Shown in pieces: positions 1-64,000 of a DNA stretch of 64,000 nt. The first letter of the stretch is position 1; every line of letters starts with the position of its first letter. The stretch is from Candidatus Gottesmanbacteria bacterium (lineage in GTDB: Bacteria > Patescibacteriota > Microgenomatia > UBA10105 > UBA927). A program made the position numbers and the translations under genes. The notes under the pieces were generated by a model. That model searched no databases and was not told where the DNA came from. It saw nothing but the letters and a program-made list of their open reading frames with translations. The stretch covers positions 596,084 through 660,083 of the forward strand of contig OY970230.1 in the NCBI GenBank assembly GCA_963714095.1, read 5' to 3'.

Positions 1-71
1 CGAACCCACGGTCAGCTTGCGCCGACATTAGTTTTCAAGACTAACGCACTAAACCACTATGCGACCTCTCC
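1..71 (-). tRNA. tRNA-Ser(UGA), 3' part truncated by the window edge
   Basis: Reverse complement reads GGAGAGG-T-C-GCA-TAGTGGTTTAG-TGC-G-TTAGT-CTTGAAA-ACTAA followed by a long variable arm (TGTCGGCGCAAGCTGACCG) and the start of a T stem (TGGGTTCG). Acceptor stem, 3-bp D stem with GG in the loop, 5-bp anticodon stem and a 7-nt loop with anticodon TGA fit a class II (Ser) tRNA. Confidence 0.55.
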
Positions 72-75
72 CGGG

Positions 76-161
76 CGGAGAGTGTGGGAGTTGAACCCAC
101 TCAGGACTATTCATCCCGCAGGTTTAGCAAACCTGTGCATTACCGTTCTGCCCACTCTCCG
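76..161 (-). tRNA. tRNA-Ser(GCU)
   Basis: Reverse complement gives a perfect 7-bp acceptor stem (GGAGAGT/ACTCTCC) and a GCA/TGC D stem. The anticodon arm is CAGGT-TTGCTAA-ACCTG (anticodon GCT). A long variable arm (CGGGATGAATAGTCCTGA) and a T arm GTGGG-TTCAACT-CCCAC follow. CCA is not encoded. It lies 4 nt from the neighbouring partial tRNA-Ser. Confidence 0.7.
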
Positions 162-196
162 TGGCACCAATTATACCAAGAAACGGGCCAAACCGC

Positions 197-835
197 TTAA
201 TCATTACTTTCAATGATCCATGCCTTTCCCGAAAAAATCGTAATCACTGCCTGCCTTCCGGTTACTTCATTACTTACACCGCGTGTGGTGCCGCGGATAA
301 GTTTCGTTTTGGGTAAATCGTAGCGAAAACCGGATAATGAAAGAATTATTTCTTTTGTATATGGAAGAATCGATACATACCGATAGTCTCCCAAACAATT
401 CAATATTGTGCGACCTCTCCTCACGAGTCGAACGCGGTTATTTTTATCCACTAACACGTGCGGTATTTGGGCGGTTAAAAGCGAATCCAATACACTTAAT
501 GTAGCCATAGAATGATCAATTCTGCTCCCCGTCCCGCCGAGAATCAGGACTTCGATTGGTTTCTTTTCAATCGCTCGGACGACGGCAAGCTCCATATCCG
601 TCCGATCTTTATCTTTTGGATAGTGCTGAATAGTCTGAACGGATTGATGAATTGTTTTTAATTCTTCCTCCGTTACCGAATCAAAATCGCCGATGGCAAC
701 GTCAGGAACTCTCCCCTGCTCAATCAGCCAATACGCAGCCCGATCAACGCCGATGACATAATCTTCCGGCTTAACTAAAGCAAGATATTTTTTCGAAAGT
801 ACTCCGTTGCCGACTATAACGACTTTTCGTTTCAT
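197..835 (-). CDS. thiamine pyrophosphokinase (start trimmed to internal Met, MKRKVVIVGNG)
   Basis: TPK-like N-terminus (VVIVGNG ... GDFDS) and C-terminal thiamine-binding region. The long ORF-track start would overlap the upstream ComF gene, so the internal Met is preferred. Confidence 0.7.
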   Translation of the reverse strand: MKRKVVIVGNGVLSKKYLALVKPEDYVIGVDRAAYWLIEQGRVPDVAIGDFDSVTEEELKTIHQSVQTIQHYPKDKDRTDMELAVVRAIEKKPIEVLILGGTGSRIDHSMATLSVLDSLLTAQIPHVLVDKNNRVRLVRRGRTILNCLGDYRYVSILPYTKEIILSLSGFRYDLPKTKLIRGTTRGVSNEVTGRQAVITIFSGKAWIIESND

Positions 836-840
836 ATATC

Positions 841-1500
841 CTATCGGGCTATTGAAACAGCCCAAACGCTCGCCGCTCCCGCCCGTTTTAATGCAATAGC
901 TGCACTTCTCATGGTCGCGCCTGTAGTACATACATCATCAAACAGGAGAACCCTGCCATAAAATTTTTTACTACTAAAAATATGTTTCATATTCTCGAGC
1001 CTGTCAGCCCGCTTCTTTATAGATGCTTGCGGCACTGTCTCTTTCATCCGCCGAAGAATATCAGTTCTAACTGTTATATTCAACCGATTTGCAAGAATGG
1101 TTCCCAAAATTTCCGCCTGATTAAATCCACGATCACGAAAACGGTTCGGATGAAGTGGAACAGGGATTAAAACATAATTGTTAAAATCGGGAACTGAAAT
1201 GAGACTAATAAATTCTTTCGATAAATCGGGAACTAACCTATATTTAATTGTCTTAATCGCTTTCCGTACGGGTCCGTCGTAATGGAAAAAACTCGTCAAT
1301 CCGTCGATACAGTAGCGTGTCCTGCATCCCGGATGAGTAACACCCTCAAAGGCCAGTCTTCCGCATATGGGGCAAATCAGCTCGTTGGGCCCAATCGGAC
1401 GCATTTTCTTCCGGCAAACCGAGCAAAAATAGTTCCCGATCCTCCCGCATCCGACACAGCGTTTGGGGAAAATAAAATCAAGAAGGTTCATTAAAACCAT
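841..1500 (-). CDS. comF: ComF family protein (phosphoribosyltransferase-type competence protein ComFC)
   Basis: N-terminal double CxxC zinc-finger region (CVGCG...CSVC...CPICG) and C-terminal PRTase motif (VLLFDDVCTTGAT). Confidence 0.8.
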   Translation of the reverse strand: MVLMNLLDFIFPKRCVGCGRIGNYFCSVCRKKMRPIGPNELICPICGRLAFEGVTHPGCRTRYCIDGLTSFFHYDGPVRKAIKTIKYRLVPDLSKEFISLISVPDFNNYVLIPVPLHPNRFRDRGFNQAEILGTILANRLNITVRTDILRRMKETVPQASIKKRADRLENMKHIFSSKKFYGRVLLFDDVCTTGATMRSAAIALKRAGAASVWAVSIAR

Positions 1501-1502
1501 TA

Positions 1503-1881
1503 TAGTGGAGACGGAGAGTAATGAGCTCTCGTCCAGAGCGATGTCCTAAAACATATCTACAGGCGTAGTCAATCTTTATAGTCGCTATCCCTTGTCCGAT
1601 TGACAGGAAAAGAATAGCCAAGACGTATTAAGCTTTACTACAAAGGAACGCCAAACCTTTGTAGCTGCATTCGGGCTGTGTTTACGCCTCAAAAATCCCA
1701 CCCAAAAAAGATTTATGAGACGGCCTTAGGCGTTAAGAACAGCGAACTGTCTTGGCGCGAATAAGGCTGCTATATCGTTTCGGATATCAGCATTTAGTTT
1801 TTGACTCGTGTTTTGCGACTCTAAGTCAAAGTCGGCCTGCAATGTTAAAGAGCTTCGGACTGTCGAATCTTGTACGTCCCC
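1503..1881 (-). ncRNA. ssrA: tmRNA (SsrA)
   Basis: Minus strand starts GGGGACGTACAAGATTCGACAGTCCG, matching the canonical tmRNA 5' end GGGG...GAUUCGAC. The 3' end is ...GGACGAGAGCTCATTACTCTC-CGTCTCC-A, which pairs with the 5' end and gives a G3:U70 wobble (tRNA-Ala identity). A tag-like ORF ends ...FAVLNA-TAA. smpB lies immediately upstream. Length about 379 nt. Confidence 0.6.
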
Positions 1882-1882
1882 A

Positions 1883-2326
1883 TTATTTTACTTTCCCCCG
1901 ATACTGCCGCTCAAGCTCGCGCCGCTGATCTTCTCTGCGTTTCACTTCACGTTTCTCGTACTCCTTTTTCCCGCGCGCAAGACCGATTTCGAGCTTCACA
2001 AGGGGACCTTTAGTATACCAGGAGAGGGGTATCAGGGTCAAATTGGCGCCATCCAGCTTGCTCTTTAACCGTATAAGTTCAGCCTTGTGAAGCAAAAGTT
2101 TCCGGGTTCTCTTCGGGTCGTAGCCTTCGGGCCGGGCATAAATATAGGGGAAAATCTGTGCGTTGACGAGGTACGCCTCACTCCCGATAATCCGCACAAA
2201 CGCACCGGTAAGCTGCGCATGGCCGCTTTTTATGGATTTGACTTCTGCGCCCGTCAAATTAATCCCGGCCTCAAAACGCTCCAGGATCTCATACTCAAAC
2301 GCGGCTTTTTTATTGAAAATTTTCAT
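1883..2326 (-). CDS. smpB: SsrA-binding protein SmpB
   Basis: Typical SmpB sequence (FEYEILERFEAGI..LTGAEVKS...) with a basic C-terminal tail. Confidence 0.9.
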   Translation of the reverse strand: MKIFNKKAAFEYEILERFEAGINLTGAEVKSIKSGHAQLTGAFVRIIGSEAYLVNAQIFPYIYARPEGYDPKRTRKLLLHKAELIRLKSKLDGANLTLIPLSWYTKGPLVKLEIGLARGKKEYEKREVKRREDQRRELERQYRGKVK

Positions 2327-2361
2327 ACAGCCCTGCCTTCGGCAGGCAAGCCTATTTTACG

Positions 2362-4185
2362 CTATTTAAGATCAATTGCGTAGAGCTGTCCGGAGGCTAA
2401 AAGGTATATCTTTTTCTGACTCTCAGATACGGCCAACTGTGTAGGTACAACAGCATCCTTCCAAACGTATTGCGCAATGTACATCCCGTCTTTACCCAAC
2501 ACCACCACGCGTTTATTTTCGCCGTCGAGGACATAGAGGTTCGTCGTTGTATCGCTGGTGTAGACGGTCAGATTTTGCCCGAACGCTGGATCAACACCCT
2601 GCGGGATGAATGTGTCAATTTTCCCCTGAGTAAACTTTATAATGTTTCCGTCGGCGGTCCCGACCCAAACCGACCCGTCAATCGCCATACTTGTTGCACG
2701 GCTCAAATCAGGAAGCGTATCGGGGTTGAGATACTCCCGAAGTTCTGAAAAACCCGTATCGGTCGCCACATACTTCCAAATACGGCTTTTCTCTCTGTCC
2801 AACAAATACAGATTACCCCCGAAAGAAATCAGTGACGAAATGGTTCCCCACTGCGGATCTTTTTTTACGACGTTTGCCACTGTTTGTTTATCCGTTAACC
2901 CGACCTCATTAATACCCGAATCCGTCAACACATAGACATTCGTACCGTGAATCGCGACGTACGAGAGTCCGACATACGATTGACCGCCGCCTACTACCTG
3001 CGCATTTTTACTGGTTACATCCACCGCGTAGACTGTTTTGGTTCCCTGATCCGTGATACCCATTGTTGTATCCTCAAACCCGATGAAAGAAATTTTTCCG
3101 TCTTTCTTTACAAGCCCTGCATCAAAAAATAGCTCCGGTTTCACGTTGTAGATCTGCATGGCTAATGTAAGATTATCCGTTACCTGACCGTAGAGATTTG
3201 CAACTTCTATACCTTCCTCGCTTCGCGGCGAAACGGAAGAGCGCAATGGATCCAATAATTGCTTTGCTGCAACCAGCCGCTCGCGGCCCTTCACGGGATT
3301 GAGTGACGCAAGAGCGACTCCTTCATCCAATGCATGCTGCGCATCATTTATAGTACTCACGACTGATTGATTTTTCACCTGCGTCACCTGTTTGACGACA
3401 CCCAATAAAACGCTGACGGCAAAGACTGTTCCTAAGGCAACCGTCAGTATCGCGGTTGCTTTTTTCGGATGCGAACGGATCCTGCGAATGGTCGATTTTA
3501 TGTATATCGGGGAAAAATAATGCCGGAGACTCCTTAAATTCCGCGGGTGAAACCATAAAGGCAACAGGGGTGTTGTTTCTTTAACAGCCGATCCGGTCAC
3601 ATGAACCCGTGTGTCCGGAATCTCTAAATCGTAGAAGTCGTGGATCTGCAGGATAAGTGCAGCGCTCCCCTCTCCGTACTCTTTTTCGTGAAGAAGCAGC
3701 GTTAAGCGTTCGGCGACCTCAGCGGTAGGCAAATGATCAAACACCTGTGTCAGCTCTTCCTGACGGATTGCTTTGGAAAATTCAGCAGATGTCAGAAGGA
3801 GTGTGTCACCGATTTTTACCTCGCCCGAAATTTCTCCGGATCCGTGGATAAGATTGGCAAATTCACGTCCTCGCTTGAGATACACATTTCCGGCGCCGGA
3901 AAGTACGATATAAAAAATATTGCCGACGGGAACAGCAACCAGTATGGTACGGACTCCGTCTTCCGTTGCACCGGCCACAATACGGGAAAGTGCTTTGAGG
4001 CTTACGGGGTCATCGGTCAATTGTTGGCTGAGTGTGCTTAATACATGAATTCCTGCGGCTCTTGCGGCCCCGTCCGCAAACGCTACCTCAACAACACCGT
4101 AAGCGTTGGGCAACTGGAGTATTTGTGCCCAATGGGTAACGCTGGTAGGCCCCACTACAGACCCTATCAAAGGCTTGATATGCAT
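2362..4185 (-). CDS. hypothetical membrane protein: N-terminal cytoplasmic domain, one TM helix, C-terminal beta-propeller-like repeat domain
   Basis: 607-aa ORF with a central hydrophobic helix (AILTVALGTVFAVSVLLGVV). The C-terminal half has repeated YV.D/LYxLD-type blades (NLYLLD, NVYVLTD, NLYVLDG, KIYLLASGQLYAIDL). Confidence 0.55.
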   Translation of the reverse strand: MHIKPLIGSVVGPTSVTHWAQILQLPNAYGVVEVAFADGAARAAGIHVLSTLSQQLTDDPVSLKALSRIVAGATEDGVRTILVAVPVGNIFYIVLSGAGNVYLKRGREFANLIHGSGEISGEVKIGDTLLLTSAEFSKAIRQEELTQVFDHLPTAEVAERLTLLLHEKEYGEGSAALILQIHDFYDLEIPDTRVHVTGSAVKETTPLLPLWFHPRNLRSLRHYFSPIYIKSTIRRIRSHPKKATAILTVALGTVFAVSVLLGVVKQVTQVKNQSVVSTINDAQHALDEGVALASLNPVKGRERLVAAKQLLDPLRSSVSPRSEEGIEVANLYGQVTDNLTLAMQIYNVKPELFFDAGLVKKDGKISFIGFEDTTMGITDQGTKTVYAVDVTSKNAQVVGGGQSYVGLSYVAIHGTNVYVLTDSGINEVGLTDKQTVANVVKKDPQWGTISSLISFGGNLYLLDREKSRIWKYVATDTGFSELREYLNPDTLPDLSRATSMAIDGSVWVGTADGNIIKFTQGKIDTFIPQGVDPAFGQNLTVYTSDTTTNLYVLDGENKRVVVLGKDGMYIAQYVWKDAVVPTQLAVSESQKKIYLLASGQLYAIDLK

Positions 4186-4239
4186 ACGTATCCTATTATA
4201 TGTATCTTAGCACGACCGGGAAGTAACGGGAGGAAAATG

Positions 4240-4461
4240 TTACAAAAAAACAACGGATACCGCAAGGAGTATGAGTGTCGCGATAAGATTTGCGATCACG
4301 AAGGATCTGATAATCGGCTGAAACTGTTCTTCCAGGACGTGTGCCATAAGTTGTTCCTGCCGGACAAGCACCCCTGCAAACACGGCATAGATAACGAGGC
4401 TCGCGATCACAAAAATCTTTATTATTAAAAGCATATAGGAGGAAATTATTGTTGGTGTCAT
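4240..4461 (-). CDS. small hypothetical membrane protein (two predicted TM helices)
   Basis: 73-aa hydrophobic ORF overlapping the downstream gene start by 4 nt (possible translational coupling). No homology recognised. Confidence 0.3.
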   Translation of the reverse strand: MTPTIISSYMLLIIKIFVIASLVIYAVFAGVLVRQEQLMAHVLEEQFQPIIRSFVIANLIATLILLAVSVVFL

Positions 4462-5123
4462 ATGGGATCCGGCTCCACACTTTCTGTCAGTTCCCGGATC
4501 GTTTCCACAACCTTTTCCGGAAACGGAATTGCCAAAAATTCAATATTCGGGGCTTCCCCGGCAGTTTCAACAATGACGTTGCCATAATTAAAGATCGTTG
4601 CAAAAATTCCGCCGCTCGTATAGTTAATATCCTGAATTTTAACAAGTTCCGCCTCGGCAAATTTTTTGTATAACAAATACAAAAAATCTATATCGACGAT
4701 CCGCTCATTGGTCACGATATAAATATTAAAAAACCATCCGATGAAGCTTTCCAGGGCAAATCCGAACGTTGCAAGATACCAAAACAGGGTACCGATAACG
4801 TAATATGAAGCGGGAAGTGTCAAATTCAGGCTTAATGCGTGGAACAGGCGGGGAAAAATAAGTGTCGGAGAAATTACCAGAACTATGGTAATCAGTATCC
4901 ATGGAACATTCACGATAAAATGCTGCCGTAAAAACAGGATAACTTTTTCCGCATCCTCCTGGGTTTCGAATCGGAGCGAGGTCGGGTTGACGGCAAAAGC
5001 AGTAAGCGGACGCATCCTGGTCGGCGGCTGGAGCTTCGGAGAAAAATGCCTGGTTTTCGATACCGTCGAGGCGGGCACAGGGGCGGGGGCGGGCTTTGTT
5101 GGTGATACAAATATGGTCGGCAC
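4458..5123 (-). CDS. membrane protein with bacterial PH-like (bPH_2/YdbS-like) domain
   Basis: Pro-rich N-terminus, two TM helices, then a domain with NERIVDIDF...NYGNVIVETAGE...IPFPEKV that resembles DUF304/bPH_2. Confidence 0.45.
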   Translation of the reverse strand: MPTIFVSPTKPAPAPVPASTVSKTRHFSPKLQPPTRMRPLTAFAVNPTSLRFETQEDAEKVILFLRQHFIVNVPWILITIVLVISPTLIFPRLFHALSLNLTLPASYYVIGTLFWYLATFGFALESFIGWFFNIYIVTNERIVDIDFLYLLYKKFAEAELVKIQDINYTSGGIFATIFNYGNVIVETAGEAPNIEFLAIPFPEKVVETIRELTESVEPDPI

Positions 5124-5145
5124 GGGCTTATTGTACTATGGACAC

Positions 5146-6906
5146 TCACTGTTTCTCAACATTATACAGGGGTCCGACGATTTGAATAGTACTTGGCGCC
5201 CGTAAGTTAAAATACGTTTTAAACGTATCGCCGTCAAATGTATGAGTTCCCGCATCTCCGGATACAGTAACTGACATCGTGCGCCCTGTACTAAAATCCG
5301 CGCCTATCGATACGCCGGAAATTGAAGTATATGCGGCGCCTCCTAGTTTAGAGCGGACCGTACCGGCATCCCACGTATCAACTCCATCCGGATTCGGTTT
5401 ATCGGGTTGCGTCAGATGATTTTGAGCACTACTGTCCTGCTGGGCAAGAAGAATAACGTTCACAATATCCGCAAGTTCGTCGGGTTTAAGCCAGGCGGTA
5501 CCGCCGTAATCACTTCTTCCTCCCCAATCACAATAAAACCAGGGAGAGTCGCGGTCATATGCTTTACTGTTTAAATCCGAAAAACTCGCGACAGGTCCGG
5601 TTGTATCAACAGCCCGCTTCGTATACGAAGTACTCGACCACCCCTGCAAATCTCCTGTAGCAAACACATATCCTCCGTGGGTTGAAGAGAAAAATGCTTT
5701 AATCGGAGAACCTCCCTGCATCATGACCTGACCTGCCGTTCCTGCGACCGCAGCGTCCCAATTCCCGCCTTTAGGATTCGGCTGAAACACCTGACACTGC
5801 TGGGTCGTACAGATAGATCCGGCACCGTTATTCGTATACGCCATGACGTATGACCGTACGGCAATTGCCTGAGCCTTGAGGGCGGCCAAATTATTATCCG
5901 TCCAGGAATCTGGTACTTCATACACCCGTTTCACATAATCCTCCAGCGAGAAATCGCCGTATCCGTCCACATGAATTTTTGTATTGGTATCGACGTTTGA
6001 AATGGAGTCAAAATTGTAATATGCCCGCAGAATTGTTTCATCGTCCTGTCCGGCTTTTGCCCGTCCCCATGCCCCATATTGATTTAACCCGACACGGTTT
6101 GGTACGCCGTACGTAAAAAATCCGAATCCGCCGCTAAAGCCCGGGTTTTTCCCGTTTGTCAGGTCACTGGAACAGCCACCACCGCTGATTGCGAAAAGCG
6201 GTATACCTAATCCCGAAAGTTTTTGGCTTAAAAACTCCTGCTGACGGGCGCTGATAACCGCAATATACCCCTGAACCGTCGATTCATACGCATCTGCCTG
6301 AGCAACTAAAGCGCGGACAGCTACCGCCCTCCTGTCCGTGTCAGCCTTGAGCGCCGCGAGTGTGGCTTTTTCATCTTCCAGCGCTTTCTTTTTATCCTCA
6401 AGGTCTTTCACAGAAACGGCAATCTGCGTAATAACTTTTTTATCTTCGTTCACTGCAGCCTGCTGATACCCCATGGTTCGCACTGCCGACCCGATGTTAG
6501 TTGAGGAAAGAAGCAAATACATAGGGTTTAACGTGTAACTGCGCATATAAAACTGACGGATGCGTTCATCAGCCAGCGCTAACGACGCTTCCAGTTCTTT
6601 CTCCCCGGCTGCAATTTCCTGCGTTTTTGTAGCGACATCCGCCTCAATCACGGTAATGCGCGCCTCAAACGCGGCGATCGCCTTGTTCATACTATCCAGT
6701 TCGTCCCGCGACGGACGGACTGCATTTTCCATATTCTGGATACTCTCGCCGCATTTTGCCAACAATCCCCGCAAAAAATCCTGATCTGTGCTTGTCTGCA
6801 CTTTCGCGATATTATCCGGCGTACATTCCTGAGCAATAACGTGCGGCGGGAACATGCTGATACTCAGTGCTACAACAACCAACAACAGCCAGCTTATTCG
6901 TTTCAT
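5146..6906 (-). CDS. secreted SpoIID/LytB-domain protein with N-terminal coiled-coil region
   Basis: Signal peptide (MKRISWLLLVVVALSISMF..AQ), a coiled-coil segment (EKELEASLALADE..KKKALEDEKATLAALKAD), and a C-terminal region with a SpoIID-like motif (ALKAQAIAVRSYVMAYT) and a Gly-rich segment. Confidence 0.55.
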   Translation of the reverse strand: MKRISWLLLVVVALSISMFPPHVIAQECTPDNIAKVQTSTDQDFLRGLLAKCGESIQNMENAVRPSRDELDSMNKAIAAFEARITVIEADVATKTQEIAAGEKELEASLALADERIRQFYMRSYTLNPMYLLLSSTNIGSAVRTMGYQQAAVNEDKKVITQIAVSVKDLEDKKKALEDEKATLAALKADTDRRAVAVRALVAQADAYESTVQGYIAVISARQQEFLSQKLSGLGIPLFAISGGGCSSDLTNGKNPGFSGGFGFFTYGVPNRVGLNQYGAWGRAKAGQDDETILRAYYNFDSISNVDTNTKIHVDGYGDFSLEDYVKRVYEVPDSWTDNNLAALKAQAIAVRSYVMAYTNNGAGSICTTQQCQVFQPNPKGGNWDAAVAGTAGQVMMQGGSPIKAFFSSTHGGYVFATGDLQGWSSTSYTKRAVDTTGPVASFSDLNSKAYDRDSPWFYCDWGGRSDYGGTAWLKPDELADIVNVILLAQQDSSAQNHLTQPDKPNPDGVDTWDAGTVRSKLGGAAYTSISGVSIGADFSTGRTMSVTVSGDAGTHTFDGDTFKTYFNLRAPSTIQIVGPLYNVEKQ

Positions 6907-6983
6907 ACGGGAAATCCGGCAATTTTCTTTCCGGTGAGTCTATTGTATCATGAGCACAGAGGTCTTTTTTAAAAAATATCCCG

Positions 6984-7820
6984 ATGCGGAAAAAATTATT
7001 TTACGTTCTTTTTTTACTAGTCTTCAGTTCCTTGCTTCCCAAAGCAAACGTTGTGAAAGCACAGGGATACATCTACTGCGTCGTGGATGTTCAGGGCTGC
7101 ATACTTAATGTTACGGGTCATCCGGGCGGAGGAGCAATAAATTGTGATACTGGATATGTACCACCTTGCCCTTCAACTGCTCCTGACTGCTGCACATATT
7201 ACGCTACAACACATAACAACAACTGTCCTAACCAGGTTGCGTGTGTTAACCCCGCCGCGCCGACTCCTACACCGACACCAACACCAACCGGTCCGACGCC
7301 TACACCAAATGTAAACGATCCTTGTTATATCCTTCATCAAACTAATCCGACATTATGCAGTGGCAGTGTCCCCTGTAATGATCCTACTAACAATGTCTGT
7401 CAAACGGATCCGAGTCTTCCTGCCCCTTGCACCGGAAAATGTGTATCGAAATCAACCGGACAGAGCGGTACGGCACCCGGCGACGTTTGTAATTTTGCAG
7501 GTACCCAGAAAACCGCGTGCCAAGGGTGTATGGCCAACGGAGCCGGCGCCTGGACTGCACTCGGGTGTATCCATGCCACCCCTCAACTGTTTATTACTGA
7601 AATACTGCGGGTGGGTATCGATATTGCCGGAGGCATTGCACTCCTCCTCATCCTTATCGGCGGGTTCCAGGTTTTAACAAGCTCAGGCAACCCGGAACAT
7701 CTCAATGCAGGGAAAGAACTGATCACCAGCGCCATTGCAGGATTATTGATTATTCTTTTTTCCCTCTTCATTCTCCAACTCATCGGAGTTAAAATATTTG
7801 CTATACCGGGATTTGGATAA
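6984..7820 (+). CDS. Cys-rich secreted protein fused to C-terminal T4SS-pilin-like membrane domain (paralog A)
   Basis: Signal peptide, about 150 aa with over 25 Cys and a PTPTPTPTPTGPTPTP linker, then a pilin-type domain (GIDIAGGIALLLILIGGFQVLTSSGNPEHLNAGKELITSAIAGLLIIL). The last 115 aa are identical to the next gene. Confidence 0.7.
   Translation: MRKKLFYVLFLLVFSSLLPKANVVKAQGYIYCVVDVQGCILNVTGHPGGGAINCDTGYVPPCPSTAPDCCTYYATTHNNNCPNQVACVNPAAPTPTPTPTPTGPTPTPNVNDPCYILHQTNPTLCSGSVPCNDPTNNVCQTDPSLPAPCTGKCVSKSTGQSGTAPGDVCNFAGTQKTACQGCMANGAGAWTALGCIHATPQLFITEILRVGIDIAGGIALLLILIGGFQVLTSSGNPEHLNAGKELITSAIAGLLIILFSLFILQLIGVKIFAIPGFG
7469..7819. repeat. 351-bp direct repeat copy 1 (100% identical to 8361..8711)
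   Basis: Base-by-base comparison of the 3' parts of the two Cys-rich pilin-fusion genes shows identity from tacggcacccggcgacg... to ...ccgggatttggata. Flanks diverge immediately outside. Confidence 0.85.
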
Positions 7821-7983
7821 TATCTATAGCGTCAATTATAAATTGTTAACAATCTCCCCTACCTATCGCATCCTGCTGCATAAATACATCTACAGTTAAT
7901 TGCCAGAGAGATCTAAAACAGTTTTGAACCAAGTTCTATACCTCCGATTTGGAAATAATGCATTTATGCTAAACTGAAAAAGA

Positions 7984-8712
7984 ATGAAAAAACTCCTTTT
8001 TTGTTACTTCCTGCTTCTTGTTCTACCTTTTATTCTTCCTAACCATGTTTTGGGTGCACCCAATTGCTCCAAAAAGACTGGAATGATCGTTGCATGTAAG
8101 GACGCAACGCAACCTGTGCAATGTATGGTGGGATTCGATTACTATTGCTGCGCTACACAAAATGACTGTACTCTCCAACAAAATCTGGGAAATGGGAGTA
8201 CCTGCAAAACGGGTGAAGGCGGTGACGATCAACCTTGTTGTGGTGGAGAGGGTGGTTCATGTAATCCAGGCTTAATTTGTACATATAGTACCTCAGGAAC
8301 AGGATCTATCCAACCAGCGAGTTGGAATTGTTTATCACCAAGTGAGATACCAACAGCTAATACGGCACCCGGCGACGTTTGTAATTTTGCAGGTACCCAG
8401 AAAACCGCGTGCCAAGGGTGTATGGCCAACGGAGCCGGCGCCTGGACTGCACTCGGGTGTATCCATGCCACCCCTCAACTGTTTATTACTGAAATACTGC
8501 GGGTGGGTATCGATATTGCCGGAGGCATTGCACTCCTCCTCATCCTTATCGGCGGGTTCCAGGTTTTAACAAGCTCAGGCAACCCGGAACATCTCAATGC
8601 AGGGAAAGAACTGATCACCAGCGCCATTGCAGGATTATTGATTATTCTTTTTTCCCTCTTCATTCTCCAACTCATCGGAGTTAAAATATTTGCTATACCG
8701 GGATTTGGATAG
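7984..8712 (+). CDS. Cys-rich secreted protein fused to C-terminal T4SS-pilin-like membrane domain (paralog B)
   Basis: Signal peptide (MKKLLFCYFLLLVLPFILPNHVLG), an N-terminal Cys-rich domain different from paralog A, then an identical C-terminal 115 aa. Confidence 0.7.
   Translation: MKKLLFCYFLLLVLPFILPNHVLGAPNCSKKTGMIVACKDATQPVQCMVGFDYYCCATQNDCTLQQNLGNGSTCKTGEGGDDQPCCGGEGGSCNPGLICTYSTSGTGSIQPASWNCLSPSEIPTANTAPGDVCNFAGTQKTACQGCMANGAGAWTALGCIHATPQLFITEILRVGIDIAGGIALLLILIGGFQVLTSSGNPEHLNAGKELITSAIAGLLIILFSLFILQLIGVKIFAIPGFG
8361..8711. repeat. 351-bp direct repeat copy 2 (100% identical to 7469..7819)
   Basis: See copy 1. Confidence 0.85.
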
Positions 8713-8717
8713 AGATT

Positions 8718-9074
8718 ATGCATAACAACCTGTTAACACAAAATTTAACGTTGCCGGGGGTGACCGGATCCATTAAGGGGCCCCTCGGTACACTCGGAGG
8801 ATCATCCATAGGGTCCAATTTTACCATCGGGGGCATTCTATCCGCTGCAATTCCTTTAGTTTTTGCCTTTGCAGGTTTAGGGTTACTTTTAATGCTGATT
8901 TCCGCCGGCTACGCGTTTTTAACGAGTGCAGGAGACGCCAAAAAAATGGAACAGGGGAAATCCCGGCTCACCAATGCGCTGGTCGGATTCATTCTTGTAT
9001 TTGCCGCGTACTGGATCGTCCAGCTTACCGGCAACATCTTCGGACTTCAGTCTATTACCACCATCTTCAAATAA
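8718..9074 (+). CDS. T4SS pilin-like protein (VirB2/TrbC-like, CPR type)
   Basis: 118 aa with two hydrophobic segments and the motif LISAGYAFLTSAGDAKKMEQGKSRLTNALVGFILV shared with the other pilin paralogs. Starts 5 nt after the preceding gene. Confidence 0.6.
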   Translation: MHNNLLTQNLTLPGVTGSIKGPLGTLGGSSIGSNFTIGGILSAAIPLVFAFAGLGLLLMLISAGYAFLTSAGDAKKMEQGKSRLTNALVGFILVFAAYWIVQLTGNIFGLQSITTIFK

Positions 9075-9746
9075 TTATTTTCCGAACCGGCGTTGCCGGC
9101 GATTAAATTCTTCAATCGCTTCATCTAAACGCGCGGGGGTAAAATCCGGCATATACCACGGCGGAAAATAGAGTTCACTATAGACACTCTGCCACGGTAA
9201 AAACCCGCTCAAACGCTGTTCCCCGCCCGTGCGGATAACTAAATCCGGATCCGGAATCCCTTTGGTATCTAATAATTGAAAAAATGTCGTTTCCGTAACG
9301 GTTTTCGGATCGGAAATTTTGTGTATTGCGCGGACTATCTCATCTCTCCCGCCATAATTTAACCCAATCGTCAGAACTATTCTTTTATTATGCTTGGTTT
9401 TTTCCACCACGGAAGCAATCCCGCGTCGGAGCCCCTCATCAATTCTCGATAGATCGCCTATAATTCTCAGCTGTACTCCTTTTTTCAGCATACGTTTCCC
9501 GAATATCGGCAAACCCTGCTTTAAAATACGCATAATACCCGCGACTTCATCCGTCGCGCGATTCCAATTCTCCGTAGAAAACGCCCACATGGTTACATAC
9601 CCGATGCCGCGGTCTGCCGCATGTTCAACTAATTTTTCCAATACGATATTTGCGACCCTGCGGTGCCCTTCCAAAATGGGAAGTCTATGCTTTTGTGCCC
9701 ACCGGCGGTTCCCGTCCATAATAATTGCGATATGTTTTGGAATCAT
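9075..9746 (-). CDS. uppS: isoprenyl transferase / undecaprenyl-diphosphate synthase
   Basis: HIAIIMDGNRRWA ... AFSTENW ... cis-prenyltransferase signature motifs. Confidence 0.9.
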   Translation of the reverse strand: MIPKHIAIIMDGNRRWAQKHRLPILEGHRRVANIVLEKLVEHAADRGIGYVTMWAFSTENWNRATDEVAGIMRILKQGLPIFGKRMLKKGVQLRIIGDLSRIDEGLRRGIASVVEKTKHNKRIVLTIGLNYGGRDEIVRAIHKISDPKTVTETTFFQLLDTKGIPDPDLVIRTGGEQRLSGFLPWQSVYSELYFPPWYMPDFTPARLDEAIEEFNRRQRRFGK

Positions 9747-10654
9747 ATGAGACGCGCTCCCTGCGCGGGTTTATTTACAATTATTTTCCGGTTTCTAAAA
9801 AGTCCCGTTACCTTTTTTTCATCATTGCCTTCACACATGATGTGCACGTTTGGCCCCGCATCAATGGTAAAATATGCAGGTATTCCGCTTTTTTTTATAT
9901 CATGCAGCACTTGTTTTGTACTCTCATTCCAATAATATAATGGCGGGTCTTGCGTCTGCATCACGTGATGCATATCCAGACACTCTTCTTCAATTACGTC
10001 TCCAAATGCCTGAAAATTCTTCTCGTGCAATGCCTGTTCTAATCTCCGGATGCGATCCGGCAAGACTTTGAGGCGTTTTGTAAAAAATGGGCTAGTGTTC
10101 ACCCGATCGTGCCCTTCTGATGAAGAAATCTTTTTAGTATTTTTATCAACAACCACAAGAATATCCCGAATATCCCAGTACTCAGGCGGATACAGAGAGT
10201 ATGCATATTCCCCCTCCCATTTTACAAACCCATCAGGGATGCTGCGGCATGCGGAACCGGACCCTAAACGTGCGAGGCCCGTTAATTCTTTTTCAGAATA
10301 TTTCAATCCCAGTGCTGCTGCCCCCGCCATGGTAAGAGCAGCAAAGCCCGATGCGGATGACGCGATCCCGGCCGATGCGGGAAAAGAATTTTTCGTAGAA
10401 ATTCTTACCCGAAGCACGACGCCTGCCCGCGCCCGAAGCATATCCACCTGCGCCAGTATTCGTTTCTTATCAAACCCTTCCGAAACAATATCCTGTTCAA
10501 AGTGTGGTGAAAATTCAACCGTCGTTGTTGTCGTACATGCACTTATATTCATCGAAATCGAGGGGTTATACGGAAGCCTGAGCTTTGCATCTTTTTTACC
10601 CCAATATTTGATAAACGCGATGTTTGCCGGTGCAATGGCCGTTGCTTTCATCAT
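9743..10654 (-). CDS. diphosphomevalonate decarboxylase
   Basis: NIAFIKYWGKKD...LPYNPSISM N-terminus and a GHMP-fold body typical of MVD. 4-nt overlap with uppS. Confidence 0.8.
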   Translation of the reverse strand: MMKATAIAPANIAFIKYWGKKDAKLRLPYNPSISMNISACTTTTTVEFSPHFEQDIVSEGFDKKRILAQVDMLRARAGVVLRVRISTKNSFPASAGIASSASGFAALTMAGAAALGLKYSEKELTGLARLGSGSACRSIPDGFVKWEGEYAYSLYPPEYWDIRDILVVVDKNTKKISSSEGHDRVNTSPFFTKRLKVLPDRIRRLEQALHEKNFQAFGDVIEEECLDMHHVMQTQDPPLYYWNESTKQVLHDIKKSGIPAYFTIDAGPNVHIMCEGNDEKKVTGLFRNRKIIVNKPAQGARLI

Positions 10655-12012
10655 AAAATTCCGATCTCGCGGAGCGTCTGCTCTCCCGCTTTGGTCATAT
10701 GTAACGCCTTACTGGCTACTAATAGCCGAATTTCGCGGGGATCAAAAAATTTTATCTCCGACACTTCTTGTGCGTCGGGTTGAAACGGACCATCGCTCAA
10801 TCCCCGATATAAGGCCGCCCGCTCTGTTTCCTGATCGTCCCCCGTAATAAATTTTTTTATAAACGTAAGCGGCACGTCAACACCCAACTCTTCCCGAAGC
10901 TCGCGGTGCACCGCTTCTTCGTCGGTCTGGCCGCGGGTCACATGTCCGGCAGCCGATATGCCCCACAATCCGGCTTCCATATCTTTCGTTGCGCTGCGTT
11001 TCTGAAGCAACAATTTACCTTTTGCATCATAGATGAGCGCGCCGACGGTCCGGTGAATAAAAGACGGGTTGTGATGACATTCATACCGGGTTTTGTATCC
11101 GAGAACGTGATCGTCTCTGTCCACAACTATAAATACCTCTTCCTGATTATCCGTCGTTTCGACTCTCACGCCTGCTGCATTTGGCTTCACATGAACGACT
11201 TCGCCGCCCGCATGCGCGATCGCCTCTTCCACCGCTTTTCGCTTATCTGGCGCGGCTATGGCAACCATGCAATCTCCCCCGCCGGCGCCAGATAACTTCG
11301 CGCCGTACGCCCCTGCGTCTCTGGCTGCTTTAATCATTGCCTCCAATTTTTCCGAACTCACACCCAAGTCGCGGAGGTAATCCTGATTAAAATCCATGAG
11401 TCTCCCAACGCGCTCCCAATCGCCCTCAATCATTTTATTTTTTGCTTCATCAACAATTTTTCCGATGGCCGCGAATATACGCCCGACTTTCTCCGGCTCT
11501 TGGGCGTATTTTGCGGCAACAGCATCGATAAAGGTTTTTGTATTTGCTTTCACACCGGTATACCCAACTATGAGTGGCATGTCGGGCACGGCAAGCGGTT
11601 CAATAACCTTCCCGCCTTTGACAAAATACAGTGTTCCACCAAACACTGCCGCGGCGATATCAAATCCCGACCCTGCCCCCTGAATATCCAGGATAATTTT
11701 GTACGCCATGTCAAACACACTCAGGTTTGACGCATCGGGTTTCAACGCTTTAAGCGTTGCCACGGTAACTGCGGAGGAGGAACCAAATCCGTAGCAACCT
11801 GTAAATGAACTCTTTATAGAAAATTTCACTTCACGAGTATCTCCCCACGCGTGGATTGCTGCATCAACAAATCTGCGATCGGCACACATATCATCTATCT
11901 GTGAAACCGTAACTTCCAAACGCTGTGAAATCGCGGTGACCAGACATGGATAGCCATACACGACTGCGTGTTCTCCAAATAGCATGAGTTTCCCCGGTGC
12001 GCTGATAGTCAT
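10651..12012 (-). CDS. GHMP kinase (phosphomevalonate/mevalonate kinase) fused to C-terminal Nudix isopentenyl-diphosphate isomerase (IDI type 1)
   Basis: N-terminus APGKLMLFGEHAVVYG plus a GHMP ATP motif (GFGSSSA). The C-terminal 150 aa carry a Nudix box (GHVTRGQTDEEAVHRELREELG) and HRTVGALIYD, as in IDI-1. The start is trimmed to MTISAPGKL, giving an ATGA 4-nt overlap with the upstream kinase. Confidence 0.7.
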   Translation of the reverse strand: MTISAPGKLMLFGEHAVVYGYPCLVTAISQRLEVTVSQIDDMCADRRFVDAAIHAWGDTREVKFSIKSSFTGCYGFGSSSAVTVATLKALKPDASNLSVFDMAYKIILDIQGAGSGFDIAAAVFGGTLYFVKGGKVIEPLAVPDMPLIVGYTGVKANTKTFIDAVAAKYAQEPEKVGRIFAAIGKIVDEAKNKMIEGDWERVGRLMDFNQDYLRDLGVSSEKLEAMIKAARDAGAYGAKLSGAGGGDCMVAIAAPDKRKAVEEAIAHAGGEVVHVKPNAAGVRVETTDNQEEVFIVVDRDDHVLGYKTRYECHHNPSFIHRTVGALIYDAKGKLLLQKRSATKDMEAGLWGISAAGHVTRGQTDEEAVHRELREELGVDVPLTFIKKFITGDDQETERAALYRGLSDGPFQPDAQEVSEIKFFDPREIRLLVASKALHMTKAGEQTLREIGIL

Positions 12013-12902
12013 ATCTTTTTTTCCAATCTGATTCCCTCTTCCCCTAATATAATCGGTAAATTTCTTTTCGGCGGATGATGAGAATAACACAAAAGATATC
12101 CAACGCCCTCCGTCTTTCCGCCTCCGCCAAGAATTTTCGCCGCACCCCCGCTTTTTTCAATACTTCGAATAACAGGAATAACTTTTTTACTTACCACACC
12201 AATTTCTTCCAAAGTCTGTTCTCCTTTTTGTATGGCGTCTATAAGCATTTTTTCATCTCCTTCTTTCAGGGCAACAGCAACCCTCTTTGTCTGGATCTCA
12301 TTTTCATTAAGAAACTCTTGGAGGTTCTTTTGGTTTTTAACAAATGCAACCATTTCACCCGTGGTTTCCTTCGGCCTGCCGGTATCAATGAGGGAAAAAT
12401 GATTCAGCGCAGGTGAAAACTTCAACGGCAACTGCCACATGCTTTTTAAAAATTCCAGTTCTTTCCGATACCATAGAAATTCACCCATGGTGACCGCCGT
12501 ATTATCCCCGCCCGACGGGTTACCATGCTGTTTTTTTTCCACCTCGTACGCTAATTGATTTATAGCCTGCGGATTCCACACGTTTTTCAGAAAAAGTGTG
12601 AGTGCGCCGACAACCGCAACCGCGACGGCGGCTGACGAACCCAAATGGTATCCCGCTGGAATATCCGACGTGATGGTGATTTTCACTTCTGGCAGATGCG
12701 GAAGTTTGTATTCTTTTGCCAAAAATTTTACGGCGTATCGGACATAGTCCGTGGGTTCGGTCGAAATAATCTCCAGCATTTCCGCCGGTCCGACACGCAC
12801 TGAAAGCCTGCGGTTGATTGCCGCCAAAAGTGCCGGCTTACCATATACCACCGCATGCTCACCCATCAAATAAATCTTACCCGGAACAGAAACTTTTACC
12901 AT
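12009..12902 (-). CDS. GHMP kinase, mevalonate kinase-like
   Basis: VPGKIYLMGEHAVVYG N-terminal motif and GHMP ATP motif (GSSAAVAVAV). Confidence 0.75.
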   Translation of the reverse strand: MVKVSVPGKIYLMGEHAVVYGKPALLAAINRRLSVRVGPAEMLEIISTEPTDYVRYAVKFLAKEYKLPHLPEVKITITSDIPAGYHLGSSAAVAVAVVGALTLFLKNVWNPQAINQLAYEVEKKQHGNPSGGDNTAVTMGEFLWYRKELEFLKSMWQLPLKFSPALNHFSLIDTGRPKETTGEMVAFVKNQKNLQEFLNENEIQTKRVAVALKEGDEKMLIDAIQKGEQTLEEIGVVSKKVIPVIRSIEKSGGAAKILGGGGKTEGVGYLLCYSHHPPKRNLPIILGEEGIRLEKKI

Positions 12903-12903
12903 A

Positions 12904-13224
12904 TCAGATAGGTTTCACTTTAACACCGTACGGGATAATGCCTTCTGTTGTCGGCTCAGAAATGCGGCGGACGATTACCTTCACCCGTCGTCCGTCCGCT
13001 ATATCTTCTTCACTCCAATCCACAAGCTGTGCTGTAATTCTTCCACCACCGACTAAGTCTACGATGACAACCGGATACGGCGCGAGATTGGAAAAACCAG
13101 CAGGCGGCACACGGATGACCGTCCATGAAACAATAGTTCCCTCGCGGCCAAGCATACCCGCAATATATTTCTGGTTTCTCCAAATTTTCACCGGACTCTG
13201 AATATTCATAAATAGAAACGACAA
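12904..13224 (-). CDS. DUF35-like OB-fold protein (putative scaffold of thiolase/HMG-CoA synthase complex)
   Basis: 106-aa ORF immediately downstream of thiolase and HMG-CoA synthase, as in the archaeal thiolase/HMGCS/DUF35 arrangement. OB-fold-like sequence, with no zinc ribbon detected. Confidence 0.5.
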   Translation of the reverse strand: MSFLFMNIQSPVKIWRNQKYIAGMLGREGTIVSWTVIRVPPAGFSNLAPYPVVIVDLVGGGRITAQLVDWSEEDIADGRRVKVIVRRISEPTTEGIIPYGVKVKPI

Positions 13225-13234
13225 ATATAACTTA

Positions 13235-14374
13235 TTATTTTTTTAATATGTGCACCACCGCCGTGGCTCCGCTCCCGCCGACATTATGTGCTAAACCGAT
13301 CTTCGCTCCTTTTGCCTGACGAACACCGGCCCGACCCCGCAGCTGCTCGACCAACTCCACGACCTGTTTTATACCCGTGGCTCCCACCGGATGTCCGCAT
13401 CCTTTCAACCCGCCGGAGGGGTTGACAACTAAATGCCGAGACGTTCCGAGTTTTGTTTCCCCAACTGCAATTGCATCTGCCGCTTTTCCTTTAGCAAAAA
13501 ATCCCAAATCTTCCATCGCAAGTATTTCGGCAATAGTAAAGCAGTCATGAACCTCCGCAACATCCACGTCGTCGGGTGCAATGCCGGCATTAGCATATGC
13601 GTGTTTTCCTGCTTCTTTTGTTGCGCAGAGCTGTATTAAAGATTTCCGCTGGGCAAGACCCAATGAATCCGTCGCAACAGTACTTGCGGCTATCGTTACG
13701 GCATGCGTAGATTTTCTATTGGTTACCACAACAGCCGCGGCACCATCTGAGATGGGCGAACAATCCAAAAGCCGCAGCGGATCAGCGATGCGAGAACTTT
13801 TTAAGACTTGTTCGGCGGTGATTGTTGTATGAAACTGTGCATTGGGGTTGAGCGATGCATGATAATGGTTTTTGACGGCAACGGCTGCCAGTTCCTCCCG
13901 CGTCGTACCGTATACTTTCATGTGTGCACGGGCGAGAATTGCATACAAACCGGGAAATGTTGCTCCTGCTGCCCGCTCTTCTTCCGATCCTGCCCCCATG
14001 AGAGCCGTTGCTACGTCTTCGGGTTTATGGTCCGTCATTTTTTCAACTCCCAAAACTACGACGGTGTCATACTGACCGGATAAAACGCTGTTTACCGCAT
14101 TGTGAAGGGCCAATCCTCCCGATGCACATGCTCCCTCTATCTTAAATGCGGGAACGGTAAGCCCCACTTCTTCCGCAAAAAATGCGCCCAGGTGTTCCTG
14201 CCCGCCCAACATGCCAGACAGCATATTCCCAACAAATAACGCCTGTACACGTTTGATAGACACATCAGCATCCGTGAGTGCGCCTCCGACTGCCTCACGC
14301 GCAAGACTGCGGGGTGAAGCCGCCCATAATTCACCGAATTTTGTTGTTGCCGCTCCTGTTATATATACTCTCAT
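13235..14374 (-). CDS. acetyl-CoA C-acetyltransferase (thiolase, archaeal-type)
   Basis: Thiolase fold with active-site Cys context (IEGACASG) and a C-terminal GHP(V)GATG motif. Confidence 0.85.
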   Translation of the reverse strand: MRVYITGAATTKFGELWAASPRSLAREAVGGALTDADVSIKRVQALFVGNMLSGMLGGQEHLGAFFAEEVGLTVPAFKIEGACASGGLALHNAVNSVLSGQYDTVVVLGVEKMTDHKPEDVATALMGAGSEEERAAGATFPGLYAILARAHMKVYGTTREELAAVAVKNHYHASLNPNAQFHTTITAEQVLKSSRIADPLRLLDCSPISDGAAAVVVTNRKSTHAVTIAASTVATDSLGLAQRKSLIQLCATKEAGKHAYANAGIAPDDVDVAEVHDCFTIAEILAMEDLGFFAKGKAADAIAVGETKLGTSRHLVVNPSGGLKGCGHPVGATGIKQVVELVEQLRGRAGVRQAKGAKIGLAHNVGGSGATAVVHILKK

Positions 14375-14385
14375 AAAGGTTTCAT

Positions 14386-15429
14386 TTAAATCTTGTGTGT
14401 CTGCTTCAGATACCCAACGTAATCCACATATTGTTTTTTCACGATCTGCTGGGTAACCAGCTCATGGCGTTTTTCACGATTTTTTTGCGTACGCGCCAAT
14501 TCCGGCGTTGTCTCCCAGATAAACGCATCGCTTCCTGCCCCGGACCCATACGACACCATGAAAATTTTTTCTCCCGGTTTGGCACTGTCCAGTACCGAAG
14601 CAAGACCAAGCATGGCGGATGCGGAATACGGATTGCCGATGTAATCCACAGTAAGAGACGCTGATAATTGTTCTTTGCTAAAGCCGAGCCTCCTGGCCGC
14701 ATCCCTCGGAAACTTCCCGTTGGGCATATGGAATACGCAATAATCGAAATCTTCAGGCTTCATATGGGTTTTCGTCAACAGCCGGGTTGCGGCCCCCATC
14801 ACATGGGCAAAATAGGCAGGCTCTCCGGTAAAGCGCCCGGCATGGGAAGGATATCTGATGCCGTCACGGCGCCAAAAATCCGGTGTGTCCGAAGAATAAG
14901 ACGTATATGAAAGAAGTTTTGCAAGTATGTCCTCTTTGCCCATAAGGTATGCGACGCCTGCGGCCGCAGACGTATACTCCAGGGCGTCATGGGGTTTGCT
15001 TTGCGCGGTATCCGCCCCGACTGCCAACCCGCAGCGTATATGTCCGGATCCGATAAGTCCCGCAATCGCCTGCATACCTGCCGTTGCCGCCTTACAGGCA
15101 AACTCCATATCCGCCGCCAGATAATTATGTCCGATTCCGAGTAGTTCTCCGACAATCGTTGACGTGGGATTCACGGCATACGGATGACTTTCACTCCCGA
15201 CAAACAGCGCTTCTATATCTAGTCGTCTACCGCGAAAAGAGAGAAGGCTTTGGAATGCAGCTTCCAGGGCTATGGAAACGGCATCCTCATCAGTCCCGGG
15301 AACCGACTTTTCTTCTATCCCTAACGACCCCACGACCTCGCGGGGGTCTTTTTTCCACGCAAGAGCGATATCGGCGAGTTTAATCCGATACACAGGAATA
15401 TATGTGCCGTATGAAACGATCCCGACCAT
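14386..15429 (-). CDS. hydroxymethylglutaryl-CoA synthase (archaeal-type)
   Basis: VGIVSYGTYIP N-terminus, catalytic Cys region and overall HMGCS/KAS-III fold. Operon position upstream of thiolase. Confidence 0.85.
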   Translation of the reverse strand: MVGIVSYGTYIPVYRIKLADIALAWKKDPREVVGSLGIEEKSVPGTDEDAVSIALEAAFQSLLSFRGRRLDIEALFVGSESHPYAVNPTSTIVGELLGIGHNYLAADMEFACKAATAGMQAIAGLIGSGHIRCGLAVGADTAQSKPHDALEYTSAAAGVAYLMGKEDILAKLLSYTSYSSDTPDFWRRDGIRYPSHAGRFTGEPAYFAHVMGAATRLLTKTHMKPEDFDYCVFHMPNGKFPRDAARRLGFSKEQLSASLTVDYIGNPYSASAMLGLASVLDSAKPGEKIFMVSYGSGAGSDAFIWETTPELARTQKNREKRHELVTQQIVKKQYVDYVGYLKQTHKI

Positions 15430-16571
15430 TATGTCCCTCCCCTTCCAAGTTGTTGATGTGCTTTTGCCAGCGAACCTTCTTCAAGCGACGATAACAGCGA
15501 TATCTCTCCTGCAAGCACAGCACCAGCTATAATCTCCGCGAGACGCTGTGCATTTTTTCCGTTATTCCCTCCTGCTACTCCCAAAAGAGAAAGTGCTTCG
15601 AGTTGTGTCACTAACCCAGTGCCACCCCCCACCGTCCCCACCATTAAGTCCGGTAGATGGATACTGACATACAAATTATTTCCATTAACTACCTCTGCAG
15701 TCGTAATACCCAAACTTCCTTCCCCAACATGCGCTATGTCTTGTCCGGTCGCAAGAAACAGTGCCGCAATGACATTCGCATACTGTGCATTGAATCCCAT
15801 AGATCCACTCATAGCGCTCCCCAATATACATTTTGCAAACCATGTTTCATAGGCTTTTTTTGCGGTAGTTTTGAGTACCCGTGTTAATACCGATGAGGGT
15901 AATGTTACCTCTGCCCAAACTTTAATACCGCGACCGTTGATAAAATTCTGCCACGAAGGTTTCTTATCTACGCAATAATTGCCGGATAAAGCGAGGCATT
16001 CTGCACCAGTTACTTTCTCAATATACGTAACAGCAGCATCTGTCGCGATAGTCACCATATTTAATCCCATCGCGTCTTGTGTATCGTAAACAAAGCGGAC
16101 ATACCGGTACTTCCCAACACCCTGGGAACTGATTTTTTTCAACGTCAGGTGATGTGATGTTTTTTCAGTTAGCTCTTTAATTTCATTAAAATGCGTTTCA
16201 ATAAATTCATTCAATTGTTTATTTTCTTCGAGATTTCTTACTTTAAATACCGGACCCCGGGTTGCACCAACCCGATAAGAATCGACCGCGGCTCCTCCCG
16301 CCTCTGTTATCGCCTTACACCCGCGGTTCACGGATGCAACAAGCGCGCCTTCAGTCGTTGCCAAAGGAATATAATATTCCCTATCATTAATCTTTAACGG
16401 TCCGGCAACACCCAGCGGCACCTGAACAACTCCGATCATATTTTCGCAATTCTGCGTGGACGCAACGGACTCGTCAAACGTGAAAGAGCCGATATTTTTT
16501 AAACCAACTCCTGTCTCTTTTTCAAGAGCTTTCCGGCGATCGGAAACCATCTGATAATCCCGTATTTTCAT
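15429..16571 (-). CDS. HMG-CoA reductase
   Basis: ENMIGVVQVPLGVAGPL ... TTEGALVASVNRGCKAI ... DAMGLNMV motifs of HMGR. Confidence 0.85.
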   Translation of the reverse strand: MKIRDYQMVSDRRKALEKETGVGLKNIGSFTFDESVASTQNCENMIGVVQVPLGVAGPLKINDREYYIPLATTEGALVASVNRGCKAITEAGGAAVDSYRVGATRGPVFKVRNLEENKQLNEFIETHFNEIKELTEKTSHHLTLKKISSQGVGKYRYVRFVYDTQDAMGLNMVTIATDAAVTYIEKVTGAECLALSGNYCVDKKPSWQNFINGRGIKVWAEVTLPSSVLTRVLKTTAKKAYETWFAKCILGSAMSGSMGFNAQYANVIAALFLATGQDIAHVGEGSLGITTAEVVNGNNLYVSIHLPDLMVGTVGGGTGLVTQLEALSLLGVAGGNNGKNAQRLAEIIAGAVLAGEISLLSSLEEGSLAKAHQQLGRGGT

Positions 16572-17185
16572 ATAAATGGAATTTTAAATATGCCAATTTG
16601 ATACATCACATAACTGTACAGACCGAGCACCGGCACCGTACATGCCAGGACAATGAAAATTTTTCCTAAATTCAGCCGGAGGCTAAATCGGAGTGTGAGA
16701 TATGCAATCGTTGCTTTCCAAAAAAACAGCGTTGCTGAAAATATCAAGAAAAGAATACTGAAGGCGACTCCGGCTGCGCTCGTCGTTCGTGGGGGAGGAA
16801 GAATGACATAGAGAACCGAAGTTGACAAAAACCACGAAAGTGTTCCCAAGAGTGAATATCCCCACAAAACCGCAAGGCCTTTCAGATTTCCCTGAGCCCC
16901 GACCAGTTTTCCCACTGTCCAGAAAAGAGCAACGGTAAGAATGTATGTTATCCCCGTGGCGGCGGCAAGAACGATAAACTGGCGGGAAAGTAAAAATGGC
17001 CGGAACGAAGCTACTTTCACGATGGACGCGAAAACAAAATACACCGAAAGCAAAAGTGCTACGTATATGAGCTCTCCCGCCTTGCCGCGGTCAACAATTT
17101 TCCTACACGTTTCATACGGTCGGGTTACAAGGCCGGCAACATTGTGTATAAACGCAACAAGCGCGACAATAAGCGATGTTTCCAT
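16568..17185 (-). CDS. hypothetical polytopic membrane protein
   Basis: 205-aa ORF with 5-6 predicted TM helices. 4-nt overlap with the HMGR gene start, suggesting the same operon. Confidence 0.5.
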   Translation of the reverse strand: METSLIVALVAFIHNVAGLVTRPYETCRKIVDRGKAGELIYVALLLSVYFVFASIVKVASFRPFLLSRQFIVLAAATGITYILTVALFWTVGKLVGAQGNLKGLAVLWGYSLLGTLSWFLSTSVLYVILPPPRTTSAAGVAFSILFLIFSATLFFWKATIAYLTLRFSLRLNLGKIFIVLACTVPVLGLYSYVMYQIGIFKIPFI

Positions 17186-17212
17186 GTATACGTATTAGTC
17201 GTAAGACGTAGA

Positions 17213-17443
17213 CTAAAACCCTCGCTGAAGAAGCGACACAAGGAGCGTAACGGCACTCCCCAACAGAAGATACAATCCGATAACCACCACCAGAGAACAG
17301 AGAACCAGTGCCGGCCACGGCATCACTTTCATCCGCCGGACAAACGCTTTATAGAAAGGAGTCAAAGGTCCTAAAGTCTGCGGCGGCAAATCCGTCACTT
17401 CTTCCCACCGCTTTACAAATTTCTGATATGTCGCATTGGTCAT
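17213..17443 (-). CDS. small single-TM protein, possible anti-sigma factor
   Basis: 76 aa, cytoplasmic N-terminus then one TM helix. Overlaps the end of the ECF sigma gene by 4 nt, the usual sigma/anti-sigma arrangement. No ASD motif recognised. Confidence 0.3.
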   Translation of the reverse strand: MTNATYQKFVKRWEEVTDLPPQTLGPLTPFYKAFVRRMKVMPWPALVLCSLVVVIGLYLLLGSAVTLLVSLLQRGF

Positions 17444-17997
17444 AGTGATATAAAATGCTCAACGAATGCTTTGCGCGCGCGGAAAAGCTGTGATTCCGCG
17501 CTTTTGAATGTCATCGTGAGACGCCCTGCTATTTCTGCCACAGACAACCCATCAAGATACTTCAGAAGTAATATTTGCCTGTGGCGCGGTAGAAGACGCG
17601 CGAGGACTGCATGAATCTTTTCTTTAACCAAAACGGCATCCAGTTCTTCTTCGGGGCTTACGATGGGCGAGATAATCGCTTCAAGCTGCGGCATCTGTGA
17701 AAAAACGGCGTGTTTTAATTTCTTTTTCCGGTAATAATCCACGACTTTGTGCTGGCAGATCGAAAACAAAAACGTCTGTATATTGCTCTTTCCCTGAAAA
17801 TCGCGGATAGCCTCCAAAAAAGCATACAGCGTGTCCTGCAAAATCTCCTCGGCGTCGGCAGGGTTGCCGACTTTCCCTGCAATATACCGCGAAAGTTTCG
17901 GCGCATATTTTCTATAAAAAACCAGGAGCGTTTTACGGTCCCGTGAAAGGATCTTTGCAATCATTTCATTGTCGCTGGTAGATCCCGAAGTATTCAT
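17440..17997 (-). CDS. ECF-type RNA polymerase sigma-70 family factor
   Basis: Region 2 (EEILQDTLYAFLEAIRDF...TFLFSICQHKVVDYYR) and region 4 (LLLKYLDGLSVAEIAGRLTMTFKSAESQLFRARKAF). Start trimmed to MNTSGSTSD. The ORF-track N-terminal extension is low-complexity and overlaps the divergent pilin gene. Confidence 0.7.
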   Translation of the reverse strand: MNTSGSTSDNEMIAKILSRDRKTLLVFYRKYAPKLSRYIAGKVGNPADAEEILQDTLYAFLEAIRDFQGKSNIQTFLFSICQHKVVDYYRKKKLKHAVFSQMPQLEAIISPIVSPEEELDAVLVKEKIHAVLARLLPRHRQILLLKYLDGLSVAEIAGRLTMTFKSAESQLFRARKAFVEHFISL

Positions 17998-18025
17998 GAG
18001 TAGCAACCTGTAACTATACCACAAA

Positions 18026-18055
18026 TTGACAGTTGCCTCCATTTGCCCATACAAT
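18026..18055 (+). promoter_or_regulatory. sigma-70-like promoter TTGACA-18nt-TACAAT upstream of pilin array
   Basis: Consensus hexamers read directly from the sequence. The -10 ends 6 nt before the ATG at 18062, implying a leaderless or near-leaderless transcript. Confidence 0.4.
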
Positions 18056-18061
18056 AATTTT

Positions 18062-18391
18062 ATGGAGCGTGTATTTGCGCAAGTAAATATCGGTGATCCC
18101 AACGTTTTTGCTCCCGCCGGCACATTTAAAGATTTCGGGTCTGTCGTTTCCGTGGTCGTCAAGAACGCGGTCGTAGTAGCCGGAATTATCTTTTTTGTTT
18201 TATTGATATTCGGCGCATTCGGCATTATAGTGGGAGCAGGGTCGGGTGACACAAAAAAACTCGAGGAGGGCAAAAAGGCAATAACCGGAGCGGTTATCGG
18301 ACTGCTCATTGTGGTACTGTCGGTTGCTATTGTCCAGATTATCGGCACAGTAACGGGCTTGACGGCAATCCAGACATTGGTCGGAAAATAA
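18062..18391 (+). CDS. T4SS pilin-like protein (array member 1)
   Basis: Starts MERVFAQVNIGDP (compare MEKVFAQAQLNIPQP of array member 5) and has two hydrophobic segments. The ORF-track TTG start at 18026 is replaced by the ATG. Confidence 0.6.
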   Translation: MERVFAQVNIGDPNVFAPAGTFKDFGSVVSVVVKNAVVVAGIIFFVLLIFGAFGIIVGAGSGDTKKLEEGKKAITGAVIGLLIVVLSVAIVQIIGTVTGLTAIQTLVGK

Positions 18392-18396
18392 TATCT

Positions 18397-18768
18397 ATGA
18401 TTGGTGTAGAAAAAATATTTGCGGCGGGCGCAACCGACATTGTAGGAACGGTCGCCAATCCCCTGCCGACGGCATATCAGGGTGTTGCCGGCGGAGGAAT
18501 TATTGTGTTTCTGACCAATATTCTCCGTTTAGTGTTCGTCGCTGCCGGCCTGTTTGCATTCATCAATCTTATTCTTGCAGGATTCCAGTTTATCGGAGCC
18601 GGCGGAGACGCCAAGGCAATCGAAAAAGCCTGGGGCAAAATCTGGCAATCACTGTTGGGACTTGTTTTAATCGTCGGCTCATTTGCGCTGGCCGCACTCA
18701 TCGGATATCTATTATTCAATGACCCCGGATTTATCCTGAAGCCGACGATTTACGGACCAGGATCATAA
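18397..18768 (+). CDS. T4SS pilin-like protein (array member 2)
   Basis: Motif ILAGFQFIGAGGDAKAIEKAWGKIWQSLLGLVLIV. 5-nt spacing from the previous gene. Confidence 0.6.
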   Translation: MIGVEKIFAAGATDIVGTVANPLPTAYQGVAGGGIIVFLTNILRLVFVAAGLFAFINLILAGFQFIGAGGDAKAIEKAWGKIWQSLLGLVLIVGSFALAALIGYLLFNDPGFILKPTIYGPGS

Positions 18769-18771
18769 CCT

Positions 18772-19149
18772 ATGGCACTACTCGCACAAAACCCAATACC
18801 ACTCAATCAATCAATCGGCGGGGCCGGATTGGGGCCGTTTGGTGCAGCCCCGGCGACATCCGGTACAGAGGCCGTTAACCAAATAACCAAAGTCGTGTCT
18901 GATGTCATCGGATTTCTGACGATAACTGCCGGTCTCTGGCTTCTCTTTCAACTGCTGTTCGGCGGATATGAATGGATCTCCAGTGCCGGCGACTCAAAAA
19001 AACTCGCGGCAGCCAGGCAGCGGATTATGAACGGGGTTTTCGGACTTATCATCGTTGTTGGCGCATGGGCAATGATCGCACTCGTCGGCCAATTCCTGGG
19101 ATACGACATTCTCAATCCTGCGGCTAATATTGGAAAATTACAATTTTAA
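18772..19149 (+). CDS. T4SS pilin-like protein (array member 3)
   Basis: Motif LLFGGYEWISSAGDSKKLAAARQRIMNGVFGLIIV. Confidence 0.6.
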   Translation: MALLAQNPIPLNQSIGGAGLGPFGAAPATSGTEAVNQITKVVSDVIGFLTITAGLWLLFQLLFGGYEWISSAGDSKKLAAARQRIMNGVFGLIIVVGAWAMIALVGQFLGYDILNPAANIGKLQF

Positions 19150-19155
19150 CATCGT

Positions 19156-19503
19156 ATGAATACACGCGTGCTTGCACAAATTACAAATCCGGTTCTACCC
19201 GCTTCTTTGGGAAGCGGCGGCACCAGCCAGGGAGGGACAGTACTGGGTAAGTTAATCAGCGGGCTGGTCGGCGCGCTTTTTGTCGCGGGATTCTTGCTGA
19301 CGTTTATGATGCTTATCATCGGTGGCATCCAGTGGATTACTTCCGGCGGCGATAAGCAGGCGCTTGAAAAAGCCAGAAATGGTATTACCAACGCCATTAT
19401 GGGGCTGATTATTGTCGCTGCGTCCTTCGCCCTCATGACGCTTATCGGAAAATTTTTCGGTATCGATATGACAGCACTTACCGTTCCGAGCCTCAGTCAA
19501 TAA
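19156..19503 (+). CDS. T4SS pilin-like protein (array member 4)
   Basis: Motif LIIGGIQWITSGGDKQALEKARNGITNAIMGLIIV. Confidence 0.65.
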   Translation: MNTRVLAQITNPVLPASLGSGGTSQGGTVLGKLISGLVGALFVAGFLLTFMMLIIGGIQWITSGGDKQALEKARNGITNAIMGLIIVAASFALMTLIGKFFGIDMTALTVPSLSQ

Positions 19504-19580
19504 GGTACCTGCCTGTTGACAAGGGGGAATGCATTGCGCAACAATGATATCAAGGAAAAAAACGGTACGAAGGAGGCGGT

Positions 19581-19910
19581 ATGGAAAAGGTATTTGCACA
19601 AGCACAATTGAATATCCCGCAGCCGACGAATATTAAAATCGGCGATATCGGAAAGCTTATCAGTGCGCTCGTGGGGGTACTCCTTATTCTTGCCGCCCTC
19701 ATGGCGTTCTTCTTCCTAATCCTCGGTGGCATCCAGTGGATTACTTCTGGCGGCGATAAAGCCGGCATGGAAGCGGCACGCAATAAAATTACCCATGCAA
19801 TCGTCGGACTCATCATCGTCGGCGCTGCATGGGCCGTCATGATACTTGTCCAGAACTTCCTGGGCATCCAGATTATCGGAGGAAATCTTTCCCTCCCGCC
19901 GGCGTACTAA
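19581..19910 (+). CDS. T4SS pilin-like protein (array member 5)
   Basis: AGGAGG RBS 7 nt upstream. Motif LILGGIQWITSGGDKAGMEAARNKITHAIVGLIIV. Confidence 0.65.
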   Translation: MEKVFAQAQLNIPQPTNIKIGDIGKLISALVGVLLILAALMAFFFLILGGIQWITSGGDKAGMEAARNKITHAIVGLIIVGAAWAVMILVQNFLGIQIIGGNLSLPPAY

Positions 19911-19919
19911 AACGCCGCA

Positions 19920-20276
19920 TTGTCTCTTGCCATACGCCATAATCTGCGCAATAATGTTTCTATGGCTGACTGGACTGCAACCCCGGGGTGTATAGTTCAA
20001 GGCGCGGCGACATTTAAATGTTTTGAGCCGTTATTTACCAACGTTGTTCAGGCGCTTGTCGCACTTGTGGGTGTTGCCCTCTTTATCATGGTGGTCATAA
20101 GCGGCTACGGATTTTTATTCTCAGGCGGAGACCCTAAAAAGCTCGAAAAAGCCCGCGGGACACTCACCGCCGCCGTTGCAGGCGTCGTTATTATAGTCGT
20201 TGCCTATCTCATACTGAAAGCCATTCAACTGTTTACGGGGGTCGATGTCACGCACTTTACGGTTCCGACCAATTAA
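19920..20276 (+). CDS. T4SS pilin-like protein (array member 6; start uncertain)
   Basis: Motif VVISGYGFLFSGGDPKKLEKARGTLTAAVAGVVIIV. An internal Met (MADWTATPGC) may be the true start. Confidence 0.55.
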   Translation: MSLAIRHNLRNNVSMADWTATPGCIVQGAATFKCFEPLFTNVVQALVALVGVALFIMVVISGYGFLFSGGDPKKLEKARGTLTAAVAGVVIIVVAYLILKAIQLFTGVDVTHFTVPTN

Positions 20277-20316
20277 CGTCATTGACTCGTACCCATTGAG
20301 TTAGCATAATAGATCT

Positions 20317-21762
20317 ATGAAGCGCACTGCCTTATTTTTTCTCATCTTCATTCTCGTCGGTTGGGTATTTGTCCCCCCGGCGCATGCAGCGATAAATGCA
20401 ATCCCCGGTGCCGTTGAGTTCGGAAAAACGTTCGACTCAAAAGTCAATACCGGCAGCATGAGCAAAGAGGTGTATACACCAAACACCCAGGCGTTGTATA
20501 TGGATACCGGCACATGCTTTATCGTGGGCTGCAGCATTGATCCTAAAAGCGCATTTTATAGCGGAAAAAGTGCTGTTGCGTCGGTAGGAAACGTGATCCT
20601 CGCCATGTATACCAACCCTCCTGCGGATCTGTCCCTTTGGATTCACAGCACAGCACAGGATCTGGGGTTTGAACCCAGAGAAGTACATGCCCAGGGCATC
20701 GGATTTACCGGCCTTTCCCCGCTTCTTTCGATCTGGACAATGGGCCGGAACATTTCGTACGGACTGTTGGCTGTCGTGATGATTGCCATCGGATTTATGG
20801 TGATGTTCAGAAAAAAAATCGATCCGAAAACTGTCCTAACAGTCCAGAATGCACTCCCAAAAATTGTTCTCGCGCTTCTTCTCATCACGTTTTCCTATGC
20901 AATCGCCGCTTTTCTTATTGACCTTATGTATCTTGTTATGGCTATCGTCATCAATCTCCTTGTGGGGGCAAGCAACGGAGCATTGGGCCCTCAAACCGCA
21001 GCAAAATATCTCGGGAGCGGACTGGGAACACTACTGGCTGCTCTATTTGGCGGAGGGATGAGCTCTATAGATGACCTTATGAAGCTGTTATTTTATAACA
21101 GCAATGCGCCATGGTGGAATACGCTTTCATTCGTAGTGAATGCTATATCTGGAGTGTGGGAGGCTCAGGGCGTACTTGTTAGTCTCATTGTCTCTATCAT
21201 CCTTCTTTTCGGTATCATACGCATAGCATTTATGCTAGTTGGTGCATATATCCAAATTATTATTTCGGTACTCATCTCCCCGTTTCAGCTCATGACGGAA
21301 GCCATACCTGGCGCGAACAGCTTTGCCTCTTGGATTAAAAATCTTATTGCCAATCTGGCAGTGTTCCCTGTTACCGCTGCTATGCTTCTTGTCGGGACGA
21401 TACTTACCCAATCAAACGCCGGAAACCTGTGGACTCCTCCGTTTTTAAGCTCAAGCGGAAGCCAGGGTGTTGCAGGGATCATCGGGCTCGGTGTACTTAT
21501 GACCATCCCGAATGTCGCCAATAGCATCAAAGAGGCTCTCAAGGCTAAAGCGCCGGTCAATGCGGGAGTAGGCGCTATCTTCGGCCCCGGAATCTCCGGT
21601 ACCACGGGTATTATGAATACGGCATATCAGGGAAGTATGATAAATAGCATGATTCGGGGTCACGGCGGAAAGCCAGAAACGGCAGAAGACAGTCCCCTCG
21701 CAAACATAGCAAAAGAAGTTCATGAATTGAGAGAACATATGGGCGCAGGACCAGTGGGATAA
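20317..21762 (+). CDS. VirB6/TrbL-like polytopic membrane protein
   Basis: Signal peptide (MKRTALFFLIFILVGWVFVPPAHA), then at least 6 TM helices with a large N-terminal periplasmic domain. Position directly after the pilin array. No specific motif available. Confidence 0.5.
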   Translation: MKRTALFFLIFILVGWVFVPPAHAAINAIPGAVEFGKTFDSKVNTGSMSKEVYTPNTQALYMDTGTCFIVGCSIDPKSAFYSGKSAVASVGNVILAMYTNPPADLSLWIHSTAQDLGFEPREVHAQGIGFTGLSPLLSIWTMGRNISYGLLAVVMIAIGFMVMFRKKIDPKTVLTVQNALPKIVLALLLITFSYAIAAFLIDLMYLVMAIVINLLVGASNGALGPQTAAKYLGSGLGTLLAALFGGGMSSIDDLMKLLFYNSNAPWWNTLSFVVNAISGVWEAQGVLVSLIVSIILLFGIIRIAFMLVGAYIQIIISVLISPFQLMTEAIPGANSFASWIKNLIANLAVFPVTAAMLLVGTILTQSNAGNLWTPPFLSSSGSQGVAGIIGLGVLMTIPNVANSIKEALKAKAPVNAGVGAIFGPGISGTTGIMNTAYQGSMINSMIRGHGGKPETAEDSPLANIAKEVHELREHMGAGPVG

Positions 21763-21780
21763 ATTAAATATCCGAACCCC

Positions 21781-24700
21781 TTAATGCTGCTTTTCCTCTT
21801 CTTTTATTGCTGAAGCAATTGCTGCACCAAGAAGGGCCACCAGCACAATCCAATACCCTCGTCGAATAGATGCCAACACTCTATATGGGAGAGTTACTTT
21901 AAATTCCCTCATAAGGTCATGCGCCAGGTGTTTCTTGCCTAAAAACCCACCGCGGTCCTGAGCGGTTGCGATAATAGTGGAGATTGCCTTTTCATCGAAT
22001 GCATTTCCGTGGGCGCTCCCATACTCCACCGCATATGACACGAGGTTTCCGCTGAGTTTTTTCACAATCCCTTGCCTCACCAATTCTATTTTATCCTTCG
22101 GCACACCGAATAAGCGGAGTGGTAACAACTTCACGCCTTTTTCTATTGTCTCCTCCCGCACTTCGGTCAGCTGGCGCAACCCCCACTCGACAATGCCGCC
22201 CGGGGCCCACCCGAGTGTCCGGCGGGAACGGTATTCGTTCATGCGGATATAGGTAGACAGTAAATCTGTAAATGCCTGTGCAGCGTCATCATTTCCCGTA
22301 TACCCGATCATTTCCTTCTCCATCTCAAGAAGTTTATCGATGACTTTGTTGGGATCAGGATGAAATAAGAGCTCATGATTCGACATGACTTCCCGCAAAA
22401 TGGAGGCCGCCTTATACATGCCCACGTTATCCCTCCCGCGGCGGGCCATGGAGAGCGTCCCCGCCTTATGGTAATCCGTATCTTTCCAGTCAAGATCACC
22501 CATGCGCAGCGTCAACGGAAAGTCCGTTTCTGCCCATATCTTTTCCACGCCTTTTGCTTTTTCCATCATAGTCTGGATAAATTCCTGATATTTACCGATA
22601 TCAGCGGTCATTCCCCGCTCTAAAGCAAGCCGTTCTATATACGGAGCAACCAACTGACGGAAATTTTTTCCTCCCAGATCAATATCCGGAGAAATCAACA
22701 GTAATTTATTCAGGTTGATATCATTGTTCGCCAATGACAACGCCTGGCTTAAAATGTCAAAATCCACAAGCGGCTTCCCCGCAGGAGAGACAAACTGATC
22801 TTTCAACAATTTATAGCGCTCTTCTGCCATAAATTCCATAAATATCAGCGGATCGCGCTTGCGCATTTTTTCCAACAGGGCCCTGCGCTTATTTAGCCCC
22901 TCGGGACTCTTCCTGTCGGCAGACGCGAATTGGAATGCGAGCCCCGCATTCTCGGGATCTCCCGTTGTCCCTTCTGCCTGCGCGCGGGCACGCAAGTCTT
23001 CAACAAACGATGCAAGACTTGACCGGAGCTCATCTGAAACCCCAATTTCCGCCCGCCAGGTGCTGCCGTCGTAGATACCACCGCCTTTTAATATTTGGTT
23101 ATTTAATATCTGTGCAAAGGAAATTTTGGATTTATCTTCCCATACTTTAATTGCATCCAGTGTGGCCCGCTGTTCCGGATGCATCTTTGCATAGTCACTC
23201 AACCGGTCCCACATCTTGGATTGAGAAAGCATCAACATGCTGCCGTCTTGGTTTTTATGAAACTGCGACTCCCGGTTAAATATCGCCATGGCTGTTTTTC
23301 CGGCATCGCCTCCCATATTAAACCGCTCAAAAAATGTCTGCCATGCATGTACCCGCACAAGATCCTCCAACACCTCTGAGCGCATGGGAAATTTTGCGCC
23401 TTTCCCTTCTCCCACAATGCGGTAACTGCTGGCAAGAGATACCATGTGGCGGGTATAGACAAAATCGTACCGGGCCATGAGGATTGCCATTTTGGTGTCC
23501 ATTTCCAAATCAGCGTCATTCAGCTGCTTCTCTACTAAATCATCAAGCTCTTTGCCAGATATTGTTCCGCTTTTCATACGATTACGGATTTCAATTTCTT
23601 TCTGCAGACGCATCTGTTTTTTTACCTTAATTTCAAGGATGGAAAGACCGAGGTTGTCGCGGACATCCTGTTCTTCCGTTATCTTCTTTTTAAGCGTATC
23701 TACGCGCTTTTGTTGCTCTGGCGAACGGCTCGTTCTGGCGAGAAGTGAATCTAATTCTATCTGGTACGCGTTTAATTCACTGAGTTCGTGCTCTTCTGCA
23801 ACCGACCGCACGGTCTTACGTTGCAATTCTTTTATTCTGTCCCATTTTGTACTAACCCTTTTAAACTCATGCGGATTATAGCTCCAGTCACTGTCCCAGA
23901 GTGCCACGCCGTATCCAAGCTCAATCTGTTCGTCTTTCAGTCTCGCAAGCTCCAACTTGTCATCCGAAAGGTTTTGTAAGCTGCCCCGCGGTGTCTTAGC
24001 CGCGTCAGCAATTTCGTTTTCAAGAACCTCCGCGACTTTCTTGTCTTTTTCTGATTTAATACCACCGGGTTGCTTCTGTAGTGCTTCCAACTCGTTCTTC
24101 TTTGCGTCAATGATATCGGGAGTCAAATGTATTTTTTGCTCCAAAACTTTTATCCTCTGATCCCGTTCATTTTGGCTGAGAATTCCAAGACTTTTATCTC
24201 CATCCCTTAACTGAAACCACCGCGCTCTGAGATCCGATAAATGAGTGTGAATAACATACTCATAAATCGGGAGGGCCCGGTTCACGTCTGTAAATTCGTG
24301 GAGAAAATTAAAATCATCCGGCGTCAGCTGCATATACACCTCAAGCATTTTTTCCGCCGACAACCCTTCCTGCGTAAACAGTTTATTGAGCTGATGTGCG
24401 TGCTCAACGCCAAAACGTATCCGCCTCATGTCAAGCTTCTTTTCCAACCCTGCCCCTTCGCCGTATTTCCATTCAAGAAAATGCTCGACCTCTTCCAGTC
24501 TGATCCCTTCCGTAAACGTTGGCTGTGCTTCTCCGCGCGGGGACGCAATTTTTTCCAAAAGGTATTTCTTAAACCACCTCTCTTCTCCTTTGTCTTGTTT
24601 TAACATTTCCAGATCATCCTGTTTTAAATATTGGCTGAACTCGTATGGGCCAATCGGTCTGGGATAATCTTTCCAATGACCCGAACTGTTTTTTTCAATA

Positions 24701-25644
24701 TCCTCTATAGATATACTGTTTCTCTCATATCTTCCCGCACGGGCATTCTGCCGAGCAGTTTCTAGCGCTTTAAGATATTTGTTGATGGTGGTCCGCCACG
24801 GCTGCACGTCCGCACTTGATGCCTTTCCAGCATTTACCAAATCATCAAGATGTTTCAAATCTTCCTGTAACCGCGCCTGGTCAAAAACATCCCAATACGA
24901 CTGGCCGCCTTTTTGAACGAGCTCGACTCGTTCTCCCCATTTGCCGGCAAAATCTTTCATTCCTGCCGGAACGCTCTGGCTCGACGGCAAGGCTGAAAAA
25001 TCCTTCATAACGAAATAGTTGTCCAAGTCCTCATTCGTGAGGGCGCTTGCCACGGTCGGATTCTCGTGTTCCTGCGCTTCTTCATCAATGTGCTCCCCAT
25101 AATCCTCAAGCTGATCGTCTGCACGGTTCACAAGCTCTCCGGCGGTCAGCACATTGTACGGTTCCGGCGGCTGTTGATGTAAATGTTCCATGACAAATTC
25201 ACGGGCGATCGACATATACGGCGCGGCCTCCAGAGTCCAGTTGTCCGCCTGTTTAAAAAATGTAGCCAGCGCTTCGACTTGCTGCGAGGGGGGCGTGGAT
25301 GTCAAGATGGTTCTCAGGTCCAACAGCTTCTTTTGTACTGCCTCTGCCTGCCCCGCAGCCGCAAATGTTTTGTCGTCCACTGCCACCTGCGCAAGATTCA
25401 ATAATCTTTCAGATGCCGGTAAATTTTCAAGGGTGGCTTTCGGGGTTTTCTCAAGCATTTTTACGGCAATTTCCTTCTGTTTCTTCACTACTGCCTGACG
25501 GTTGAGATTTTCAACTTTTGACGCGTTTTCCCGGGGTCGCGCCGATTTAGCCGGTTTTTCCGAAGCGGCATCCAACAGCCTCTTAAATGAGCTGGCTTTC
25601 TCGGCCGCTCCGGCTCCTCCACGTATATCACCATGTTCTGCCAT
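21781..25644 (-). CDS. giant (1287 aa) tail-anchored coiled-coil protein, function unknown
   Basis: No signal peptide or P-loop. Extremely E/K/L/D/R-rich with long heptad-like stretches. A single C-terminal TM helix (GYWIVLVALLGAAIASAI) is followed by KEEEKQH. Confidence 0.55.
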   Translation of the reverse strand: MAEHGDIRGGAGAAEKASSFKRLLDAASEKPAKSARPRENASKVENLNRQAVVKKQKEIAVKMLEKTPKATLENLPASERLLNLAQVAVDDKTFAAAGQAEAVQKKLLDLRTILTSTPPSQQVEALATFFKQADNWTLEAAPYMSIAREFVMEHLHQQPPEPYNVLTAGELVNRADDQLEDYGEHIDEEAQEHENPTVASALTNEDLDNYFVMKDFSALPSSQSVPAGMKDFAGKWGERVELVQKGGQSYWDVFDQARLQEDLKHLDDLVNAGKASSADVQPWRTTINKYLKALETARQNARAGRYERNSISIEDIEKNSSGHWKDYPRPIGPYEFSQYLKQDDLEMLKQDKGEERWFKKYLLEKIASPRGEAQPTFTEGIRLEEVEHFLEWKYGEGAGLEKKLDMRRIRFGVEHAHQLNKLFTQEGLSAEKMLEVYMQLTPDDFNFLHEFTDVNRALPIYEYVIHTHLSDLRARWFQLRDGDKSLGILSQNERDQRIKVLEQKIHLTPDIIDAKKNELEALQKQPGGIKSEKDKKVAEVLENEIADAAKTPRGSLQNLSDDKLELARLKDEQIELGYGVALWDSDWSYNPHEFKRVSTKWDRIKELQRKTVRSVAEEHELSELNAYQIELDSLLARTSRSPEQQKRVDTLKKKITEEQDVRDNLGLSILEIKVKKQMRLQKEIEIRNRMKSGTISGKELDDLVEKQLNDADLEMDTKMAILMARYDFVYTRHMVSLASSYRIVGEGKGAKFPMRSEVLEDLVRVHAWQTFFERFNMGGDAGKTAMAIFNRESQFHKNQDGSMLMLSQSKMWDRLSDYAKMHPEQRATLDAIKVWEDKSKISFAQILNNQILKGGGIYDGSTWRAEIGVSDELRSSLASFVEDLRARAQAEGTTGDPENAGLAFQFASADRKSPEGLNKRRALLEKMRKRDPLIFMEFMAEERYKLLKDQFVSPAGKPLVDFDILSQALSLANNDINLNKLLLISPDIDLGGKNFRQLVAPYIERLALERGMTADIGKYQEFIQTMMEKAKGVEKIWAETDFPLTLRMGDLDWKDTDYHKAGTLSMARRGRDNVGMYKAASILREVMSNHELLFHPDPNKVIDKLLEMEKEMIGYTGNDDAAQAFTDLLSTYIRMNEYRSRRTLGWAPGGIVEWGLRQLTEVREETIEKGVKLLPLRLFGVPKDKIELVRQGIVKKLSGNLVSYAVEYGSAHGNAFDEKAISTIIATAQDRGGFLGKKHLAHDLMREFKVTLPYRVLASIRRGYWIVLVALLGAAIASAIKEEEKQH

Positions 25645-25697
25645 AGCTACTACGATTGTATCGCTTGTTACGAACCCTGCGCAAGGAAGAAGTTGTG

Positions 25698-26465
25698 TTA
25701 CTGAAGAATCGGCAGATGGTGTTTGAAGTCATTCGCGCGGACGCGCGCAAGAACCCTTTCGACAACGTCTTTGGAAAATCCCGCGGCAACAATTTCATCG
25801 GGTGATTTTTTACCGTCAAACGCGAGCGCGAATATTTCATCCGCATCTTTGTACGTGAACCCAAACTCCCCCTCGTCCGTTTGCCCTTCCCACAGGCCCG
25901 CCGTGGGTTTTTTCGTCAAAATTGCTTCCGGCACGCCCACATATTTCGCAAGCTCATACACCTGCGTCTTATAGAGACTGCGCAGCGGCTCAATATCACT
26001 TGCCTCGTCCCCAAACCGCGTAAAGTAGCCCAAAAGGTGCTCGCTTTTATTTTCCGTACCCACGACCAATGCGTGCCGTTTTTTGGCATGGTCATAAAGA
26101 ATCATCATGCGCGCACGGGCCATGAGATTTCCCTTCCGGATATTATCCATGCCAAATTCTTTTCCTATAATCGGATCGAGAATCGGTTTAATATCCACCC
26201 GTGTAACCCGCGAAGGTGAAATTTTCAACAGTTCAATGACGCTCATGGCATCCAGCGTCGCCTGTGTACTCAGGCTTCCGTACGGAAGAAGTACCGGATA
26301 CACGTGCTCTGACCCAAGCGCGCGTACAGCCAATACAATGCTCGTGGACGAGTCAAGTCCTCCGGAAAGAGCAATGACTGCGTCGGAAAAACCAGCCGCT
26401 ACAAAAGATTGTTTCAAAAAAGCGATAAGTCGTTCAGAAACGGTTTTCGGATCAACGGATATCAT
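25698..26465 (-). CDS. nadE: NH3-dependent NAD+ synthetase
   Basis: PP-loop SGGLDSS and a NadE fold. Start trimmed to MISVDPKTV (the longer ORF overlaps nadD by 41 nt). Confidence 0.8.
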   Translation of the reverse strand: MISVDPKTVSERLIAFLKQSFVAAGFSDAVIALSGGLDSSTSIVLAVRALGSEHVYPVLLPYGSLSTQATLDAMSVIELLKISPSRVTRVDIKPILDPIIGKEFGMDNIRKGNLMARARMMILYDHAKKRHALVVGTENKSEHLLGYFTRFGDEASDIEPLRSLYKTQVYELAKYVGVPEAILTKKPTAGLWEGQTDEGEFGFTYKDADEIFALAFDGKKSPDEIVAAGFSKDVVERVLARVRANDFKHHLPILQ

Positions 26466-27021
26466 ATAATTTGTGTTGATGAATATATGCAAGCACGCGC
26501 TCCGGCACTAATCCTATCACAGAATGTCCCCGATGTAAGCGCTTGCGGATGATGGTCGAAGAAATATTGCTGGTTACCAGATCGGGAGAACGGACTTGGG
26601 TAAAACTTGTCGGTAAAGACGAGGATATGGGATGACCATTGCGCGGGAACACCAAAAATTTCACTTCGCGTGCAAGAATTTCGTGATCTTTCCAGCGGTA
26701 AAACTCCCTCACAATGTCGCTACCCACAATCCAATAGAACTCGTGAGCATATTTCGCCTTCAGCCTCTGCACGGTTTCAATAGTATAGCTTTTTGCCTGC
26801 AGGTGAATTTCTTCATCGGACACGGTAATTGCCGGCTCTTCTATAAGCCGCGCCATGGCGAGTCGGTCACGGGACGCGGACACCGTTGTGTCCCAATTAT
26901 GGGCAAAGTACGGCATAAGCCAAATTTCATCCAATCCCAAAATCTCCTTTGTCTGACGGGCAACCAAAAGGTGCCCAAAATGCGGGGGGTCAAAAGAACC
27001 ACCGAGAATGCCTATTTTCAT
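26452..27021 (-). CDS. nadD: nicotinate-nucleotide adenylyltransferase
   Basis: GILGGSFDPPHFGHL (H/T-x-G-H nucleotidyltransferase motif) and C-terminal SSTxIR. Confidence 0.85.
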   Translation of the reverse strand: MKIGILGGSFDPPHFGHLLVARQTKEILGLDEIWLMPYFAHNWDTTVSASRDRLAMARLIEEPAITVSDEEIHLQAKSYTIETVQRLKAKYAHEFYWIVGSDIVREFYRWKDHEILAREVKFLVFPRNGHPISSSLPTSFTQVRSPDLVTSNISSTIIRKRLHRGHSVIGLVPERVLAYIHQHKLYDIR

Positions 27022-27031
27022 ACGACCGCTA

Positions 27032-29209
27032 TTATAGCTTTTTCGCGTACCGCTCGCGACTTGCGCGTATCACTTTCTCGCGGTTTTGGTTGCGGCTGCG
27101 CGGCAGGGGCAGGGTGACTGCGGAAAAAGGGTTACTCGTGTGATTGTCGATGGAAAGCTTCAAAACTATCTGAAAATTCCCCAGTCCCACAAGTTCCGAC
27201 TCCTCATATGACCCGCCGAACTCACGCGACAGAAGCCGCGCGTCGCCCGCCCCAACACTGAAGGTGACCATGGAACCGGCATTGCCAAAAATTGCCTTCT
27301 GCACATCTTCTTCAATCTGCCCGATATACTGGTTGGCAAGTGTAAGATTGAGGCGGTATTTTCGCGCCTCGGATAATATTTTGATAAACGACTGCGTCGC
27401 AAAATTCTGAAACTCATCGACAAAGAGGTAAAAATCGCGGCGTTCCTCCTCCCCCACATATACACGGTTCATGGCAGCAAGCTGCATTTTGGTAATAATC
27501 ATGGCACCAAGAAGCGCACTTGCATCCTCGCCGAGTTTCCCCTGGGAGAGGTTCACAATCACTATCTTTCCTTTGTTCATCATGTCTTCCAAATCAATCG
27601 TGGAAATTGGCGATCCGACAATGTTTCTAATCGTTTGTGAGGACAAAAATTGTCCGACCTTATTGAGAATCGGCGAGGTGGCTTCCGTTCGCATCTGCGG
27701 ACTCATTTTTGCAAATTCGTTCAACCAAAAATTCTTGAGGACGCGGTCGTCAAGTTTTTCAAGCACTTTTTTACGATACCGGTCGTTGGTTAATAATTCC
27801 GGGACTTGCAGGAGTGTTGAATCCGGCACGTGAAGAAGCGTGAGAATGGTGTTTCTAAGGATATATTCAAGCCGCGGCCCCCAGCTGTAGTGGTACAGTT
27901 TATAAAAAATGGACACGATGCCTGATGCAATAAGCTCGCGGTATGCCGGATTTTTCATTTCCAGCGGATTGAGATGAAAAGGATATTCCAAATCAGAGGG
28001 GTCCAAATACGCCACATCATTAATCCTGTGGGAGGGAATAAAATCCAAAAGGATATCACAGAGGTCCCCGTGTGGATCAATAACTGCCATCCCTTCCCCG
28101 TTTTTCATGTCGTTGATTGCCATATTGGCGATCATCGTTGACTTTCCGGTGCCGGTTTTCCCCATAATATACAGGTGTTTCCGCCTATCATCCTTTTTAA
28201 GACCGAACGTCGTGGTTGCGTTTTTAAACTCCGTCCGGGCAAAAAAATTAATCTTCTTTTTTTCCTCCTCGCTACTTGTGACGACCGGCAGATTTTCCGG
28301 TGCCTCCCCAGGAAGACTTGCGCCCCAAGAAATATTTTTAATCATCGCAAGCGTTGCCCCCGGCGGATGCCAGAGGGAGGCAAGCTCACTGGCGTTTAAT
28401 ACCTGATGGCGGGGTCCCGCATCTGCCGCCCTACTGACAAACGCACCCTCAAGTTTCTTTTTTTGCCAAAAAGCCGGTTCTGCGGTTGTAAGGCCGTTAC
28501 CATCTCCCAGCGTATAAACACCAAATGTCCCACCTACGCTGTACAAAAGTTCTTTTGCCCGCTCGGAGGAAGGAGCGACTCCTAACAACCGAATGGCGGT
28601 AATAAATCCCGGTTGAGCAATTTTTGATTCAATAAGGCGCGCCTGCGGATGCGAGCGTGTTCTGCCCGTTGTCGATGTCGGATCCGGAATACCGCGGGCA
28701 ACAACGGCTGCCGCGTTTCTTTGCCAATTCGTTCCGGCTGGCGCAACGCGGATTTGAACTGCAAGCGCCTCGCCTGCCGGAAGCTTCCCCATGGCACCCA
28801 ACACGCTTGCCAGAAGATCCAGGTCCTTCACTTCCCTGTACGTTCTCAGGGGATAATAAAATGAATTGGTGAACATCAATTGTCCTGACGCATGCGGAAG
28901 CTCCAAAAAATGCGGCGCCCAATCGGAAACCGGCGCCAAAAGCAGTTTTGGATACTGTGCCGTCAACTGACTCTCCAGATATCCCAGCGCTTTTGACGGA
29001 ACGCCGACAAAAAAATGGATCCTGGAATTTACCGCAACGATTTCGAAACTGAAAAACCACGGTCCGTGCCTGGGGCCGAAAAATCTGGATAACAATCCTC
29101 CGTACCCACCGCCGGAGGCAAGCGCCGCAAAAATCTGTTCCATTGCAGACGCCGGTTCTTCCGACTCGCGTGAGTTCTTTACTTCCAATAGTACCAGGGA
29201 TGAATCCAT
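27032..29209 (-). CDS. T4SS coupling-protein-like / DUF87-family P-loop ATPase (VirD4/TraG/HerA superfamily)
   Basis: An N-terminal domain of about 380 aa, then Walker A (IMGKTGTGKST), VIDPHGD, and Walker B (YLFVDEFQNF). No TM helices seen. Confidence 0.55.
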   Translation of the reverse strand: MDSSLVLLEVKNSRESEEPASAMEQIFAALASGGGYGGLLSRFFGPRHGPWFFSFEIVAVNSRIHFFVGVPSKALGYLESQLTAQYPKLLLAPVSDWAPHFLELPHASGQLMFTNSFYYPLRTYREVKDLDLLASVLGAMGKLPAGEALAVQIRVAPAGTNWQRNAAAVVARGIPDPTSTTGRTRSHPQARLIESKIAQPGFITAIRLLGVAPSSERAKELLYSVGGTFGVYTLGDGNGLTTAEPAFWQKKKLEGAFVSRAADAGPRHQVLNASELASLWHPPGATLAMIKNISWGASLPGEAPENLPVVTSSEEEKKKINFFARTEFKNATTTFGLKKDDRRKHLYIMGKTGTGKSTMIANMAINDMKNGEGMAVIDPHGDLCDILLDFIPSHRINDVAYLDPSDLEYPFHLNPLEMKNPAYRELIASGIVSIFYKLYHYSWGPRLEYILRNTILTLLHVPDSTLLQVPELLTNDRYRKKVLEKLDDRVLKNFWLNEFAKMSPQMRTEATSPILNKVGQFLSSQTIRNIVGSPISTIDLEDMMNKGKIVIVNLSQGKLGEDASALLGAMIITKMQLAAMNRVYVGEEERRDFYLFVDEFQNFATQSFIKILSEARKYRLNLTLANQYIGQIEEDVQKAIFGNAGSMVTFSVGAGDARLLSREFGGSYEESELVGLGNFQIVLKLSIDNHTSNPFSAVTLPLPRSRNQNREKVIRASRERYAKKL

Positions 29210-29233
29210 AATTTGATTTTAGCATAAGTAACC

Positions 29234-29262
29234 GGGGTAAGCCCGTGAAAACTCTAATTATC
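29234..29262. promoter_or_regulatory. 8-bp-arm inverted repeat CGTGAAAA-N13-TTTTCACG in divergent intergenic region
   Basis: Read directly from the sequence. Lies between the start of the coupling ATPase (minus) and the PrgI-like gene (plus), making it a candidate operator. Confidence 0.25.
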
Positions 29263-29327
29263 ACTTTTCACGGTCCTGATGCGCTTTGTGCTATTGCGTG
29301 TCGCAAAAAACACCCGTAAAATAAAAA

Positions 29328-30665
29328 ATGAGCCCCTCTAAACACGGGGGAATGTTTGCATTAAGAAATATGGAACAACATCCTGTACCTCAAAACGTTA
29401 CCACGTTTCAATTCCGCCTCATCGGAGACATGACCATCAAACAGTTCGGGTATCTGGCGGGAGGGGCAATTTTAGGCTACATCATGTATAAATTACCACT
29501 GCCGTTTTTCTTTACCTGGCCACTGGCGCTTGTTTTTGCGGTCGGCGGTATCGGATTTGCCTTTGTGCCCATTGAGGAGCGCCCGATGGACGTGTGGGTT
29601 CTATCTTTTATTAAAAGCGTCTACTCTCCCACCCAATTCATCTGGTCAAAACATGTGCAAGAACCCCAGATCGCAAATTCCGCTCCTGTAGCGGTGCAAC
29701 AGAGCGTTAGCCCTGCGCCGTCAACGAGAAAAGGTGACATTCTCAACACTATTTTTCTTCCGGCCGCGCCGGCGGGCGGGCCGACTCCTGCAACCCGCGG
29801 AACTTCTGCCGCGCAAGGCCCTCTCACGCGATCTTCCAAACAAGGAAGCGCGTTTGATTGGTTTTTCAGTTTTTTAACGCCAAAACCAAAAACGGCGTCT
29901 CCGCCGGCTCCTCCGCCAACGACAGGACCGTTACAGGCAGGACAATGGTCGCAGGTGCCGGCGCGGCATATGGATTTCACACCTCCGCCGATCGTCAGAC
30001 CCGCAAAAAAAGTCACCCCGGCACCTGTGAATACGCAACAAAAAGAATCGGTCATTGAAGATAAATTAAAAAAGATTTCCTCTGAACTGAAGGATAAAAA
30101 CGCGACAGCGTCCCAGGCTACTCAACTTCAGACTCAACTGGACCAACTGCTTTCCGAGAGAGAGAAAATGGTTCAGGAGCTGGAAGCACTCCGCAAGCCG
30201 GCGGGCGCGCCGATCGTTGAGCCCGTGGTCGTAAACACCCAATCAACAACTACGACCACCACACAGACAGCGGCCTCGCCGACCATTCAGATTATTGCAC
30301 CCGGACGGGCGACAAAAGTTGGTCTTCCGCGCCTCACCACATTCCCCAATATTGTCACGGGAATCGTCAAAGATAAAGACAAAAACCTTCTGCCCGGCGT
30401 CCTTGTGACGGTAAAGGACAAAGACGGTGTTCCGCTTCGGGCCCTCAAAACGAACCGCCTGGGACAATTTGCGGCGTCAACTCAACTTCCCAACGGCACG
30501 TATCTTGTGGAAATAGAGGATCCGAGATTCCGCTATACGTTTGATCGGGCCCAAATTACCCTTAACGGGTCAATCGTACCCGCTTTGGAAATTTTTGCAA
30601 AAACAGAACAAGAAATAACACGGGCCAAGCTCGAAAAAGAACTGTTTGGAAAACCAAACATATAA
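29328..30665 (+). CDS. PrgI/VirB3-like membrane protein with Pro/Thr-rich linker and C-terminal extracytoplasmic domain
   Basis: N-terminus FQFRLIGDMTIKQFGYLAGGAILGYIMYKLPLP..WPLALVFAVGGIGFAFVPIEERPMDVWV resembles PrgI-family (VirB3-like) proteins. It is followed by a P/A/T-rich low-complexity region and a coiled-coil segment. Confidence 0.5.
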   Translation: MSPSKHGGMFALRNMEQHPVPQNVTTFQFRLIGDMTIKQFGYLAGGAILGYIMYKLPLPFFFTWPLALVFAVGGIGFAFVPIEERPMDVWVLSFIKSVYSPTQFIWSKHVQEPQIANSAPVAVQQSVSPAPSTRKGDILNTIFLPAAPAGGPTPATRGTSAAQGPLTRSSKQGSAFDWFFSFLTPKPKTASPPAPPPTTGPLQAGQWSQVPARHMDFTPPPIVRPAKKVTPAPVNTQQKESVIEDKLKKISSELKDKNATASQATQLQTQLDQLLSEREKMVQELEALRKPAGAPIVEPVVVNTQSTTTTTTQTAASPTIQIIAPGRATKVGLPRLTTFPNIVTGIVKDKDKNLLPGVLVTVKDKDGVPLRALKTNRLGQFAASTQLPNGTYLVEIEDPRFRYTFDRAQITLNGSIVPALEIFAKTEQEITRAKLEKELFGKPNI

Positions 30666-30670
30666 ATACT

Positions 30671-31330
30671 ATGCCAGAACCCATTGTTCCGATTCGATCA
30701 TCCACACAACTATTCAGCGAAATAGAAACTGTTGACCGCGACATTATCATGTACACAGACGGTTCGTGTTCTATGGTTATAAGCGCAACTGCTGTTAATT
30801 TTGACTTGCTTTCCGAAAAAGAACAGGATGCGATCATTTATGCATACGCGGAATTATTAAATTCCCTCTCGTTCCCGATTGAAATTCTTATCCGCACGCA
30901 GCACAAAGACATTACCGCATATCTCTCTTCGCTGGAAGAAAAGGAAAAGAAACAGAAAAACCCGAAGATGGCAGCGGCTATTCATGGGTACCGACAATTT
31001 GTTGCGGCGACCGTTAAAGAGAAGGACGTGCTGGATAAAAAGTTTTACCTTGTGATACCTTTTTCGTTTCTTGAGCTGGGTATGGGAGCAAATGTCTTTT
31101 TGGGCGGGTCGAAAAAACGCAGTCTCCCGTACCCGAGACCATATATTTTTGAACGGGCGGTTACCGTCCTGACACCCAAAGGGGACCACATAATCCGCCT
31201 CCTGAGCCGCATAGGACTCCGCGCAAAACAGTTAACAAACGATCAGCTTATCCGGCTGTTTTATGAAATTTATAACCAGGGAGCCCCAATCGTAAACGAG
31301 GACAGTGTCCAAAAAGCGATCGGGACATGA
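30671..31330 (+). CDS. hypothetical cytoplasmic protein embedded in T4SS cluster
   Basis: 219-aa ORF between the VirB3-like and VirB4 genes. No recognisable motif. Confidence 0.45.
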   Translation: MPEPIVPIRSSTQLFSEIETVDRDIIMYTDGSCSMVISATAVNFDLLSEKEQDAIIYAYAELLNSLSFPIEILIRTQHKDITAYLSSLEEKEKKQKNPKMAAAIHGYRQFVAATVKEKDVLDKKFYLVIPFSFLELGMGANVFLGGSKKRSLPYPRPYIFERAVTVLTPKGDHIIRLLSRIGLRAKQLTNDQLIRLFYEIYNQGAPIVNEDSVQKAIGT

Positions 31331-31340
31331 TGACATAACT

Positions 31341-33302
31341 ATGAATATGCCGAAAAATGTTCAGGCTATACTGAAAACTTTTGTCAATCCCGCTCAGGAT
31401 CCCCTTTCGGGGAAAACCCCCACCGGAGGGCCCGCCTCGCCGGGTCAAGACGGGCCACTCACTGTTAAAGATCTGGTCGCCCCGCCGGCAATTGAGGTGG
31501 ATTTCGACACTATTAAAATCGGCGACCGGTATTTCCGGACGCTGTTTGTCGCCGGATACCCCCGGTTTGTGTCTGCAAACTGGCTTGAGCCGCTCATATC
31601 GTTCACCCACACGCTCGACATTGCGATGTACGTGTATCCCACCAAAAGCGAGGAGGTTTTGGAAAATCTCAAACGCAAGGTCGGCGAAATGGAAGCGACT
31701 ATCCAATCAGACGTGAATCGCGGCAGGGTTGTCGAACCCTCTGTTGAAGTTGCGCTCGAAGATGCGGTTTCTCTCCAGCAGGAATTGGCGAAGGGTGCAC
31801 AGCGCTTTTTCCAGTTTGCCCTCTATATCACCATACCGGCACAAACCGTTGAAGAGCTTAATAAAACGACGAAGCAGGTAGAGGCAACGCTCGCGGCGCT
31901 GCTTATTTTGACAAAACGGGCGATCCTCCAGATGGAAGAGGGGTTCAAAACAACGCTCCCTATGGGGCGGGACATGTTGATGATTACGCGCAATATGGAC
32001 ACCACGTCGCTTGCCACCACGTTTCCGTTTACCACATCGGAGCTTACGGCTAATGAGGGAATTCTTTACGGTATCAACGAGCACAATGAGAGCCTGGTTA
32101 TTTTTGATCGGTTTACGCTTGAAAATGCTAACACCGTCGTGTTCGGAAAATCCGGAAGCGGTAAAAGCTATATGGTGAAACTGGAAATTATGCGGAGCCT
32201 CATGTTTGACACGGAGGTAATCGTCATAGATCCGGAATCCGAATACGAGGCTCTCTGTCACGCACTCGGCGGCGAATATATCCGCTTCCATTTCGGCTCT
32301 GCCACAAAAATTAATCCCTTTGATCTCTCGTTATATACCCAGACCGCAGCAGGGAATGAAGAAAGCGAGCTGAATCAAAAAATACTGTCTTTACATGGAT
32401 TTTTCCGCGTCGTTATGGGCAAACTTACCCCAACTGAGGATGCTCTTCTGGACCGCGCACTTATCCTTACGTATAAACAAAAAGGCATTACCCCTGATCC
32501 TGCCACTCAAATGCTCGAGCCCCCGCTCATGGAAGATTTATACAAATCCCTGATTGGCATGGAAGACACGGGTGCCCAGGGCATGGCTGACCGCATAGAA
32601 AAATTTGTCAAAGGGAGCCTTGTCGGCATTTTCGACCAGCAGACCAACGTAGAAATACGCAATCAATTAACGGTGTTTTCGATCCGCGATCTTGAAGATG
32701 AACTGCGACCCATCGCCATGTATCTTATTCTTGACTACATCTGGACGAAGGTGCGGCGCGACACCAAAAGAAGAATCCTCGTTGTCGATGAGGCGTGGTA
32801 TATGATGAAATATCCCGACTCGGGCGAATTTTTAAACTCCATCGCCAAACGGGCGCGCAAATATTACCTTGGCCTTACAACCATTACTCAGGACGTCGAG
32901 GACTTCTTATCCGTAGACCTCGGAAAGTCCATCATCCAAAACAGCAGCGTTCAGATACTTCTCAAGCAGTCGTCTGCCGCCATTGACAAGATTGCCGACG
33001 TGTTTTATTTATCCGAAGGAGAACAACATTTGCTCCTTTCGTCCGATATCGGCGAGGGTCTATTTTTTGCCGGACCGGCCCATGCGGCCATCCGTGTCAT
33101 TTCCTCACCGGAAGAACACGCTCTTGCTACCACCAAGCCTCAAGATGCAGAACGAAAGGTGGAACAAGAAAAACAGGACGTGCTAAACGCCTCCGCCGCC
33201 AATCCCCCGCCTCACGTGATGATGGAAACAGAAGAATCCAAGCCTACGCGCCCGTCATTTACCGTTGAAACGGTGTCCCAACCGCCGGACAACACAAAAT
33301 AA
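31341..33302 (+). CDS. VirB4/TrbE/CagE-family conjugal transfer ATPase
   Basis: N-terminal VirB4 domain, Walker A (VVFGKSGSGKSY), VIDPESEY, Walker B (ILVVDEAWYMM), and TTITQ... C-terminal motifs. Start trimmed to MNMPKNVQ. Confidence 0.8.
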   Translation: MNMPKNVQAILKTFVNPAQDPLSGKTPTGGPASPGQDGPLTVKDLVAPPAIEVDFDTIKIGDRYFRTLFVAGYPRFVSANWLEPLISFTHTLDIAMYVYPTKSEEVLENLKRKVGEMEATIQSDVNRGRVVEPSVEVALEDAVSLQQELAKGAQRFFQFALYITIPAQTVEELNKTTKQVEATLAALLILTKRAILQMEEGFKTTLPMGRDMLMITRNMDTTSLATTFPFTTSELTANEGILYGINEHNESLVIFDRFTLENANTVVFGKSGSGKSYMVKLEIMRSLMFDTEVIVIDPESEYEALCHALGGEYIRFHFGSATKINPFDLSLYTQTAAGNEESELNQKILSLHGFFRVVMGKLTPTEDALLDRALILTYKQKGITPDPATQMLEPPLMEDLYKSLIGMEDTGAQGMADRIEKFVKGSLVGIFDQQTNVEIRNQLTVFSIRDLEDELRPIAMYLILDYIWTKVRRDTKRRILVVDEAWYMMKYPDSGEFLNSIAKRARKYYLGLTTITQDVEDFLSVDLGKSIIQNSSVQILLKQSSAAIDKIADVFYLSEGEQHLLLSSDIGEGLFFAGPAHAAIRVISSPEEHALATTKPQDAERKVEQEKQDVLNASAANPPPHVMMETEESKPTRPSFTVETVSQPPDNTK

Positions 33303-33308
33303 CGCATT

Positions 33309-35738
33309 ATGGCAGACATCGACACAACCGTGTATGCATCGACAGACGAAATACGACGGGCGCTCGGAATGCTCAACGACCTACGAGAAAATAAACCGCT
33401 CGAGTTTGAGGGGATATTAGCGAAGAATCCCGATATAAATCCATTCATGCGCTGGCCGCTCCTTAAAGAGCCGACAGAGGCATTTTTACGCTTTTTTGAA
33501 ACTGCTACGCCGGTATTGGAGGGGGGCGCGGAGACCTCAACTCCTGCTCTTGGTCCATATACTGAAACCGTCAGCTCGCTCGGGTCGCAACGAAATATTG
33601 ACGCGAAAAAACTCGACGAGCTTATTGATGTATTTAATAAAGAGTATGCCGAGGCAAAGGAGGGGCGGGTCAACGCGGCCGCGGCGTCAAAAAAATTTGT
33701 CTCCAACTTTCTTGAATACGCAAAAAAGGCGGGCGTGCCGCTAACCGAAACACAGACTCCTCTGCCCCCGGCGCCACAACCTATCGAGGAGACTGAGAGT
33801 GCTCCGACTCAATATTCCGAACAGCCGCTCACGCAAACGCCCGCAATAGAAGCGCTCACGGGCACACCCGTTCCGCCGGAGCGCATAGAGGAAATTGCCG
33901 CTGCCGTCATTCAGCGACCTGAGCCACCCGATGCAAAAATAGGCATGTTCCATCTGTTAGAAACGTTTAGTTCTGAACAACCGGATAAAGCTGTCGATGA
34001 GATGCTTCCGCGCGCGGTTGCGGTTATAGAGGCATCGAGGGTTCTCGCTACCCCCGGGGGGTCTTATCCGATCGAAAAATCTTTTTCCGTACTTGCCGCC
34101 AATGGTTTTCAGGAAAGCGCTGCTCGGATTTTTGACGCTGTCGTCCCCGCTGCGGTCAAAGAGTCGATTGTAAGTGAAATGATCCTTCAACCTCTGGAGG
34201 CCATTGTTAACCATCCGGAATCCCTTCCAAAAAACATCATGGGTGAGATGATAAGCCGATGGGGATCAAACTTTGTTGATTCTCCGTGGTTTAACCAGCT
34301 GCGCGCCGACGCCAACCGCATGATGATCGACCAAAAAGGCGAAGCAAAAATTAAAAGCAGGGCTGCGCTTTTTGTTTCCGATCTTGCCACAACTGTCTTT
34401 CATGGGCCACTGGATAAAAACGCAGTTGGGGCAGACAAATTAGTTAAGATCTTAAATGGGGACGTTCCGCCTCTCGGCGGGGGCGCTGCAACCAAAAACA
34501 AACCGGCTCGGGCACCAGACAAGAACGTTTTACCTCAAGAGGCAAGATCTGCCGCCATAGATAAATTAATTCTTGCCCTAAATAGCGGTACTCCTTCTCA
34601 GGGCGGCGGCGGGGTTGCCTTAAGTTATAACGTTATTGCCTATATGGAAACATATAGGATTGTTGCTTCTCAAGGGGTCCCGATGGGTAACGTGTCCCGC
34701 TACGGCGGCGTCGTTCTCGGCTACGGGGGGCAGCTGATCAGGGGTGGAGCCAATTACGCCATTAAGACTGGGGCTAAGGCGATAGCAAAAAAGGTGGCGG
34801 CGAAAGCGGCCACCACTGCCGTTGTTGAGGGTGGGGTGGTCGCGGCCGGCACAGCTCTCGCGCCGGGAGTAGGAACCCTCATTGCCCTTGCTGTTGATTT
34901 TGTGGGTAAACTGGCGACAAATCTGATTAAAAAAGGTACCGCTGTTCTCAAAAGCGTTGCCTTCATGGGAAACAGCAATAGACCGGAGGACAATCTTCTC
35001 GCTGTTGGCCTTGGCGTCATTGCCCTTTTATTCTTTCTCCCGATTCTTCCGCTATTTAACATCCCCGCCTTTAACCAATCTATGATCGACACGTCACTTG
35101 CCACCAGTATAGGCGGGCCAACGGGGGCTACTGGTGCCGTCGGCGCCGCAACCCTTTCCTGTGCTGATACAAGCGGGGCCTACGTATACCAACGAGATCC
35201 CCTGTGGGCCGACTACACGTGTCAAGACGCGAACCCAAGTCAGCCCGCCTGCTCTGCCGCAAATACGTCTTGTACGATCGGCGACTCGGGGTGCGGGAGC
35301 GCCAGCACGACCATAATTTTAAAAGCGTTTGGAGACAACACCGACGTAAAAACGGTGTGGAACCAACAGCACTCAACCGGCGGATATCAATATGACGATG
35401 TCAGCAGTCCGCCTGGTTGCGCATCATATACCGGAGCCCCGCTAAGCTCATTCATGAGCGCGGGACTTTCCGTTGTCAGTCTCGGCGTAGACGGGTGGAG
35501 CGAGGCAGCGCACATACTTAACCCTGGGTGCGGACTCATTCTTGCCCTTGGACATGCTCATATTAACGGAGTAACGACCGGTCATTTTATCGTTATTACA
35601 GGAATTCATGAAGAAAACGGGCAAGTTACATCCGTGGACACACTGGATCCTGCCCAACCAACCTTAACCACACAAACTATTGTTGGCGCGAACGCAACAT
35701 TTACCGTGGATGTTGGCTTGTGGGGAGTAGTAAAATAA
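33309..35738 (+). CDS. large membrane protein with C-terminal papain-like (Cys/His) peptidase domain; candidate cell-wall hydrolase of the T4SS (VirB1 functional analog)
   Basis: 809 aa with a Gly/Ala-rich region and TM helices around residues 480-590. The C-terminus carries DSGCGSASTTIILKAFG (nucleophile Cys context) and a downstream HAHINGVTTGHFIV (His), consistent with CHAP/C39/NlpC-like folds. Confidence 0.45.
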   Translation: MADIDTTVYASTDEIRRALGMLNDLRENKPLEFEGILAKNPDINPFMRWPLLKEPTEAFLRFFETATPVLEGGAETSTPALGPYTETVSSLGSQRNIDAKKLDELIDVFNKEYAEAKEGRVNAAAASKKFVSNFLEYAKKAGVPLTETQTPLPPAPQPIEETESAPTQYSEQPLTQTPAIEALTGTPVPPERIEEIAAAVIQRPEPPDAKIGMFHLLETFSSEQPDKAVDEMLPRAVAVIEASRVLATPGGSYPIEKSFSVLAANGFQESAARIFDAVVPAAVKESIVSEMILQPLEAIVNHPESLPKNIMGEMISRWGSNFVDSPWFNQLRADANRMMIDQKGEAKIKSRAALFVSDLATTVFHGPLDKNAVGADKLVKILNGDVPPLGGGAATKNKPARAPDKNVLPQEARSAAIDKLILALNSGTPSQGGGGVALSYNVIAYMETYRIVASQGVPMGNVSRYGGVVLGYGGQLIRGGANYAIKTGAKAIAKKVAAKAATTAVVEGGVVAAGTALAPGVGTLIALAVDFVGKLATNLIKKGTAVLKSVAFMGNSNRPEDNLLAVGLGVIALLFFLPILPLFNIPAFNQSMIDTSLATSIGGPTGATGAVGAATLSCADTSGAYVYQRDPLWADYTCQDANPSQPACSAANTSCTIGDSGCGSASTTIILKAFGDNTDVKTVWNQQHSTGGYQYDDVSSPPGCASYTGAPLSSFMSAGLSVVSLGVDGWSEAAHILNPGCGLILALGHAHINGVTTGHFIVITGIHEENGQVTSVDTLDPAQPTLTTQTIVGANATFTVDVGLWGVVK

Positions 35739-35752
35739 GTTAATTCGGCATT

Positions 35753-36373
35753 ATGTTTAAAAAACTATATATTCCTTTAATAATATTTTTGGCTGTGTTG
35801 ATCGCGACTGCTGCATACATGCTCTACCCAAAAACCCCTCCGCTCCGGGTTGTTGCCACTAGCCCGACAGGCGGGGCTTCTTTAAACCCCTTCCTCCCCG
35901 TTGTCATCACGTTTAATCAGACGGTGAACCAAAACGAGGTCGCGATCACCATAGGTCCAACAACGGCTGTCAATATCACCGCCTCTGGAAAATCTATTCA
36001 AATAACCCCCCAAACGAAATTTAATCCAAACACACAATACAATATAAATGTTGGAACTAATCCTCCATACGCACTTACTTTTACTACCGAAAGCTCTGTG
36101 GAAAATGCCCCGGGTTGGAATCAGTTAATGAATCAGGCGTTTCAACAGTATGAACAGCAAAACGCAACCCAAGATGCGGCACTTAAAAGCATCAGAACCC
36201 ACGTTCCTCTTCAAGAAGGCGGGTTTACCATAAACTATTCCTATGCCAACAACACCTATACAATCACGCTTTCACCCCCGTACGATCAAAACAAGGAAAG
36301 TTTTTTGAATTGGTTAAATCAAAGCGGGGTTACTAATTTAACGAATCTCCGTTTAAATTATATTAATCAATAA
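35753..36373 (+). CDS. hypothetical secreted/membrane-anchored protein
   Basis: N-terminal TM/signal segment (LYIPLIIFLAVLIATAAYML). Asn/Thr-rich, beta-rich, possibly Ig-like. No known motif. Confidence 0.45.
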   Translation: MFKKLYIPLIIFLAVLIATAAYMLYPKTPPLRVVATSPTGGASLNPFLPVVITFNQTVNQNEVAITIGPTTAVNITASGKSIQITPQTKFNPNTQYNINVGTNPPYALTFTTESSVENAPGWNQLMNQAFQQYEQQNATQDAALKSIRTHVPLQEGGFTINYSYANNTYTITLSPPYDQNKESFLNWLNQSGVTNLTNLRLNYINQ

Positions 36374-36382
36374 CGAGCTTTT

Positions 36383-37492
36383 TTATTCTGCGGCCACCCG
36401 CACCGGCATGATTATGTGAAGATAGGAGTCGTCTTTTACGGGCCGGAAAACGCCTGAGTTTAACGACCCTGTCATTTCAAACAAAAGCTCCTCCCCGACA
36501 AACCCGTTTAAAAATTCCAACAAAAATCTCCCGTTGAAGGCGATGTCCCCGCCCTCACCGTCCACCCTTGCTTCCACTTCAACATGGTTTTCCCCGACCT
36601 GAGGAGTGTTGGCGGAGACGACCATTTTTTGGTTTTCGATATGAAGCCTCAGAATGTTTGCGTTGTCTCTGGCAAAAATGGACGCAGACTTCACCGCGTG
36701 AAGTAAGCTTGTTTTATCTACCAGCACGCGGGTATTATGCCGCGCGGGAATAATCTTCTCGATGTTGGGGTATTCCCCCGCAATCGGCCGTGTGTGAATT
36801 TCTGTTTCTCCGACCGTAAACACCAGCTGGCCCTCGTCTGTCTGTGCGATCTCAACAGAGCGCACCTCTTTTTCTTCCTGACTTACTTTGACGACCTCCG
36901 AAAGCGCGCGCGCTGGGATAACCAAATTTAGATCTCCAAGCTTTTCCAGTTTTATTTTTTTTATCGACAGTCTATACCCGTCTGTTGCGGCAAAAAGGGC
37001 CCCTCCTTCTTGTTTAGATATCTTTACCCCCGTCAGAAGCGGCCTCCCTTCGTCTGTCGCGGCGGCAAACAACACGCCAGTCAGAGCGTCAAGAAGCGAC
37101 GACTTATCCATCTCCATTCCCGATTTCTTTTTAATGGTAGAAAACGGAGGAAACTCCGATGCGTCGACGCCGGGGAGTGTTGCGTTTACTCCGTTGCACC
37201 GAACGTGAAGAGAGCCCTCTTTTGCGACCATCTGAATGGTCCCCTGAGGCAAGGACATAACAAGGTCGGTTAAGAGTCTCGATGAGACACAAATCCCTCC
37301 ATCTCTCTCTACTTTCGCCCCCGCCCACACAACCTCTGTCGTCTCCATGTTTGTTGCAACAACCCGCAGGCGTGATTCCCCCGCTGTCAATAGGACGTTT
37401 TGCATGATGGGCAATTGCGCTTTTTGAGACACAATTCTTCCTGTTCGTGTAAGCGCTTTTAAAAGGTTTTCTTGAAGTATCGAGATGTTCAT
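36383..37492 (-). CDS. dnaN: DNA polymerase III beta subunit (sliding clamp)
   Basis: MNISILQENLLKAL..., three-domain clamp sequence. Located immediately downstream of dnaA. Confidence 0.9.
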   Translation of the reverse strand: MNISILQENLLKALTRTGRIVSQKAQLPIMQNVLLTAGESRLRVVATNMETTEVVWAGAKVERDGGICVSSRLLTDLVMSLPQGTIQMVAKEGSLHVRCNGVNATLPGVDASEFPPFSTIKKKSGMEMDKSSLLDALTGVLFAAATDEGRPLLTGVKISKQEGGALFAATDGYRLSIKKIKLEKLGDLNLVIPARALSEVVKVSQEEKEVRSVEIAQTDEGQLVFTVGETEIHTRPIAGEYPNIEKIIPARHNTRVLVDKTSLLHAVKSASIFARDNANILRLHIENQKMVVSANTPQVGENHVEVEARVDGEGGDIAFNGRFLLEFLNGFVGEELLFEMTGSLNSGVFRPVKDDSYLHIIMPVRVAAE

Positions 37493-37599
37493 TCTATATC
37501 CTCCAATAGTAGTAATAATAGAAAGCGGCGTGGAAAAGTGTATGCTTTTTCGGTGCGCCTGTCAACGAGCCAAAAGAATAAAAAGAAGATGGTGATGAT

Positions 37600-37641
37600 T
37601 GTGGATAACAATGTGGATAATTAATTGAACGCGGTGGATAA
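37600..37641. promoter_or_regulatory. cluster of three DnaA boxes (TGTGGATAA x2, GGTGGATAA) in dnaA-dnaN intergenic region
   Basis: Boxes at 37600-37608, 37612-37620 and 37633-37641. The reverse complement TTATCCACA is the DnaA-box consensus. Confidence 0.6.
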
Positions 37642-37651
37642 GTGGAAAACT

Positions 37652-39037
37652 TCATGTTGATTGAGCCCATAGTTTTTGTTTTATCCCCTCAACAGATTCT
37701 CTGAGGCGCACATTTGTGGACAGTTCGCGCGTAATTGTTTCAACTCCGTGCATAATTGTTGTGTGGTCGCGTCCGCCGAGCGCTCCGCCGATATCCTCAT
37801 GCGTAAGCCCAAGTTCCGTTCGGCACAAATACATAAATATCTGCCGGGGCCTGGCGATCGGGCGGTCGCGTTTTGCCCCCTTAAGAGCCGTTGTCTTAAG
37901 ACCGAAATATGCAGCCACAGAGTCTAAAACCTCCTGCGTGCTTACGCGTTTGGTGGTCACAGAGGGCTCCCTCACAACGCCATTCCCGTGGTTTTTTATG
38001 TTTAATAGAGAAGACACGAGATTCGCAGTCACTTCGGTGTGCCGTGTTGCCACTTCCGTGGTAAGCCTGCGTAAAAAACCCTCGATGGCGCGTGTGTCGG
38101 TGATATTCGCCGCAATAAGCTGGGCTGCTTCGGAGGGAACCGCAATGCCCATCGCCTCTGCCTTTATGTTTGCAATCGCAACCCGTAGTTCAAAGTCTGG
38201 AGCCGCCACATCAACCGTTAATCCCCCCTCAAACCGGCTTCTTAGTCGGTCTTCAAGCCGCGAGATTTCAGACGGCGGTCGGTCGCTCGTGAGGACGATC
38301 TGTCCCCCCTCGCGGTGAACCGCGTTAAACGTATGAAAAAATTCTTCCTGTGCCGTTTGTTTTCCGGCAATAAACTGGACATCATCAACAAGCAAAAGTT
38401 GCGCGCTTCTGTATTTTTGTTTAAACTGACGCGCAGATTTTGTCTGGATTGCCTCAACGATTTCATTTAAGAACTCTTCCCCCATACAGTAGACAATGCG
38501 CATCTGGGGGCGTCCAGCCAGAAGCGCATTGGCGATGGCGTGCATAAGATGCGTCTTCCCCACCCCCGTGCCGCCGTAAAAAAACAGCGGGTTATATGCC
38601 GTACCCGGATTTTTAGCAACAGCAGTGGCAGCAGCATAGGCCATTTGGTTCGTTGTGGAGACGGCAAAGCTTTCGAACGTGGCGTCTGGGCGGATATGGA
38701 GCCTGCGGGCAACAGATGAAATACTTACCTCATTGCGCTCAAGCGTTTGGGCGAAGAGCGGTCCGGCGGACGCGGGGTCAAGCGTCTCTTTTTTGGGGAT
38801 GATGACGAAAACCAGGCTTGTATTTTGTTTTGTTTGATGGTCAAGGACACTTTTGACGAGCGAATAATATCGGGTTTCTACGAGCGTGCGCATGAGCGGG
38901 TTAGTAAATCCGATTGTTGCAACCCCGTCAGAGAACGAGACGAGTGTCGAATGGGCGAAATGAGTCTGAAACGTCGCTTTGGAGACCGACAGTTCAAGCT
39001 CTGCTAAGACCGACTTCCAGACTCTGATAAGATCCAT
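37652..39037 (-). CDS. dnaA: chromosomal replication initiator protein DnaA
   Basis: AAA+ Walker A (GGTGVGKTHL), Walker B (LLLVDDVQF), and a C-terminal DNA-binding domain. Confidence 0.95.
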   Translation of the reverse strand: MDLIRVWKSVLAELELSVSKATFQTHFAHSTLVSFSDGVATIGFTNPLMRTLVETRYYSLVKSVLDHQTKQNTSLVFVIIPKKETLDPASAGPLFAQTLERNEVSISSVARRLHIRPDATFESFAVSTTNQMAYAAATAVAKNPGTAYNPLFFYGGTGVGKTHLMHAIANALLAGRPQMRIVYCMGEEFLNEIVEAIQTKSARQFKQKYRSAQLLLVDDVQFIAGKQTAQEEFFHTFNAVHREGGQIVLTSDRPPSEISRLEDRLRSRFEGGLTVDVAAPDFELRVAIANIKAEAMGIAVPSEAAQLIAANITDTRAIEGFLRRLTTEVATRHTEVTANLVSSLLNIKNHGNGVVREPSVTTKRVSTQEVLDSVAAYFGLKTTALKGAKRDRPIARPRQIFMYLCRTELGLTHEDIGGALGGRDHTTIMHGVETITRELSTNVRLRESVEGIKQKLWAQST

Positions 39038-39057
39038 AGAATGTTATGCGGGCGGGG

Positions 39058-39076
39058 TGTGGATAACTTGTCCACA
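39058..39076. promoter_or_regulatory. inverted pair of DnaA boxes (TGTGGATAA / TTGTCCACA) upstream of dnaA; candidate oriC/autoregulatory site
   Basis: Read directly 21 nt upstream of the dnaA start. An AT-rich stretch follows (ttttaaataaaatatatgatatag). Confidence 0.55.
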
Positions 39077-39147
39077 TAGTAAAAAACCCCGGGGCGTTTG
39101 TCAAGGGAGACATTTTAAATAAAATATATGATATAGTTTGTGAAGCG

Positions 39148-40125
39148 ATGAAAATATTTTTAGTAATTCCAACAATACGAAGCCTTGATTTTTTGGTTGC
39201 GTGGTCGGATGCTTTTGCCGATTGTCACGTGCTCATTGTTGAGGACGGACCTAAAAAAACGATACGGGTTCCCCATGTCCCACAGAAAGAAATACTGCAT
39301 TATTGTTGGCAAGATATCCGCGACGATTTTGGCCGCAACGAGTGGATTTTCTCCCGTAAAAACGCCGGCATACGATCATATGGATTCTGGAAAGCGCATG
39401 AGTTTGGGGCGGACATTATTATCACTCTTGATGACGACTGTTATCCCATCGAAGAAGCATTTGTCCAAAAACACGTTGACAACCTATCGCGCAGCGCCCC
39501 TCACGGCTGGGTTACGACGTACCCGCATCCCGACTTCATTTATACAAGAGGAATCCCGTATGAGATTAGAGATGCATACCCGGCAATGATAAGCCATGGT
39601 TTATGGACCAACAAGATTGATTTAGACGGCAAAACGGAGACGAAACACCCATACCTTCATCTTCCTGTATATCCCCCGATTCTTCAGTTTATTCCTCAAC
39701 ATTCCTACTTCCCGATGTGTTCAATGAATTTGGCTTTCCGCAGGGAAGTTACACCCCTCATGTATTTCCCTCTTATGGGATCAGACCCCGAAGGAAAACT
39801 GTGGGGATATGACCGGTTTGACGATATCTGGGCAGGAATATTTGCTAAAAAAATTCTCGACCACCTCGGATGGTCCGCTGTCAACGGATCTCCGTTTGTT
39901 GAGCATAGGAAGGCCTCCGATCCCCGGAAAAATGTACAAAAAGAAAAGAGAGGAATAATTGTTAATGAGCGGTTATGGAAGATGGTCGACGAGGTAACGT
40001 TGACTAAAAAGACACCTGCAGGATGTTATATCGAGCTTGCGCGCACGGTTCATTTCCCTCAGGAGGCTTATTTTAAGCGCCTGAGCGAGGCGATGATATA
40101 TTGGGGAAACCTGTTTCATGAATAA
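39148..40125 (+). CDS. reversibly-glycosylated-polypeptide (RGP/GT75)-like glycosyltransferase family protein
   Basis: IVEDGP ... IIITLDDDCYP (DxD) and overall similarity to the RGP/alpha-1,4-glucan-protein synthase family. First gene of the glycan locus. Confidence 0.5.
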   Translation: MKIFLVIPTIRSLDFLVAWSDAFADCHVLIVEDGPKKTIRVPHVPQKEILHYCWQDIRDDFGRNEWIFSRKNAGIRSYGFWKAHEFGADIIITLDDDCYPIEEAFVQKHVDNLSRSAPHGWVTTYPHPDFIYTRGIPYEIRDAYPAMISHGLWTNKIDLDGKTETKHPYLHLPVYPPILQFIPQHSYFPMCSMNLAFRREVTPLMYFPLMGSDPEGKLWGYDRFDDIWAGIFAKKILDHLGWSAVNGSPFVEHRKASDPRKNVQKEKRGIIVNERLWKMVDEVTLTKKTPAGCYIELARTVHFPQEAYFKRLSEAMIYWGNLFHE

Positions 40126-42130
40126 GTTGAAGGTAATTATACGAGAACAAAGCGTTTTGCTTTTGTTTGGTTTTATCCTCACAATTTCATTGTTTTTGGG
40201 AGACGGGAAACAGCCGGCAATTGACGTGGCGTGGGCGTGTGAGATTTTGTTGCTGTATGCTATTTATTTTTTGCAAAACAGAAAACCCCTCGATCTTCCG
40301 CGCGGTCTTCATTTTGTGTGGATTTTGCTTCTGGGATATTGCGTTTCTCGTAGCATATTTTCTGACAGCGTCGGTTACTCAGTCTCGGCAGCGGTTCGTC
40401 TTTTTGATGCGTATCTTGTGTATAGACTGTTTTATTTGATTGCAGACAAACAACATACGCGGCATGTTAGCTTAGGAATCGTTATCATTGGGGTCGTTGG
40501 CTCGATAGCATCTTTCGGATGCCTATTATTTCCACGGTTCGTCTCCTGGCTTCCCCAAATGAATCTTTTATATGCTACCTACGGGCACAATGAATTGGCG
40601 GGCTTATTATTATTTTGCATTCCCATGGTTGTCGCAGGGAAAACACCTCTTCCCTCTTGGTGTAAAAAAGCAGTATTCGTTTTGTTTTTGCTCAGTTTTG
40701 TTTTTTCTTTCGCGCGGGGCGCATGGATTTTATTGGCGGCGTATCTTGCATTTCTCTTTTTTACAAAACGACTAACCGGAAAATTTTATTTATCAACATC
40801 AATTGTGTTTGTGGGGGCGGCAGCAGGTTTATTGGTTTTCATGTCTTTTCTTGCGTCTCCCCGTGTCCACGTGCCTTCAACACTGAAAAATGATTGGTTT
40901 TATAAACAAACTATAAAGCACACTGTTTATGAAAGCAGAATTCAATATTGGGTGCAGGCGTGGATGGCCATACGGGAACGCCCAATATTCGGCAGCGGCC
41001 CGGGAACATTTTATCTGCTGTCTAAACGATTTCAATCTAATCAGAATGGCTATTCGTGGTTCGCGCATAATTTTGTTTTGGAGCAGTTCGCGGAACTTGG
41101 GGTGGTGGGAATGCTTTTTTGGGGTGTTTTTTTTGCTGTACAATGGCGACGGTTGAGGCGTTCCCGCGACAGCGCTCTTCTTGCGGGAGTTATTCTAACA
41201 TTTTTATATAGTTTTTTTGAATATAACCTGAATTTTTTGGTTATTTGGCTGCTGTTTTGGTCGGCGATCGGGTGGATTACTGGTTCTGAATCAATAAAGA
41301 CGTCATCACCCCGACCTTCTTTACTTACCGCAGGAGGCTTAGTACTTCTTTTGGTATTTTCGCTCTTTTCTGTCGGGGAGATGATTGAAACGGTAGCCAA
41401 CAAGAGCGATGCAGCGTCGCTGTTTGCACCGTTTATTGCTGATGTAGCGGAAACGTCTCTTAATAAGCATGCTGAGACCGGAACACCCGAGCCACAACAG
41501 AACCTGTCACTTATAGTATTCTTTCACAAGAAAAATCCAGAGATATTGTATGATTTGGCACGCGCTTCTCCCGCCAGCTTTGCCCCCTCATTTTACGGAC
41601 AGGCCATTGTCTATGATCCTCAAAATACTCAATATATGAGTGGGTTTATTGAGTTCCTTTTGAAAGAAAACAACAGGGTGGCCGTAGGCGCTCTGATAGA
41701 GACGTTTGGGGAGCGCGTTTTGCCGGAGAAATCAAAACCCACAGCAAAGCAAATTCCGTTTACGTCTCCCGAAATGAACACACTCTATTCTTCTTCCCTA
41801 TTTAAAGATGTTGGGTCCGACGGGAACACGTTGGAGTATCTATCGAAGATTTATTATTTTTTAGGGCTGGCGGCCGTTAAGAAAGATCCCGTTTTGACAG
41901 AGCGACTGTGGAGTCTAGCCCGGGATTCTGCTCCGGATTGGGGGTACTTTTATGTGGAGCTCGCGAGTCTCTCTGATTCGTTGCATAATAATACTGAAGC
42001 AAAACTGATATTACGGGACTGTCAGACACATGTGTCTGCCGCAACTGAATGTAAAAATACACAATGGCCCTTACCTAAGCCCGGATCTCTTCAAGAGTTG
42101 GTTAAACTTATGCCGATAACACCACAATAG
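40118..42130 (+). CDS. O-antigen ligase/Wzy-like polytopic membrane protein with C-terminal soluble domain
   Basis: About 11 TM helices with a Wzy_C-like loop (SFARGAW...H.F..E). The C-terminal 250 aa are soluble and helical. Confidence 0.55.
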   Translation: MNKLKVIIREQSVLLLFGFILTISLFLGDGKQPAIDVAWACEILLLYAIYFLQNRKPLDLPRGLHFVWILLLGYCVSRSIFSDSVGYSVSAAVRLFDAYLVYRLFYLIADKQHTRHVSLGIVIIGVVGSIASFGCLLFPRFVSWLPQMNLLYATYGHNELAGLLLFCIPMVVAGKTPLPSWCKKAVFVLFLLSFVFSFARGAWILLAAYLAFLFFTKRLTGKFYLSTSIVFVGAAAGLLVFMSFLASPRVHVPSTLKNDWFYKQTIKHTVYESRIQYWVQAWMAIRERPIFGSGPGTFYLLSKRFQSNQNGYSWFAHNFVLEQFAELGVVGMLFWGVFFAVQWRRLRRSRDSALLAGVILTFLYSFFEYNLNFLVIWLLFWSAIGWITGSESIKTSSPRPSLLTAGGLVLLLVFSLFSVGEMIETVANKSDAASLFAPFIADVAETSLNKHAETGTPEPQQNLSLIVFFHKKNPEILYDLARASPASFAPSFYGQAIVYDPQNTQYMSGFIEFLLKENNRVAVGALIETFGERVLPEKSKPTAKQIPFTSPEMNTLYSSSLFKDVGSDGNTLEYLSKIYYFLGLAAVKKDPVLTERLWSLARDSAPDWGYFYVELASLSDSLHNNTEAKLILRDCQTHVSAATECKNTQWPLPKPGSLQELVKLMPITPQ

Positions 42131-42147
42131 CAAAAACCTTTTACATT

Positions 42148-43677
42148 ATGAAAAAAATCACCGGTTTATTTCATAGAATTTTACGTTACAAACACTTGGT
42201 TACAATTCTGCTGATTCTTGTGGTGCTGGCGGGAGGCTCGATACGTGTTTATCAGGCTATACATTATACAAATTTTTATGGTGATTCAGGGAGAGACTTG
42301 TTGGTTGCCAGACACATAGCGCTATACGGAGAGAAAATAATAGTTGGCCATTCGGCGTCCGGGTTTGGGTCGATTTTTTACTATCCGCCGTATTATTATT
42401 ATTTGCTTGCAGTTTTATATAGGATTGGCCCGTCAGTTGAGTTTTTCGCTATATTTTTTGCTTTATTAAATACCCTTTCTATTCTTCTTGTTTTTCTGAT
42501 CGGCAGAGAGCTTGTTGATCTGTGGGTAGGGCTGGTTTCGGCACTGTTTGTTTCTCTGTCCGCCGATTTAATTTTTAACGCAAATCCGATTCAGGCGGTT
42601 AACTTCGGATTGCCACTATTTTGGCTTTCATACTGGTTGTTTTTGAGAAGTCTTAAAAAGAGAAAAACACATCTGTTTGTTGTTTCTTTCGGTATTTTAT
42701 TGTTGGCTTCAACGATTACGTATTCATCGGTGATTTTTATTCCGTATTATCTACTATTCATGTTTTATACATACAAATATACAGTCAAAAAAATAGTGTT
42801 GACCCTGATTGCGGCGTCCGTGGCGGTTGCCGTGGCGTATTCTCCGTTGTTGTTCGCGTTGAATTTTCAGACGATTTTTGCCCACTTGTCCCCCCACAAT
42901 ATTCTAACGTTTTCTTATACTATGCCGGTTAGATTCGTCAATAATGCTGTCCCTATGGTTTCCGGGATTTTTCTAACAAGCGGCGTTTATACCGTGTTTG
43001 TATTACCCGTGTTTGTCTTTTTGTTGGTGGATGGTTCCAATATAAGAAAACGATTCGTCTATATCATAACACCGGCCATATATTTATTGTTTATTTCCTC
43101 AATAAAACTCGGGAACATAAAGTCATGGTGGCTTATGATAACCGAGCCATTTATTCTTATCGGTTTGGGATTCGGAATTGTATCTCTATGGCAAGCAAAA
43201 TACCGCCTTTTTTCGGTCATTTTCGTTCTTATATTAGCCCAATGTTTATTCCAAGGATATGATAATGCTGTACATTGGGGCAACTCCTCAACAGCAGCCA
43301 AAAAAACTGCGCGTGAAATACTCGCGACGAGCGAGGCCATTAAATTACAGGAGAATTACAAAAATAACAACTTTTTTCAGGTCATTGTTTCAACCACATG
43401 GCAAGACAATTGGCATACGACACCGGTATTATATTGGTTAGAGGTTTTAACGAATAAAAAGTATGTGAGATTAGTGAATTATGGTGAGAGCGTTGAGCAA
43501 ACAAATAATGACAACTATATTTTTTGGCTTTGTCTCGGGTATGGTAATGAAACTAGAAATAAGTTGTGTTTTAACAAATACATTAAAAATAAAAATCAAT
43601 ATTCTCTGGCTGATACAACGTTCACACAGGTGGCACCCGAGTATTTCGGGTATATTCTGAAAAAGAAAGATCGGTAA
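42148..43677 (+). CDS. GT-C-type polytopic membrane glycosyltransferase-like protein (YYPPYYYY motif paralog 1)
   Basis: DSGRDLLVARHI...FGSIFYYPPYYYYLL, at least 10 TM helices, soluble C-terminal domain. Confidence 0.45.
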   Translation: MKKITGLFHRILRYKHLVTILLILVVLAGGSIRVYQAIHYTNFYGDSGRDLLVARHIALYGEKIIVGHSASGFGSIFYYPPYYYYLLAVLYRIGPSVEFFAIFFALLNTLSILLVFLIGRELVDLWVGLVSALFVSLSADLIFNANPIQAVNFGLPLFWLSYWLFLRSLKKRKTHLFVVSFGILLLASTITYSSVIFIPYYLLFMFYTYKYTVKKIVLTLIAASVAVAVAYSPLLFALNFQTIFAHLSPHNILTFSYTMPVRFVNNAVPMVSGIFLTSGVYTVFVLPVFVFLLVDGSNIRKRFVYIITPAIYLLFISSIKLGNIKSWWLMITEPFILIGLGFGIVSLWQAKYRLFSVIFVLILAQCLFQGYDNAVHWGNSSTAAKKTAREILATSEAIKLQENYKNNNFFQVIVSTTWQDNWHTTPVLYWLEVLTNKKYVRLVNYGESVEQTNNDNYIFWLCLGYGNETRNKLCFNKYIKNKNQYSLADTTFTQVAPEYFGYILKKKDR

Positions 43678-43735
43678 TCCATAGCTGGGTTTTTCGGACG
43701 GCGCATGGTACCACCGTGCTTAGATTCACGAACAT

Positions 43736-45238
43736 ATGGGTTATATCATGGGTTGGATTAGGAAACACAAAGTAATACTCTGGTCCTTGGTCGTGTTTGT
43801 GATTAGTCTAAGTCTTCGGTTTTATAACATCGAAAACAGAATGTGGTGGAGTAACGACACGGGAAGAGAAATTCTTGTCGGATATCATATTGCTCACTAT
43901 CATGAATTTCCTAAATTAGGCACTTCAGCGAGTGATTTAGCAACGTATTCGTATTACCCGCCGTATTATTACTATTTAATTGGGTTAGTTTCTTCTTTTG
44001 TTTCTTCCGCGCCTTCAGTCATTAAAACGTTTATTTTTTTTGAAAGTTTTCTTCCCGTAATTATTTTTTTTATTGGTTTGTTCATAAGCAATTTTTCAAG
44101 CGCTTTTTTTGCATCATTTTTTGTGGCCATAAGCGCTTATATGGTTTCGAGTACAAATTTGTGGCCGCCGTTTGTTGCTTTACTTTTCTTTTATTTTGGA
44201 CTGGCAATCTTGTTTTTTGGGAAAAAAAGGAGCTTTTTGTTTCGCGTAATAGGCCAAGCAGTTATGTTTTTTTCCGCCACGCTGCATTATTCATTTTTTA
44301 TCCCCTCCATCGTTTTGTTCTTTTGGAATTTATCACAAGAAAACACGAGAAAAGATAAATTTATATTTTTGGGGATCCAGACGGGTTATTTAATCCTGTT
44401 AGCCTCACCGCTCTGGACAAATCCAAGCGGTAGTAGGGTGTTTGAAGCGTTTGATCCTCGGCACGTATTCGATTTTTATCAGCCGACCTCTATTTTTATT
44501 GGAACACTACAAAATATTTGTAGTGATTTCTTCCAGAAAAATACTCTATATGAATTGCTTAGTGCAGGAATATGTATATTCCTATTAATCTTTTCTTTTA
44601 AGAACGTACTATCTTTCCTAAAAAGCAACTGGTGGATATGGTGCATCATTCTAAGCATGCCATTCATCGGCTCTCGTTTTGTCCAACATCCGGAGCCTTA
44701 TGAGTATATCGCTATAATGCCAGCAGCCTTACTGTTGGTGGCTTGTTCTCCTATACGAATTGAGAAGTTGACGCTGCAAAATATAGTGAGAGGAGCACTT
44801 CTCTGTTGTTTAGCTTTTAGTTTGTCAAACAATTTTTCAGAACTGTTCGTAAATAATTGGTATTCTTACGAACAAAACGAAAAACTTACTGACTATATTG
44901 TTGCCGAGGCAAAATCGCGGGGTCTAGAGAATAATTTTAGACTGTTCGTCAGTGATTTCATTGGATCCTTTAACTGGGCCAGCCCCAACTTTTGGTATTT
45001 TCTTGAAACAAAATATCATCATAAAATTACCTACGTTGTTGACTATGATATTAGCCTTGAGCAATTGATTGCTCCTGGGGCAGATACATACCTTGTCTGC
45101 CGCGGCACAAGTGATACAATTGCGACTTGCAAGCGTGATTTTCATAGTTCTTTTCCCGAATACACCAAAGAGTTGACCTTGAAATCAAATGTAGGGTATG
45201 TAATTTTTCTTTATTCAACGGCACAGCCCCTTCATTAG
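43736..45238 (+). CDS. GT-C-type polytopic membrane glycosyltransferase-like protein (YYPPYYYY motif paralog 2)
   Basis: DTGREILVGYHI...TYSYYPPYYYYLI. Paralogous to the previous gene. Confidence 0.45.
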   Translation: MGYIMGWIRKHKVILWSLVVFVISLSLRFYNIENRMWWSNDTGREILVGYHIAHYHEFPKLGTSASDLATYSYYPPYYYYLIGLVSSFVSSAPSVIKTFIFFESFLPVIIFFIGLFISNFSSAFFASFFVAISAYMVSSTNLWPPFVALLFFYFGLAILFFGKKRSFLFRVIGQAVMFFSATLHYSFFIPSIVLFFWNLSQENTRKDKFIFLGIQTGYLILLASPLWTNPSGSRVFEAFDPRHVFDFYQPTSIFIGTLQNICSDFFQKNTLYELLSAGICIFLLIFSFKNVLSFLKSNWWIWCIILSMPFIGSRFVQHPEPYEYIAIMPAALLLVACSPIRIEKLTLQNIVRGALLCCLAFSLSNNFSELFVNNWYSYEQNEKLTDYIVAEAKSRGLENNFRLFVSDFIGSFNWASPNFWYFLETKYHHKITYVVDYDISLEQLIAPGADTYLVCRGTSDTIATCKRDFHSSFPEYTKELTLKSNVGYVIFLYSTAQPLH

Positions 45239-45275
45239 CGGATCGATTTATAGTCGATTAGAGATTTTATAAAGT

Positions 45276-46157
45276 ATGGACAATATCTCAATAATCATAA
45301 TAACGAAAAATAGGGCAAATTTTTTAGAGAATTGCCTTGGTTCGTTAAACGGGCAATTAGAGAAGAGAGATGAGGTTTTCGTTATCCTGGATTCAAAAAC
45401 CAAAGACGGGTCGGAAGAAATTCTCCAGCGCTATAAAAAGATAATGCCACTTGTTTATTATAAATCGGATATTCGTGGCTACCCTCAGAATTTTAATTTA
45501 GGGATAAACAAGAGTAGAAAAGACACGCTTGTGTTTATCAATGATGACTGCATCGTTAAACACAACTTTGTACAAAGAATTAAAGTGGAACACCACAGGC
45601 ATCCGCATGCTGTTGTTCAGGGAATGACGTATAGTTTGCCAAAAAATAATATTTACGCCGAAATCACCGGTGATAATTACAGAAACTGGATAGCCATTAA
45701 CCATAAAGACGCGCTGTCAAATTTAATGAGTACAATAGATAATAAAAACGTTTCCATTTCCCGAGGGGTATTTCGTCGGGTCGGTTACTACGATGAGGCA
45801 TTTACGAGGGGGTCGGAAGATATCGAGTTTGGCTTTCGTCTCGCGCAATTAGGAATTCCGATCATATTTGATCCGTCTATTGTTGTATATCATTACGAGC
45901 GGTCGACTTTTTTTGGCTTCGTAAATCAACATATACGCTTTGCATTATCAGAGTCGATAGTTGACCGGACGTTACCGCCGGAAAGCAGGATCCGCGCAAT
46001 TAATTGGCATAAAACCGTTTTACATATGAAAAGCGCGATAAAGCGAGAATTGTTGTATGCGCAACAATTTCGGATAAAAGACTTTCTTTTGCTCCCCTTT
46101 TTATATATGCTGCTATTCTGTATAAGAATGTATGGGTATTACATCAAATCAGCCTAA
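45276..46157 (+). CDS. glycosyltransferase family 2
   Basis: ISIIIITKNRANFLENCLGSL, DxD-type motif FINDDCIV, GT-A fold. Confidence 0.75.
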   Translation: MDNISIIIITKNRANFLENCLGSLNGQLEKRDEVFVILDSKTKDGSEEILQRYKKIMPLVYYKSDIRGYPQNFNLGINKSRKDTLVFINDDCIVKHNFVQRIKVEHHRHPHAVVQGMTYSLPKNNIYAEITGDNYRNWIAINHKDALSNLMSTIDNKNVSISRGVFRRVGYYDEAFTRGSEDIEFGFRLAQLGIPIIFDPSIVVYHYERSTFFGFVNQHIRFALSESIVDRTLPPESRIRAINWHKTVLHMKSAIKRELLYAQQFRIKDFLLLPFLYMLLFCIRMYGYYIKSA

Positions 46158-46602
46158 AATTGCCATTATTTCTTCCCGCGGCGGACATCTATATCAGATG
46201 TATCGGTTAAAGCCATGGTGGAAGAAAATTAACCATTTTTGGGTAACATTTCCCGGCGAAGACGCGTCCTCCATGTTGAAAAAAGAGATGATCTATTATG
46301 GATATCAGCCAGAATCAAGAAATGTTGTGAACGCAATCCGTAATGTTTTTCTGGCCGTAAAAATTCTTCGAAAAGAAAAACCCACCGTGCTCATAAGTTG
46401 TGGCGCAGGCATTGCCCCACCATTTTTTTATATAGGAAAACTATTAGGCATAAAGCTTATTTTTATCGAGCCGTATGATTTTATCGCATATCCGAGTTTA
46501 AGCGGAAGGCTGATCGCTCCAATAGCAGATTATTTTCTCGTTCAGCATAAGACGCAGAAGCGCTTTTATAAGAATGCTATATATAAAGGAGCGCTTTTAT
46601 GA
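46132..46602 (+). CDS. Alg14-like glycosyltransferase subunit (membrane anchor half of split GT)
   Basis: PKIAIISSRGGHLYQMYRL..KPTVLISCGAGIAPPFFYIGKLLGIKLIFIE resembles Alg14/PssD/Cps14F. Confidence 0.65.
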   Translation: MGITSNQPKIAIISSRGGHLYQMYRLKPWWKKINHFWVTFPGEDASSMLKKEMIYYGYQPESRNVVNAIRNVFLAVKILRKEKPTVLISCGAGIAPPFFYIGKLLGIKLIFIEPYDFIAYPSLSGRLIAPIADYFLVQHKTQKRFYKNAIYKGALL

Positions 46603-47081
46603 TTTTTATTACTGTTGGTACCACACCATTCCCCTTCTTTCGTATGGACGGGGTGGTGCAATCATTAATTGCCGCACGGAAAAACAATGAAAAGATTGTT
46701 TATCAATATGGGGTTACAACTCACGTGAAACAAGCAACGAATGTATTCCTTTATACTATTTTACCGTACCAAATAACTCAGCGGTATATTCATCAAGCCC
46801 GCATGGTTATTTCTCATGGCGGGCCCGCCACAATATACCAGGTGCTTGCATCAGGAAAGACTCCTTATGTAATTCCAAGAGAGAGCCGATATGGTGAACA
46901 TGTAAATAACCATCAGGTATTTTTCTGTAAATTTTTATATAAACGGCACCTCGTTCTCAGGAGTTCAACAGTGAGTACCGTGTTACAAAACACTGAAACC
47001 ATTAGAACAAATTTACGCATCTTACCACAAATAAAGCCAAGATTAATCAACTATCTTATTGATGTATCTGCAACACATTAA
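46599..47081 (+). CDS. Alg13-like glycosyltransferase subunit (catalytic GT28 C-terminal-type half)
   Basis: MIFITVGTTPFPFFRM ... ARMVISHGGPATIYQVLASGKTPYVIPR resembles Alg13/PssE/Cps14G. 4-nt overlap with the Alg14-like gene. Confidence 0.65.
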   Translation: MIFITVGTTPFPFFRMDGVVQSLIAARKNNEKIVYQYGVTTHVKQATNVFLYTILPYQITQRYIHQARMVISHGGPATIYQVLASGKTPYVIPRESRYGEHVNNHQVFFCKFLYKRHLVLRSSTVSTVLQNTETIRTNLRILPQIKPRLINYLIDVSATH

Positions 47082-47083
47082 GT

Positions 47084-48493
47084 ATGCACCTCAATTTTAA
47101 ATTGGTACGCACAATAATTATAGGCATAAGTATTATTGTCATAATTATTGGAATATTTGCGCGTTTTTTTAGACTTTCGATAGGTTCATATTGGTTTGAT
47201 GAGATTGCGACACTTGATTTTGCCCAAAGGCCTATTATTCCGCTCATGACAGGAGCGTATTTTGAACCAGGGAAATCCCCGCTGCATTATATATTTTTTG
47301 CATTCTGGGTTTTTTTCTTTGGCTCATCAGAGGGGACTACAAGAATTTTGAGCGCAATAGTCGGAAGCGTGAGTGTCGTTTTGTTTTACATATACACGTC
47401 AAGACGTTTTAAAATATTAACGGCGCTTGTTGGGACAGCGCTTTTTTCTATTTCCTGGCTTCATATATGGGGTTCTCGGGAAGTCCGATACTATGCATTT
47501 TTGCTGCTTTTTAGCCTGATAGCGACAATAGTGTTTAACCTGGGGTTATCTAATAAACGGCAAATAATTATATATATCGCGTCGTGTATTCTTGGTTTAT
47601 ATACCCACATTATTTTTGTAATCCTTCTTATTTCTCATTTTTTGACAAGCTTGATTATCAGAAGGTTTCATAAATTTAATTTATATGTATTTATTCTCCC
47701 CCTCATTGCATACATTCCATATATATATCAGCTCTATTATTATCTGAACCGGCAGAATAATACATCTACAATCAACAGCAATACCATGGGTCAGTTGATG
47801 ACGCAGTTGGGAAGAGCACCAATGAATATACATGAACTTCTTATGGCTTTCGCCGGCGAAAACTCATTCGGTATGGAGTGGTTATTTGGAGCCTTGGTAT
47901 TGATATTATCCGTGTTTTTATTTCGTAATAAAAAAGTGTTTATACGGTATTGCGTCACTATTGTTTCCACATTTGCGCTCATTGTTTTAAGTACAGTGTG
48001 GCCGATAAACACTTTAGTCCCGAGTTTATATTACCTGTATTATTTAACACCGTCGGTCTTTATTTTGCTCTGTATACTTATCGATAACGCGGCACGTTGG
48101 TATTACGTGGCACTGATCACGGCGGCAATTTGTATTTTTTGTTATTTCAATATTAAATATATCGCGTCGTTTGACGACAACTTTAACACGTGGCGATATC
48201 AGGATTTATCTGTCTTTGTTCAATCGTTGCCGGACGGGTCAAACATATATTTTTCAAGCTGTGGAGATTTATATATGACACAGTATTACGATCATAAACA
48301 ATTGTACGATAACATCACGTGCGAAAATACGGGTGTGATAAATGGGAGTAATTTGTTTTCATTCTGGTATGTTGCCCCGATGTGGGATCCTTTTTGGAGA
48401 AATTTTGCTAACAGGTTTAATAATAGAATGTTAAAACTAGATACGAATCAACAGTTTGGGCTAATAATAGTACGGAAGTATAAACAGAGATGA
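47084..48493 (+). CDS. GT39/GT83 (PMT/ArnT)-like membrane glycosyltransferase (paralog 1)
   Basis: First-loop motif SIGSYWFDEIATLDFAQRP (DE motif) after TM1, about 11 TM helices. Confidence 0.55.
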   Translation: MHLNFKLVRTIIIGISIIVIIIGIFARFFRLSIGSYWFDEIATLDFAQRPIIPLMTGAYFEPGKSPLHYIFFAFWVFFFGSSEGTTRILSAIVGSVSVVLFYIYTSRRFKILTALVGTALFSISWLHIWGSREVRYYAFLLLFSLIATIVFNLGLSNKRQIIIYIASCILGLYTHIIFVILLISHFLTSLIIRRFHKFNLYVFILPLIAYIPYIYQLYYYLNRQNNTSTINSNTMGQLMTQLGRAPMNIHELLMAFAGENSFGMEWLFGALVLILSVFLFRNKKVFIRYCVTIVSTFALIVLSTVWPINTLVPSLYYLYYLTPSVFILLCILIDNAARWYYVALITAAICIFCYFNIKYIASFDDNFNTWRYQDLSVFVQSLPDGSNIYFSSCGDLYMTQYYDHKQLYDNITCENTGVINGSNLFSFWYVAPMWDPFWRNFANRFNNRMLKLDTNQQFGLIIVRKYKQR

Positions 48494-48539
48494 AAAACAA
48501 CCCGTTGCCCGCAAGTGCGTTTTTAGCAGTTTCCCTTAC

Positions 48540-50048
48540 GTGTTATTTATGTTGACCATGAAATCTGAACGATTAGAACGATACAAGAGCTTCATTAACC
48601 GTTTTTTTGTACCATTTTTGTTTTATATATTACTCATGACAGGGGTCTTTTTACGCGTGTATCACCTCGGAAAAGAATCTTTTTGGTTTGATGAGGTTGC
48701 GTCGTTAAGAGTTGCACAATTACCTTTTAATATTATTATGCGTAATAATTATACTTATATAGATTATGCGAACCCGCCGTTATATTTTATTTTTTTACGC
48801 GCGTATACATTATTCATTCATTCGCACGGATTTCTCAATGAGTTTACCGCCAGATACCCGTCATTTATTTTCGGATCAGCCGGAATTTTTGCCTTTTACG
48901 TATTAGTTAGAAAAGCAATTAGATCCGTCCCAGCTCAAATATTTTCCTTTGTTCTGTTTTTAGCCTCAGCACCGCTTATTCGGTATTCTCAGATAGTCAA
49001 GTGCTATTCGTTAGAAGTATTGTTTGTTGTCGGGCTATTTATTTTTTGTCATCTCTATTTTAAATACGATTCTCATGTATGGCCACTATACGGAATTGGC
49101 ATATTCTCTGTATGTCTTTTGTATACCCACTACTCTTCCTTCGTCCTTTTGTGTTTGTTATTTATATCATTGTTTACAATGACATTTATTTATGGGAGAA
49201 ACGGGCATAAACGTGCGTATCTTATGCTAACAATATGTTGCATTGCGCTGGCCTTTTCTCCGCAAGTTTTTGGTTATTTTAAACCCATGTTTTTTTCACC
49301 AAATCAATTTTTTGGTCAATTTAGTCTCGCTGATACACAAAGATTCAATTGGGAAATACTCCTCAGGTCATTTTTTAATAGCGACTTACAATTAGCTAAC
49401 CCGTTTATATATATAAGTTTTATTGCAATATGTGTCAGCGCGTGTTTGATATATTGGTATACTTTATTTGTAAACGCAAACAGGAGGAAGCAAAATTCTT
49501 TTAACGTCTTTATTAATATAGTGATGGCACTATTTATAGTATTAATAGTGTGCACTCCGATTAATAAAGTGTTGACCCAACCGTATTACTATTTATTTAT
49601 CATAGCACCTTTATATTTATGGTTAGGAATGCTTCTGGACAATAAACCGGTATTTGCAATTTTTGCGATACTATTGTGGATTTATATAACAATCCCCAAT
49701 ATGCAGGATTATTATAATAATTATCAAATTACACAGTTCAGAGATGCAATTAATGACGTAAACAGAATGAATAAGGCTATACAGGGCAATATTATTATTA
49801 GCCCGTGTTTTTACCATGATATTTTTTCTTATTATTATCCAAATTTTTCATATTATTGTTTGAATAATTTAGGGAACCAGATTGGGTCTCATATTTATTA
49901 CATACAAAACAGCGAAGAAGGGCGACTTAATACACCAGAGGAACTATCTGTCCGAGAAACCCTCGATAATAGGGGTTATTTTGTGGTATTAAAACATGAA
50001 TTTAATCAAATCGACGTGTATGAAATGCAACGGCAAGATAGACTCTAG
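48540..50048 (+). CDS. GT39/GT83 (PMT/ArnT)-like membrane glycosyltransferase (paralog 2)
   Basis: KESFWFDEVASLRVAQLP DE motif, polytopic. Confidence 0.55.
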   Translation: MLFMLTMKSERLERYKSFINRFFVPFLFYILLMTGVFLRVYHLGKESFWFDEVASLRVAQLPFNIIMRNNYTYIDYANPPLYFIFLRAYTLFIHSHGFLNEFTARYPSFIFGSAGIFAFYVLVRKAIRSVPAQIFSFVLFLASAPLIRYSQIVKCYSLEVLFVVGLFIFCHLYFKYDSHVWPLYGIGIFSVCLLYTHYSSFVLLCLLFISLFTMTFIYGRNGHKRAYLMLTICCIALAFSPQVFGYFKPMFFSPNQFFGQFSLADTQRFNWEILLRSFFNSDLQLANPFIYISFIAICVSACLIYWYTLFVNANRRKQNSFNVFINIVMALFIVLIVCTPINKVLTQPYYYLFIIAPLYLWLGMLLDNKPVFAIFAILLWIYITIPNMQDYYNNYQITQFRDAINDVNRMNKAIQGNIIISPCFYHDIFSYYYPNFSYYCLNNLGNQIGSHIYYIQNSEEGRLNTPEELSVRETLDNRGYFVVLKHEFNQIDVYEMQRQDRL

Positions 50049-50070
50049 ATAGAAATGTATAATTAACAGT

Positions 50071-51066
50071 ATGTCTCACACGCAATTAAAAATGCCCTCA
50101 AGTGCGTTTTTAGCAGTGACGCTTCTTTGTAATGCGCGCTGCGTGATGTGTGATATATGGAAAAACCGCGGAATGGATTTTACTCCGCTCGATGTTTACA
50201 CAAAGCTTCCTTCATCTCTGGAGATGATTGATTTAACCGGAGGGGAACCCTTTCTGCGGCCCGACATGGCGGATGTCGTTCGGATAGTTCGCAAGGCGTG
50301 TCCCAAGGCGCGTATTCTCATCACAACGAATGGTTTTTTGCATCACAGTATAGAAAAACAAATTGGCGATATCCTTTTGGCTGATCCTAAAATTGTCTTT
50401 CGTATTTCTATGGATGGCGGAAGACAAATGCATGAGAAGGTACGGCGGGTTCCACAGGCATTTGAAAAGGTCGTGCATACAATATCAATGTTTAAGCAAA
50501 AAGGAGTTGCTGATATAGGTATTATTTATACGCTTATGAAGCAAAACAGGCACGAGTTGAAAGATGTGTACCGGTATACCAAAGAGCAGCATGTTAATTT
50601 TTCTCTCAACGTTGTCCACGACTCCCCTGTGTATTTCGGGAACCAAAAAACGCAGCTCAGACCCAAGCCCCAGGAAGTAAAGGAGCATTTTGAGTGGCTA
50701 TTTAAACAGCAAATGAGATCAATCAATCCCAAAAATTGGGCAAAAGCATGGTTTAATAAACAATCGTATTATTATATGATGACGCACCGCCGCCCGCTCC
50801 CCTGTGGAGCAGGAGAGAACTTTTTTTATATGGATCCGTTTGCCAACATATTCATGTGTCATTTAAAAAATTGGCCAATCGGAAATTTGAAAACTCAGAC
50901 TTTTAAAGAGATTTGGAATGGTGTGCCGAAGCAAAAATTTCTATCCAGCGCACGCTCGTGCAACGACTGTTGGATTGTCTGTACTGCTAAAGACTCTATA
51001 AAACAACACAAGGCTCGTGTTATTGCTGACCTGGTAAAAACCATTCCTGGGGCAATTTTAGGATAA
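50071..51066 (+). CDS. radical SAM protein with C-terminal SPASM-like Cys cluster
   Basis: CNARCVMC (Cx3Cx2C) near the N-terminus. C-terminal CGAGENFFYMDPFANIFMCH...CNDCWIVC suggests a SPASM/twitch auxiliary cluster. Confidence 0.7.
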   Translation: MSHTQLKMPSSAFLAVTLLCNARCVMCDIWKNRGMDFTPLDVYTKLPSSLEMIDLTGGEPFLRPDMADVVRIVRKACPKARILITTNGFLHHSIEKQIGDILLADPKIVFRISMDGGRQMHEKVRRVPQAFEKVVHTISMFKQKGVADIGIIYTLMKQNRHELKDVYRYTKEQHVNFSLNVVHDSPVYFGNQKTQLRPKPQEVKEHFEWLFKQQMRSINPKNWAKAWFNKQSYYYMMTHRRPLPCGAGENFFYMDPFANIFMCHLKNWPIGNLKTQTFKEIWNGVPKQKFLSSARSCNDCWIVCTAKDSIKQHKARVIADLVKTIPGAILG

Positions 51067-51937
51067 ACGCGAATCTTCCAAGCCGGGAAGACCAGGGATA
51101 TGCCCAGAGAACACAGAGACAGAATAATTTTCTGTGAATTCCGTTCAGTTGAGATAGAACGTGCACCCTGTAGCTATGCCACTTTTTTGGATTATACGGC
51201 TGTCGGATTTGTTCTTGCCGTACTCCCCAACAAGAAATCAGGTCCTGAGTCGCATAGCCGGTCATAAAATTTCTTATGAATAACTTGCGATAGCTCGGCG
51301 AATTGTTGTGGGAAACTGTTATGGTTGGATTAAAATATATATTTGATGAAGCGCGGTAAAGTCTCAGGCCCATCTCGACATCTTCGCAGGAAACCAGGAG
51401 CTTGGTGTTAAATTGAAATTGTTTAATAAACCGTGACAAAAATGCCGCGTTTCGAAAATCGATACAAAATCCTGATAAAAGAAGGCCTGTCTTATGCAAA
51501 GAGGAAACTCCTTCGAGAAGCCAGCGGTAATAATATATATTTTCGATACAACTCGGTATATTTGTAGGATTTGTATCATGTGTAAATCCGATAACGCCAA
51601 CCGATGAATACGCACAAAAATGTTTTTGAACCATCCCGATCCATTGTTTATCGGCAATACAGTCATCATCTATAAAAGCGCAGATTTTTCCCCGCGCCAA
51701 GCTGATGCCTTTATTTCTTCCGAACGGTAAGCCCCTTCGTTTTTCTATAGCATATCTAATTGGTAATGTGGTCTCATATCGGCTGCAAATATTTTTTGTT
51801 TCAGAAGACGGCCCGTTATCCACAATAACAATTTCGAGCGGTTTTACCGTCTGTCTGCATAGCGAAAGGAGACAACGAGATAGTGCAGCCGGTCTGTTCC
51901 TGGTTGATATAAGAACGCTAATGCTCGGGTTGACCAT
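51020..51937 (-). CDS. glycosyltransferase family 2
   Basis: ISVLISTRNRPAALSRCLLSL...FIDDDC. Start trimmed to MVNPSIS to limit overlap with the upstream GT4. Its 3' end overlaps the radical SAM gene convergently by 47 nt. Confidence 0.65.
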   Translation of the reverse strand: MVNPSISVLISTRNRPAALSRCLLSLCRQTVKPLEIVIVDNGPSSETKNICSRYETTLPIRYAIEKRRGLPFGRNKGISLARGKICAFIDDDCIADKQWIGMVQKHFCAYSSVGVIGFTHDTNPTNIPSCIENIYYYRWLLEGVSSLHKTGLLLSGFCIDFRNAAFLSRFIKQFQFNTKLLVSCEDVEMGLRLYRASSNIYFNPTITVSHNNSPSYRKLFIRNFMTGYATQDLISCWGVRQEQIRQPYNPKKWHSYRVHVLSQLNGIHRKLFCLCVLWAYPWSSRLGRFAFILKLPQEWFLPGQQ

Positions 51938-53114
51938 ATATTTTAAGAAATAAACGCTGGGTAGTTGCCCGGGCGTGATGTTCACGAAGAAACAGCCCTG
52001 CATTTCCGGCAAAACGTATACGAAGTAAGGGATTGCGCATAAGTTTGATAACCTGTGAGGCAAATGTGGCGGGACTATCCGCTCTCAGATAGTGGGTTCC
52101 CGGGACAGCTTCAATTCCTCTCATTCCTACGGAGGTTGAGACAATGGGGACTGAATGCGCAAAAGCAGTCAACGCTTTTATCCTTACTCCCCCGCCGATT
52201 CGAAAGGGCATAACAAAAACTGTTGCACGGTTCAGATACTGTTCTATATTAGTCTTCTTTCCGATAGCACGAATTGCCGCTTGCTGTTTTATTACAGGTG
52301 ATAAGAGTCCGGCCCCGTCACCGACAATGGTGAGCGTTATGGAGGGGTCTTCTTGGTGGAGTAATGGAAATATATCCTGAATAAACCAGGCTATGGCATC
52401 AAAATTCGGTTTCCACCATAGGTTTCCGATGAACAATAATTCTCTCCTGTGACGCAGTTTGCGATATCGGGTAACAGTGTAAAAAGGTGGGGTAATCATA
52501 ATTTTCCCGGGATTAATTCCTATCGAAGTGAGTTCCTCTTTTTCTTTTTGCGAAAGTACGATGATTTGATCAACCCGGCGAAGAATATTTCTTTCATACC
52601 GCGCGAGTGTCATCGCATTATACAGATGAAACAGTTTTTCCTTGATTGGTATATCTGGAGATTGGGATAATCCTTCGGAGAGTTTATATTCGACGTTCTG
52701 TGTAGATAATACCCACAGGAGATTTTTTTCCTTTGGGAAATATTGAGTCATGCCAACGTGATCGACATGGATAACATCAAATTTTTGATGCATTAACAGG
52801 CGGCTCAACGTTTTTTTAAACTGTTGTTCATCAAATAAAGACAGGTAAAATGGCCGTAGACATATGAGTGCGGCAAACATTTCTAATTTCGATTGCTTAT
52901 ACCACTCGCTTCTTTTTTTGGATAGTATGACGTTTACCTCAATTCCGAGTGAGCGTATGGATCGTATGGATGATGCGGCGGGGGGTTTACCCGCTAATGT
53001 AAGTAAATGCACGGAATGTTGTTTAGACAACATTTGGAGCACCTGATATGATACAATTTTTCCGCCGCTATCAAGCGGGTACGGGAATGTTTCTGTAATG
53101 AATAATATATTCAT
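51918..53114 (-). CDS. glycosyltransferase family 4 (GT-B, group 1)
   Basis: N-terminus MNILFITETFPYPLDSGG. C-terminal GT1 motif region (VFVMPFRIGGGVRIKALTAFAHSVPIVST). Start trimmed to MNILF. Confidence 0.65.
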   Translation of the reverse strand: MNILFITETFPYPLDSGGKIVSYQVLQMLSKQHSVHLLTLAGKPPAASSIRSIRSLGIEVNVILSKKRSEWYKQSKLEMFAALICLRPFYLSLFDEQQFKKTLSRLLMHQKFDVIHVDHVGMTQYFPKEKNLLWVLSTQNVEYKLSEGLSQSPDIPIKEKLFHLYNAMTLARYERNILRRVDQIIVLSQKEKEELTSIGINPGKIMITPPFYTVTRYRKLRHRRELLFIGNLWWKPNFDAIAWFIQDIFPLLHQEDPSITLTIVGDGAGLLSPVIKQQAAIRAIGKKTNIEQYLNRATVFVMPFRIGGGVRIKALTAFAHSVPIVSTSVGMRGIEAVPGTHYLRADSPATFASQVIKLMRNPLLRIRFAGNAGLFLREHHARATTQRLFLKIYGQPEH

Positions 53115-53146
53115 GCGCCTGTCAGTGCCTGTCATTTTATAACGCC

Positions 53147-54013
53147 ATGATGCGACAATCAATTACGGTTGCGATTGTAACACGCAACAGAGCGGAAAGT
53201 TTGCGTGAATGTTTGCGATCCCTTGTTGCGCAAACGTTTCATCCCGATAACATTCTTGTAATCAATAATAATTCCAATGACAACACGCACGATGTTATCG
53301 TGTCGTTTTCAGGAGCGCTTCAAATTCGGGAAGTGCTCGAAAAGGCTACGGGCTACCCGGTGGTCTACAATAGAGCTTTAAAAGAAGCAAAAACGCCTTG
53401 GATCGTGTTTATTGATGACGATTGTGTAGCAGGCGCACGGTGGTTTTACTACGTTGTTGCTGCAATACATAAATACCCCCGCGCCGCAGCGATACTTGGT
53501 CCATCGTTTAACTACTATCCTACAAATGTATATGCGTGCGCGTTTCAATTCTCTAATGAATGGTGGCGCCTGCGTTCGATAAAAGGCAATAAAATAGTCA
53601 ATTATGAAGTTCTGGATAGCAGAAATATTATATACAACAATATGCAGCTAAAAAAAGATTCGATTACATTTGATAGTGCATTTACACACGGAGCAGAAGA
53701 TAGCGATCTTGGTATGCAGATTGCACATAACGGACTGGAAGCCGTATACGATAATCGTATGATTATCTACCATAAAGAGCCCACGACGTATAAGGATTAT
53801 AGATATAAGAAACAACGGTATCTGGTGTCGGGATTTGATATTCAAAATAAATGGGGATCAGCGTCGAGGTCCGTCCAGGCTCCCCATTATTATATGCAGA
53901 CAATTCGTCTGTTTACGCGATGCGTTAAACGGCTGGCATATATATATGCAATACAATGTTTTGTCATCGTGCTGACGGATTTCATCTATACAAAAATAAT
54001 ACGTCAACAATAG
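53147..54013 (+). CDS. glycosyltransferase family 2
   Basis: ITVAIVTRNRAESLRECLRSL ... FIDDDC. Confidence 0.7.
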   Translation: MMRQSITVAIVTRNRAESLRECLRSLVAQTFHPDNILVINNNSNDNTHDVIVSFSGALQIREVLEKATGYPVVYNRALKEAKTPWIVFIDDDCVAGARWFYYVVAAIHKYPRAAAILGPSFNYYPTNVYACAFQFSNEWWRLRSIKGNKIVNYEVLDSRNIIYNNMQLKKDSITFDSAFTHGAEDSDLGMQIAHNGLEAVYDNRMIIYHKEPTTYKDYRYKKQRYLVSGFDIQNKWGSASRSVQAPHYYMQTIRLFTRCVKRLAYIYAIQCFVIVLTDFIYTKIIRQQ

Positions 54014-54020
54014 AGATAGA

Positions 54021-56726
54021 TTATTGTTTTACGCCTTCATCAACAATAGAGAAAGCTACGTCAGAGGAAAAAGCCGGCGAATCAACAGCGCCATAATTGC
54101 TTAATTCTTCTTTTGCCAGAATTTTTCCCGTTGACGGATCAATCCATGTGACAATCGGATTGACCCAATCTCTGTATGGCAATAGGAGGGTGGTAGCAGT
54201 TTGCTCATCAGGACTGGCGTAATGATATGCGTAGCCGTAGTAAGCGGTCGGCGTTTCTGCAGCATATGCTCTCACAGCGGCATTTGTCGGTGTAACGGTG
54301 AGCTCATGTATATTTCCTGGCATATTTTTTGTAAAGTTCTGAAAAGTTCTAACCGCGGATCGTTCATCCGGTCCTAAATATATATTTGCATTTTCTTTGT
54401 TAAAGTAGTTCTTTACATTGCTTGTATCCCAGAAGATGACCCCCGCCTCTTCAAAGAAGGACGTCCAGATACGGATACGCATTTGCATAAACGAATTAGA
54501 ACTCCAGTTATATCCCTGATTTCCTACTTCACCAAAAACAGTCGGCTTTCCGAACTTATTTTGATTAATAATGTCTGAGATAGCCAAATCAGTAACAGAT
54601 AAAGGATCTGTTTGATACCAGTGAGGAGACGTGATGTCAATTTCGGGCCGCACGGGCTTTTGCCAGCTTGTAGAGATGAGATGGTGATACGGATCGATAG
54701 CATGAATATAGTTGACTACATAGGCTACCCATGCATCAGGCGCATTCGATTCGTTTAAAAGTTCCCAAACGTCCACATAGGCGCCATAGCGGGCCACAAC
54801 GTAATCCAAATATGGATCGAGGAAGTGAATATCGTTCATCATGGCGGCAAGGTTGGTTTCAGAAGCGACCGGCCCTGTGTTAAATATGGTAAACCATATA
54901 TGGAAGCCGTTTTCTTTTAATTTGTTCATCAGTATGTCAGCCCATATACCTTCACGATCGAGAAATCTTTGCGGAGCGCGGAAATCCTCATTAAAATACC
55001 AGAGGCGGAATGTACAGTTTTCCACTCCCCAACGGAATATGTTAAACCCGGCGCCGTTTTCCCCATACGTTTTAAGGTACGTGTCCAGATTGACTATTTT
55101 GGTGTCTACATAGAGAGAATCCAAATAAAATCCGTCATCATTTGCATCATTAAGGCACGTTTGAATTCCCATGGGCTGAAATAGCTTCCCTCCCGGCAGT
55201 TCCAGGCGGTTTTCGTTATAGGTATTTAGTTGAATAAACCCGTCACTGCTTGAGGGGACAACGGTAAATTTTCCGGATTTTGTATTGATACTGTTCGAAT
55301 ATGCGGAAAGTGTTATGTCCCACAGCCATTCCCCCGCTTCGGGGGGAGTAAACCGGATTTTCCACGTATTTTTGTCATAATAAAATCCAGCCACCTTCAT
55401 AGTAAGGGAATTGTGCCGCAGCGTTGCCGACACGGATGCTTCTAGCCACGGATATTGATATTCACTGGAATTGTACTGAATAGTAAGTTCATACGGATTA
55501 TTTACAGTAGGCCGCGTTGAATCGGCAGAGACTTGAAAGTTTGTCTCCGTGAAGGGGTGACCATCGGTCCGATTGACAGCGTAAAGAGCTCCGTTGCGGT
55601 TAGTAACAAACACTTTATTGTCTACTATGCTCGGCGCCGCGGCAATGCTTGCGTCTGTATGAAATTTCCATATTTCTTTTCCGTCATCAACCCTGAGAGC
55701 ATATAAGAACCCATTTCTTGAGCCTATGTATAATGCATTGTCTTTTACCGCCACGCCCGTATATCCGTCTGTCGGAATTGATTTTTTCCACTTAACGGTA
55801 TGTTTAGGTATGTCGATGGCGTACAGCACGTTTTTTGTGTTTGCTATGAATAAGATGTTGCGGAAGATTGTTGGAGAAGTCCCGACGGACCCGCTTGTTG
55901 CAATTTTCCATAATAGCCGGCCGTTATTTCCATCTAGTGAATACACGTATGAATCTGCTGAGCCGAAATACACAACCCCGTTCTGCTCTGCTGCGGTTCC
56001 TATTATTTTTCCCCGAGTTTTGAATTTCCACCGTTCTTTTCCGGTATTGATATCGACCGCGTAAAAATATCCGTCAAAGCTTCCGACATAGATCGTGTTT
56101 CCTTTAATAACAGGAGTCGCATCAATTCCTCCGCCGGTTTTGAATTTCCACCGTTCTTTTCCGCTTGTTGCATTAATTGCGTAAAGATATGTATCGCGGC
56201 TTCCGAAAAATACGGTATTGTGAAAATATGTCGGAGAGGTTGCCATTGCATAAAAATTTTTAACGCGATATTCCCATCGTTTTTCCCCGTTCGACGTGTT
56301 TAGTGCGTAGAGCCTGCCGTCCGTACTTGTGATATATGCGGTTGTGTCCGTAACTGCAGGGACAAAGGGAACGTCATCCTCTGCAGTAAAAGACCAGAGT
56401 CGTTTTCCCGTGTTTAAATTAACAGCCGTAAGTGCGTTACCGTATAATTCGCCTACATAAATAATGTTATTTTTGATAACCGGAGAAGAGATAAAGTAGC
56501 CATACGTTTGATATTTTGACCAGGAAATATTTTTTTGAGAAGGATTGTCTGCGGTGTAGTCGCCCGTATGTTGATTATCTGCTAAAAATCCGACAGCAGA
56601 TTGCGGCCGTTGAGTATAAAGGTAAACAAAGAAAAGAACGATACAGAAACCAATACCAATAAGTTTGATTATATGCAGCGGGACCCGGAGAGGCTGGATT
56701 TTGGTTTTATTTTTTTTCTGTGGCAT
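54021..56726 (-). CDS. PQQ-like beta-propeller repeat protein with C-terminal putative glycoside-hydrolase-like domain
   Basis: N-terminal TM anchor, then 8 or more repeats of the type G.(L/V)YA(L/V)(N/D)..(T/N)GKE.WKFKT, followed by a C-terminal domain of about 450 aa. Confidence 0.5.
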   Translation of the reverse strand: MPQKKNKTKIQPLRVPLHIIKLIGIGFCIVLFFVYLYTQRPQSAVGFLADNQHTGDYTADNPSQKNISWSKYQTYGYFISSPVIKNNIIYVGELYGNALTAVNLNTGKRLWSFTAEDDVPFVPAVTDTTAYITSTDGRLYALNTSNGEKRWEYRVKNFYAMATSPTYFHNTVFFGSRDTYLYAINATSGKERWKFKTGGGIDATPVIKGNTIYVGSFDGYFYAVDINTGKERWKFKTRGKIIGTAAEQNGVVYFGSADSYVYSLDGNNGRLLWKIATSGSVGTSPTIFRNILFIANTKNVLYAIDIPKHTVKWKKSIPTDGYTGVAVKDNALYIGSRNGFLYALRVDDGKEIWKFHTDASIAAAPSIVDNKVFVTNRNGALYAVNRTDGHPFTETNFQVSADSTRPTVNNPYELTIQYNSSEYQYPWLEASVSATLRHNSLTMKVAGFYYDKNTWKIRFTPPEAGEWLWDITLSAYSNSINTKSGKFTVVPSSSDGFIQLNTYNENRLELPGGKLFQPMGIQTCLNDANDDGFYLDSLYVDTKIVNLDTYLKTYGENGAGFNIFRWGVENCTFRLWYFNEDFRAPQRFLDREGIWADILMNKLKENGFHIWFTIFNTGPVASETNLAAMMNDIHFLDPYLDYVVARYGAYVDVWELLNESNAPDAWVAYVVNYIHAIDPYHHLISTSWQKPVRPEIDITSPHWYQTDPLSVTDLAISDIINQNKFGKPTVFGEVGNQGYNWSSNSFMQMRIRIWTSFFEEAGVIFWDTSNVKNYFNKENANIYLGPDERSAVRTFQNFTKNMPGNIHELTVTPTNAAVRAYAAETPTAYYGYAYHYASPDEQTATTLLLPYRDWVNPIVTWIDPSTGKILAKEELSNYGAVDSPAFSSDVAFSIVDEGVKQ

Positions 56727-57684
56727 ACCGGTTTTGGATATCCTTGATAATATCGGATAATTCATTAAATAAAAAGTGCTCCGGTTTCCACCCGAGAGAG
56801 AGGATCTTGCGATTATCCAGAAGGCGTTGCTTTGATCCTTCGGGCAGCGACGTATTAAAATTGACCGAGATACGGGGTAAATTCATGGCTTTTTGTACAG
56901 CATAGACGATTTCTTTGATGGTATGATCGTCTTGAGGGTCGATATTATATATTTCTCCATTCCCCCCTTTTTTCATAAGCAACACCAGCGCGCTGACGAG
57001 ATCTAATACGTGAAGAAATGACCGTTTTTGTTTCCCTGTTCCATAGACCTCTATGCTGGTTTTTGCGCGGATAAATTTTCTTATTATAGTCGGAATAAAA
57101 TGACCCATTATATCGAAGTGGTCTCTGGGGCCGTAGACGTTTATAGGGCGGACTATAACCGTGTAGAGAGGTGTGTTTTGAGAGTACCACGCCGCCATTT
57201 TCTCTCCCATTTTTTTTGCTAATGCATACCCCAATTTTGACGGTTCCGGATTTTCCCGATCATCTGTTTCTTTTGTAGGAGCACGCTGCTCCATTGCTTT
57301 CCGCGAATAGACGGAGGCAGAGCTGACCTGAATAAACTTCTTTACCTTATTCATCGATGCTGCTCGTAACGGTTGCATCTGCAGGAGCATATTTTCCTCG
57401 AACATATACTGAGTCCGGCCGATATCGAAATCAATACCCGTATTCATTGCTGCAAGGTTAAATACAATGTCCTGACCCTTTGTTGCTTTGAGGGCACCCT
57501 GCAACGTTGTTAAATCTACATTAAGAAAACGGATTGATTTCCGTATATGTTGAATGTTTGCATACGAATGTCGCTTGAGATTGTCTGCAATAGTGACATG
57601 GGCACCGGAGGCAATCAATTTTTCTGCCAGATGGGAGCCGATAAATCCTGCCCCGCCGGTAATAAGAATGTTATGAGATTTCAC
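56707..57684 (-). CDS. NAD-dependent epimerase/dehydratase (SDR family, nucleotide-sugar modifying)
   Basis: ILITGGAGFIGSHL Rossmann motif and a YxxxK catalytic motif region. Confidence 0.8.
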   Translation of the reverse strand: MKSHNILITGGAGFIGSHLAEKLIASGAHVTIADNLKRHSYANIQHIRKSIRFLNVDLTTLQGALKATKGQDIVFNLAAMNTGIDFDIGRTQYMFEENMLLQMQPLRAASMNKVKKFIQVSSASVYSRKAMEQRAPTKETDDRENPEPSKLGYALAKKMGEKMAAWYSQNTPLYTVIVRPINVYGPRDHFDIMGHFIPTIIRKFIRAKTSIEVYGTGKQKRSFLHVLDLVSALVLLMKKGGNGEIYNIDPQDDHTIKEIVYAVQKAMNLPRISVNFNTSLPEGSKQRLLDNRKILSLGWKPEHFLFNELSDIIKDIQNRYATEKK

Positions 57685-57724
57685 AGAGTTTAGCTTTATT
57701 GAATTCTTTTGGGCGAGATTAATG

Positions 57725-58540
57725 TCAGTAAATGCGAGTTATAAGTGCGCTTTTGACGGCAGTGTTTTGGAATTGGAACCAAATATTTTCCCCTATTTTG
57801 ATTGCCGCCCCGTCAATGAAATAGGATACCCCCGTGAATGAAAACGTTTTAATTTTTAACAGCATGGTAATCTCTTTTCTGTCACTGTCGGGATTGCTAA
57901 TAAGAATGAGGCGCCCGTCAGTATCATAAAGCTGAGAAACCGTGTTGTCTGCCACTGTAACTGAAAGGATTGTTGCGACGGGATTACCTGACATATCGGT
58001 CATTTGCATGCCTTCTTTGTATGAATCTGCTTCCCAGGGATATGCATTAAGCACCTTTACCTCAATTTCTTTGTCTTTGTATGGAATTGTATTGCTTCCT
58101 ATATAGGTGATAATACCGCGGACGTTATATTGGCTGAATGTAAGATCCATCTGGTTGCCTATCTGAAGAGGTTGATAGTTAAATAGATAAATATGTTGTC
58201 GCTTGTCATATGACACGAGAAGTTTGAGATCTATATAGATTAAACGGTTAGTGCCCCCCATGTCATAGTTTTCAATAGATCCGACCTCAGCGATTTTTTG
58301 TCCGAACGAATTGTAGGCAAATTGTCCTTTGGTGAGCCCCTGCGCATACCAATAAGGTGCCGATCCCTGCCACCACGATGTGTTGTTAGAAATATTGAGT
58401 TTTACCCATATCCACTCTTCCTTTTTCGTCATTCGGTTATAAAGCACAAAGCCAAAAACAATACATATGCCCGCAATAATAAGCCAGTCAAGAATAGAGA
58501 GTTTTTTAATCTTATGTATAATAGAGGCAATGAATTTCAT
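57725..58540 (-). CDS. hypothetical N-terminally membrane-anchored protein (start uncertain)
   Basis: TM helix LSILDWLIIAGICIVFGFVLY followed by a soluble beta-rich domain. Candidate starts at 58540, 58549, 58561 and 58606. Confidence 0.4.
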   Translation of the reverse strand: MKFIASIIHKIKKLSILDWLIIAGICIVFGFVLYNRMTKKEEWIWVKLNISNNTSWWQGSAPYWYAQGLTKGQFAYNSFGQKIAEVGSIENYDMGGTNRLIYIDLKLLVSYDKRQHIYLFNYQPLQIGNQMDLTFSQYNVRGIITYIGSNTIPYKDKEIEVKVLNAYPWEADSYKEGMQMTDMSGNPVATILSVTVADNTVSQLYDTDGRLILISNPDSDRKEITMLLKIKTFSFTGVSYFIDGAAIKIGENIWFQFQNTAVKSALITRIY

Positions 58541-60023
58541 AAAGGCCATACGCTCCGCCATCAACAGAAGCTCTATAGCAACATATTTATTTGTTACTCT
58601 TCGCAAAAATACACCGATATTTTTTTGGGCGGTCTGTTATTATATATCGCTTTATTTTGCCACTTCAAACCTAACATTCTTTTTAATAAGCATCACATTC
58701 TTCATCTTGTTTTATAGCGTATTGAGTGATTTTAAGCAAGCCCTCTTTCTCATATTTGTTGCGTCCCTGCCTTTTGCAAAGGGCATGACGTTTGAATGGA
58801 TTATAATTCCAAGAGCGCTCGTTCCGCAGTTTGCATTATACGATGTCGGATATTATCTTATCTTGTCCCCATCCTACGTATTTTTGATAACGGCGTTGTA
58901 TGTAGGTGTACGTTCATGGCGCAATCGGAATATTAATATTATCGGCATGCCGATTATTGTGACGTTTGCGTTGTTTCTTCTTTGTGCGCTTCCGTCTCTT
59001 CTGAACACGTCATTTTCAACAATCGTGGCCCTGTCGAGTGTTCAATTGGCCCTTATGGGAGTTGTGTACCTGCTTCCGGTATTAACAGGTTTTACCAAGA
59101 CAACAGCAAAAAATTTACAATACGTTTTTGCGGCTTTTACTACACTTGAATCTTTTTGGGTGGTTTTGCAATATATTAGTCGCGGGCCGTTGGGTCGGTA
59201 TATTGAAGCGACGTTAGCATTAAATCGTTATGGGGTTACTCCGGGAGAAAACAGCTTTTTATTGCGGTTGAGCGGAACGTTTTTTGAATCAAGTATTCTC
59301 GGGACATTTATGCTCATGCACATTTTTTATTTTTCGGAATTACTGTTCAGACGGGCCTATTCAAACAAAACAGAGCTCTATATCTATGCACTTTCGATGT
59401 TCGGCGCGCTGGTGTCTATTATTTTAACGGCGAGCCGCGGTATTTATGCCCTTTTTCTTGTTGCGGGACTGATATTTTTCTTTGTTCACCGCCGTGAATT
59501 GTCTCGAAAAGTATTCAATAAGAGAGTGATAAAAATTGTTATTCTTCTTCTTCTTTGCGGTACATTTCCCTTTTTGTCATATCTTACAGATCGGATTCAG
59601 ACGATAATAACTATTTTTGCTCCTGGAGGAAGCGGAGACTTCCGTTTGGCGCTTATCCAATACGCAGCTCGCGTTGCTCAGGTACATCCGTTTGGGGTGG
59701 GGCTTAACATTGCCCCGTATGTTTTTGCAGTCGGTTTTCCTGGAGAACGAATTTTTGATCCGTCTCAACCGCACAATATATTTTTTCAAATTCTTGCGGA
59801 GATGGGCGCACCGGGACTAATCGCATTTTTACTATTTCTTTGGGTGGTATACCGGAGATATGTACTAACCCCTGTTTCCCGTGCGGCGCCGTACTTCGTT
59901 TCATCACTTATTTTCCTTTTTGCTGCACAATTTTATCCTATATTTATAAGCCAACCAGAAATATTATCGTATTTTTTCCTTCATTTGGGCCTTATGAGTT
60001 GGTCATTGTACAAAAAACGGTGA
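58530..60023 (+). CDS. O-antigen ligase/Wzy-like polytopic membrane protein (start uncertain)
   Basis: At least 10 TM helices and a Wzy_C-like loop (ASRGIYALFLVAGLIFFFV ... HPFGVGLNIAPY ... HNIFFQILAEMG). Confidence 0.5.
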   Translation: MNFIKAIRSAINRSSIATYLFVTLRKNTPIFFWAVCYYISLYFATSNLTFFLISITFFILFYSVLSDFKQALFLIFVASLPFAKGMTFEWIIIPRALVPQFALYDVGYYLILSPSYVFLITALYVGVRSWRNRNINIIGMPIIVTFALFLLCALPSLLNTSFSTIVALSSVQLALMGVVYLLPVLTGFTKTTAKNLQYVFAAFTTLESFWVVLQYISRGPLGRYIEATLALNRYGVTPGENSFLLRLSGTFFESSILGTFMLMHIFYFSELLFRRAYSNKTELYIYALSMFGALVSIILTASRGIYALFLVAGLIFFFVHRRELSRKVFNKRVIKIVILLLLCGTFPFLSYLTDRIQTIITIFAPGGSGDFRLALIQYAARVAQVHPFGVGLNIAPYVFAVGFPGERIFDPSQPHNIFFQILAEMGAPGLIAFLLFLWVVYRRYVLTPVSRAAPYFVSSLIFLFAAQFYPIFISQPEILSYFFLHLGLMSWSLYKKR

Positions 60024-60024
60024 T

Positions 60025-61170
60025 ATGAAGCCAACAATATTTATTATTCCGTTTATTCTACCGTGGGACCGGCCAGCCGATTATCAAAGACAAACATGTT
60101 TTGAATTAGCAGGAAAACACAAAGTAATCGCTTACATGCAGAAGGACGCAGTATTTTTTTTAAAAGCGGTTTTTGGCACAGAGACATATTCATCCAAATA
60201 TTTGGCGTATAAAAATATATCTTTTTATAGACCGTTGTACCTTTTTCCGTTCCGTAGAATTAGCGTAATTGAGGCAATAAATAGAACAGTAAGCTTTGTT
60301 TTGTTTCAGATTTTTATTCTTCAATTACGTAGAAGCATTTTTTGGATATTTGATCCAGAATTTTGCACGTTCCCGAAATTGATACACGGTATTTCAATAT
60401 ATGACTGCGTTGATTATCATGCAGGTTTTCACCAAGGAGAAAAAGCCGCAACGGTAAGGAAACAGGAGGTTACATTGATTAAAAAAGTAGATTATTTTTT
60501 TGTAAATTCCCATGTTTTGTATAGATTACACAGATCAGTACGAAAACCAGATGCTATAGTGCCGCAAGGATTTCGACTCGGTAAGTTTCGGTTTTTAGTC
60601 AAAGCTCCTATTCAGATTTCACAGAAAAAGCCAGTTATTGGTTATGTGGGCGCGTTGGATTACCGATTGGATACGGCTTTACTCAAAAGTCTTATTCAAA
60701 ATAATTTACGCTGGACGTTTGTTTTGTGGGGTTCATCACAAAGCGAAGAGAAAAACGAAGAAACCAAAGTGAAACAGGACATGTATACGATTTTGCACTT
60801 ACCGAATGTGATAACAGGTGAAAGCCGTGATAGCCAAAATATCTGTTCAATAATTCAGCAATTTACTATCGGTATAATTCCGTACCGTGAGACCCTCCCA
60901 GGGGTAACGTATTCATACCCGATGAAGCTTTTTGAGTATTTTTATATGGGTAAGCCAGTCCTGTCGACGTCAATTGAAGAATTAAGGCGTTTCCCAACAT
61001 ATGTAAAAATCGGGAAGACAGCAAAATCATGGGAAAAGCATATCACATCACTCCTTTCTTGTTCCTGGCCGATATCGTATCAGGAGGAACAGCAGACATT
61101 GGCCAGGCAAAATAGTTGGAAAAGAAAGATAGACATGATAATGAGCTATATCAGCGGATCGGGTCAATGA
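60025..61170 (+). CDS. glycosyltransferase family 4-like (GT-B)
   Basis: C-terminal motif ...GIIPYRET..VTYSYPMKLFEYFYMGKPVLST typical of group 1 GTs. Confidence 0.6.
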   Translation: MKPTIFIIPFILPWDRPADYQRQTCFELAGKHKVIAYMQKDAVFFLKAVFGTETYSSKYLAYKNISFYRPLYLFPFRRISVIEAINRTVSFVLFQIFILQLRRSIFWIFDPEFCTFPKLIHGISIYDCVDYHAGFHQGEKAATVRKQEVTLIKKVDYFFVNSHVLYRLHRSVRKPDAIVPQGFRLGKFRFLVKAPIQISQKKPVIGYVGALDYRLDTALLKSLIQNNLRWTFVLWGSSQSEEKNEETKVKQDMYTILHLPNVITGESRDSQNICSIIQQFTIGIIPYRETLPGVTYSYPMKLFEYFYMGKPVLSTSIEELRRFPTYVKIGKTAKSWEKHITSLLSCSWPISYQEEQQTLARQNSWKRKIDMIMSYISGSGQ

Positions 61171-62095
61171 GAGAATAAATAAAACCAACCAACAATCCTC
61201 TGTTTCGATAGACTATCGTATTAAACGCGTCTCGCACATCGTTTCCTAATTGTTTGTTCCAACGGAATAACAGTATTTTTTTTAGCAGTCTCCGTGTTCT
61301 TATATAATTATCGCGGACGTTCGCTAAAATAATGGGTTTTGCAAAAGAATAACCTTGAAAATAAAAATAACCATAACATGCCGTTTCTCCGCATGTATAC
61401 GATAAGTTTTGTTTCTTCATTTGCCCGTTAGTTAACCATTTATTGTGATAGATAAGCACATCAGGATTGTATATCAGTGTCTTATTTTTGATAAGACAAC
61501 GGAGTGAAATTTCCGCATCTTCCGCATTGCTGCCAATAGATTCCGGTCCAAGCCATGACTTAAAACCGCCAAGTGTACTAAATACCGCTTGACGGAAAGA
61601 GGCATTATTTCCAAAACCAATATATTTCCAGTGAAGACGAGGCTTTGTAATTACCCGGAATTCTTTGGAATTGAACGTAGAAGGACAGCGTTTTTTTGGA
61701 TTAGCTCCCGGCTTATATGGAAGTGTTTTTCCAAATACTCCAGCGATAGTGCTGTTATTTAGGAATGTTGTATATATTGATTCAAGCCACCCGGGAGAGA
61801 CGATACAATCGTCGTCAGTCAAAGCTATTATATCCCCCCTTGCTTTATTTATACCAATATTAAGAGCATTAGATTTTCCTTTTGTTGGTGTTTTTATATA
61901 CCGGATTCTGTCGGAATAATATTGCTGGAATAGATTATAGGAATCTTGGTTTTTGCTTTGATCTACGACTATAATTTCAAACTGTTTAAATGGATTTTTT
62001 AGAATTGAATCTATACACTGTTTTAGCTGAAGAGGCCGGTTTTTTGTCGCTATGATAGCTGAAATCAAAATACCACTGTTTTTTGATAGTTTCAT
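61151..62095 (-). CDS. glycosyltransferase family 2
   Basis: ISAIIATKNRPLQLKQCIDSI ... ALTDDDCIV. Confidence 0.7.
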   Translation of the reverse strand: MKLSKNSGILISAIIATKNRPLQLKQCIDSILKNPFKQFEIIVVDQSKNQDSYNLFQQYYSDRIRYIKTPTKGKSNALNIGINKARGDIIALTDDDCIVSPGWLESIYTTFLNNSTIAGVFGKTLPYKPGANPKKRCPSTFNSKEFRVITKPRLHWKYIGFGNNASFRQAVFSTLGGFKSWLGPESIGSNAEDAEISLRCLIKNKTLIYNPDVLIYHNKWLTNGQMKKQNLSYTCGETACYGYFYFQGYSFAKPIILANVRDNYIRTRRLLKKILLFRWNKQLGNDVRDAFNTIVYRNRGLLVGFIYSLIDPIR

Positions 62096-62111
62096 AATTT
62101 AACACAGCAGC

Positions 62112-63092
62112 TTATCTACCCGTCAGATGCGATAGCTCGTTTTCCCCATGTTTCGCCAGAAAATATAGCAGGGGCCCGAGAGTAATATAGCTGAGAGAAA
62201 AGACTAAAAACATCGGATCTTTGAACTGGCGAAGATAATAATCATCTCCACCCCGAGCAAAATTTTTTATGGAGGACCACAGAATATGAGTGAATGTGTA
62301 TTGGGCAAAGGAAGGATACTGCTCTTTCAGAAGTGTGTTCATGAGAAAATTTTCTGCACCCGCTCGGAGGTGACGCTTAATGATGTAGGTTTTTTTAAAC
62401 CGTTCAAGGCTAAAAACATGCGTTGACGTTACAGTGGGAATATACCAGACCTGTTTCTTTTCTAGCATTAATCGATTGCAAAGCTCATAATCTTCCGCCC
62501 CAATATACGTATTTCGATATGTTTTTCCGAATTTTGTGTTAAAAAGCTGTTTCTGTTTAGGTATCATGTTTTTATTCACACTTATTAATGCACCACATAA
62601 CAGATCGTTCATGCGCATACGTGTTGGGTTTTCACCGTAGTCGATATATGCATATATCCAATTATATTTATGAAGAAGAGATTGATACGATGCATTATTA
62701 GGTGGTAACCGTTTCAAAATTGTCGGGTCGGGTATAATGCGGCCACCAAGTAAGGCGGCGTGCGGATGTTGATTCCATGCCCTGTTTAACAAAGACAGAA
62801 AATTTGGTTGTATACGAGTGTCGTCATCAAGAAAGACAACATGGTCAAAACGGGCGAGTTTATAGCCACGGTTTCGGGCAAATGAGAGTCCGGGAATTGA
62901 TTCATCAAGGCGCAGATGCTGAAGTTCAGGATCAATCCGTTTTATTAGAGATACAGTATTATCTGTTGTTCCATTGTGGATGACAATAATCTCAAAATCA
63001 TTTTTTGGATAGAGCTGAGCAAGCAATTGTTTAACAAGGAGAGTGACTTGATCTGCCCTATTTCTTGTGGGGATAACGACGGAAAATCGCAT
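62112..63092 (-). CDS. glycosyltransferase family 2
   Basis: FSVVIPTRNRADQVTLLVKQL ... VVFLDDDT. Confidence 0.75.
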   Translation of the reverse strand: MRFSVVIPTRNRADQVTLLVKQLLAQLYPKNDFEIIVIHNGTTDNTVSLIKRIDPELQHLRLDESIPGLSFARNRGYKLARFDHVVFLDDDTRIQPNFLSLLNRAWNQHPHAALLGGRIIPDPTILKRLPPNNASYQSLLHKYNWIYAYIDYGENPTRMRMNDLLCGALISVNKNMIPKQKQLFNTKFGKTYRNTYIGAEDYELCNRLMLEKKQVWYIPTVTSTHVFSLERFKKTYIIKRHLRAGAENFLMNTLLKEQYPSFAQYTFTHILWSSIKNFARGGDDYYLRQFKDPMFLVFSLSYITLGPLLYFLAKHGENELSHLTGR

Positions 63093-63112
63093 AGATTGTT
63101 TGGAAATATAAT

Positions 63113-63985
63113 TTAGTTTGGTTTTCGTAGTTGCTTAAATTGTTTTTTCCAGATTCCGCGAAGTTTCGACAGATCTGTTTTGGCGAGGGTATGGACGTCC
63201 AGCAGCAGCCTTTTTGTTTTTGGAATCTGAATGCTGTTGATAAATAAGTTTAAGTGGGTACCACCAAATATATGATCAAAAGCACCGTGTTCTTCTTTCG
63301 TAAAACTGTGACAATCGTTTTTTATGGCTGAATAGAGAACGCCACCCGTGTCAAACCGGTGCCAATGTTTTCCCTCTTTGAATGTGAAAGGCCGAAAGGG
63401 ATCGAATTCATCACGATAGGTGGTTTTGAGGTATGCAACTTTTTTTCTGAATTTGCCTATATCCTGAATCCAGTAAAAAGAGGAATGAATTCTTGGATGC
63501 ACGATACACTGCGTCCATTCATCAATATGTGTTGGCATGAAGCTGCCAGCCAGTAGTGCATCAAAATGCCAGCTTTCGCAGTTTTTCCATAGTATTACGT
63601 CAGGATCAAGATTGACGACGGTACCTGTGATCGGTTGATTTATGAGAATGTCTTCCAGATACGTCTGATGAGGAATTTCGAACTCGAGCTGGAAGTATTG
63701 GCAATGTGTATTTGTTGCAAGGCGTTTAATCTCTTTTCTGGCAGAGGGGACGCTTGCGTTATCTATTATCGTGACTATGGCGTGTGGAAACCCAACGCGT
63801 ATAGATTGGAAAATAAGTGTCGTTCCGTATAATTGTTTTTTGTTTTTACAATACGTCAGGATAAATACTTTTATTTTGGTGGGGTCTTGAAAATTTTTGG
63901 TGAGTTTTGGCGGCAACGGTATAATTCGTTGATCTCCGGAGAGTTTACGATATAATCTCCCATATATGCGGGAAAGCACACTCAT
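63113..63985 (-). CDS. hypothetical protein (possibly nucleotide-sugar transferase-like)
   Basis: 290-aa ORF closing the GT cluster. It has an IIDNAS segment but no firm family assignment. Confidence 0.4.
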   Translation of the reverse strand: MSVLSRIYGRLYRKLSGDQRIIPLPPKLTKNFQDPTKIKVFILTYCKNKKQLYGTTLIFQSIRVGFPHAIVTIIDNASVPSARKEIKRLATNTHCQYFQLEFEIPHQTYLEDILINQPITGTVVNLDPDVILWKNCESWHFDALLAGSFMPTHIDEWTQCIVHPRIHSSFYWIQDIGKFRKKVAYLKTTYRDEFDPFRPFTFKEGKHWHRFDTGGVLYSAIKNDCHSFTKEEHGAFDHIFGGTHLNLFINSIQIPKTKRLLLDVHTLAKTDLSKLRGIWKKQFKQLRKPN

Positions 63986-64000
63986 AATATTTTGTAATAG

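What the first reader, a model, noticed from the sequence alone, without database searches (positions are those of the whole stretch)
7469..8711. Two different Cys-rich 'head' domains share a byte-identical 351-bp pilin-anchor cassette
Genes 6984-7820 and 7984-8712 encode unrelated N-terminal cysteine-rich, Pro/Thr-linker ectodomains. Their last 351 nt (115 codons, encoding the T4SS-pilin-like membrane hairpin) are 100% identical at the nucleotide level. Identity stops abruptly at both edges (7468/8360 and 7820/8712). Perfect identity over 351 bp between otherwise divergent paralogs implies very recent or ongoing gene conversion or cassette shuffling. This would be a modular way to display alternative adhesin heads on a common pilus anchor. 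An assembly collapse is the trivial alternative.
Basis: seen in the sequence. Interest (0 to 1): 0.72.

Follow-up and report, generated by a model that had tools for sequence, protein, structure and literature searches.

The report
Two pilin heads, one identical anchor
Two neighbouring surface-protein genes of an ultra-small (CPR/Microgenomates) bacterium carry different cysteine-rich outer domains on a letter-for-letter identical 351-base membrane/pilus anchor, best explained by a very recent recombination event in a gene family that routinely swaps outer domains while keeping the anchor.

Summary
Window 7469-7819 and 8361-8711 are an exact 351-nt direct repeat, and identity falls to random level one base outside each edge. 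The repeat is the 3' end of two tandem genes, 6984-7820 (278 aa) and 7984-8712 (242 aa). Each encodes a signal peptide, a Cys-rich head, then a 116-aa module: a 4-Cys neck plus a two-helix PF18895 T4SS-pilin hairpin.

The pair sits in a locus conserved across Microgenomates: SpoIID(-), headed pilin, short pilin, UPPS(-). All closest relatives have a single headed pilin there.

- Head 1 has a syntenic ortholog (P0001/L081).
- Head 2 has only two relatives among 1.84 billion representatives. Both lie at the same locus in distant, lower-GC genomes, on a different 2-Cys neck.
- Of 175 family members, heads form 106 clusters. Anchors 80-97% identical usually carry unrelated heads.
- A Beckwithbacteria locus (L071) shows a 140-nt exact conversion tract between the anchors of two differently headed paralogs.

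Best reading: a real, very recent non-reciprocal recombination placed the resident anchor behind an imported head. I cannot separate gene conversion from duplicative insertion, and cannot exclude assembler homogenisation without reads. No dedicated switching machinery was found. I rate it a new variant of a known kind, of moderate interest.

The parts
6984..7820 (+). Gene 1, a headed VirB2-like pilin of 278 aa. It has a signal peptide (about aa 1-27), Cys-rich head 1 with a Pro/Thr linker (14 Cys), then the shared 116-aa neck-plus-hairpin module.
   Evidence: ORF. PF18895 at 28.7 bits. Hydrophobic N-terminus and two C-terminal TM stretches, and the Cys count. The syntenic ortholog P0001/L081 is 46-50% identical over the head.
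7469..7819 (+). Repeat copy 1: the 351-nt anchor cassette, comprising the 4-Cys neck, TM helix 1, the SSGNPEHLNAGKE loop, TM helix 2, IPGFG, and TA of the stop codon.
   Evidence: Exact identity to 8361-8711. The module is conserved across the family (A1). AlphaFold2 pLDDT is about 90. GC3 is 0.49, typical of the window.
7821..7983 (+). AT-rich spacer (GC 0.34) between gene 1 and gene 2. It is unique sequence and presumably holds gene 2's own promoter.
   Evidence: Composition. No similarity elsewhere in the window. No consensus sigma-70 promoter or terminator on the + strand.
7984..8712 (+). Gene 2, a headed VirB2-like pilin of 242 aa. It has a signal peptide (about aa 1-24), Cys-rich head 2 (12 Cys in the mature head), then the same 116-aa module.
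   Evidence: ORF. PF18895 at 29.0 bits. Head 2 has only two relatives, P0121 and P0122, in an exhaustive HMMER search. Head GC3 is 0.31, below all 32 window genes tested.
8361..8711 (+). Repeat copy 2 of the 351-nt anchor cassette.
8718..9074 (+). Short, head-less PF18895 pilin of 118 aa with no Cys. It is the conserved downstream partner of the headed pilin and starts 5 nt after the gene 2 stop.
   Evidence: PF18895 at 37.5 bits. A short pilin follows the headed pilin in nearly all of about 85 related loci.
5146..6906 (-). SpoIID/LytB-domain protein, the conserved upstream flank of the locus.
   Evidence: Pfam and NCBIfam hits. Synteny.
9075..9746 (-). Undecaprenyl-diphosphate synthase, the conserved downstream flank of the locus.
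   Evidence: Pfam hit. Synteny.
18026..20276 (+). Array of six short PF18895-like pilin genes, the likely major or other subunits of the same apparatus.
   Evidence: hmmsearch with the anchor profile.
27032..35738 (.). T4SS machinery: a VirD4-like coupling ATPase (27032-29209, -), a PrgI/VirB3-like protein (29328-30665, +), a VirB4-like ATPase (31305-33302, +) and a C39-like peptidase-domain protein (33309-35738, +). It lies next to dnaN and dnaA (36383-39037).
   Evidence: Pfam hits.

Best explanation
Both genes are real, intact paralogs of a Microgenomates-wide family of 'headed' VirB2-like pilins. The architecture is a Sec signal peptide, a hypervariable disulfide-rich head outside the cell, a 4-Cys neck, and a two-helix membrane/pilus hairpin.

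The 351-nt identity is the footprint of a very recent non-reciprocal recombination event. The lineage's resident anchor, that of gene 1 (the syntenic ortholog), was copied behind head 2. Elsewhere, head 2 sits on a different neck and anchor, and here it has a foreign-like, low-GC3 composition. The most likely route is RecA-type gene conversion between tandem paralogs, as caught mid-way in L071. A duplicative insertion of a head-anchor allele cannot be separated from it.

The functional result (inferred) is that two alternative heads share one anchor. Both would then fit the same short-pilin partner and the same origin-proximal T4SS. They probably act as alternative host-surface recognition or adhesion modules.

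Shown: the identity, the architecture, the synteny, head turnover across the family, and a conversion tract in a relative. Inferred: the direction of copying, the mechanism, surface display and the adhesin role.
For: - The repeat is exact with razor-sharp edges.
- There are zero synonymous differences in 116 codons. The nearest foreign anchors are at most 75% identical in amino acids. Other tandem pairs are 69-84% identical in nucleotides or undetectable.
- The locus SpoIID(-) | headed pilin | short pilin | UPPS(-) is conserved in about 85 loci. The closest relatives (L082, L007, L027, L047, L081) have one headed pilin, so the second gene is derived.
- The head 1 ortholog P0001 carries the same 4-Cys neck pattern, C..GTQ...C..C.
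- Head 2 has only two relatives. They lie at the same locus in distant genomes (SmpB 45-46% identical, against 93% in L007). They carry a short 2-Cys neck.
- Head GC3 is 0.31 and 0.38, below all 32 window genes (0.39-0.60). The cassette is at 0.49. Head 2 homologs are at 0.30-0.34 in genomes of 39-41% GC.
- In L071, a 140-nt exact tract sits in a 70% identity background between the anchors of differently headed paralogs. None of 200000 shuffles reached that run length.
- Across the family, 175 heads fall into 106 clusters. Only 18% of pairs with anchors 80-90% identical have homologous heads. Several pairs have anchors 89-97% identical and unrelated heads.
- L087 and L088 are about 80-84% identical in nucleotides, except for an unalignable head lying between signal peptide and neck.
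- No recombinase, reverse transcriptase or transposase was found among the scanned window ORFs.
Against: - No reads or close strains (>90% identity) were available. Neither protein is on record in the collections. So neither the two-copy structure nor the exactness of the identity could be verified independently.
- Classical conversion tracts end inside homologous sequence and leave diverged homologous margins, as in L071. Here identity covers the whole homologous module up to the stop codon. That fits a duplication or insertion of the whole cassette at least as well.
- If gene 2 originally had a 2-Cys-neck anchor about 46-49% identical in amino acids, there would have been little nucleotide homology to start conversion.
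- The donor direction rests on neck type and composition, not on a phylogeny.
- Anchor identity tracks flank identity only weakly over 65 loci (rho 0.20, p 0.11).
- Low head GC3 could partly reflect the unusual amino-acid make-up of the heads.
- Pilus incorporation and adhesin function are untested.
Confidence: 0.6

Rival explanations
1. The event was a duplicative insertion rather than intrachromosomal gene conversion. A second head-anchor gene, or a small circular or linear fragment carrying spacer + head 2 + anchor, entered the resident locus. It could have come from a sibling strain with a head-2 allele on the same anchor. Entry would be by recombination within the anchor, either Campbell-like or homology-facilitated illegitimate recombination after natural transformation. 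That would create A-S-A directly.
For: - The structure head1-A-S-A-short pilin is what a single crossover within A between the chromosome and an S+A molecule would give.
- It cannot arise by a simple tandem duplication, because no second copy of S and no head-2-like sequence lies upstream of copy 1.
- The edges are razor-sharp, with no diverged homologous margin.
- The spacer and head 2 form a low-GC block.
- Allelic head replacement at this locus exists in related genomes.
- The ancestral state is a single gene.
Against: - No donor allele (head 2 on this anchor) was found anywhere.
- The right-hand junction falls exactly inside the stop codon, without convincing microhomology.
- Known head 2 relatives carry another neck type.
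- The scenario only moves the head/anchor fusion event one step back.
Confidence: 0.22
2. It is an assembly or polishing artefact. Either the two genes belong to different strains or loci and were joined through the shared repeat, or two similar but non-identical anchors were given the same consensus by bubble popping or multi-mapped polishing.
For: - The window is evidently a metagenome-assembled CPR contig.
- A 351-nt repeat exceeds typical k-mer sizes, and variants inside a repeat are often flattened.
- No independent assembly of this locus exists in the searched collections.
Against: - All four junctions (head1>A, A>spacer, head2>A, A>short pilin) are unique and in frame.
- A>spacer cannot be produced by joining two allelic loci. 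The spacer has no similarity to the gene 1 upstream region or to the SpoIID flank.
- A collapse yields one copy, not two.
- Tandem headed pilins occur in about 10 independently assembled relatives.
- Near-identical anchor tracts between paralogs are seen in L071.
Confidence: 0.1
3. It is a programmed switching device. The 351-nt direct repeats would serve as substrates for reversible loop-out and re-integration of the 892-bp spacer + head 2 + anchor unit, or for copy-number changes. That would give phase variation of head 2 display.
For: Direct repeats of this length, 892 bp apart, are efficient RecA substrates (established knowledge). The loop-out product would restore exactly the single-gene ancestral arrangement seen in relatives.
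Against: - No recombinase, integrase, reverse transcriptase or inverted-repeat sites were found.
- No other of about 90 loci has such repeats.
- An excised 892-bp circle has no way to persist.
- Nothing distinguishes this from the incidental instability of any tandem repeat.
Confidence: 0.05
4. The identity is kept by selection on the sequence itself, for example an embedded RNA or regulatory element or extreme codon constraint, rather than by recent copying.
For: None specific. The module is the most conserved part of the family.
Against: - Orthologous and paralogous anchors elsewhere differ freely at synonymous and many non-synonymous sites, at 69-84% nucleotide identity at best.
- No Rfam match at E<=1.
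Confidence: 0.01

Closest known systems
VirB2-like pilin arrays of Patescibacteria/CPR T4SS (Pfam PF18895). Examples are the essential six-pilin array of Ca. Southlakia epibionticum and the 441 arrays reported by Quinonero-Coronel et al. 2025 (PMC12102498; review PMC12857230).
   Same: The Pfam family and the two-helix hairpin are the same. So are the tandem arrangement, the chromosomal T4SS near dnaA, the Microgenomates host and the absence of a relaxase context. The window also holds a six-gene short-pilin array.
   Different: Reported array members are short and highly divergent, averaging 25% identity with a maximum of 54%. Here two members carry 100-140-aa Cys-rich heads in front of a conserved 4-Cys neck. 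Their pilin parts are 100% identical at the DNA level. They also sit in a separate, deeply conserved SpoIID/UPPS locus rather than in the array. I found no description of headed pilins or of their head turnover in the papers read.
Gene-conversion-driven pilin variation, such as Neisseria pilE/pilS. Also tandem variant VirB2/Trw pilin paralogs of Bartonella and Anaplasma.
   Same: A conserved pilin scaffold is combined with alternative exposed parts. Homologous recombination between paralogous copies is the driver. The likely purpose is variation of host or surface recognition.
   Different: - There are no silent promoterless cassettes. Both copies are complete genes with start codon and signal peptide.
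- The converted or identical part is the constant anchor, not the variable part.
- Variation is in whole N-terminal domains rather than in mini-cassettes.
- The scaffold is a T4SS (VirB2-type) pilin, not a type IV pilin.
R64 shufflon (PilV tip adhesin with alternative C-terminal segments).
   Same: Alternative receptor-recognition segments are joined to one constant pilin part. This is linked to partner specificity in a conjugation-type system.
   Different: The shufflon uses the Rci site-specific recombinase and inverted sfx repeats, swapping 3' segments by inversion. Here the repeats are direct, no recombinase is present, the variable part is 5', and both versions are encoded side by side.
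Concerted evolution of duplicated bacterial genes by gene conversion, for example tufA/tufB or rRNA operons.
   Same: Paralogous segments are exactly identical, including at synonymous sites. General recombination maintains or creates the identity.
   Different: Here only one domain-sized module of each gene is homogenised, and the adjoining domains are non-homologous. The boundaries coincide with the domain boundary and the stop codon.

Membership tests
Pfam PF18895 T4SS_pilin (VirB2-like pilins of CPR and Mollicutes ICEs) | Score above the curated gathering threshold of the family HMM. | tested here: met
   Scores are 28.7 bits (gene 1), 29.0 bits (gene 2) and 37.5 bits (short pilin), against a cut-off of 26.6. 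Most of the 120 listed homologs carry precomputed PF18895.
Pfam PF18895 T4SS_pilin (VirB2-like pilins of CPR and Mollicutes ICEs) | An N-terminal signal peptide, followed by two hydrophobic helices joined by a short polar loop. | tested here: met
   Kyte-Doolittle hydrophobic stretches lie at aa 5-27, 202-237 and 242-278 in gene 1, and at 1-26, 166-201 and 206-242 in gene 2. AlphaFold2 gives helices 200-232 and 237-271 at pLDDT about 90. The signal-peptide cleavage site was judged by eye only.
Pfam PF18895 T4SS_pilin (VirB2-like pilins of CPR and Mollicutes ICEs) | Genomic association with T4SS machinery (VirB4, VirB3/PrgI, VirD4, VirB6). | tested here: met
   VirD4-like, PrgI-like and VirB4-like genes lie at 27-33 kb, and a six-pilin array at 18-20 kb, in the same window. 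The headed pair is 10-20 kb away from them, not adjacent.
Pfam PF18895 T4SS_pilin (VirB2-like pilins of CPR and Mollicutes ICEs) | Polymerisation into, or incorporation in, an extracellular T4SS pilus. | not testable with these tools
   This needs microscopy or biochemistry. Even for short CPR pilins a pilus is still only proposed (PMC12857230).
Canonical VirB2/TrbC/TraA conjugative pilins (PF04956 and solved pilus structures) | Sequence or fold match to solved or curated VirB2-type pilins. | tested here: inconclusive
   No PF04956 hit at E<=0.01. A profile search of PDB sequences found nothing at E<=1. The Foldseek top hit is the Aeropyrum pernix conjugation pilus 8dfu, but at E=1.1, prob 0.72 and TM(target) 0.55.
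Silent-cassette pilin antigenic variation (pilE/pilS type) | One expressed locus plus promoterless, 5'-truncated silent copies that donate variable segments. | tested here: not met
   Both copies are full ORFs with ATG and signal peptide. No further partial copies of the cassette or of either head exist in the 64-kb window.
Shufflon / site-specific inversion systems | A tyrosine recombinase (Rci-like) and inverted recombination sites flanking the alternative segments. | tested here: not met
   The repeats are direct, and only a trivial 20-nt palindrome was found. No recombinase domain was found in the scanned ORFs.
Diversity-generating retroelement | A reverse transcriptase plus a template/variable repeat pair differing at adenines. 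| tested here: not met
   The repeat pair is 100% identical. No reverse transcriptase domain was found in the scanned ORFs.
Gene conversion / concerted evolution between tandem paralogs | Identity at synonymous sites far above that of orthologs and of other paralog pairs. | tested here: met
   There are no differences in 351 nt here. Other tandem pairs are at 69-84% nucleotide identity. The closest foreign anchors are at most 75% identical in amino acids.
Gene conversion / concerted evolution between tandem paralogs | A mosaic pattern: an identical tract embedded in diverged but homologous flanks. | tested here: not met
   In the window, identity spans the entire homologous module, and the flanks are non-homologous. 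The mosaic is seen in the relative L071, as a 140-nt tract. This is why duplicative insertion stays a live rival.

The most novel reading that the evidence does not exclude
The SpoIID/UPPS-flanked 'headed pilin' locus is the missing adhesin or host-recognition determinant of the essential CPR type IV secretion apparatus. Its disulfide-rich heads would be a horizontally exchanged cassette pool: over 100 head types on one vertically kept neck-plus-hairpin anchor. They would be swapped at a fixed breakpoint between signal peptide and neck. The window then catches a cell line that has just doubled its repertoire by putting an imported head onto a copy of its own anchor. In effect this would be a modular host-range switch for epibiotic bacteria.
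Probability: 0.3. Interest if true: 0.8.

Novelty: new variant of a known kind. Interest (0 to 1): 0.5.

Why it matters
CPR/Patescibacteria depend on host bacteria. Their T4SS and VirB2-like pilin array are essential in the one species tested, yet no adhesin has been found for these systems (PMC12102498, PMC12857230).

A conserved locus encoding pilin-anchored, hypervariable, disulfide-rich heads is an obvious candidate for the host-recognition component. The family data give concrete, testable evidence that heads are exchanged as modules on a constant anchor. Those data include the identical anchor pair here, the conversion tract in L071 and the head replacement between L087 and L088.

If that holds, head type could predict host range in uncultured Microgenomates. 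The anchor could also serve as a display scaffold.

If only the narrow finding holds, it is a clean but ordinary example of recent recombination between tandem paralogs.

Tried and rejected
- **Exact-protein look-ups.** Neither gene is on record.
- **Close strains.** The word-based homolog search, the GTDB genome scan and the JGI metagenome scan found nothing closer than about 75% anchor identity. Strain-level tests of exchange or of assembly correctness were therefore impossible.
- **Head 2 homologs.** The word-indexed search found nothing. Only the exhaustive HMMER search found two relatives.
- **Codon-threaded nucleotide identities.** My first attempt was out of register for most pairs, and an earlier script crashed. 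I replaced the nucleotide values with blastn and ungapped comparisons. Only the amino-acid identities are used.
- **Simple tandem duplication.** Rejected, because A-S-A has no second S and no head-2-like sequence upstream of copy 1.
- **Chimera of two allelic loci.** Rejected, because the spacer does not resemble the gene 1 upstream region or the SpoIID flank.
- **Structure of the heads.** AlphaFold2 confidence is below 50, so no fold search of the heads is meaningful. The PDB fold search of the whole model gave no significant hit.
- **Vertical inheritance of the anchor.** I tested for a correlation between anchor identity and flank identity. It was weak (rho 0.20, p 0.11), so that claim is made only for the few closest relatives.
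- **Other scans.** The promoter/terminator scan was uninformative. Rfam found nothing.
- **Dedicated recombination machinery.** No recombinase, reverse transcriptase or transposase was found.
Full report
**1. Observation**

Window 7469-7819 and 8361-8711 are an exact 351-nt direct repeat at an offset of 892 nt. Identity in the 20-200 nt outside either edge is 15-33%, which is random level. No other long near-exact repeat exists in the 64-kb window.

The repeat is the 3' end of two same-strand ORFs, 6984-7820 (278 aa) and 7984-8712 (242 aa). It comprises the last base of one codon, 116 complete codons, and TA of the stop codon; the stops are TAA and TAG. A third ORF, 8718-9074 (118 aa), starts 5 nt after gene 2.

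**2. What the genes are**

- All three ORFs pass the Pfam gathering threshold for PF18895 T4SS_pilin.
- Each long protein has a hydrophobic N-terminal signal-like segment, a Cys-rich head, and two C-terminal hydrophobic helices.
- Mature gene 1 has 14+4 Cys and mature gene 2 has 12+4. These even numbers fit extracellular disulfides.
- The heads show no similarity to each other beyond the signal peptide.
- AlphaFold2 models the shared module with pLDDT about 90, as a helix carrying three of the four neck cysteines, a beta-hairpin (WTALGCI), and two long helices joined by the SSGNPEHLNAGKE loop. The heads are below pLDDT 50.
- The best PDB fold match is an archaeal conjugation pilin (8dfu), but it is not significant. 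A profile search of PDB sequences found nothing.

*Genomic setting.* The window is chromosomal and origin-proximal, holding dnaA and dnaN. It also carries a CPR-type T4SS and a six-gene short-pilin array:

| Feature | Coordinates |
|---|---|
| Six-gene short-pilin array | 18026-20276 |
| VirD4-like ATPase | 27032-29209 |
| PrgI-like protein | 29328-30665 |
| VirB4-like ATPase | 31305-33302 |

 This matches published descriptions of Patescibacteria T4SS.

**3. Family and locus**

A search with gene 1 found 187 homologs, and the named ones are Gottesmanbacteria or Microgenomates. Most align only over the C-terminal 30-60% of the query, and their lengths run from 154 to 485 aa.

The alignment shows a conserved module of about 115 aa under hypervariable heads. 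The module reads C-x-F-A-G...C-x2-C-M...W-T-A-L-G-C-I, then TM1, SAGNPExLNAGKE, TM2 and IPGFG.

I examined eighty GTDB loci plus ten from metagenome and other public assemblies. They show a deeply conserved arrangement: bPH(-), SpoIID(-), headed pilin(+), short pilin(+), UPPS(-), MVD(-).

- 54 of the 80 GTDB loci have one headed and one short pilin.
- About ten loci have two headed pilins in tandem.
- Anchors in those tandem pairs are 40-71% identical in amino acids.
- At the nucleotide level they are 84% (L071), 76% (L085), 70% (L067), 69% (L063) or undetectable.

The window pair, at 100%, is the extreme.

**4. History of the two genes**

The closest relatives by flanking genes are L082, L007, L027 and L047, with L081 more distant (SpoIID 64%). 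For example, SmpB is 93% identical in L007, and the short pilin is 86% identical in L082. All of them have a single headed pilin, so the tandem is derived.

*Head 1.* It has a syntenic ortholog, P0001 in L081, with 48-50% head identity and the same 4-Cys neck pattern.

*Head 2.* It had no word-index homolog. An exhaustive HMMER scan of 1.84 billion representatives found two, P0121 at 53% and P0122 at 47%.
- Both lie at the same place downstream of SpoIID, but in distant genomes (SmpB 45-46%, bPH 38-39% identical).
- Both carry a short 2-Cys neck.
- Homology to head 2 runs right up to the repeat boundary and then changes character.

*Composition.* It changes at the same boundary.

| Segment | Value |
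|---|---|
| Head 1, GC3 | 0.38 |
| Head 2, GC3 | 0.31 |
| Spacer, GC | 0.34 |
| Cassette, GC3 | 0.49 |
| All 32 other window genes tested, GC3 | 0.39-0.60 |
| Head 2 homologs (genomes of 39-41% GC), GC3 | 0.30-0.34 |

Head 2 therefore looks imported and the anchor looks resident. Gene 1 is the likely donor of the anchor. This is an inference.

**5. Is module exchange a property of the family?**

It appears so.

- Among 175 headed pilins, the heads fall into 106 BLASTP clusters, of which 78 are singletons.
- Only 18% of pairs with anchors 80-90% identical have detectably homologous heads.
- Several pairs with anchors 89-97% identical have unrelated heads.
- L087 and L088 are syntenic genomes about 80-84% identical in nucleotides through the flanks, anchor and short pilin. 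They are unalignable exactly between the signal peptide and the neck (306 nt against 462 nt).
- L071 has two differently headed paralogs, separated by a third gene. Their anchors are 84% identical overall, with a 140-nt exact tract in a 70% background. None of 200000 shuffles reached that run length. This is a textbook conversion mosaic.
- Heads also grow by internal duplication: a 100% identical 99-nt repeat in L027 and a 92% identical 143-nt repeat in L082.

**6. Mechanism**

Identity at every synonymous site rules out protein-level constraint, and no Rfam element overlaps the region. No recombinase, reverse transcriptase or transposase was found in the window. General homologous recombination is therefore the candidate.

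A simple tandem duplication cannot produce head1-A-S-A-short pilin. Two routes remain.

- **(a) Gene conversion of an older tandem paralog's anchor.** L071 and the existence of older tandems support it. Against it, there is no diverged homologous margin, and a 2-Cys-neck anchor would have offered little nucleotide homology.
- **(b) Duplicative insertion of an S+A unit by a crossover inside A.** The sharp edges, the low-GC S block and the single-gene ancestral state support it. Against it, no donor allele was found, and the junction falls exactly in the stop codon.

I favour (a)-type recombination only slightly. Both are recent non-reciprocal copying of the resident anchor.

**7. Artefact check**

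All four repeat/unique junctions are distinct and in frame. The A>spacer junction cannot arise from joining two allelic loci, because the spacer resembles neither the gene 1 upstream region nor the SpoIID flank. A collapse would yield one copy.

What cannot be excluded without reads is that an assembler or polisher gave one consensus to two nearly, but not perfectly, identical copies. 'Exactly identical' should therefore be read as 'at least nearly identical'. With zero differences in 351 nt, the 95% upper bound on divergence is about 0.9% if the consensus is faithful.

**8. How it likely works (inferred)**

After signal-peptide cleavage the head and neck lie outside the membrane. The hairpin has the VirB2/TraA topology, with both termini outside and the loop inside (established knowledge for F and VirB2 pilins). 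An N-terminal head would therefore face outward on the cell surface or on a filament.

The invariant pairing with a head-less short pilin suggests a heteromeric unit. The headed subunit could be a minor or tip subunit, or a membrane-anchored receptor-binding subunit.

Identical anchors make both heads equally compatible with the partner and the T4SS. Extreme head turnover is what is expected of a host-recognition surface under diversifying selection in epibiotic CPR. No T4SS adhesin has been detected in CPR so far.

**9. Comparison, novelty and verdict**

CPR VirB2-like arrays are known. Reported members are short and at most 54% identical. In the papers I read, I found no description of headed pilins, of their conserved SpoIID/UPPS locus, or of head exchange.

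The system works like pilin variation by recombination, but it fails the defining features of pilE/pilS, shufflons and DGRs (see the membership table).

It is a new variant of a known kind. The repeat itself is of moderate interest. The family-wide modularity it points to is of higher potential interest.

Noticed in passing
window 18026-20276 (+), then 20317-21762 (+) and 21781-25644 (-): Six tandem short PF18895-like pilin genes (109-125 aa). They are followed by a 481-aa ORF and a 1287-aa ORF, neither with any Pfam hit. Two of the short pilins share a 72% identical 136-nt stretch (19312-19446 and 19716-19850).
   Followed up: partly
window 27032-39037: T4SS genes (VirD4-like, PrgI-like, VirB4-like and a C39-like peptidase-domain protein) lie directly next to dnaN (36383-37492) and dnaA (37652-39037). 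This is the origin-proximal T4SS placement reported for CPR.
   Followed up: partly
L071 1249-1388 and 3021-3160: A 140-nt exact tract sits inside a 292-nt region that is 70% identical outside the tract. It lies between the anchors of two differently headed pilin paralogs separated by a third pilin gene, in a Beckwithbacteria MAG. This is a clear gene-conversion mosaic.
   Followed up: yes
L027 5764-5862 / 5884-5982; L082 759-901 / 918-1060: There are internal tandem repeats inside pilin heads: 99 nt at 100% identity in L027 and 143 nt at 92% in L082. In L082 they encode repeated 'CTTTGGWTGTC...YGCCG' Cys modules, so heads also evolve by module duplication.
   Followed up: partly
L087 5016-5321 vs L088 3468-3929: Two syntenic genomes are about 80-84% identical in nucleotides. 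Their headed pilins share signal peptide, neck, anchor and short pilin, but have completely unalignable heads (306 nt against 462 nt). This is allelic head replacement with the same breakpoint as the window repeat edge.
   Followed up: yes
L002, L003, L009, L011 and many other loci; L053: Many GTDB records carrying this Microgenomates-specific locus are titled 'uncultured Gammaproteobacteria bacterium' (TPA_asm binchicken MAGs). One is titled 'Candidatus Bathyarchaeia archaeon'. The record titles look wrong for these contigs, or the contigs are mis-binned.
   Followed up: no
window 9743-16571 (-): A run of mevalonate-pathway genes: diphosphomevalonate decarboxylase-like, a fused kinase/Nudix-like 479-aa ORF, a GHMP kinase, a thiolase, an HMG-CoA synthase-like gene and HMG-CoA reductase. 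It lies next to UPPS, and this flank is conserved in relatives.
   Followed up: no
window 6984-7468 and 7984-8360: Both heads have GC3 (0.38 and 0.31) below every one of 32 other window genes (0.39-0.60). This suggests that heads in general, not only head 2, are horizontally exchanged, or that they are under unusual codon usage.
   Followed up: partly
window 39148-63985: A large block of glycosyltransferases, Wzy_C/O-antigen-ligase-like proteins, PMT_2-like proteins, an RGP-like protein, a radical SAM/SPASM protein and a 914-aa PQQ/beta-propeller protein. It is probably a cell-surface glycan locus.
   Followed up: no

Follow-up and report, generated by a model that had tools for sequence, protein, structure and literature searches.

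A probable relaxase-less type IV secretion system of monoderm ancestry beside the replication origin of a Candidatus Gottesmanbacteria genome

Next to the replication origin of a Candidatus Gottesmanbacteria genome (Microgenomatia, Patescibacteria) lies a set of genes that very probably encodes a chromosomal type IV secretion system (T4SS) lacking a relaxase and derived from the conjugation machinery of monoderm bacteria (MPF-FATA). Systems of this kind have already been surveyed (published 2025), and the observation holds but is not new. The analysed stretch of DNA, hereafter the window, covers 64 kb of a genome of ~1.09 Mb. Protein families were searched with Pfam, NCBIfam and PDB profiles, and AF2 models were compared with the PDB by Foldseek. 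Gene order was examined in 80 loci surrounding the best 80 VirB4 relatives (59-85% VirB4 identity), most of them labelled as MAGs of Gottesmanbacteria, Microgenomates or Patescibacteria; the bin names of many others among these 80 are generic or clearly mistaken. Pairwise identities were calculated against a close relative, L003.

Components of the system

The core operon encodes PrgI (VirB3), TrsD and VirB4, followed by a membrane-anchored protein of the cell-wall-hydrolase type and a small bitopic protein, with a coupling ATPase transcribed divergently from PrgI-TrsD-VirB4.

27032-29209, minus strand: VirD4-type coupling ATPase without a transmembrane (TM) domain, 725 aa (Pfam; TrwB and DotL in PDB)
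29328-30665, plus strand: PrgI/VirB3-like protein, 445 aa, with PrgI domain, Pro-rich linker, probable coiled coil and beta-sandwich (Pfam PrgI 4.4e-9, CarboxypepD_reg 2e-8)
30671-31330, plus strand: TrsD-like protein, 219 aa, with homology to the VirB4 N-terminal part (NCBIfam TrsD 8.4e-6; VirB4_plasma positions 103-233, 1.4e-7)
31305-33302, plus strand: VirB4 ATPase of MPF-FATA/CD1110 type, 665 aa (NCBIfam CD1110 3e-119; Pfam P-loop_TraG; PDB 4ag5 2e-46)
33309-35738, plus strand: putative membrane hydrolase in the VirB1 position, 809 aa (Pfam Peptidase_C39_2, residues 658-778, 1.4e-5)
35753-36373, plus strand: bitopic protein with an Ig-like domain, 206 aa (Pfam Big_5 1.8e-7; N-terminal TM)

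Both ATPases recognised in the initial annotation match VirB4/VirD4 models. VirB4, probably starting at the ATG at 31341, exceeds the cut-off of the CD1110 family (399 against 325 bits) and has intact Walker A (281) and Walker B (491) motifs. The 219-aa product encoded upstream, previously listed as unknown, exists at the coordinates given but is TrsD-like; its gene is present in 78 of the 80 loci and is fused to VirB4 in L024. The PrgI-like protein, encoded in 77 loci, probably starts near 29370; its PrgI domain (residues 19-103) is connected by a linker with 18% Pro to a CarboxypepD_reg beta-sandwich at the C-terminus, an architecture retained in more than 70 of the 80 loci; weak NCBIfam matches of coiled-coil type at residues ~234-330 make a coiled coil probable there. 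Since its two-helix hairpin (residues 37-85) is followed by no further TM segment, the extension is placed together with the N-terminus on one side of the membrane. Thus, the protein and its long Pro-rich linker were rightly annotated, but the extracellular placement proposed for the latter is doubtful, being unsupported by this topology.

In the predicted topology of the 809-aa protein, a cytoplasmic scaffold of ~560 aa is joined by the TM segment 561-582 to a Cys-rich, C39-like (papain-fold) domain on the outside, which carries Cys662/His759 motifs, in agreement with the Cys/His peptidase-like domain noted earlier at its C-terminus. The scaffold is common to 40 positional orthologues, in which other heads are M23, CHAP, SLT-like or HExxH domains, and this swapping of heads argues for a hydrolase role. 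Further support comes from the layout of the Gram-positive VirB1-like proteins PrgK and TraG, which it mirrors and in which an intracellular domain and a TM segment are combined with CHAP/SLT/LytM domains (PMC12857230). The 206-aa bitopic protein belongs to a family found in 11 of the 80 loci; by position only, its place is that of the VirB8-like prgL in pCF10.

As annotated, the coupling ATPase is a DUF87/VirD4-like protein with no predicted TM segment. The DUF87, TrwB_AAD_bind, T4SS-DNA_transf and TraG-D_C models all score above Pfam cut-offs, TrwB (1e9r) is matched at 5e-7 by PDB profile, and both Walker motifs (A at 350, B at 594) are intact. Its N-terminal domain (~330 aa) is conserved and has no PDB profile match. 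The gene occurs in 38 of the 80 loci and is missing at the locus in the three closest relatives, which, together with the lack of the usual membrane anchor, suggests that it may be accessory or exapted. The coupling ATPase TraJ of pIP501 is likewise not known to carry a TM domain. For TraJ, TraI has been proposed as membrane anchor (PMC12857230).

The initial component list was incomplete: it missed six tandem VirB2-like pilin genes (18062-20276), which belong to the system, and two pilin fusions. The pilin array, followed by a VirB6-like candidate, is located ~8 kb upstream of the core.

6984-8712, plus strand: pair of genes for "head-pilin" fusions of 278 and 242 aa (C-terminal PF18895)
17440-17997, minus strand: ECF-like sigma factor, encoded divergently to the pilin genes and putatively linked to the system (Pfam Sigma70_r2, r4_2)
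18062-18391, plus strand: VirB2-like pilin paralogue 0 (PF18895 1.1e-5; 25.9 bits, just below the 26.6-bit gathering cut-off)
18397-18768, plus strand: VirB2-like pilin paralogue 1 (PF18895 4e-4; 20.8 bits, short of the gathering cut-off of 26.6 bits; alignable with its fellow paralogues)
18772-19149, plus strand: VirB2-like pilin paralogue 2 (PF18895 2.2e-6)
19156-19503, plus strand: VirB2-like pilin paralogue 3 (PF18895 1.3e-7)
19581-19910, plus strand: VirB2-like pilin paralogue 4 (PF18895 4.3e-8; L003 orthologue 94% identical)
19920-20276, plus strand: VirB2-like pilin paralogue 5 (PF18895 5.8e-10)
20317-21762, plus strand: candidate VirB6-like polytopic membrane protein, 481 aa (fold-level evidence only)
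21781-25644, minus strand: giant protein, 1287 aa, predicted to be all-alpha, tail-anchored and cytoplasmic (C-terminal hydrophobic segment, AF2)

The paralogues share 27-33% identity with the first of them, for which two hydrophobic helices are predicted and which is preceded by a near-consensus promoter-like site (18026-18055; TTGACA-18-TACAAT, 11 of 12 positions). When the pilin modules of the two fusions are included in the alignment, mean column identity is 39%. Paralogue 5 weakly matches Mbov_0395, a Mycoplasma ICE pilin-like family (NCBIfam); its translation probably begins at the ATG at 19962, as suggested by the L003 orthologue, which begins MADW. Each fusion carries a signal peptide and a different Cys-rich head in front of a 351-nt pilin module (7469-7819 and 8361-8711) that is 100% identical between the two; their 187 relatives display variable heads (Cys-rich, Filamin or fn3).

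The 481-aa protein had been designated VirB6/TrbL-like. It is indeed polytopic, with 5-6 predicted TM helices preceded by a signal peptide and by ~120 aa that form an outside domain at the N-terminus, but searches of Pfam, NCBIfam and PDB sequences returned no match for the protein, and its homologues (at least 748) are unannotated. The top five PDB matches of its AF2 model (pLDDT 76.5) are R388 TrwJ/VirB5-TrwI/VirB6 stalk chains (probability 0.92-1.0, E 0.011-0.5, TM 0.35-0.51), a weak structural similarity on which it is regarded as a VirB6 candidate; it was found in 37 of the 80 loci. Tail-to-tail with this gene, in a conserved positional pairing, is that of the giant protein, whose single hydrophobic segment is C-terminal (1263-1281). 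No Pfam or NCBIfam match was obtained for this protein, which has 72 cluster representatives among 1.84 billion proteins. The AF2 model of residues 330-1287 (pLDDT 84.5, pTM 0.84) has no fold match in the PDB.

Chromosomal setting

25698-27021, minus strand: nadE and nadD, NAD housekeeping genes inside the cluster (Pfam NAD_synthase 1e-69, CTP_transf_like 1.6e-21)
36383-39076, minus strand: oriC region with dnaN (36383-37492), dnaA (37652-39037) and DnaA-box clusters (37600-37641, 39058-39076) (Pfam, DnaA boxes, GC-skew minimum)

The window holds four perfect DnaA boxes, three of which flank dnaA, and cumulative GC skew reaches its minimum there. Both features put 1.9 kb between oriC and the last of the initially listed genes; the initial annotation had given about 2 kb for the set. 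In dozens of related genomes the order pilins, VirB6-like protein, giant protein, nadE/nadD, coupling ATPase, PrgI, TrsD, VirB4, hydrolase, dnaN and dnaA recurs, so the block is part of the ancestral chromosome; nadE/nadD occupy the same place in 20-37 of the 80 loci. The label "island" was therefore wrong for this ancestral synteny with nadD/nadE interleaved, while the chromosomal location claimed for the set agrees with both the 80 loci and the literature. The core operons appear to run towards the origin, head-on with replication, which poorly fits a simple argument of a location favouring high expression.

An integrative and conjugative element (ICE), or its remnant, inserted near oriC by chance and mediating DNA transfer now or in the past, could be suspected from a VirB4 belonging to the conjugative CD1110/CTn2 family and from a VirD4-type coupling protein with a DNA-binding all-alpha domain. 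The VirB3-TrsD-VirB4-hydrolase order, collinear with the tra/trs operons of pIP501 and pGO1, points the same way. This last point is partly supported by PMC12857230. However, as initially reported, the main non-overlapping ORFs of at least 150 aa in the window gave no family match to a relaxase, an integrase or VirB8, VirB9, VirB10 or VirB11, and its main ORFs include no recombinase; no VirB8-like protein was identified and the window contains no ICE boundary. GC content equals that of flanking core genes, housekeeping genes are enclosed in the set, the same order adjoins dnaN/dnaA downstream in 58 of the 80 loci from diverged genomes, and relaxases are uncommon across Patescibacteria (109 in 3,035 genomes; PMC12102498). 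An ICE origin is thus highly improbable and largely refuted.

The lack of several canonical parts (VirB8, relaxase, a TM domain in the coupling protein) might instead suggest that an old conjugation system is decaying here and no longer functions. This is scarcely credible and is refuted by conservation: every ORF and the Walker motifs of both ATPases are intact, VirB4 is 59-85% identical across the whole class, gene order is strictly conserved, the system is kept in genomes of ~1 Mb, and T4SS and pilin genes are essential to the epibiotic growth of Southlakia epibionticum (PMC10633639). Overall, profiles, the synteny of 80 loci and published work (PMC12102498, PMC10633639, PMC12857230) agree with the minimal monoderm/CPR-type T4SS initially proposed, probably not dedicated to plasmid conjugation.

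Relationship to known systems

The same composition, with pilin arrays, dnaA proximity and no relaxase, was described in Patescibacteria, including Microgenomatia (Quinonero-Coronel et al. 2025, PMC12102498). Shared with this clade, to which the S. epibionticum system also belongs (SEML1_0006-0019; Wang et al. 2023, PMC10633639), are a VirB4 of MPF-FATA ancestry with TrsD and PrgI/VirB3 beside it, a VirB2-like pilin array, VirB6, a peptidase/hydrolase directly downstream of virB4, the lack of relaxase and, in Microgenomatia, the chromosomal position near dnaA/dnaN. In contrast to the survey, in which T4CP homologues were found near virB4 in only 148 of 5,713 cases and VirB3-VirB4 association was low in Microgenomatia (PMC12102498), a VirD4-type coupling ATPase is encoded here two genes from VirB4, and VirB3 adjoins VirB4 in the 77 loci noted above. 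The VirB6 candidate, invisible to HMMs and found by fold only, and the tail-anchored giant paired with it also differ. These differences leave the kind of system unchanged.

Like the Gram-positive conjugative MPF-FATA systems (pCF10 prgH-L; pIP501 traC-G, traJ; pGO1 trsC-G; C. difficile CTn2 CD1110), the present one has a VirB4 that scores above the cut-off of the CD1110 family, the order VirB3-(TrsD)-VirB4-hydrolase-small bitopic protein, and a hydrolase made of an intracellular domain, a TM segment and an extracellular head. Unlike these, the system has in the window no relaxase, oriT or PrgB-type surface adhesin and no recognisable NTF2-type VirB8, possesses VirB2-like pilins, bears a C39-like rather than SLT, CHAP or LytM head, and is fixed in the chromosome at oriC instead of residing on a mobile element. 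With the minimal diderm T4SS of R388/Agrobacterium VirB (MPF-T), it shares VirB2-like pilins, VirB3, VirB4, a VirB6-like fold and VirD4, but neither VirB5, VirB7, VirB9, VirB10 and VirB11 nor an outer-membrane complex, and sequence similarity is confined to the ATPase cores (TrwK 6e-9, TrwB 5e-7).

Possible functions

VirB4 and TrsD, held at the membrane by PrgI, may power assembly of a VirB6-based translocon. VirB4 would also extract the VirB2-like pilins and drive their polymerisation into a conduit or pilus, for which the hydrolase would open a way through peptidoglycan, and the soluble coupling ATPase, where present, would feed substrate to the channel. "DNA uptake or host attachment", as initially suggested, is a hypothesis here as in the literature.

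One possibility, which we hold tentatively, is that the system exports protein effectors and/or builds an adhesion pilus aimed at the host, its variable pilins and hydrolase head being tuned to the host surface. Six divergent pilin paralogues, head-pilin fusions with variable heads and the swapping of hydrolase heads are consistent with this, as is the observation that the predicted envelope-associated parts are mostly the fastest-diverging between the window and L003 (identity: hydrolase 46%, VirB6-like 54% and PrgI 62%, against 81% for TrsD and 84% for the ATPase VirB4); effector delivery is also a speculation cited in PMC11665869. Yet the analysis yielded no effector candidate, no Patescibacteria T4SS is known to form a pilus, and surface-protein divergence is equally expected under phage or immune-type pressure.

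Rather unlikely is a dedicated DNA-import machine comparable to Helicobacter ComB or Crenarchaeota Ced, through which a cell that cannot synthesise nucleotides would obtain them. PMC12102498 and PMC11665869 favour this view, and the coupling ATPase has a domain of DNA-binding type. VirB4 and the coupling ATPase are weakly similar to CedB (3.5e-13) and CedD (9e-9), but at scores far under the cut-offs (49 against 700 and 34.5 against 600 bits); the closest relatives have no coupling ATPase at the locus, this ATPase is non-essential in Southlakia (PMC12102498), and these data give no indication of transport direction.

The relaxase-less T4SS would serve an epibiotic lifestyle, as a route for macromolecules between host and ultrasmall cell or as a means of attachment, rather than transferring plasmids. 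To what is known of such systems, the present analysis makes small additions: a fold-level VirB6 candidate for Microgenomatia, hydrolase heads swapped among orthologues, and an orphan-fold, tail-anchored giant protein beside VirB6.

Core operon and gene order beside the replication origin

With the pilin array (18062-20276) and the genes that follow it, the T4SS (type IV secretion system) spans at least 18.0-36.4 kb of the window, with outliers near 7-9 kb. The array and the pilin fusions, which both carry the PF18895 module, had been missed by the initial annotation.

Genes of the T4SS locus (window coordinates, strand, description)
6984-7820 and 7984-8712, +, head-pilin fusion genes, each with a signal peptide, a different Cys-rich head and a pilin module
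18062-20276, +, six tandem T4SS_pilin (PF18895) genes, directly upstream of the VirB6-like gene
20317-21762, +, VirB6-like candidate, 481 aa, with a signal peptide and 5 or 6 transmembrane (TM) helices
21781-25644, -, giant protein, 1287 aa, with a single, C-terminal hydrophobic segment and no family match
27032-29209, -, VirD4-type coupling ATPase (T4CP), 725 aa, passing Pfam cut-offs
29328-30665, +, PrgI/VirB3-like protein, 445 aa, PrgI domain at residues 19-103
30671-31330, +, TrsD-like protein, 219 aa, NCBIfam TrsD at 8.4e-6
31305-33302, +, VirB4, NCBIfam conju_CD1110 at 399 bits (cut-off 325)
33309-35738, +, predicted hydrolase, 809 aa, C-terminal Peptidase_C39_2 at 1.4e-5, starting 7 nt past virB4
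35753-36373, +, bitopic Big_5 protein, 206 aa

VirB4 is of the MPF-FATA type and passes the cut-off of the curated CD1110 family (CTn2, monoderm); among PDB sequences, it matched the Thermoanaerobacter VirB4 (4ag5) at 2e-46 and R388 TrwK at 6e-9. Its alignment spans just positions 185-730 of the CD1110 model, which makes TrsD the split-off N-terminal piece of VirB4. The 219-aa protein, listed at first as unknown, matches not only TrsD but also N-terminal parts of VirB4 models (Mbov_0397 family positions 103-233, 1.4e-7; CD1110 positions 15-118), and a TrsD homologue adjoins virB4 in 78 of the 80 loci compared. A programmed frameshift joining this ORF to VirB4 was rejected, since about 70 of the 80 related loci keep them as distinct genes and their apparent 26-nt overlap vanishes with a VirB4 start at ATG 31341. 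A single metagenome-assembled genome (MAG) among the 80 loci carries TrsD and VirB4 as one 820-aa ORF (L024, 4174-6636, +), which is either a natural fusion or an assembly error; if natural, it would favour TrsD as the N-terminal domain of VirB4.

The PrgI domain of the 445-aa protein scored 37.2 bits in Pfam (cut-off 27) and is followed by a linker with 18% proline, then a probable coiled coil and finally a CarboxypepD_reg-type beta-sandwich (residues 343-402). This PrgI-plus-beta-sandwich architecture recurs in more than 70 of the 80 loci and is split into two separate genes in a few. Residues 37-85, which are hydrophobic, make up a hairpin with no later TM segment, so the extension and the N-terminus should share one side of the membrane; fusions of VirB3 to VirB4 elsewhere imply that this is the cytoplasmic side. 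The extracellular location first proposed for the extension is thus doubtful.

The coupling ATPase exceeded the cut-offs of three T4CP families in Pfam (TrwB_AAD_bind, 35.8 bits, cut-off 20.5; T4SS-DNA_transf, 27.3, cut-off 20.1; TraG-D_C, 26.5, cut-off 22) and matched TrwB in the PDB at 5e-7. Like VirD4/TrwB, it combines a nucleotide-binding domain with Walker A and B motifs and an all-alpha domain, and both Walker motifs are retained in VirB4 as well. Both ATPases proposed initially, VirB4 and a DUF87/VirD4-like protein, therefore match the corresponding models. No hydrophobic segment was found that could form the N-terminal TM anchor of VirD4/TrwB; the N-terminus of the coupling ATPase is a conserved soluble domain of 330 aa, whose family profile had no meaningful match among PDB sequences, and the protein missed all NCBIfam T4CP equivalog cut-offs. 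The three closest relatives (L001-L003) lack the gene at this position, which fits the reported non-essentiality and usually distant location of the T4CP in Patescibacteria (PMC12102498).

A VirB4 scan with one genome per species identified 226 confirmed relatives, the best 80 of which (59-85% identity) were used for comparison; these 80 all come from ultrasmall-genome MAGs, mostly labelled Candidatus Gottesmanbacteria, Microgenomates or Patescibacteria. When every protein of the window was searched by TBLASTN against the 80 loci, of which contig ends cut many, a recurring order emerged: pilin array, VirB6-like gene, giant ORF (-), nadE/nadD (-), T4CP (-), PrgI, TrsD, VirB4, large membrane protein, small bitopic protein, dnaN (-) and dnaA (-). 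PrgI was detected in 77/80 loci, TrsD in 78/80, dnaN and dnaA in 58/80, T4CP in 38/80 and the VirB6-like gene in 37/80.

Of the four perfect TTATCCACA boxes in the window, three flank dnaA (37600, 37612, 39058) and have two further DnaA boxes with one mismatch beside them; the cumulative GC skew turns at the dnaA region. These features place oriC about 1.9 kb beyond the hydrolase gene, in agreement with the initial estimate of about 2 kb; dnaN starts 645 bp past the hydrolase gene. The pilin and VirB6-like genes, as well as those from PrgI to Big_5, lie on the + strand and point towards dnaN/dnaA, as does VirB4 in 58/58 loci that hold these two genes. The pilin/VirB6-like and PrgI-TrsD-VirB4-hydrolase genes would thus be transcribed head-on to the replication fork, an odd orientation if, as has been proposed, a place at the origin serves their high expression.

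Chromosomal nature and relation to known systems

Whether this block is a mobile element or a fixed part of the chromosome was assessed from gene content, composition and synteny. The main ORFs of at least 150 aa in the 64-kb window had no Pfam match to relaxase, MOB or integrase families, nor to VirB8, VirB9 or VirB10, as the initial annotation had stated. A conjugative element would carry a relaxase and oriT, of which none was found within the 64 kb. An integrative and conjugative element (ICE) would have an integrase, boundaries and variable presence; the integrase is absent here, and 58 of 80 loci keep the block in synteny with dnaN/dnaA. The GC content of the locus is uniform and equal to that of the flanking mevalonate and replication genes, and composition and synteny together rule out a genomic island. 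The housekeeping NAD genes inside the block, the matching GC and the lack of integrase and relaxase indicate ancestral chromosome rather than an island or ICE. The system is thus chromosomal and integrase-free, as first described, and the term island should be dropped. Nor did the set match known DNA-import systems: the Ced equivalogs scored far below their cut-offs (CedB 49 bits vs 700, CedD 34.5 vs 600), and the ComB2-10 set is not represented, with no VirB8, VirB9 or VirB10 found in the window.

The contiguous mevalonate-pathway operon (9075-16571, -) encodes UPP synthase, diphosphomevalonate decarboxylase, a GHMP kinase-NUDIX fusion, a second GHMP kinase, thiolase, an HMG-CoA synthase-like protein and HMG-CoA reductase, followed by a Yip1-family membrane protein. 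Just across the origin, at 39148-64000, GC falls from about 0.49 to 0.34-0.44. Surface-glycan genes crowd this region; they encode an RGP-like protein, two Wzy_C ligases and two PMT_2 proteins, several transferases of the GT2 and GT4 families, an Alg14/Alg13-like split pair, a radical-SAM/SPASM enzyme, an epimerase and a PQQ beta-propeller protein of 914 aa. The region may represent a glycosylation island that was acquired horizontally or evolves fast.

An oriC-linked, relaxase-less T4SS is already known. In a survey of 3,035 Patescibacteria genomes, Quinonero-Coronel et al. 2025 (PMC12102498) found that Patescibacteria VirB4 proteins form a monophyletic clade nested in MPF-FATA, that the systems comprise TrsD, PrgI/VirB3, VirB6 and VirB2-like arrays of 2-11 genes, which are abundant in Microgenomatia, that relaxases are nearly absent, and that the systems occur near dnaA/dnaN in Paceibacteria and Microgenomatia. 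The window matches this clade in its MPF-FATA VirB4, TrsD, PrgI, pilin array, lack of a relaxase and proximity to dnaA/dnaN. Profiles, synteny over the 80 loci and this survey (PMC12102498) all support the original reading of a minimal Gram-positive/CPR-type chromosomal apparatus. Using Tn-seq, Wang et al. 2023 (PMC10633639) showed that a Saccharibacterium depends on the T4SS and its pilin array as essential genes for growing epibiotically. A 2024 perspective described the role of these systems as "completely unknown" (PMC11665869), and a 2025 review treats them as a recognised T4SS type (PMC12857230). As the same system was already described in PMC12102498 and PMC10633639, our finding is a correct rediscovery.

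Exchangeable and divergent components

The C-terminal Cys/His peptidase-like domain first noted in the 809-aa membrane protein is borne out by the Peptidase_C39_2 match and by motifs around Cys662 and His759 consistent with a catalytic Cys/His pair. Judged by how its charges are distributed, the protein probably has a long N-terminus in the cytoplasm, a single strong TM segment (561-582) and, outside, a head rich in Cys. The N-terminal region had no match in Pfam (E up to 5) or NCBIfam. Forty positional orthologues found by iterative search share the N-terminal ca. 270 aa and the membrane region, but not the C-terminal head. Among the tails of 10 of these 40, four carry Peptidase_M23 (2e-18 to 1e-7), two CHAP (2.4e-7, and 1.9e-4, the latter below the Pfam cut-off), one a weak SLT_3 lysozyme-like match and one a weak HExxH metallopeptidase-like match, and two had no Pfam match; the C39-like head is common to the window protein and L008 only. 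The heads are thus modularly exchanged among orthologues. Gram-positive VirB1-like hydrolases combine an intracellular domain, a TM segment and CHAP, SLT, muramidase or LytM heads (PMC12857230), and the window protein has this PrgK/TraG-type layout, with an extracellular predicted wall-hydrolase domain, beside virB4. It would accordingly be expected to open the cell wall. The 206-aa bitopic protein occupies the position of prgL, the VirB8-like gene of pCF10, and Big_5 is its sole Pfam match; the small bitopic gene between the hydrolase slot and dnaN alternates between this ca. 200-aa Big_5 family and an unrelated ca. 330-aa family.

The VirB6/TrbL-like protein of the initial annotation is indeed polytopic, but its VirB6 identity relies on weak fold similarity, as no match was found in Pfam (E up to 5), NCBIfam or PDB sequences, family profile included. 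It has at least 748 homologues, all unannotated. When an AF2 model (47 sequences, pLDDT 76.5) was searched with Foldseek against 350,542 PDB chains, the top five hits were R388 TrwJ/VirB5-TrwI/VirB6 stalk chains (prob 0.92-1.0, E 0.011-0.5, target-normalised TM only 0.35-0.51). Judging by their lengths and by their place as consecutive chains of a pentamer, these hits probably represent the VirB6 subunit, and we regard the 481-aa protein, with moderate confidence, as VirB6-like at the fold level. The survey notes how few VirB6 homologues Microgenomatia have, "suggesting extreme sequence divergence" (PMC12102498), and the modelled 481-aa family makes a good candidate for this missing VirB6.

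Tail-to-tail with this gene lies that of the giant protein, predicted to be cytoplasmic and tail-anchored. A word-indexed search returned two matches, and an exhaustive HMMER search of 1.84 billion proteins retrieved 72 cluster representatives. Its model is all-alpha and confident (pLDDT 84.5, pTM 0.84), with no assignable fold in the PDB by Foldseek (best prob 0.11, TM <0.1); Pfam (E up to 5) and NCBIfam gave no match, and its profile nothing meaningful among PDB sequences. In more than 30 loci the VirB6-like gene has a tail-to-tail neighbour of 900-1470 aa, and only about half of these ORFs are detectably homologous to the 1287-aa protein, which we list as a member of the locus and a putative rather than proven subunit.

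The array pilins are small two-helix proteins, four of the six above the PF18895 gathering cut-off and two just below, and the other pilin sequences share 27-33% identity with the first paralogue. A near-consensus promoter-like site (11/12) directly precedes the first pilin gene; apart from this site, promoter and terminator counts were not above those of shuffles, and these scans were therefore left out as evidence. An ECF-like sigma factor (Sigma70 r2 + r4; 17440-17997, -) is divergent from the array. In a comparison of the pilins at 18062-19910 with those of L003 and L042, the N-termini of this lineage read M-x-x-(V/L)-(F/L)-A-Q, a short motif without the hydrophobic core of a signal peptide, and pilins of more distant relatives have full Sec leaders ending in A-Q; the leader appears, from these sequences, to be truncated in Gottesmanbacteria.

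The last 351 nt of the two head-pilin fusion genes are 100% identical (7469-7819 = 8361-8711) between unrelated flanks, a sign of recent gene conversion or of a cassette that recombines. The fusions have 187 relatives of 154-485 aa with variable heads, some of them Filamin or fn3. Beside them, 2362-6906 (-) encodes a SpoIID-domain protein (586 aa), a type representing another kind of wall-remodelling enzyme, a bPH_2 protein and an unannotated 607-aa protein; these genes may be an accessory envelope cluster.

Working model and significance

In the most likely model, VirB4/TrsD would power a monoderm translocon based on VirB3/VirB6, which would assemble VirB2-like pilins through a wall opened by the hydrolase; the machine would then exchange macromolecules with a host cell or attach to it. 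The parts were identified in the window, VirB6 as a fold-level candidate, and their assembly, the substrate and the direction of transport are inferred. A speculative and, in our judgement, rather improbable extension is that T4SSs of Gottesmanbacteria/Microgenomatia carry undescribed lineage-specific modules for host specificity, formed by the heads, the pilin fusions and the giant protein/T4CP. The swapping of the hydrolase head between species could be due to its cutting the wall of the host rather than its own, pilin modules with variable Cys-rich or Ig-type heads may be pilus-displayed adhesins, and the 351-nt module shared by the two fusion genes could recombine. The giant protein and the TM-less coupling ATPase with its new N-terminal domain may form a substrate-recruitment platform.

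The residual interest of the locus lies in the candidate VirB6, the head-swapping of the hydrolase, the head-pilin fusions and the orphan giant protein. In practical terms, it provides a VirB6 candidate for a class in which HMM surveys rarely detect one, and shows that no part of the machine is more exchangeable than the hydrolase head. Work that models or purifies the complex should also cover two conserved partners that lack annotation: the 1287-aa protein and the T4CP's N-terminal domain. Patescibacteria, a huge radiation of host-dependent and mostly uncultured bacteria, have few conserved envelope machines; their T4SS is one of these and is essential in the one species tested. The window offers a clean, complete Microgenomatia example of it that leaves the general picture unchanged.
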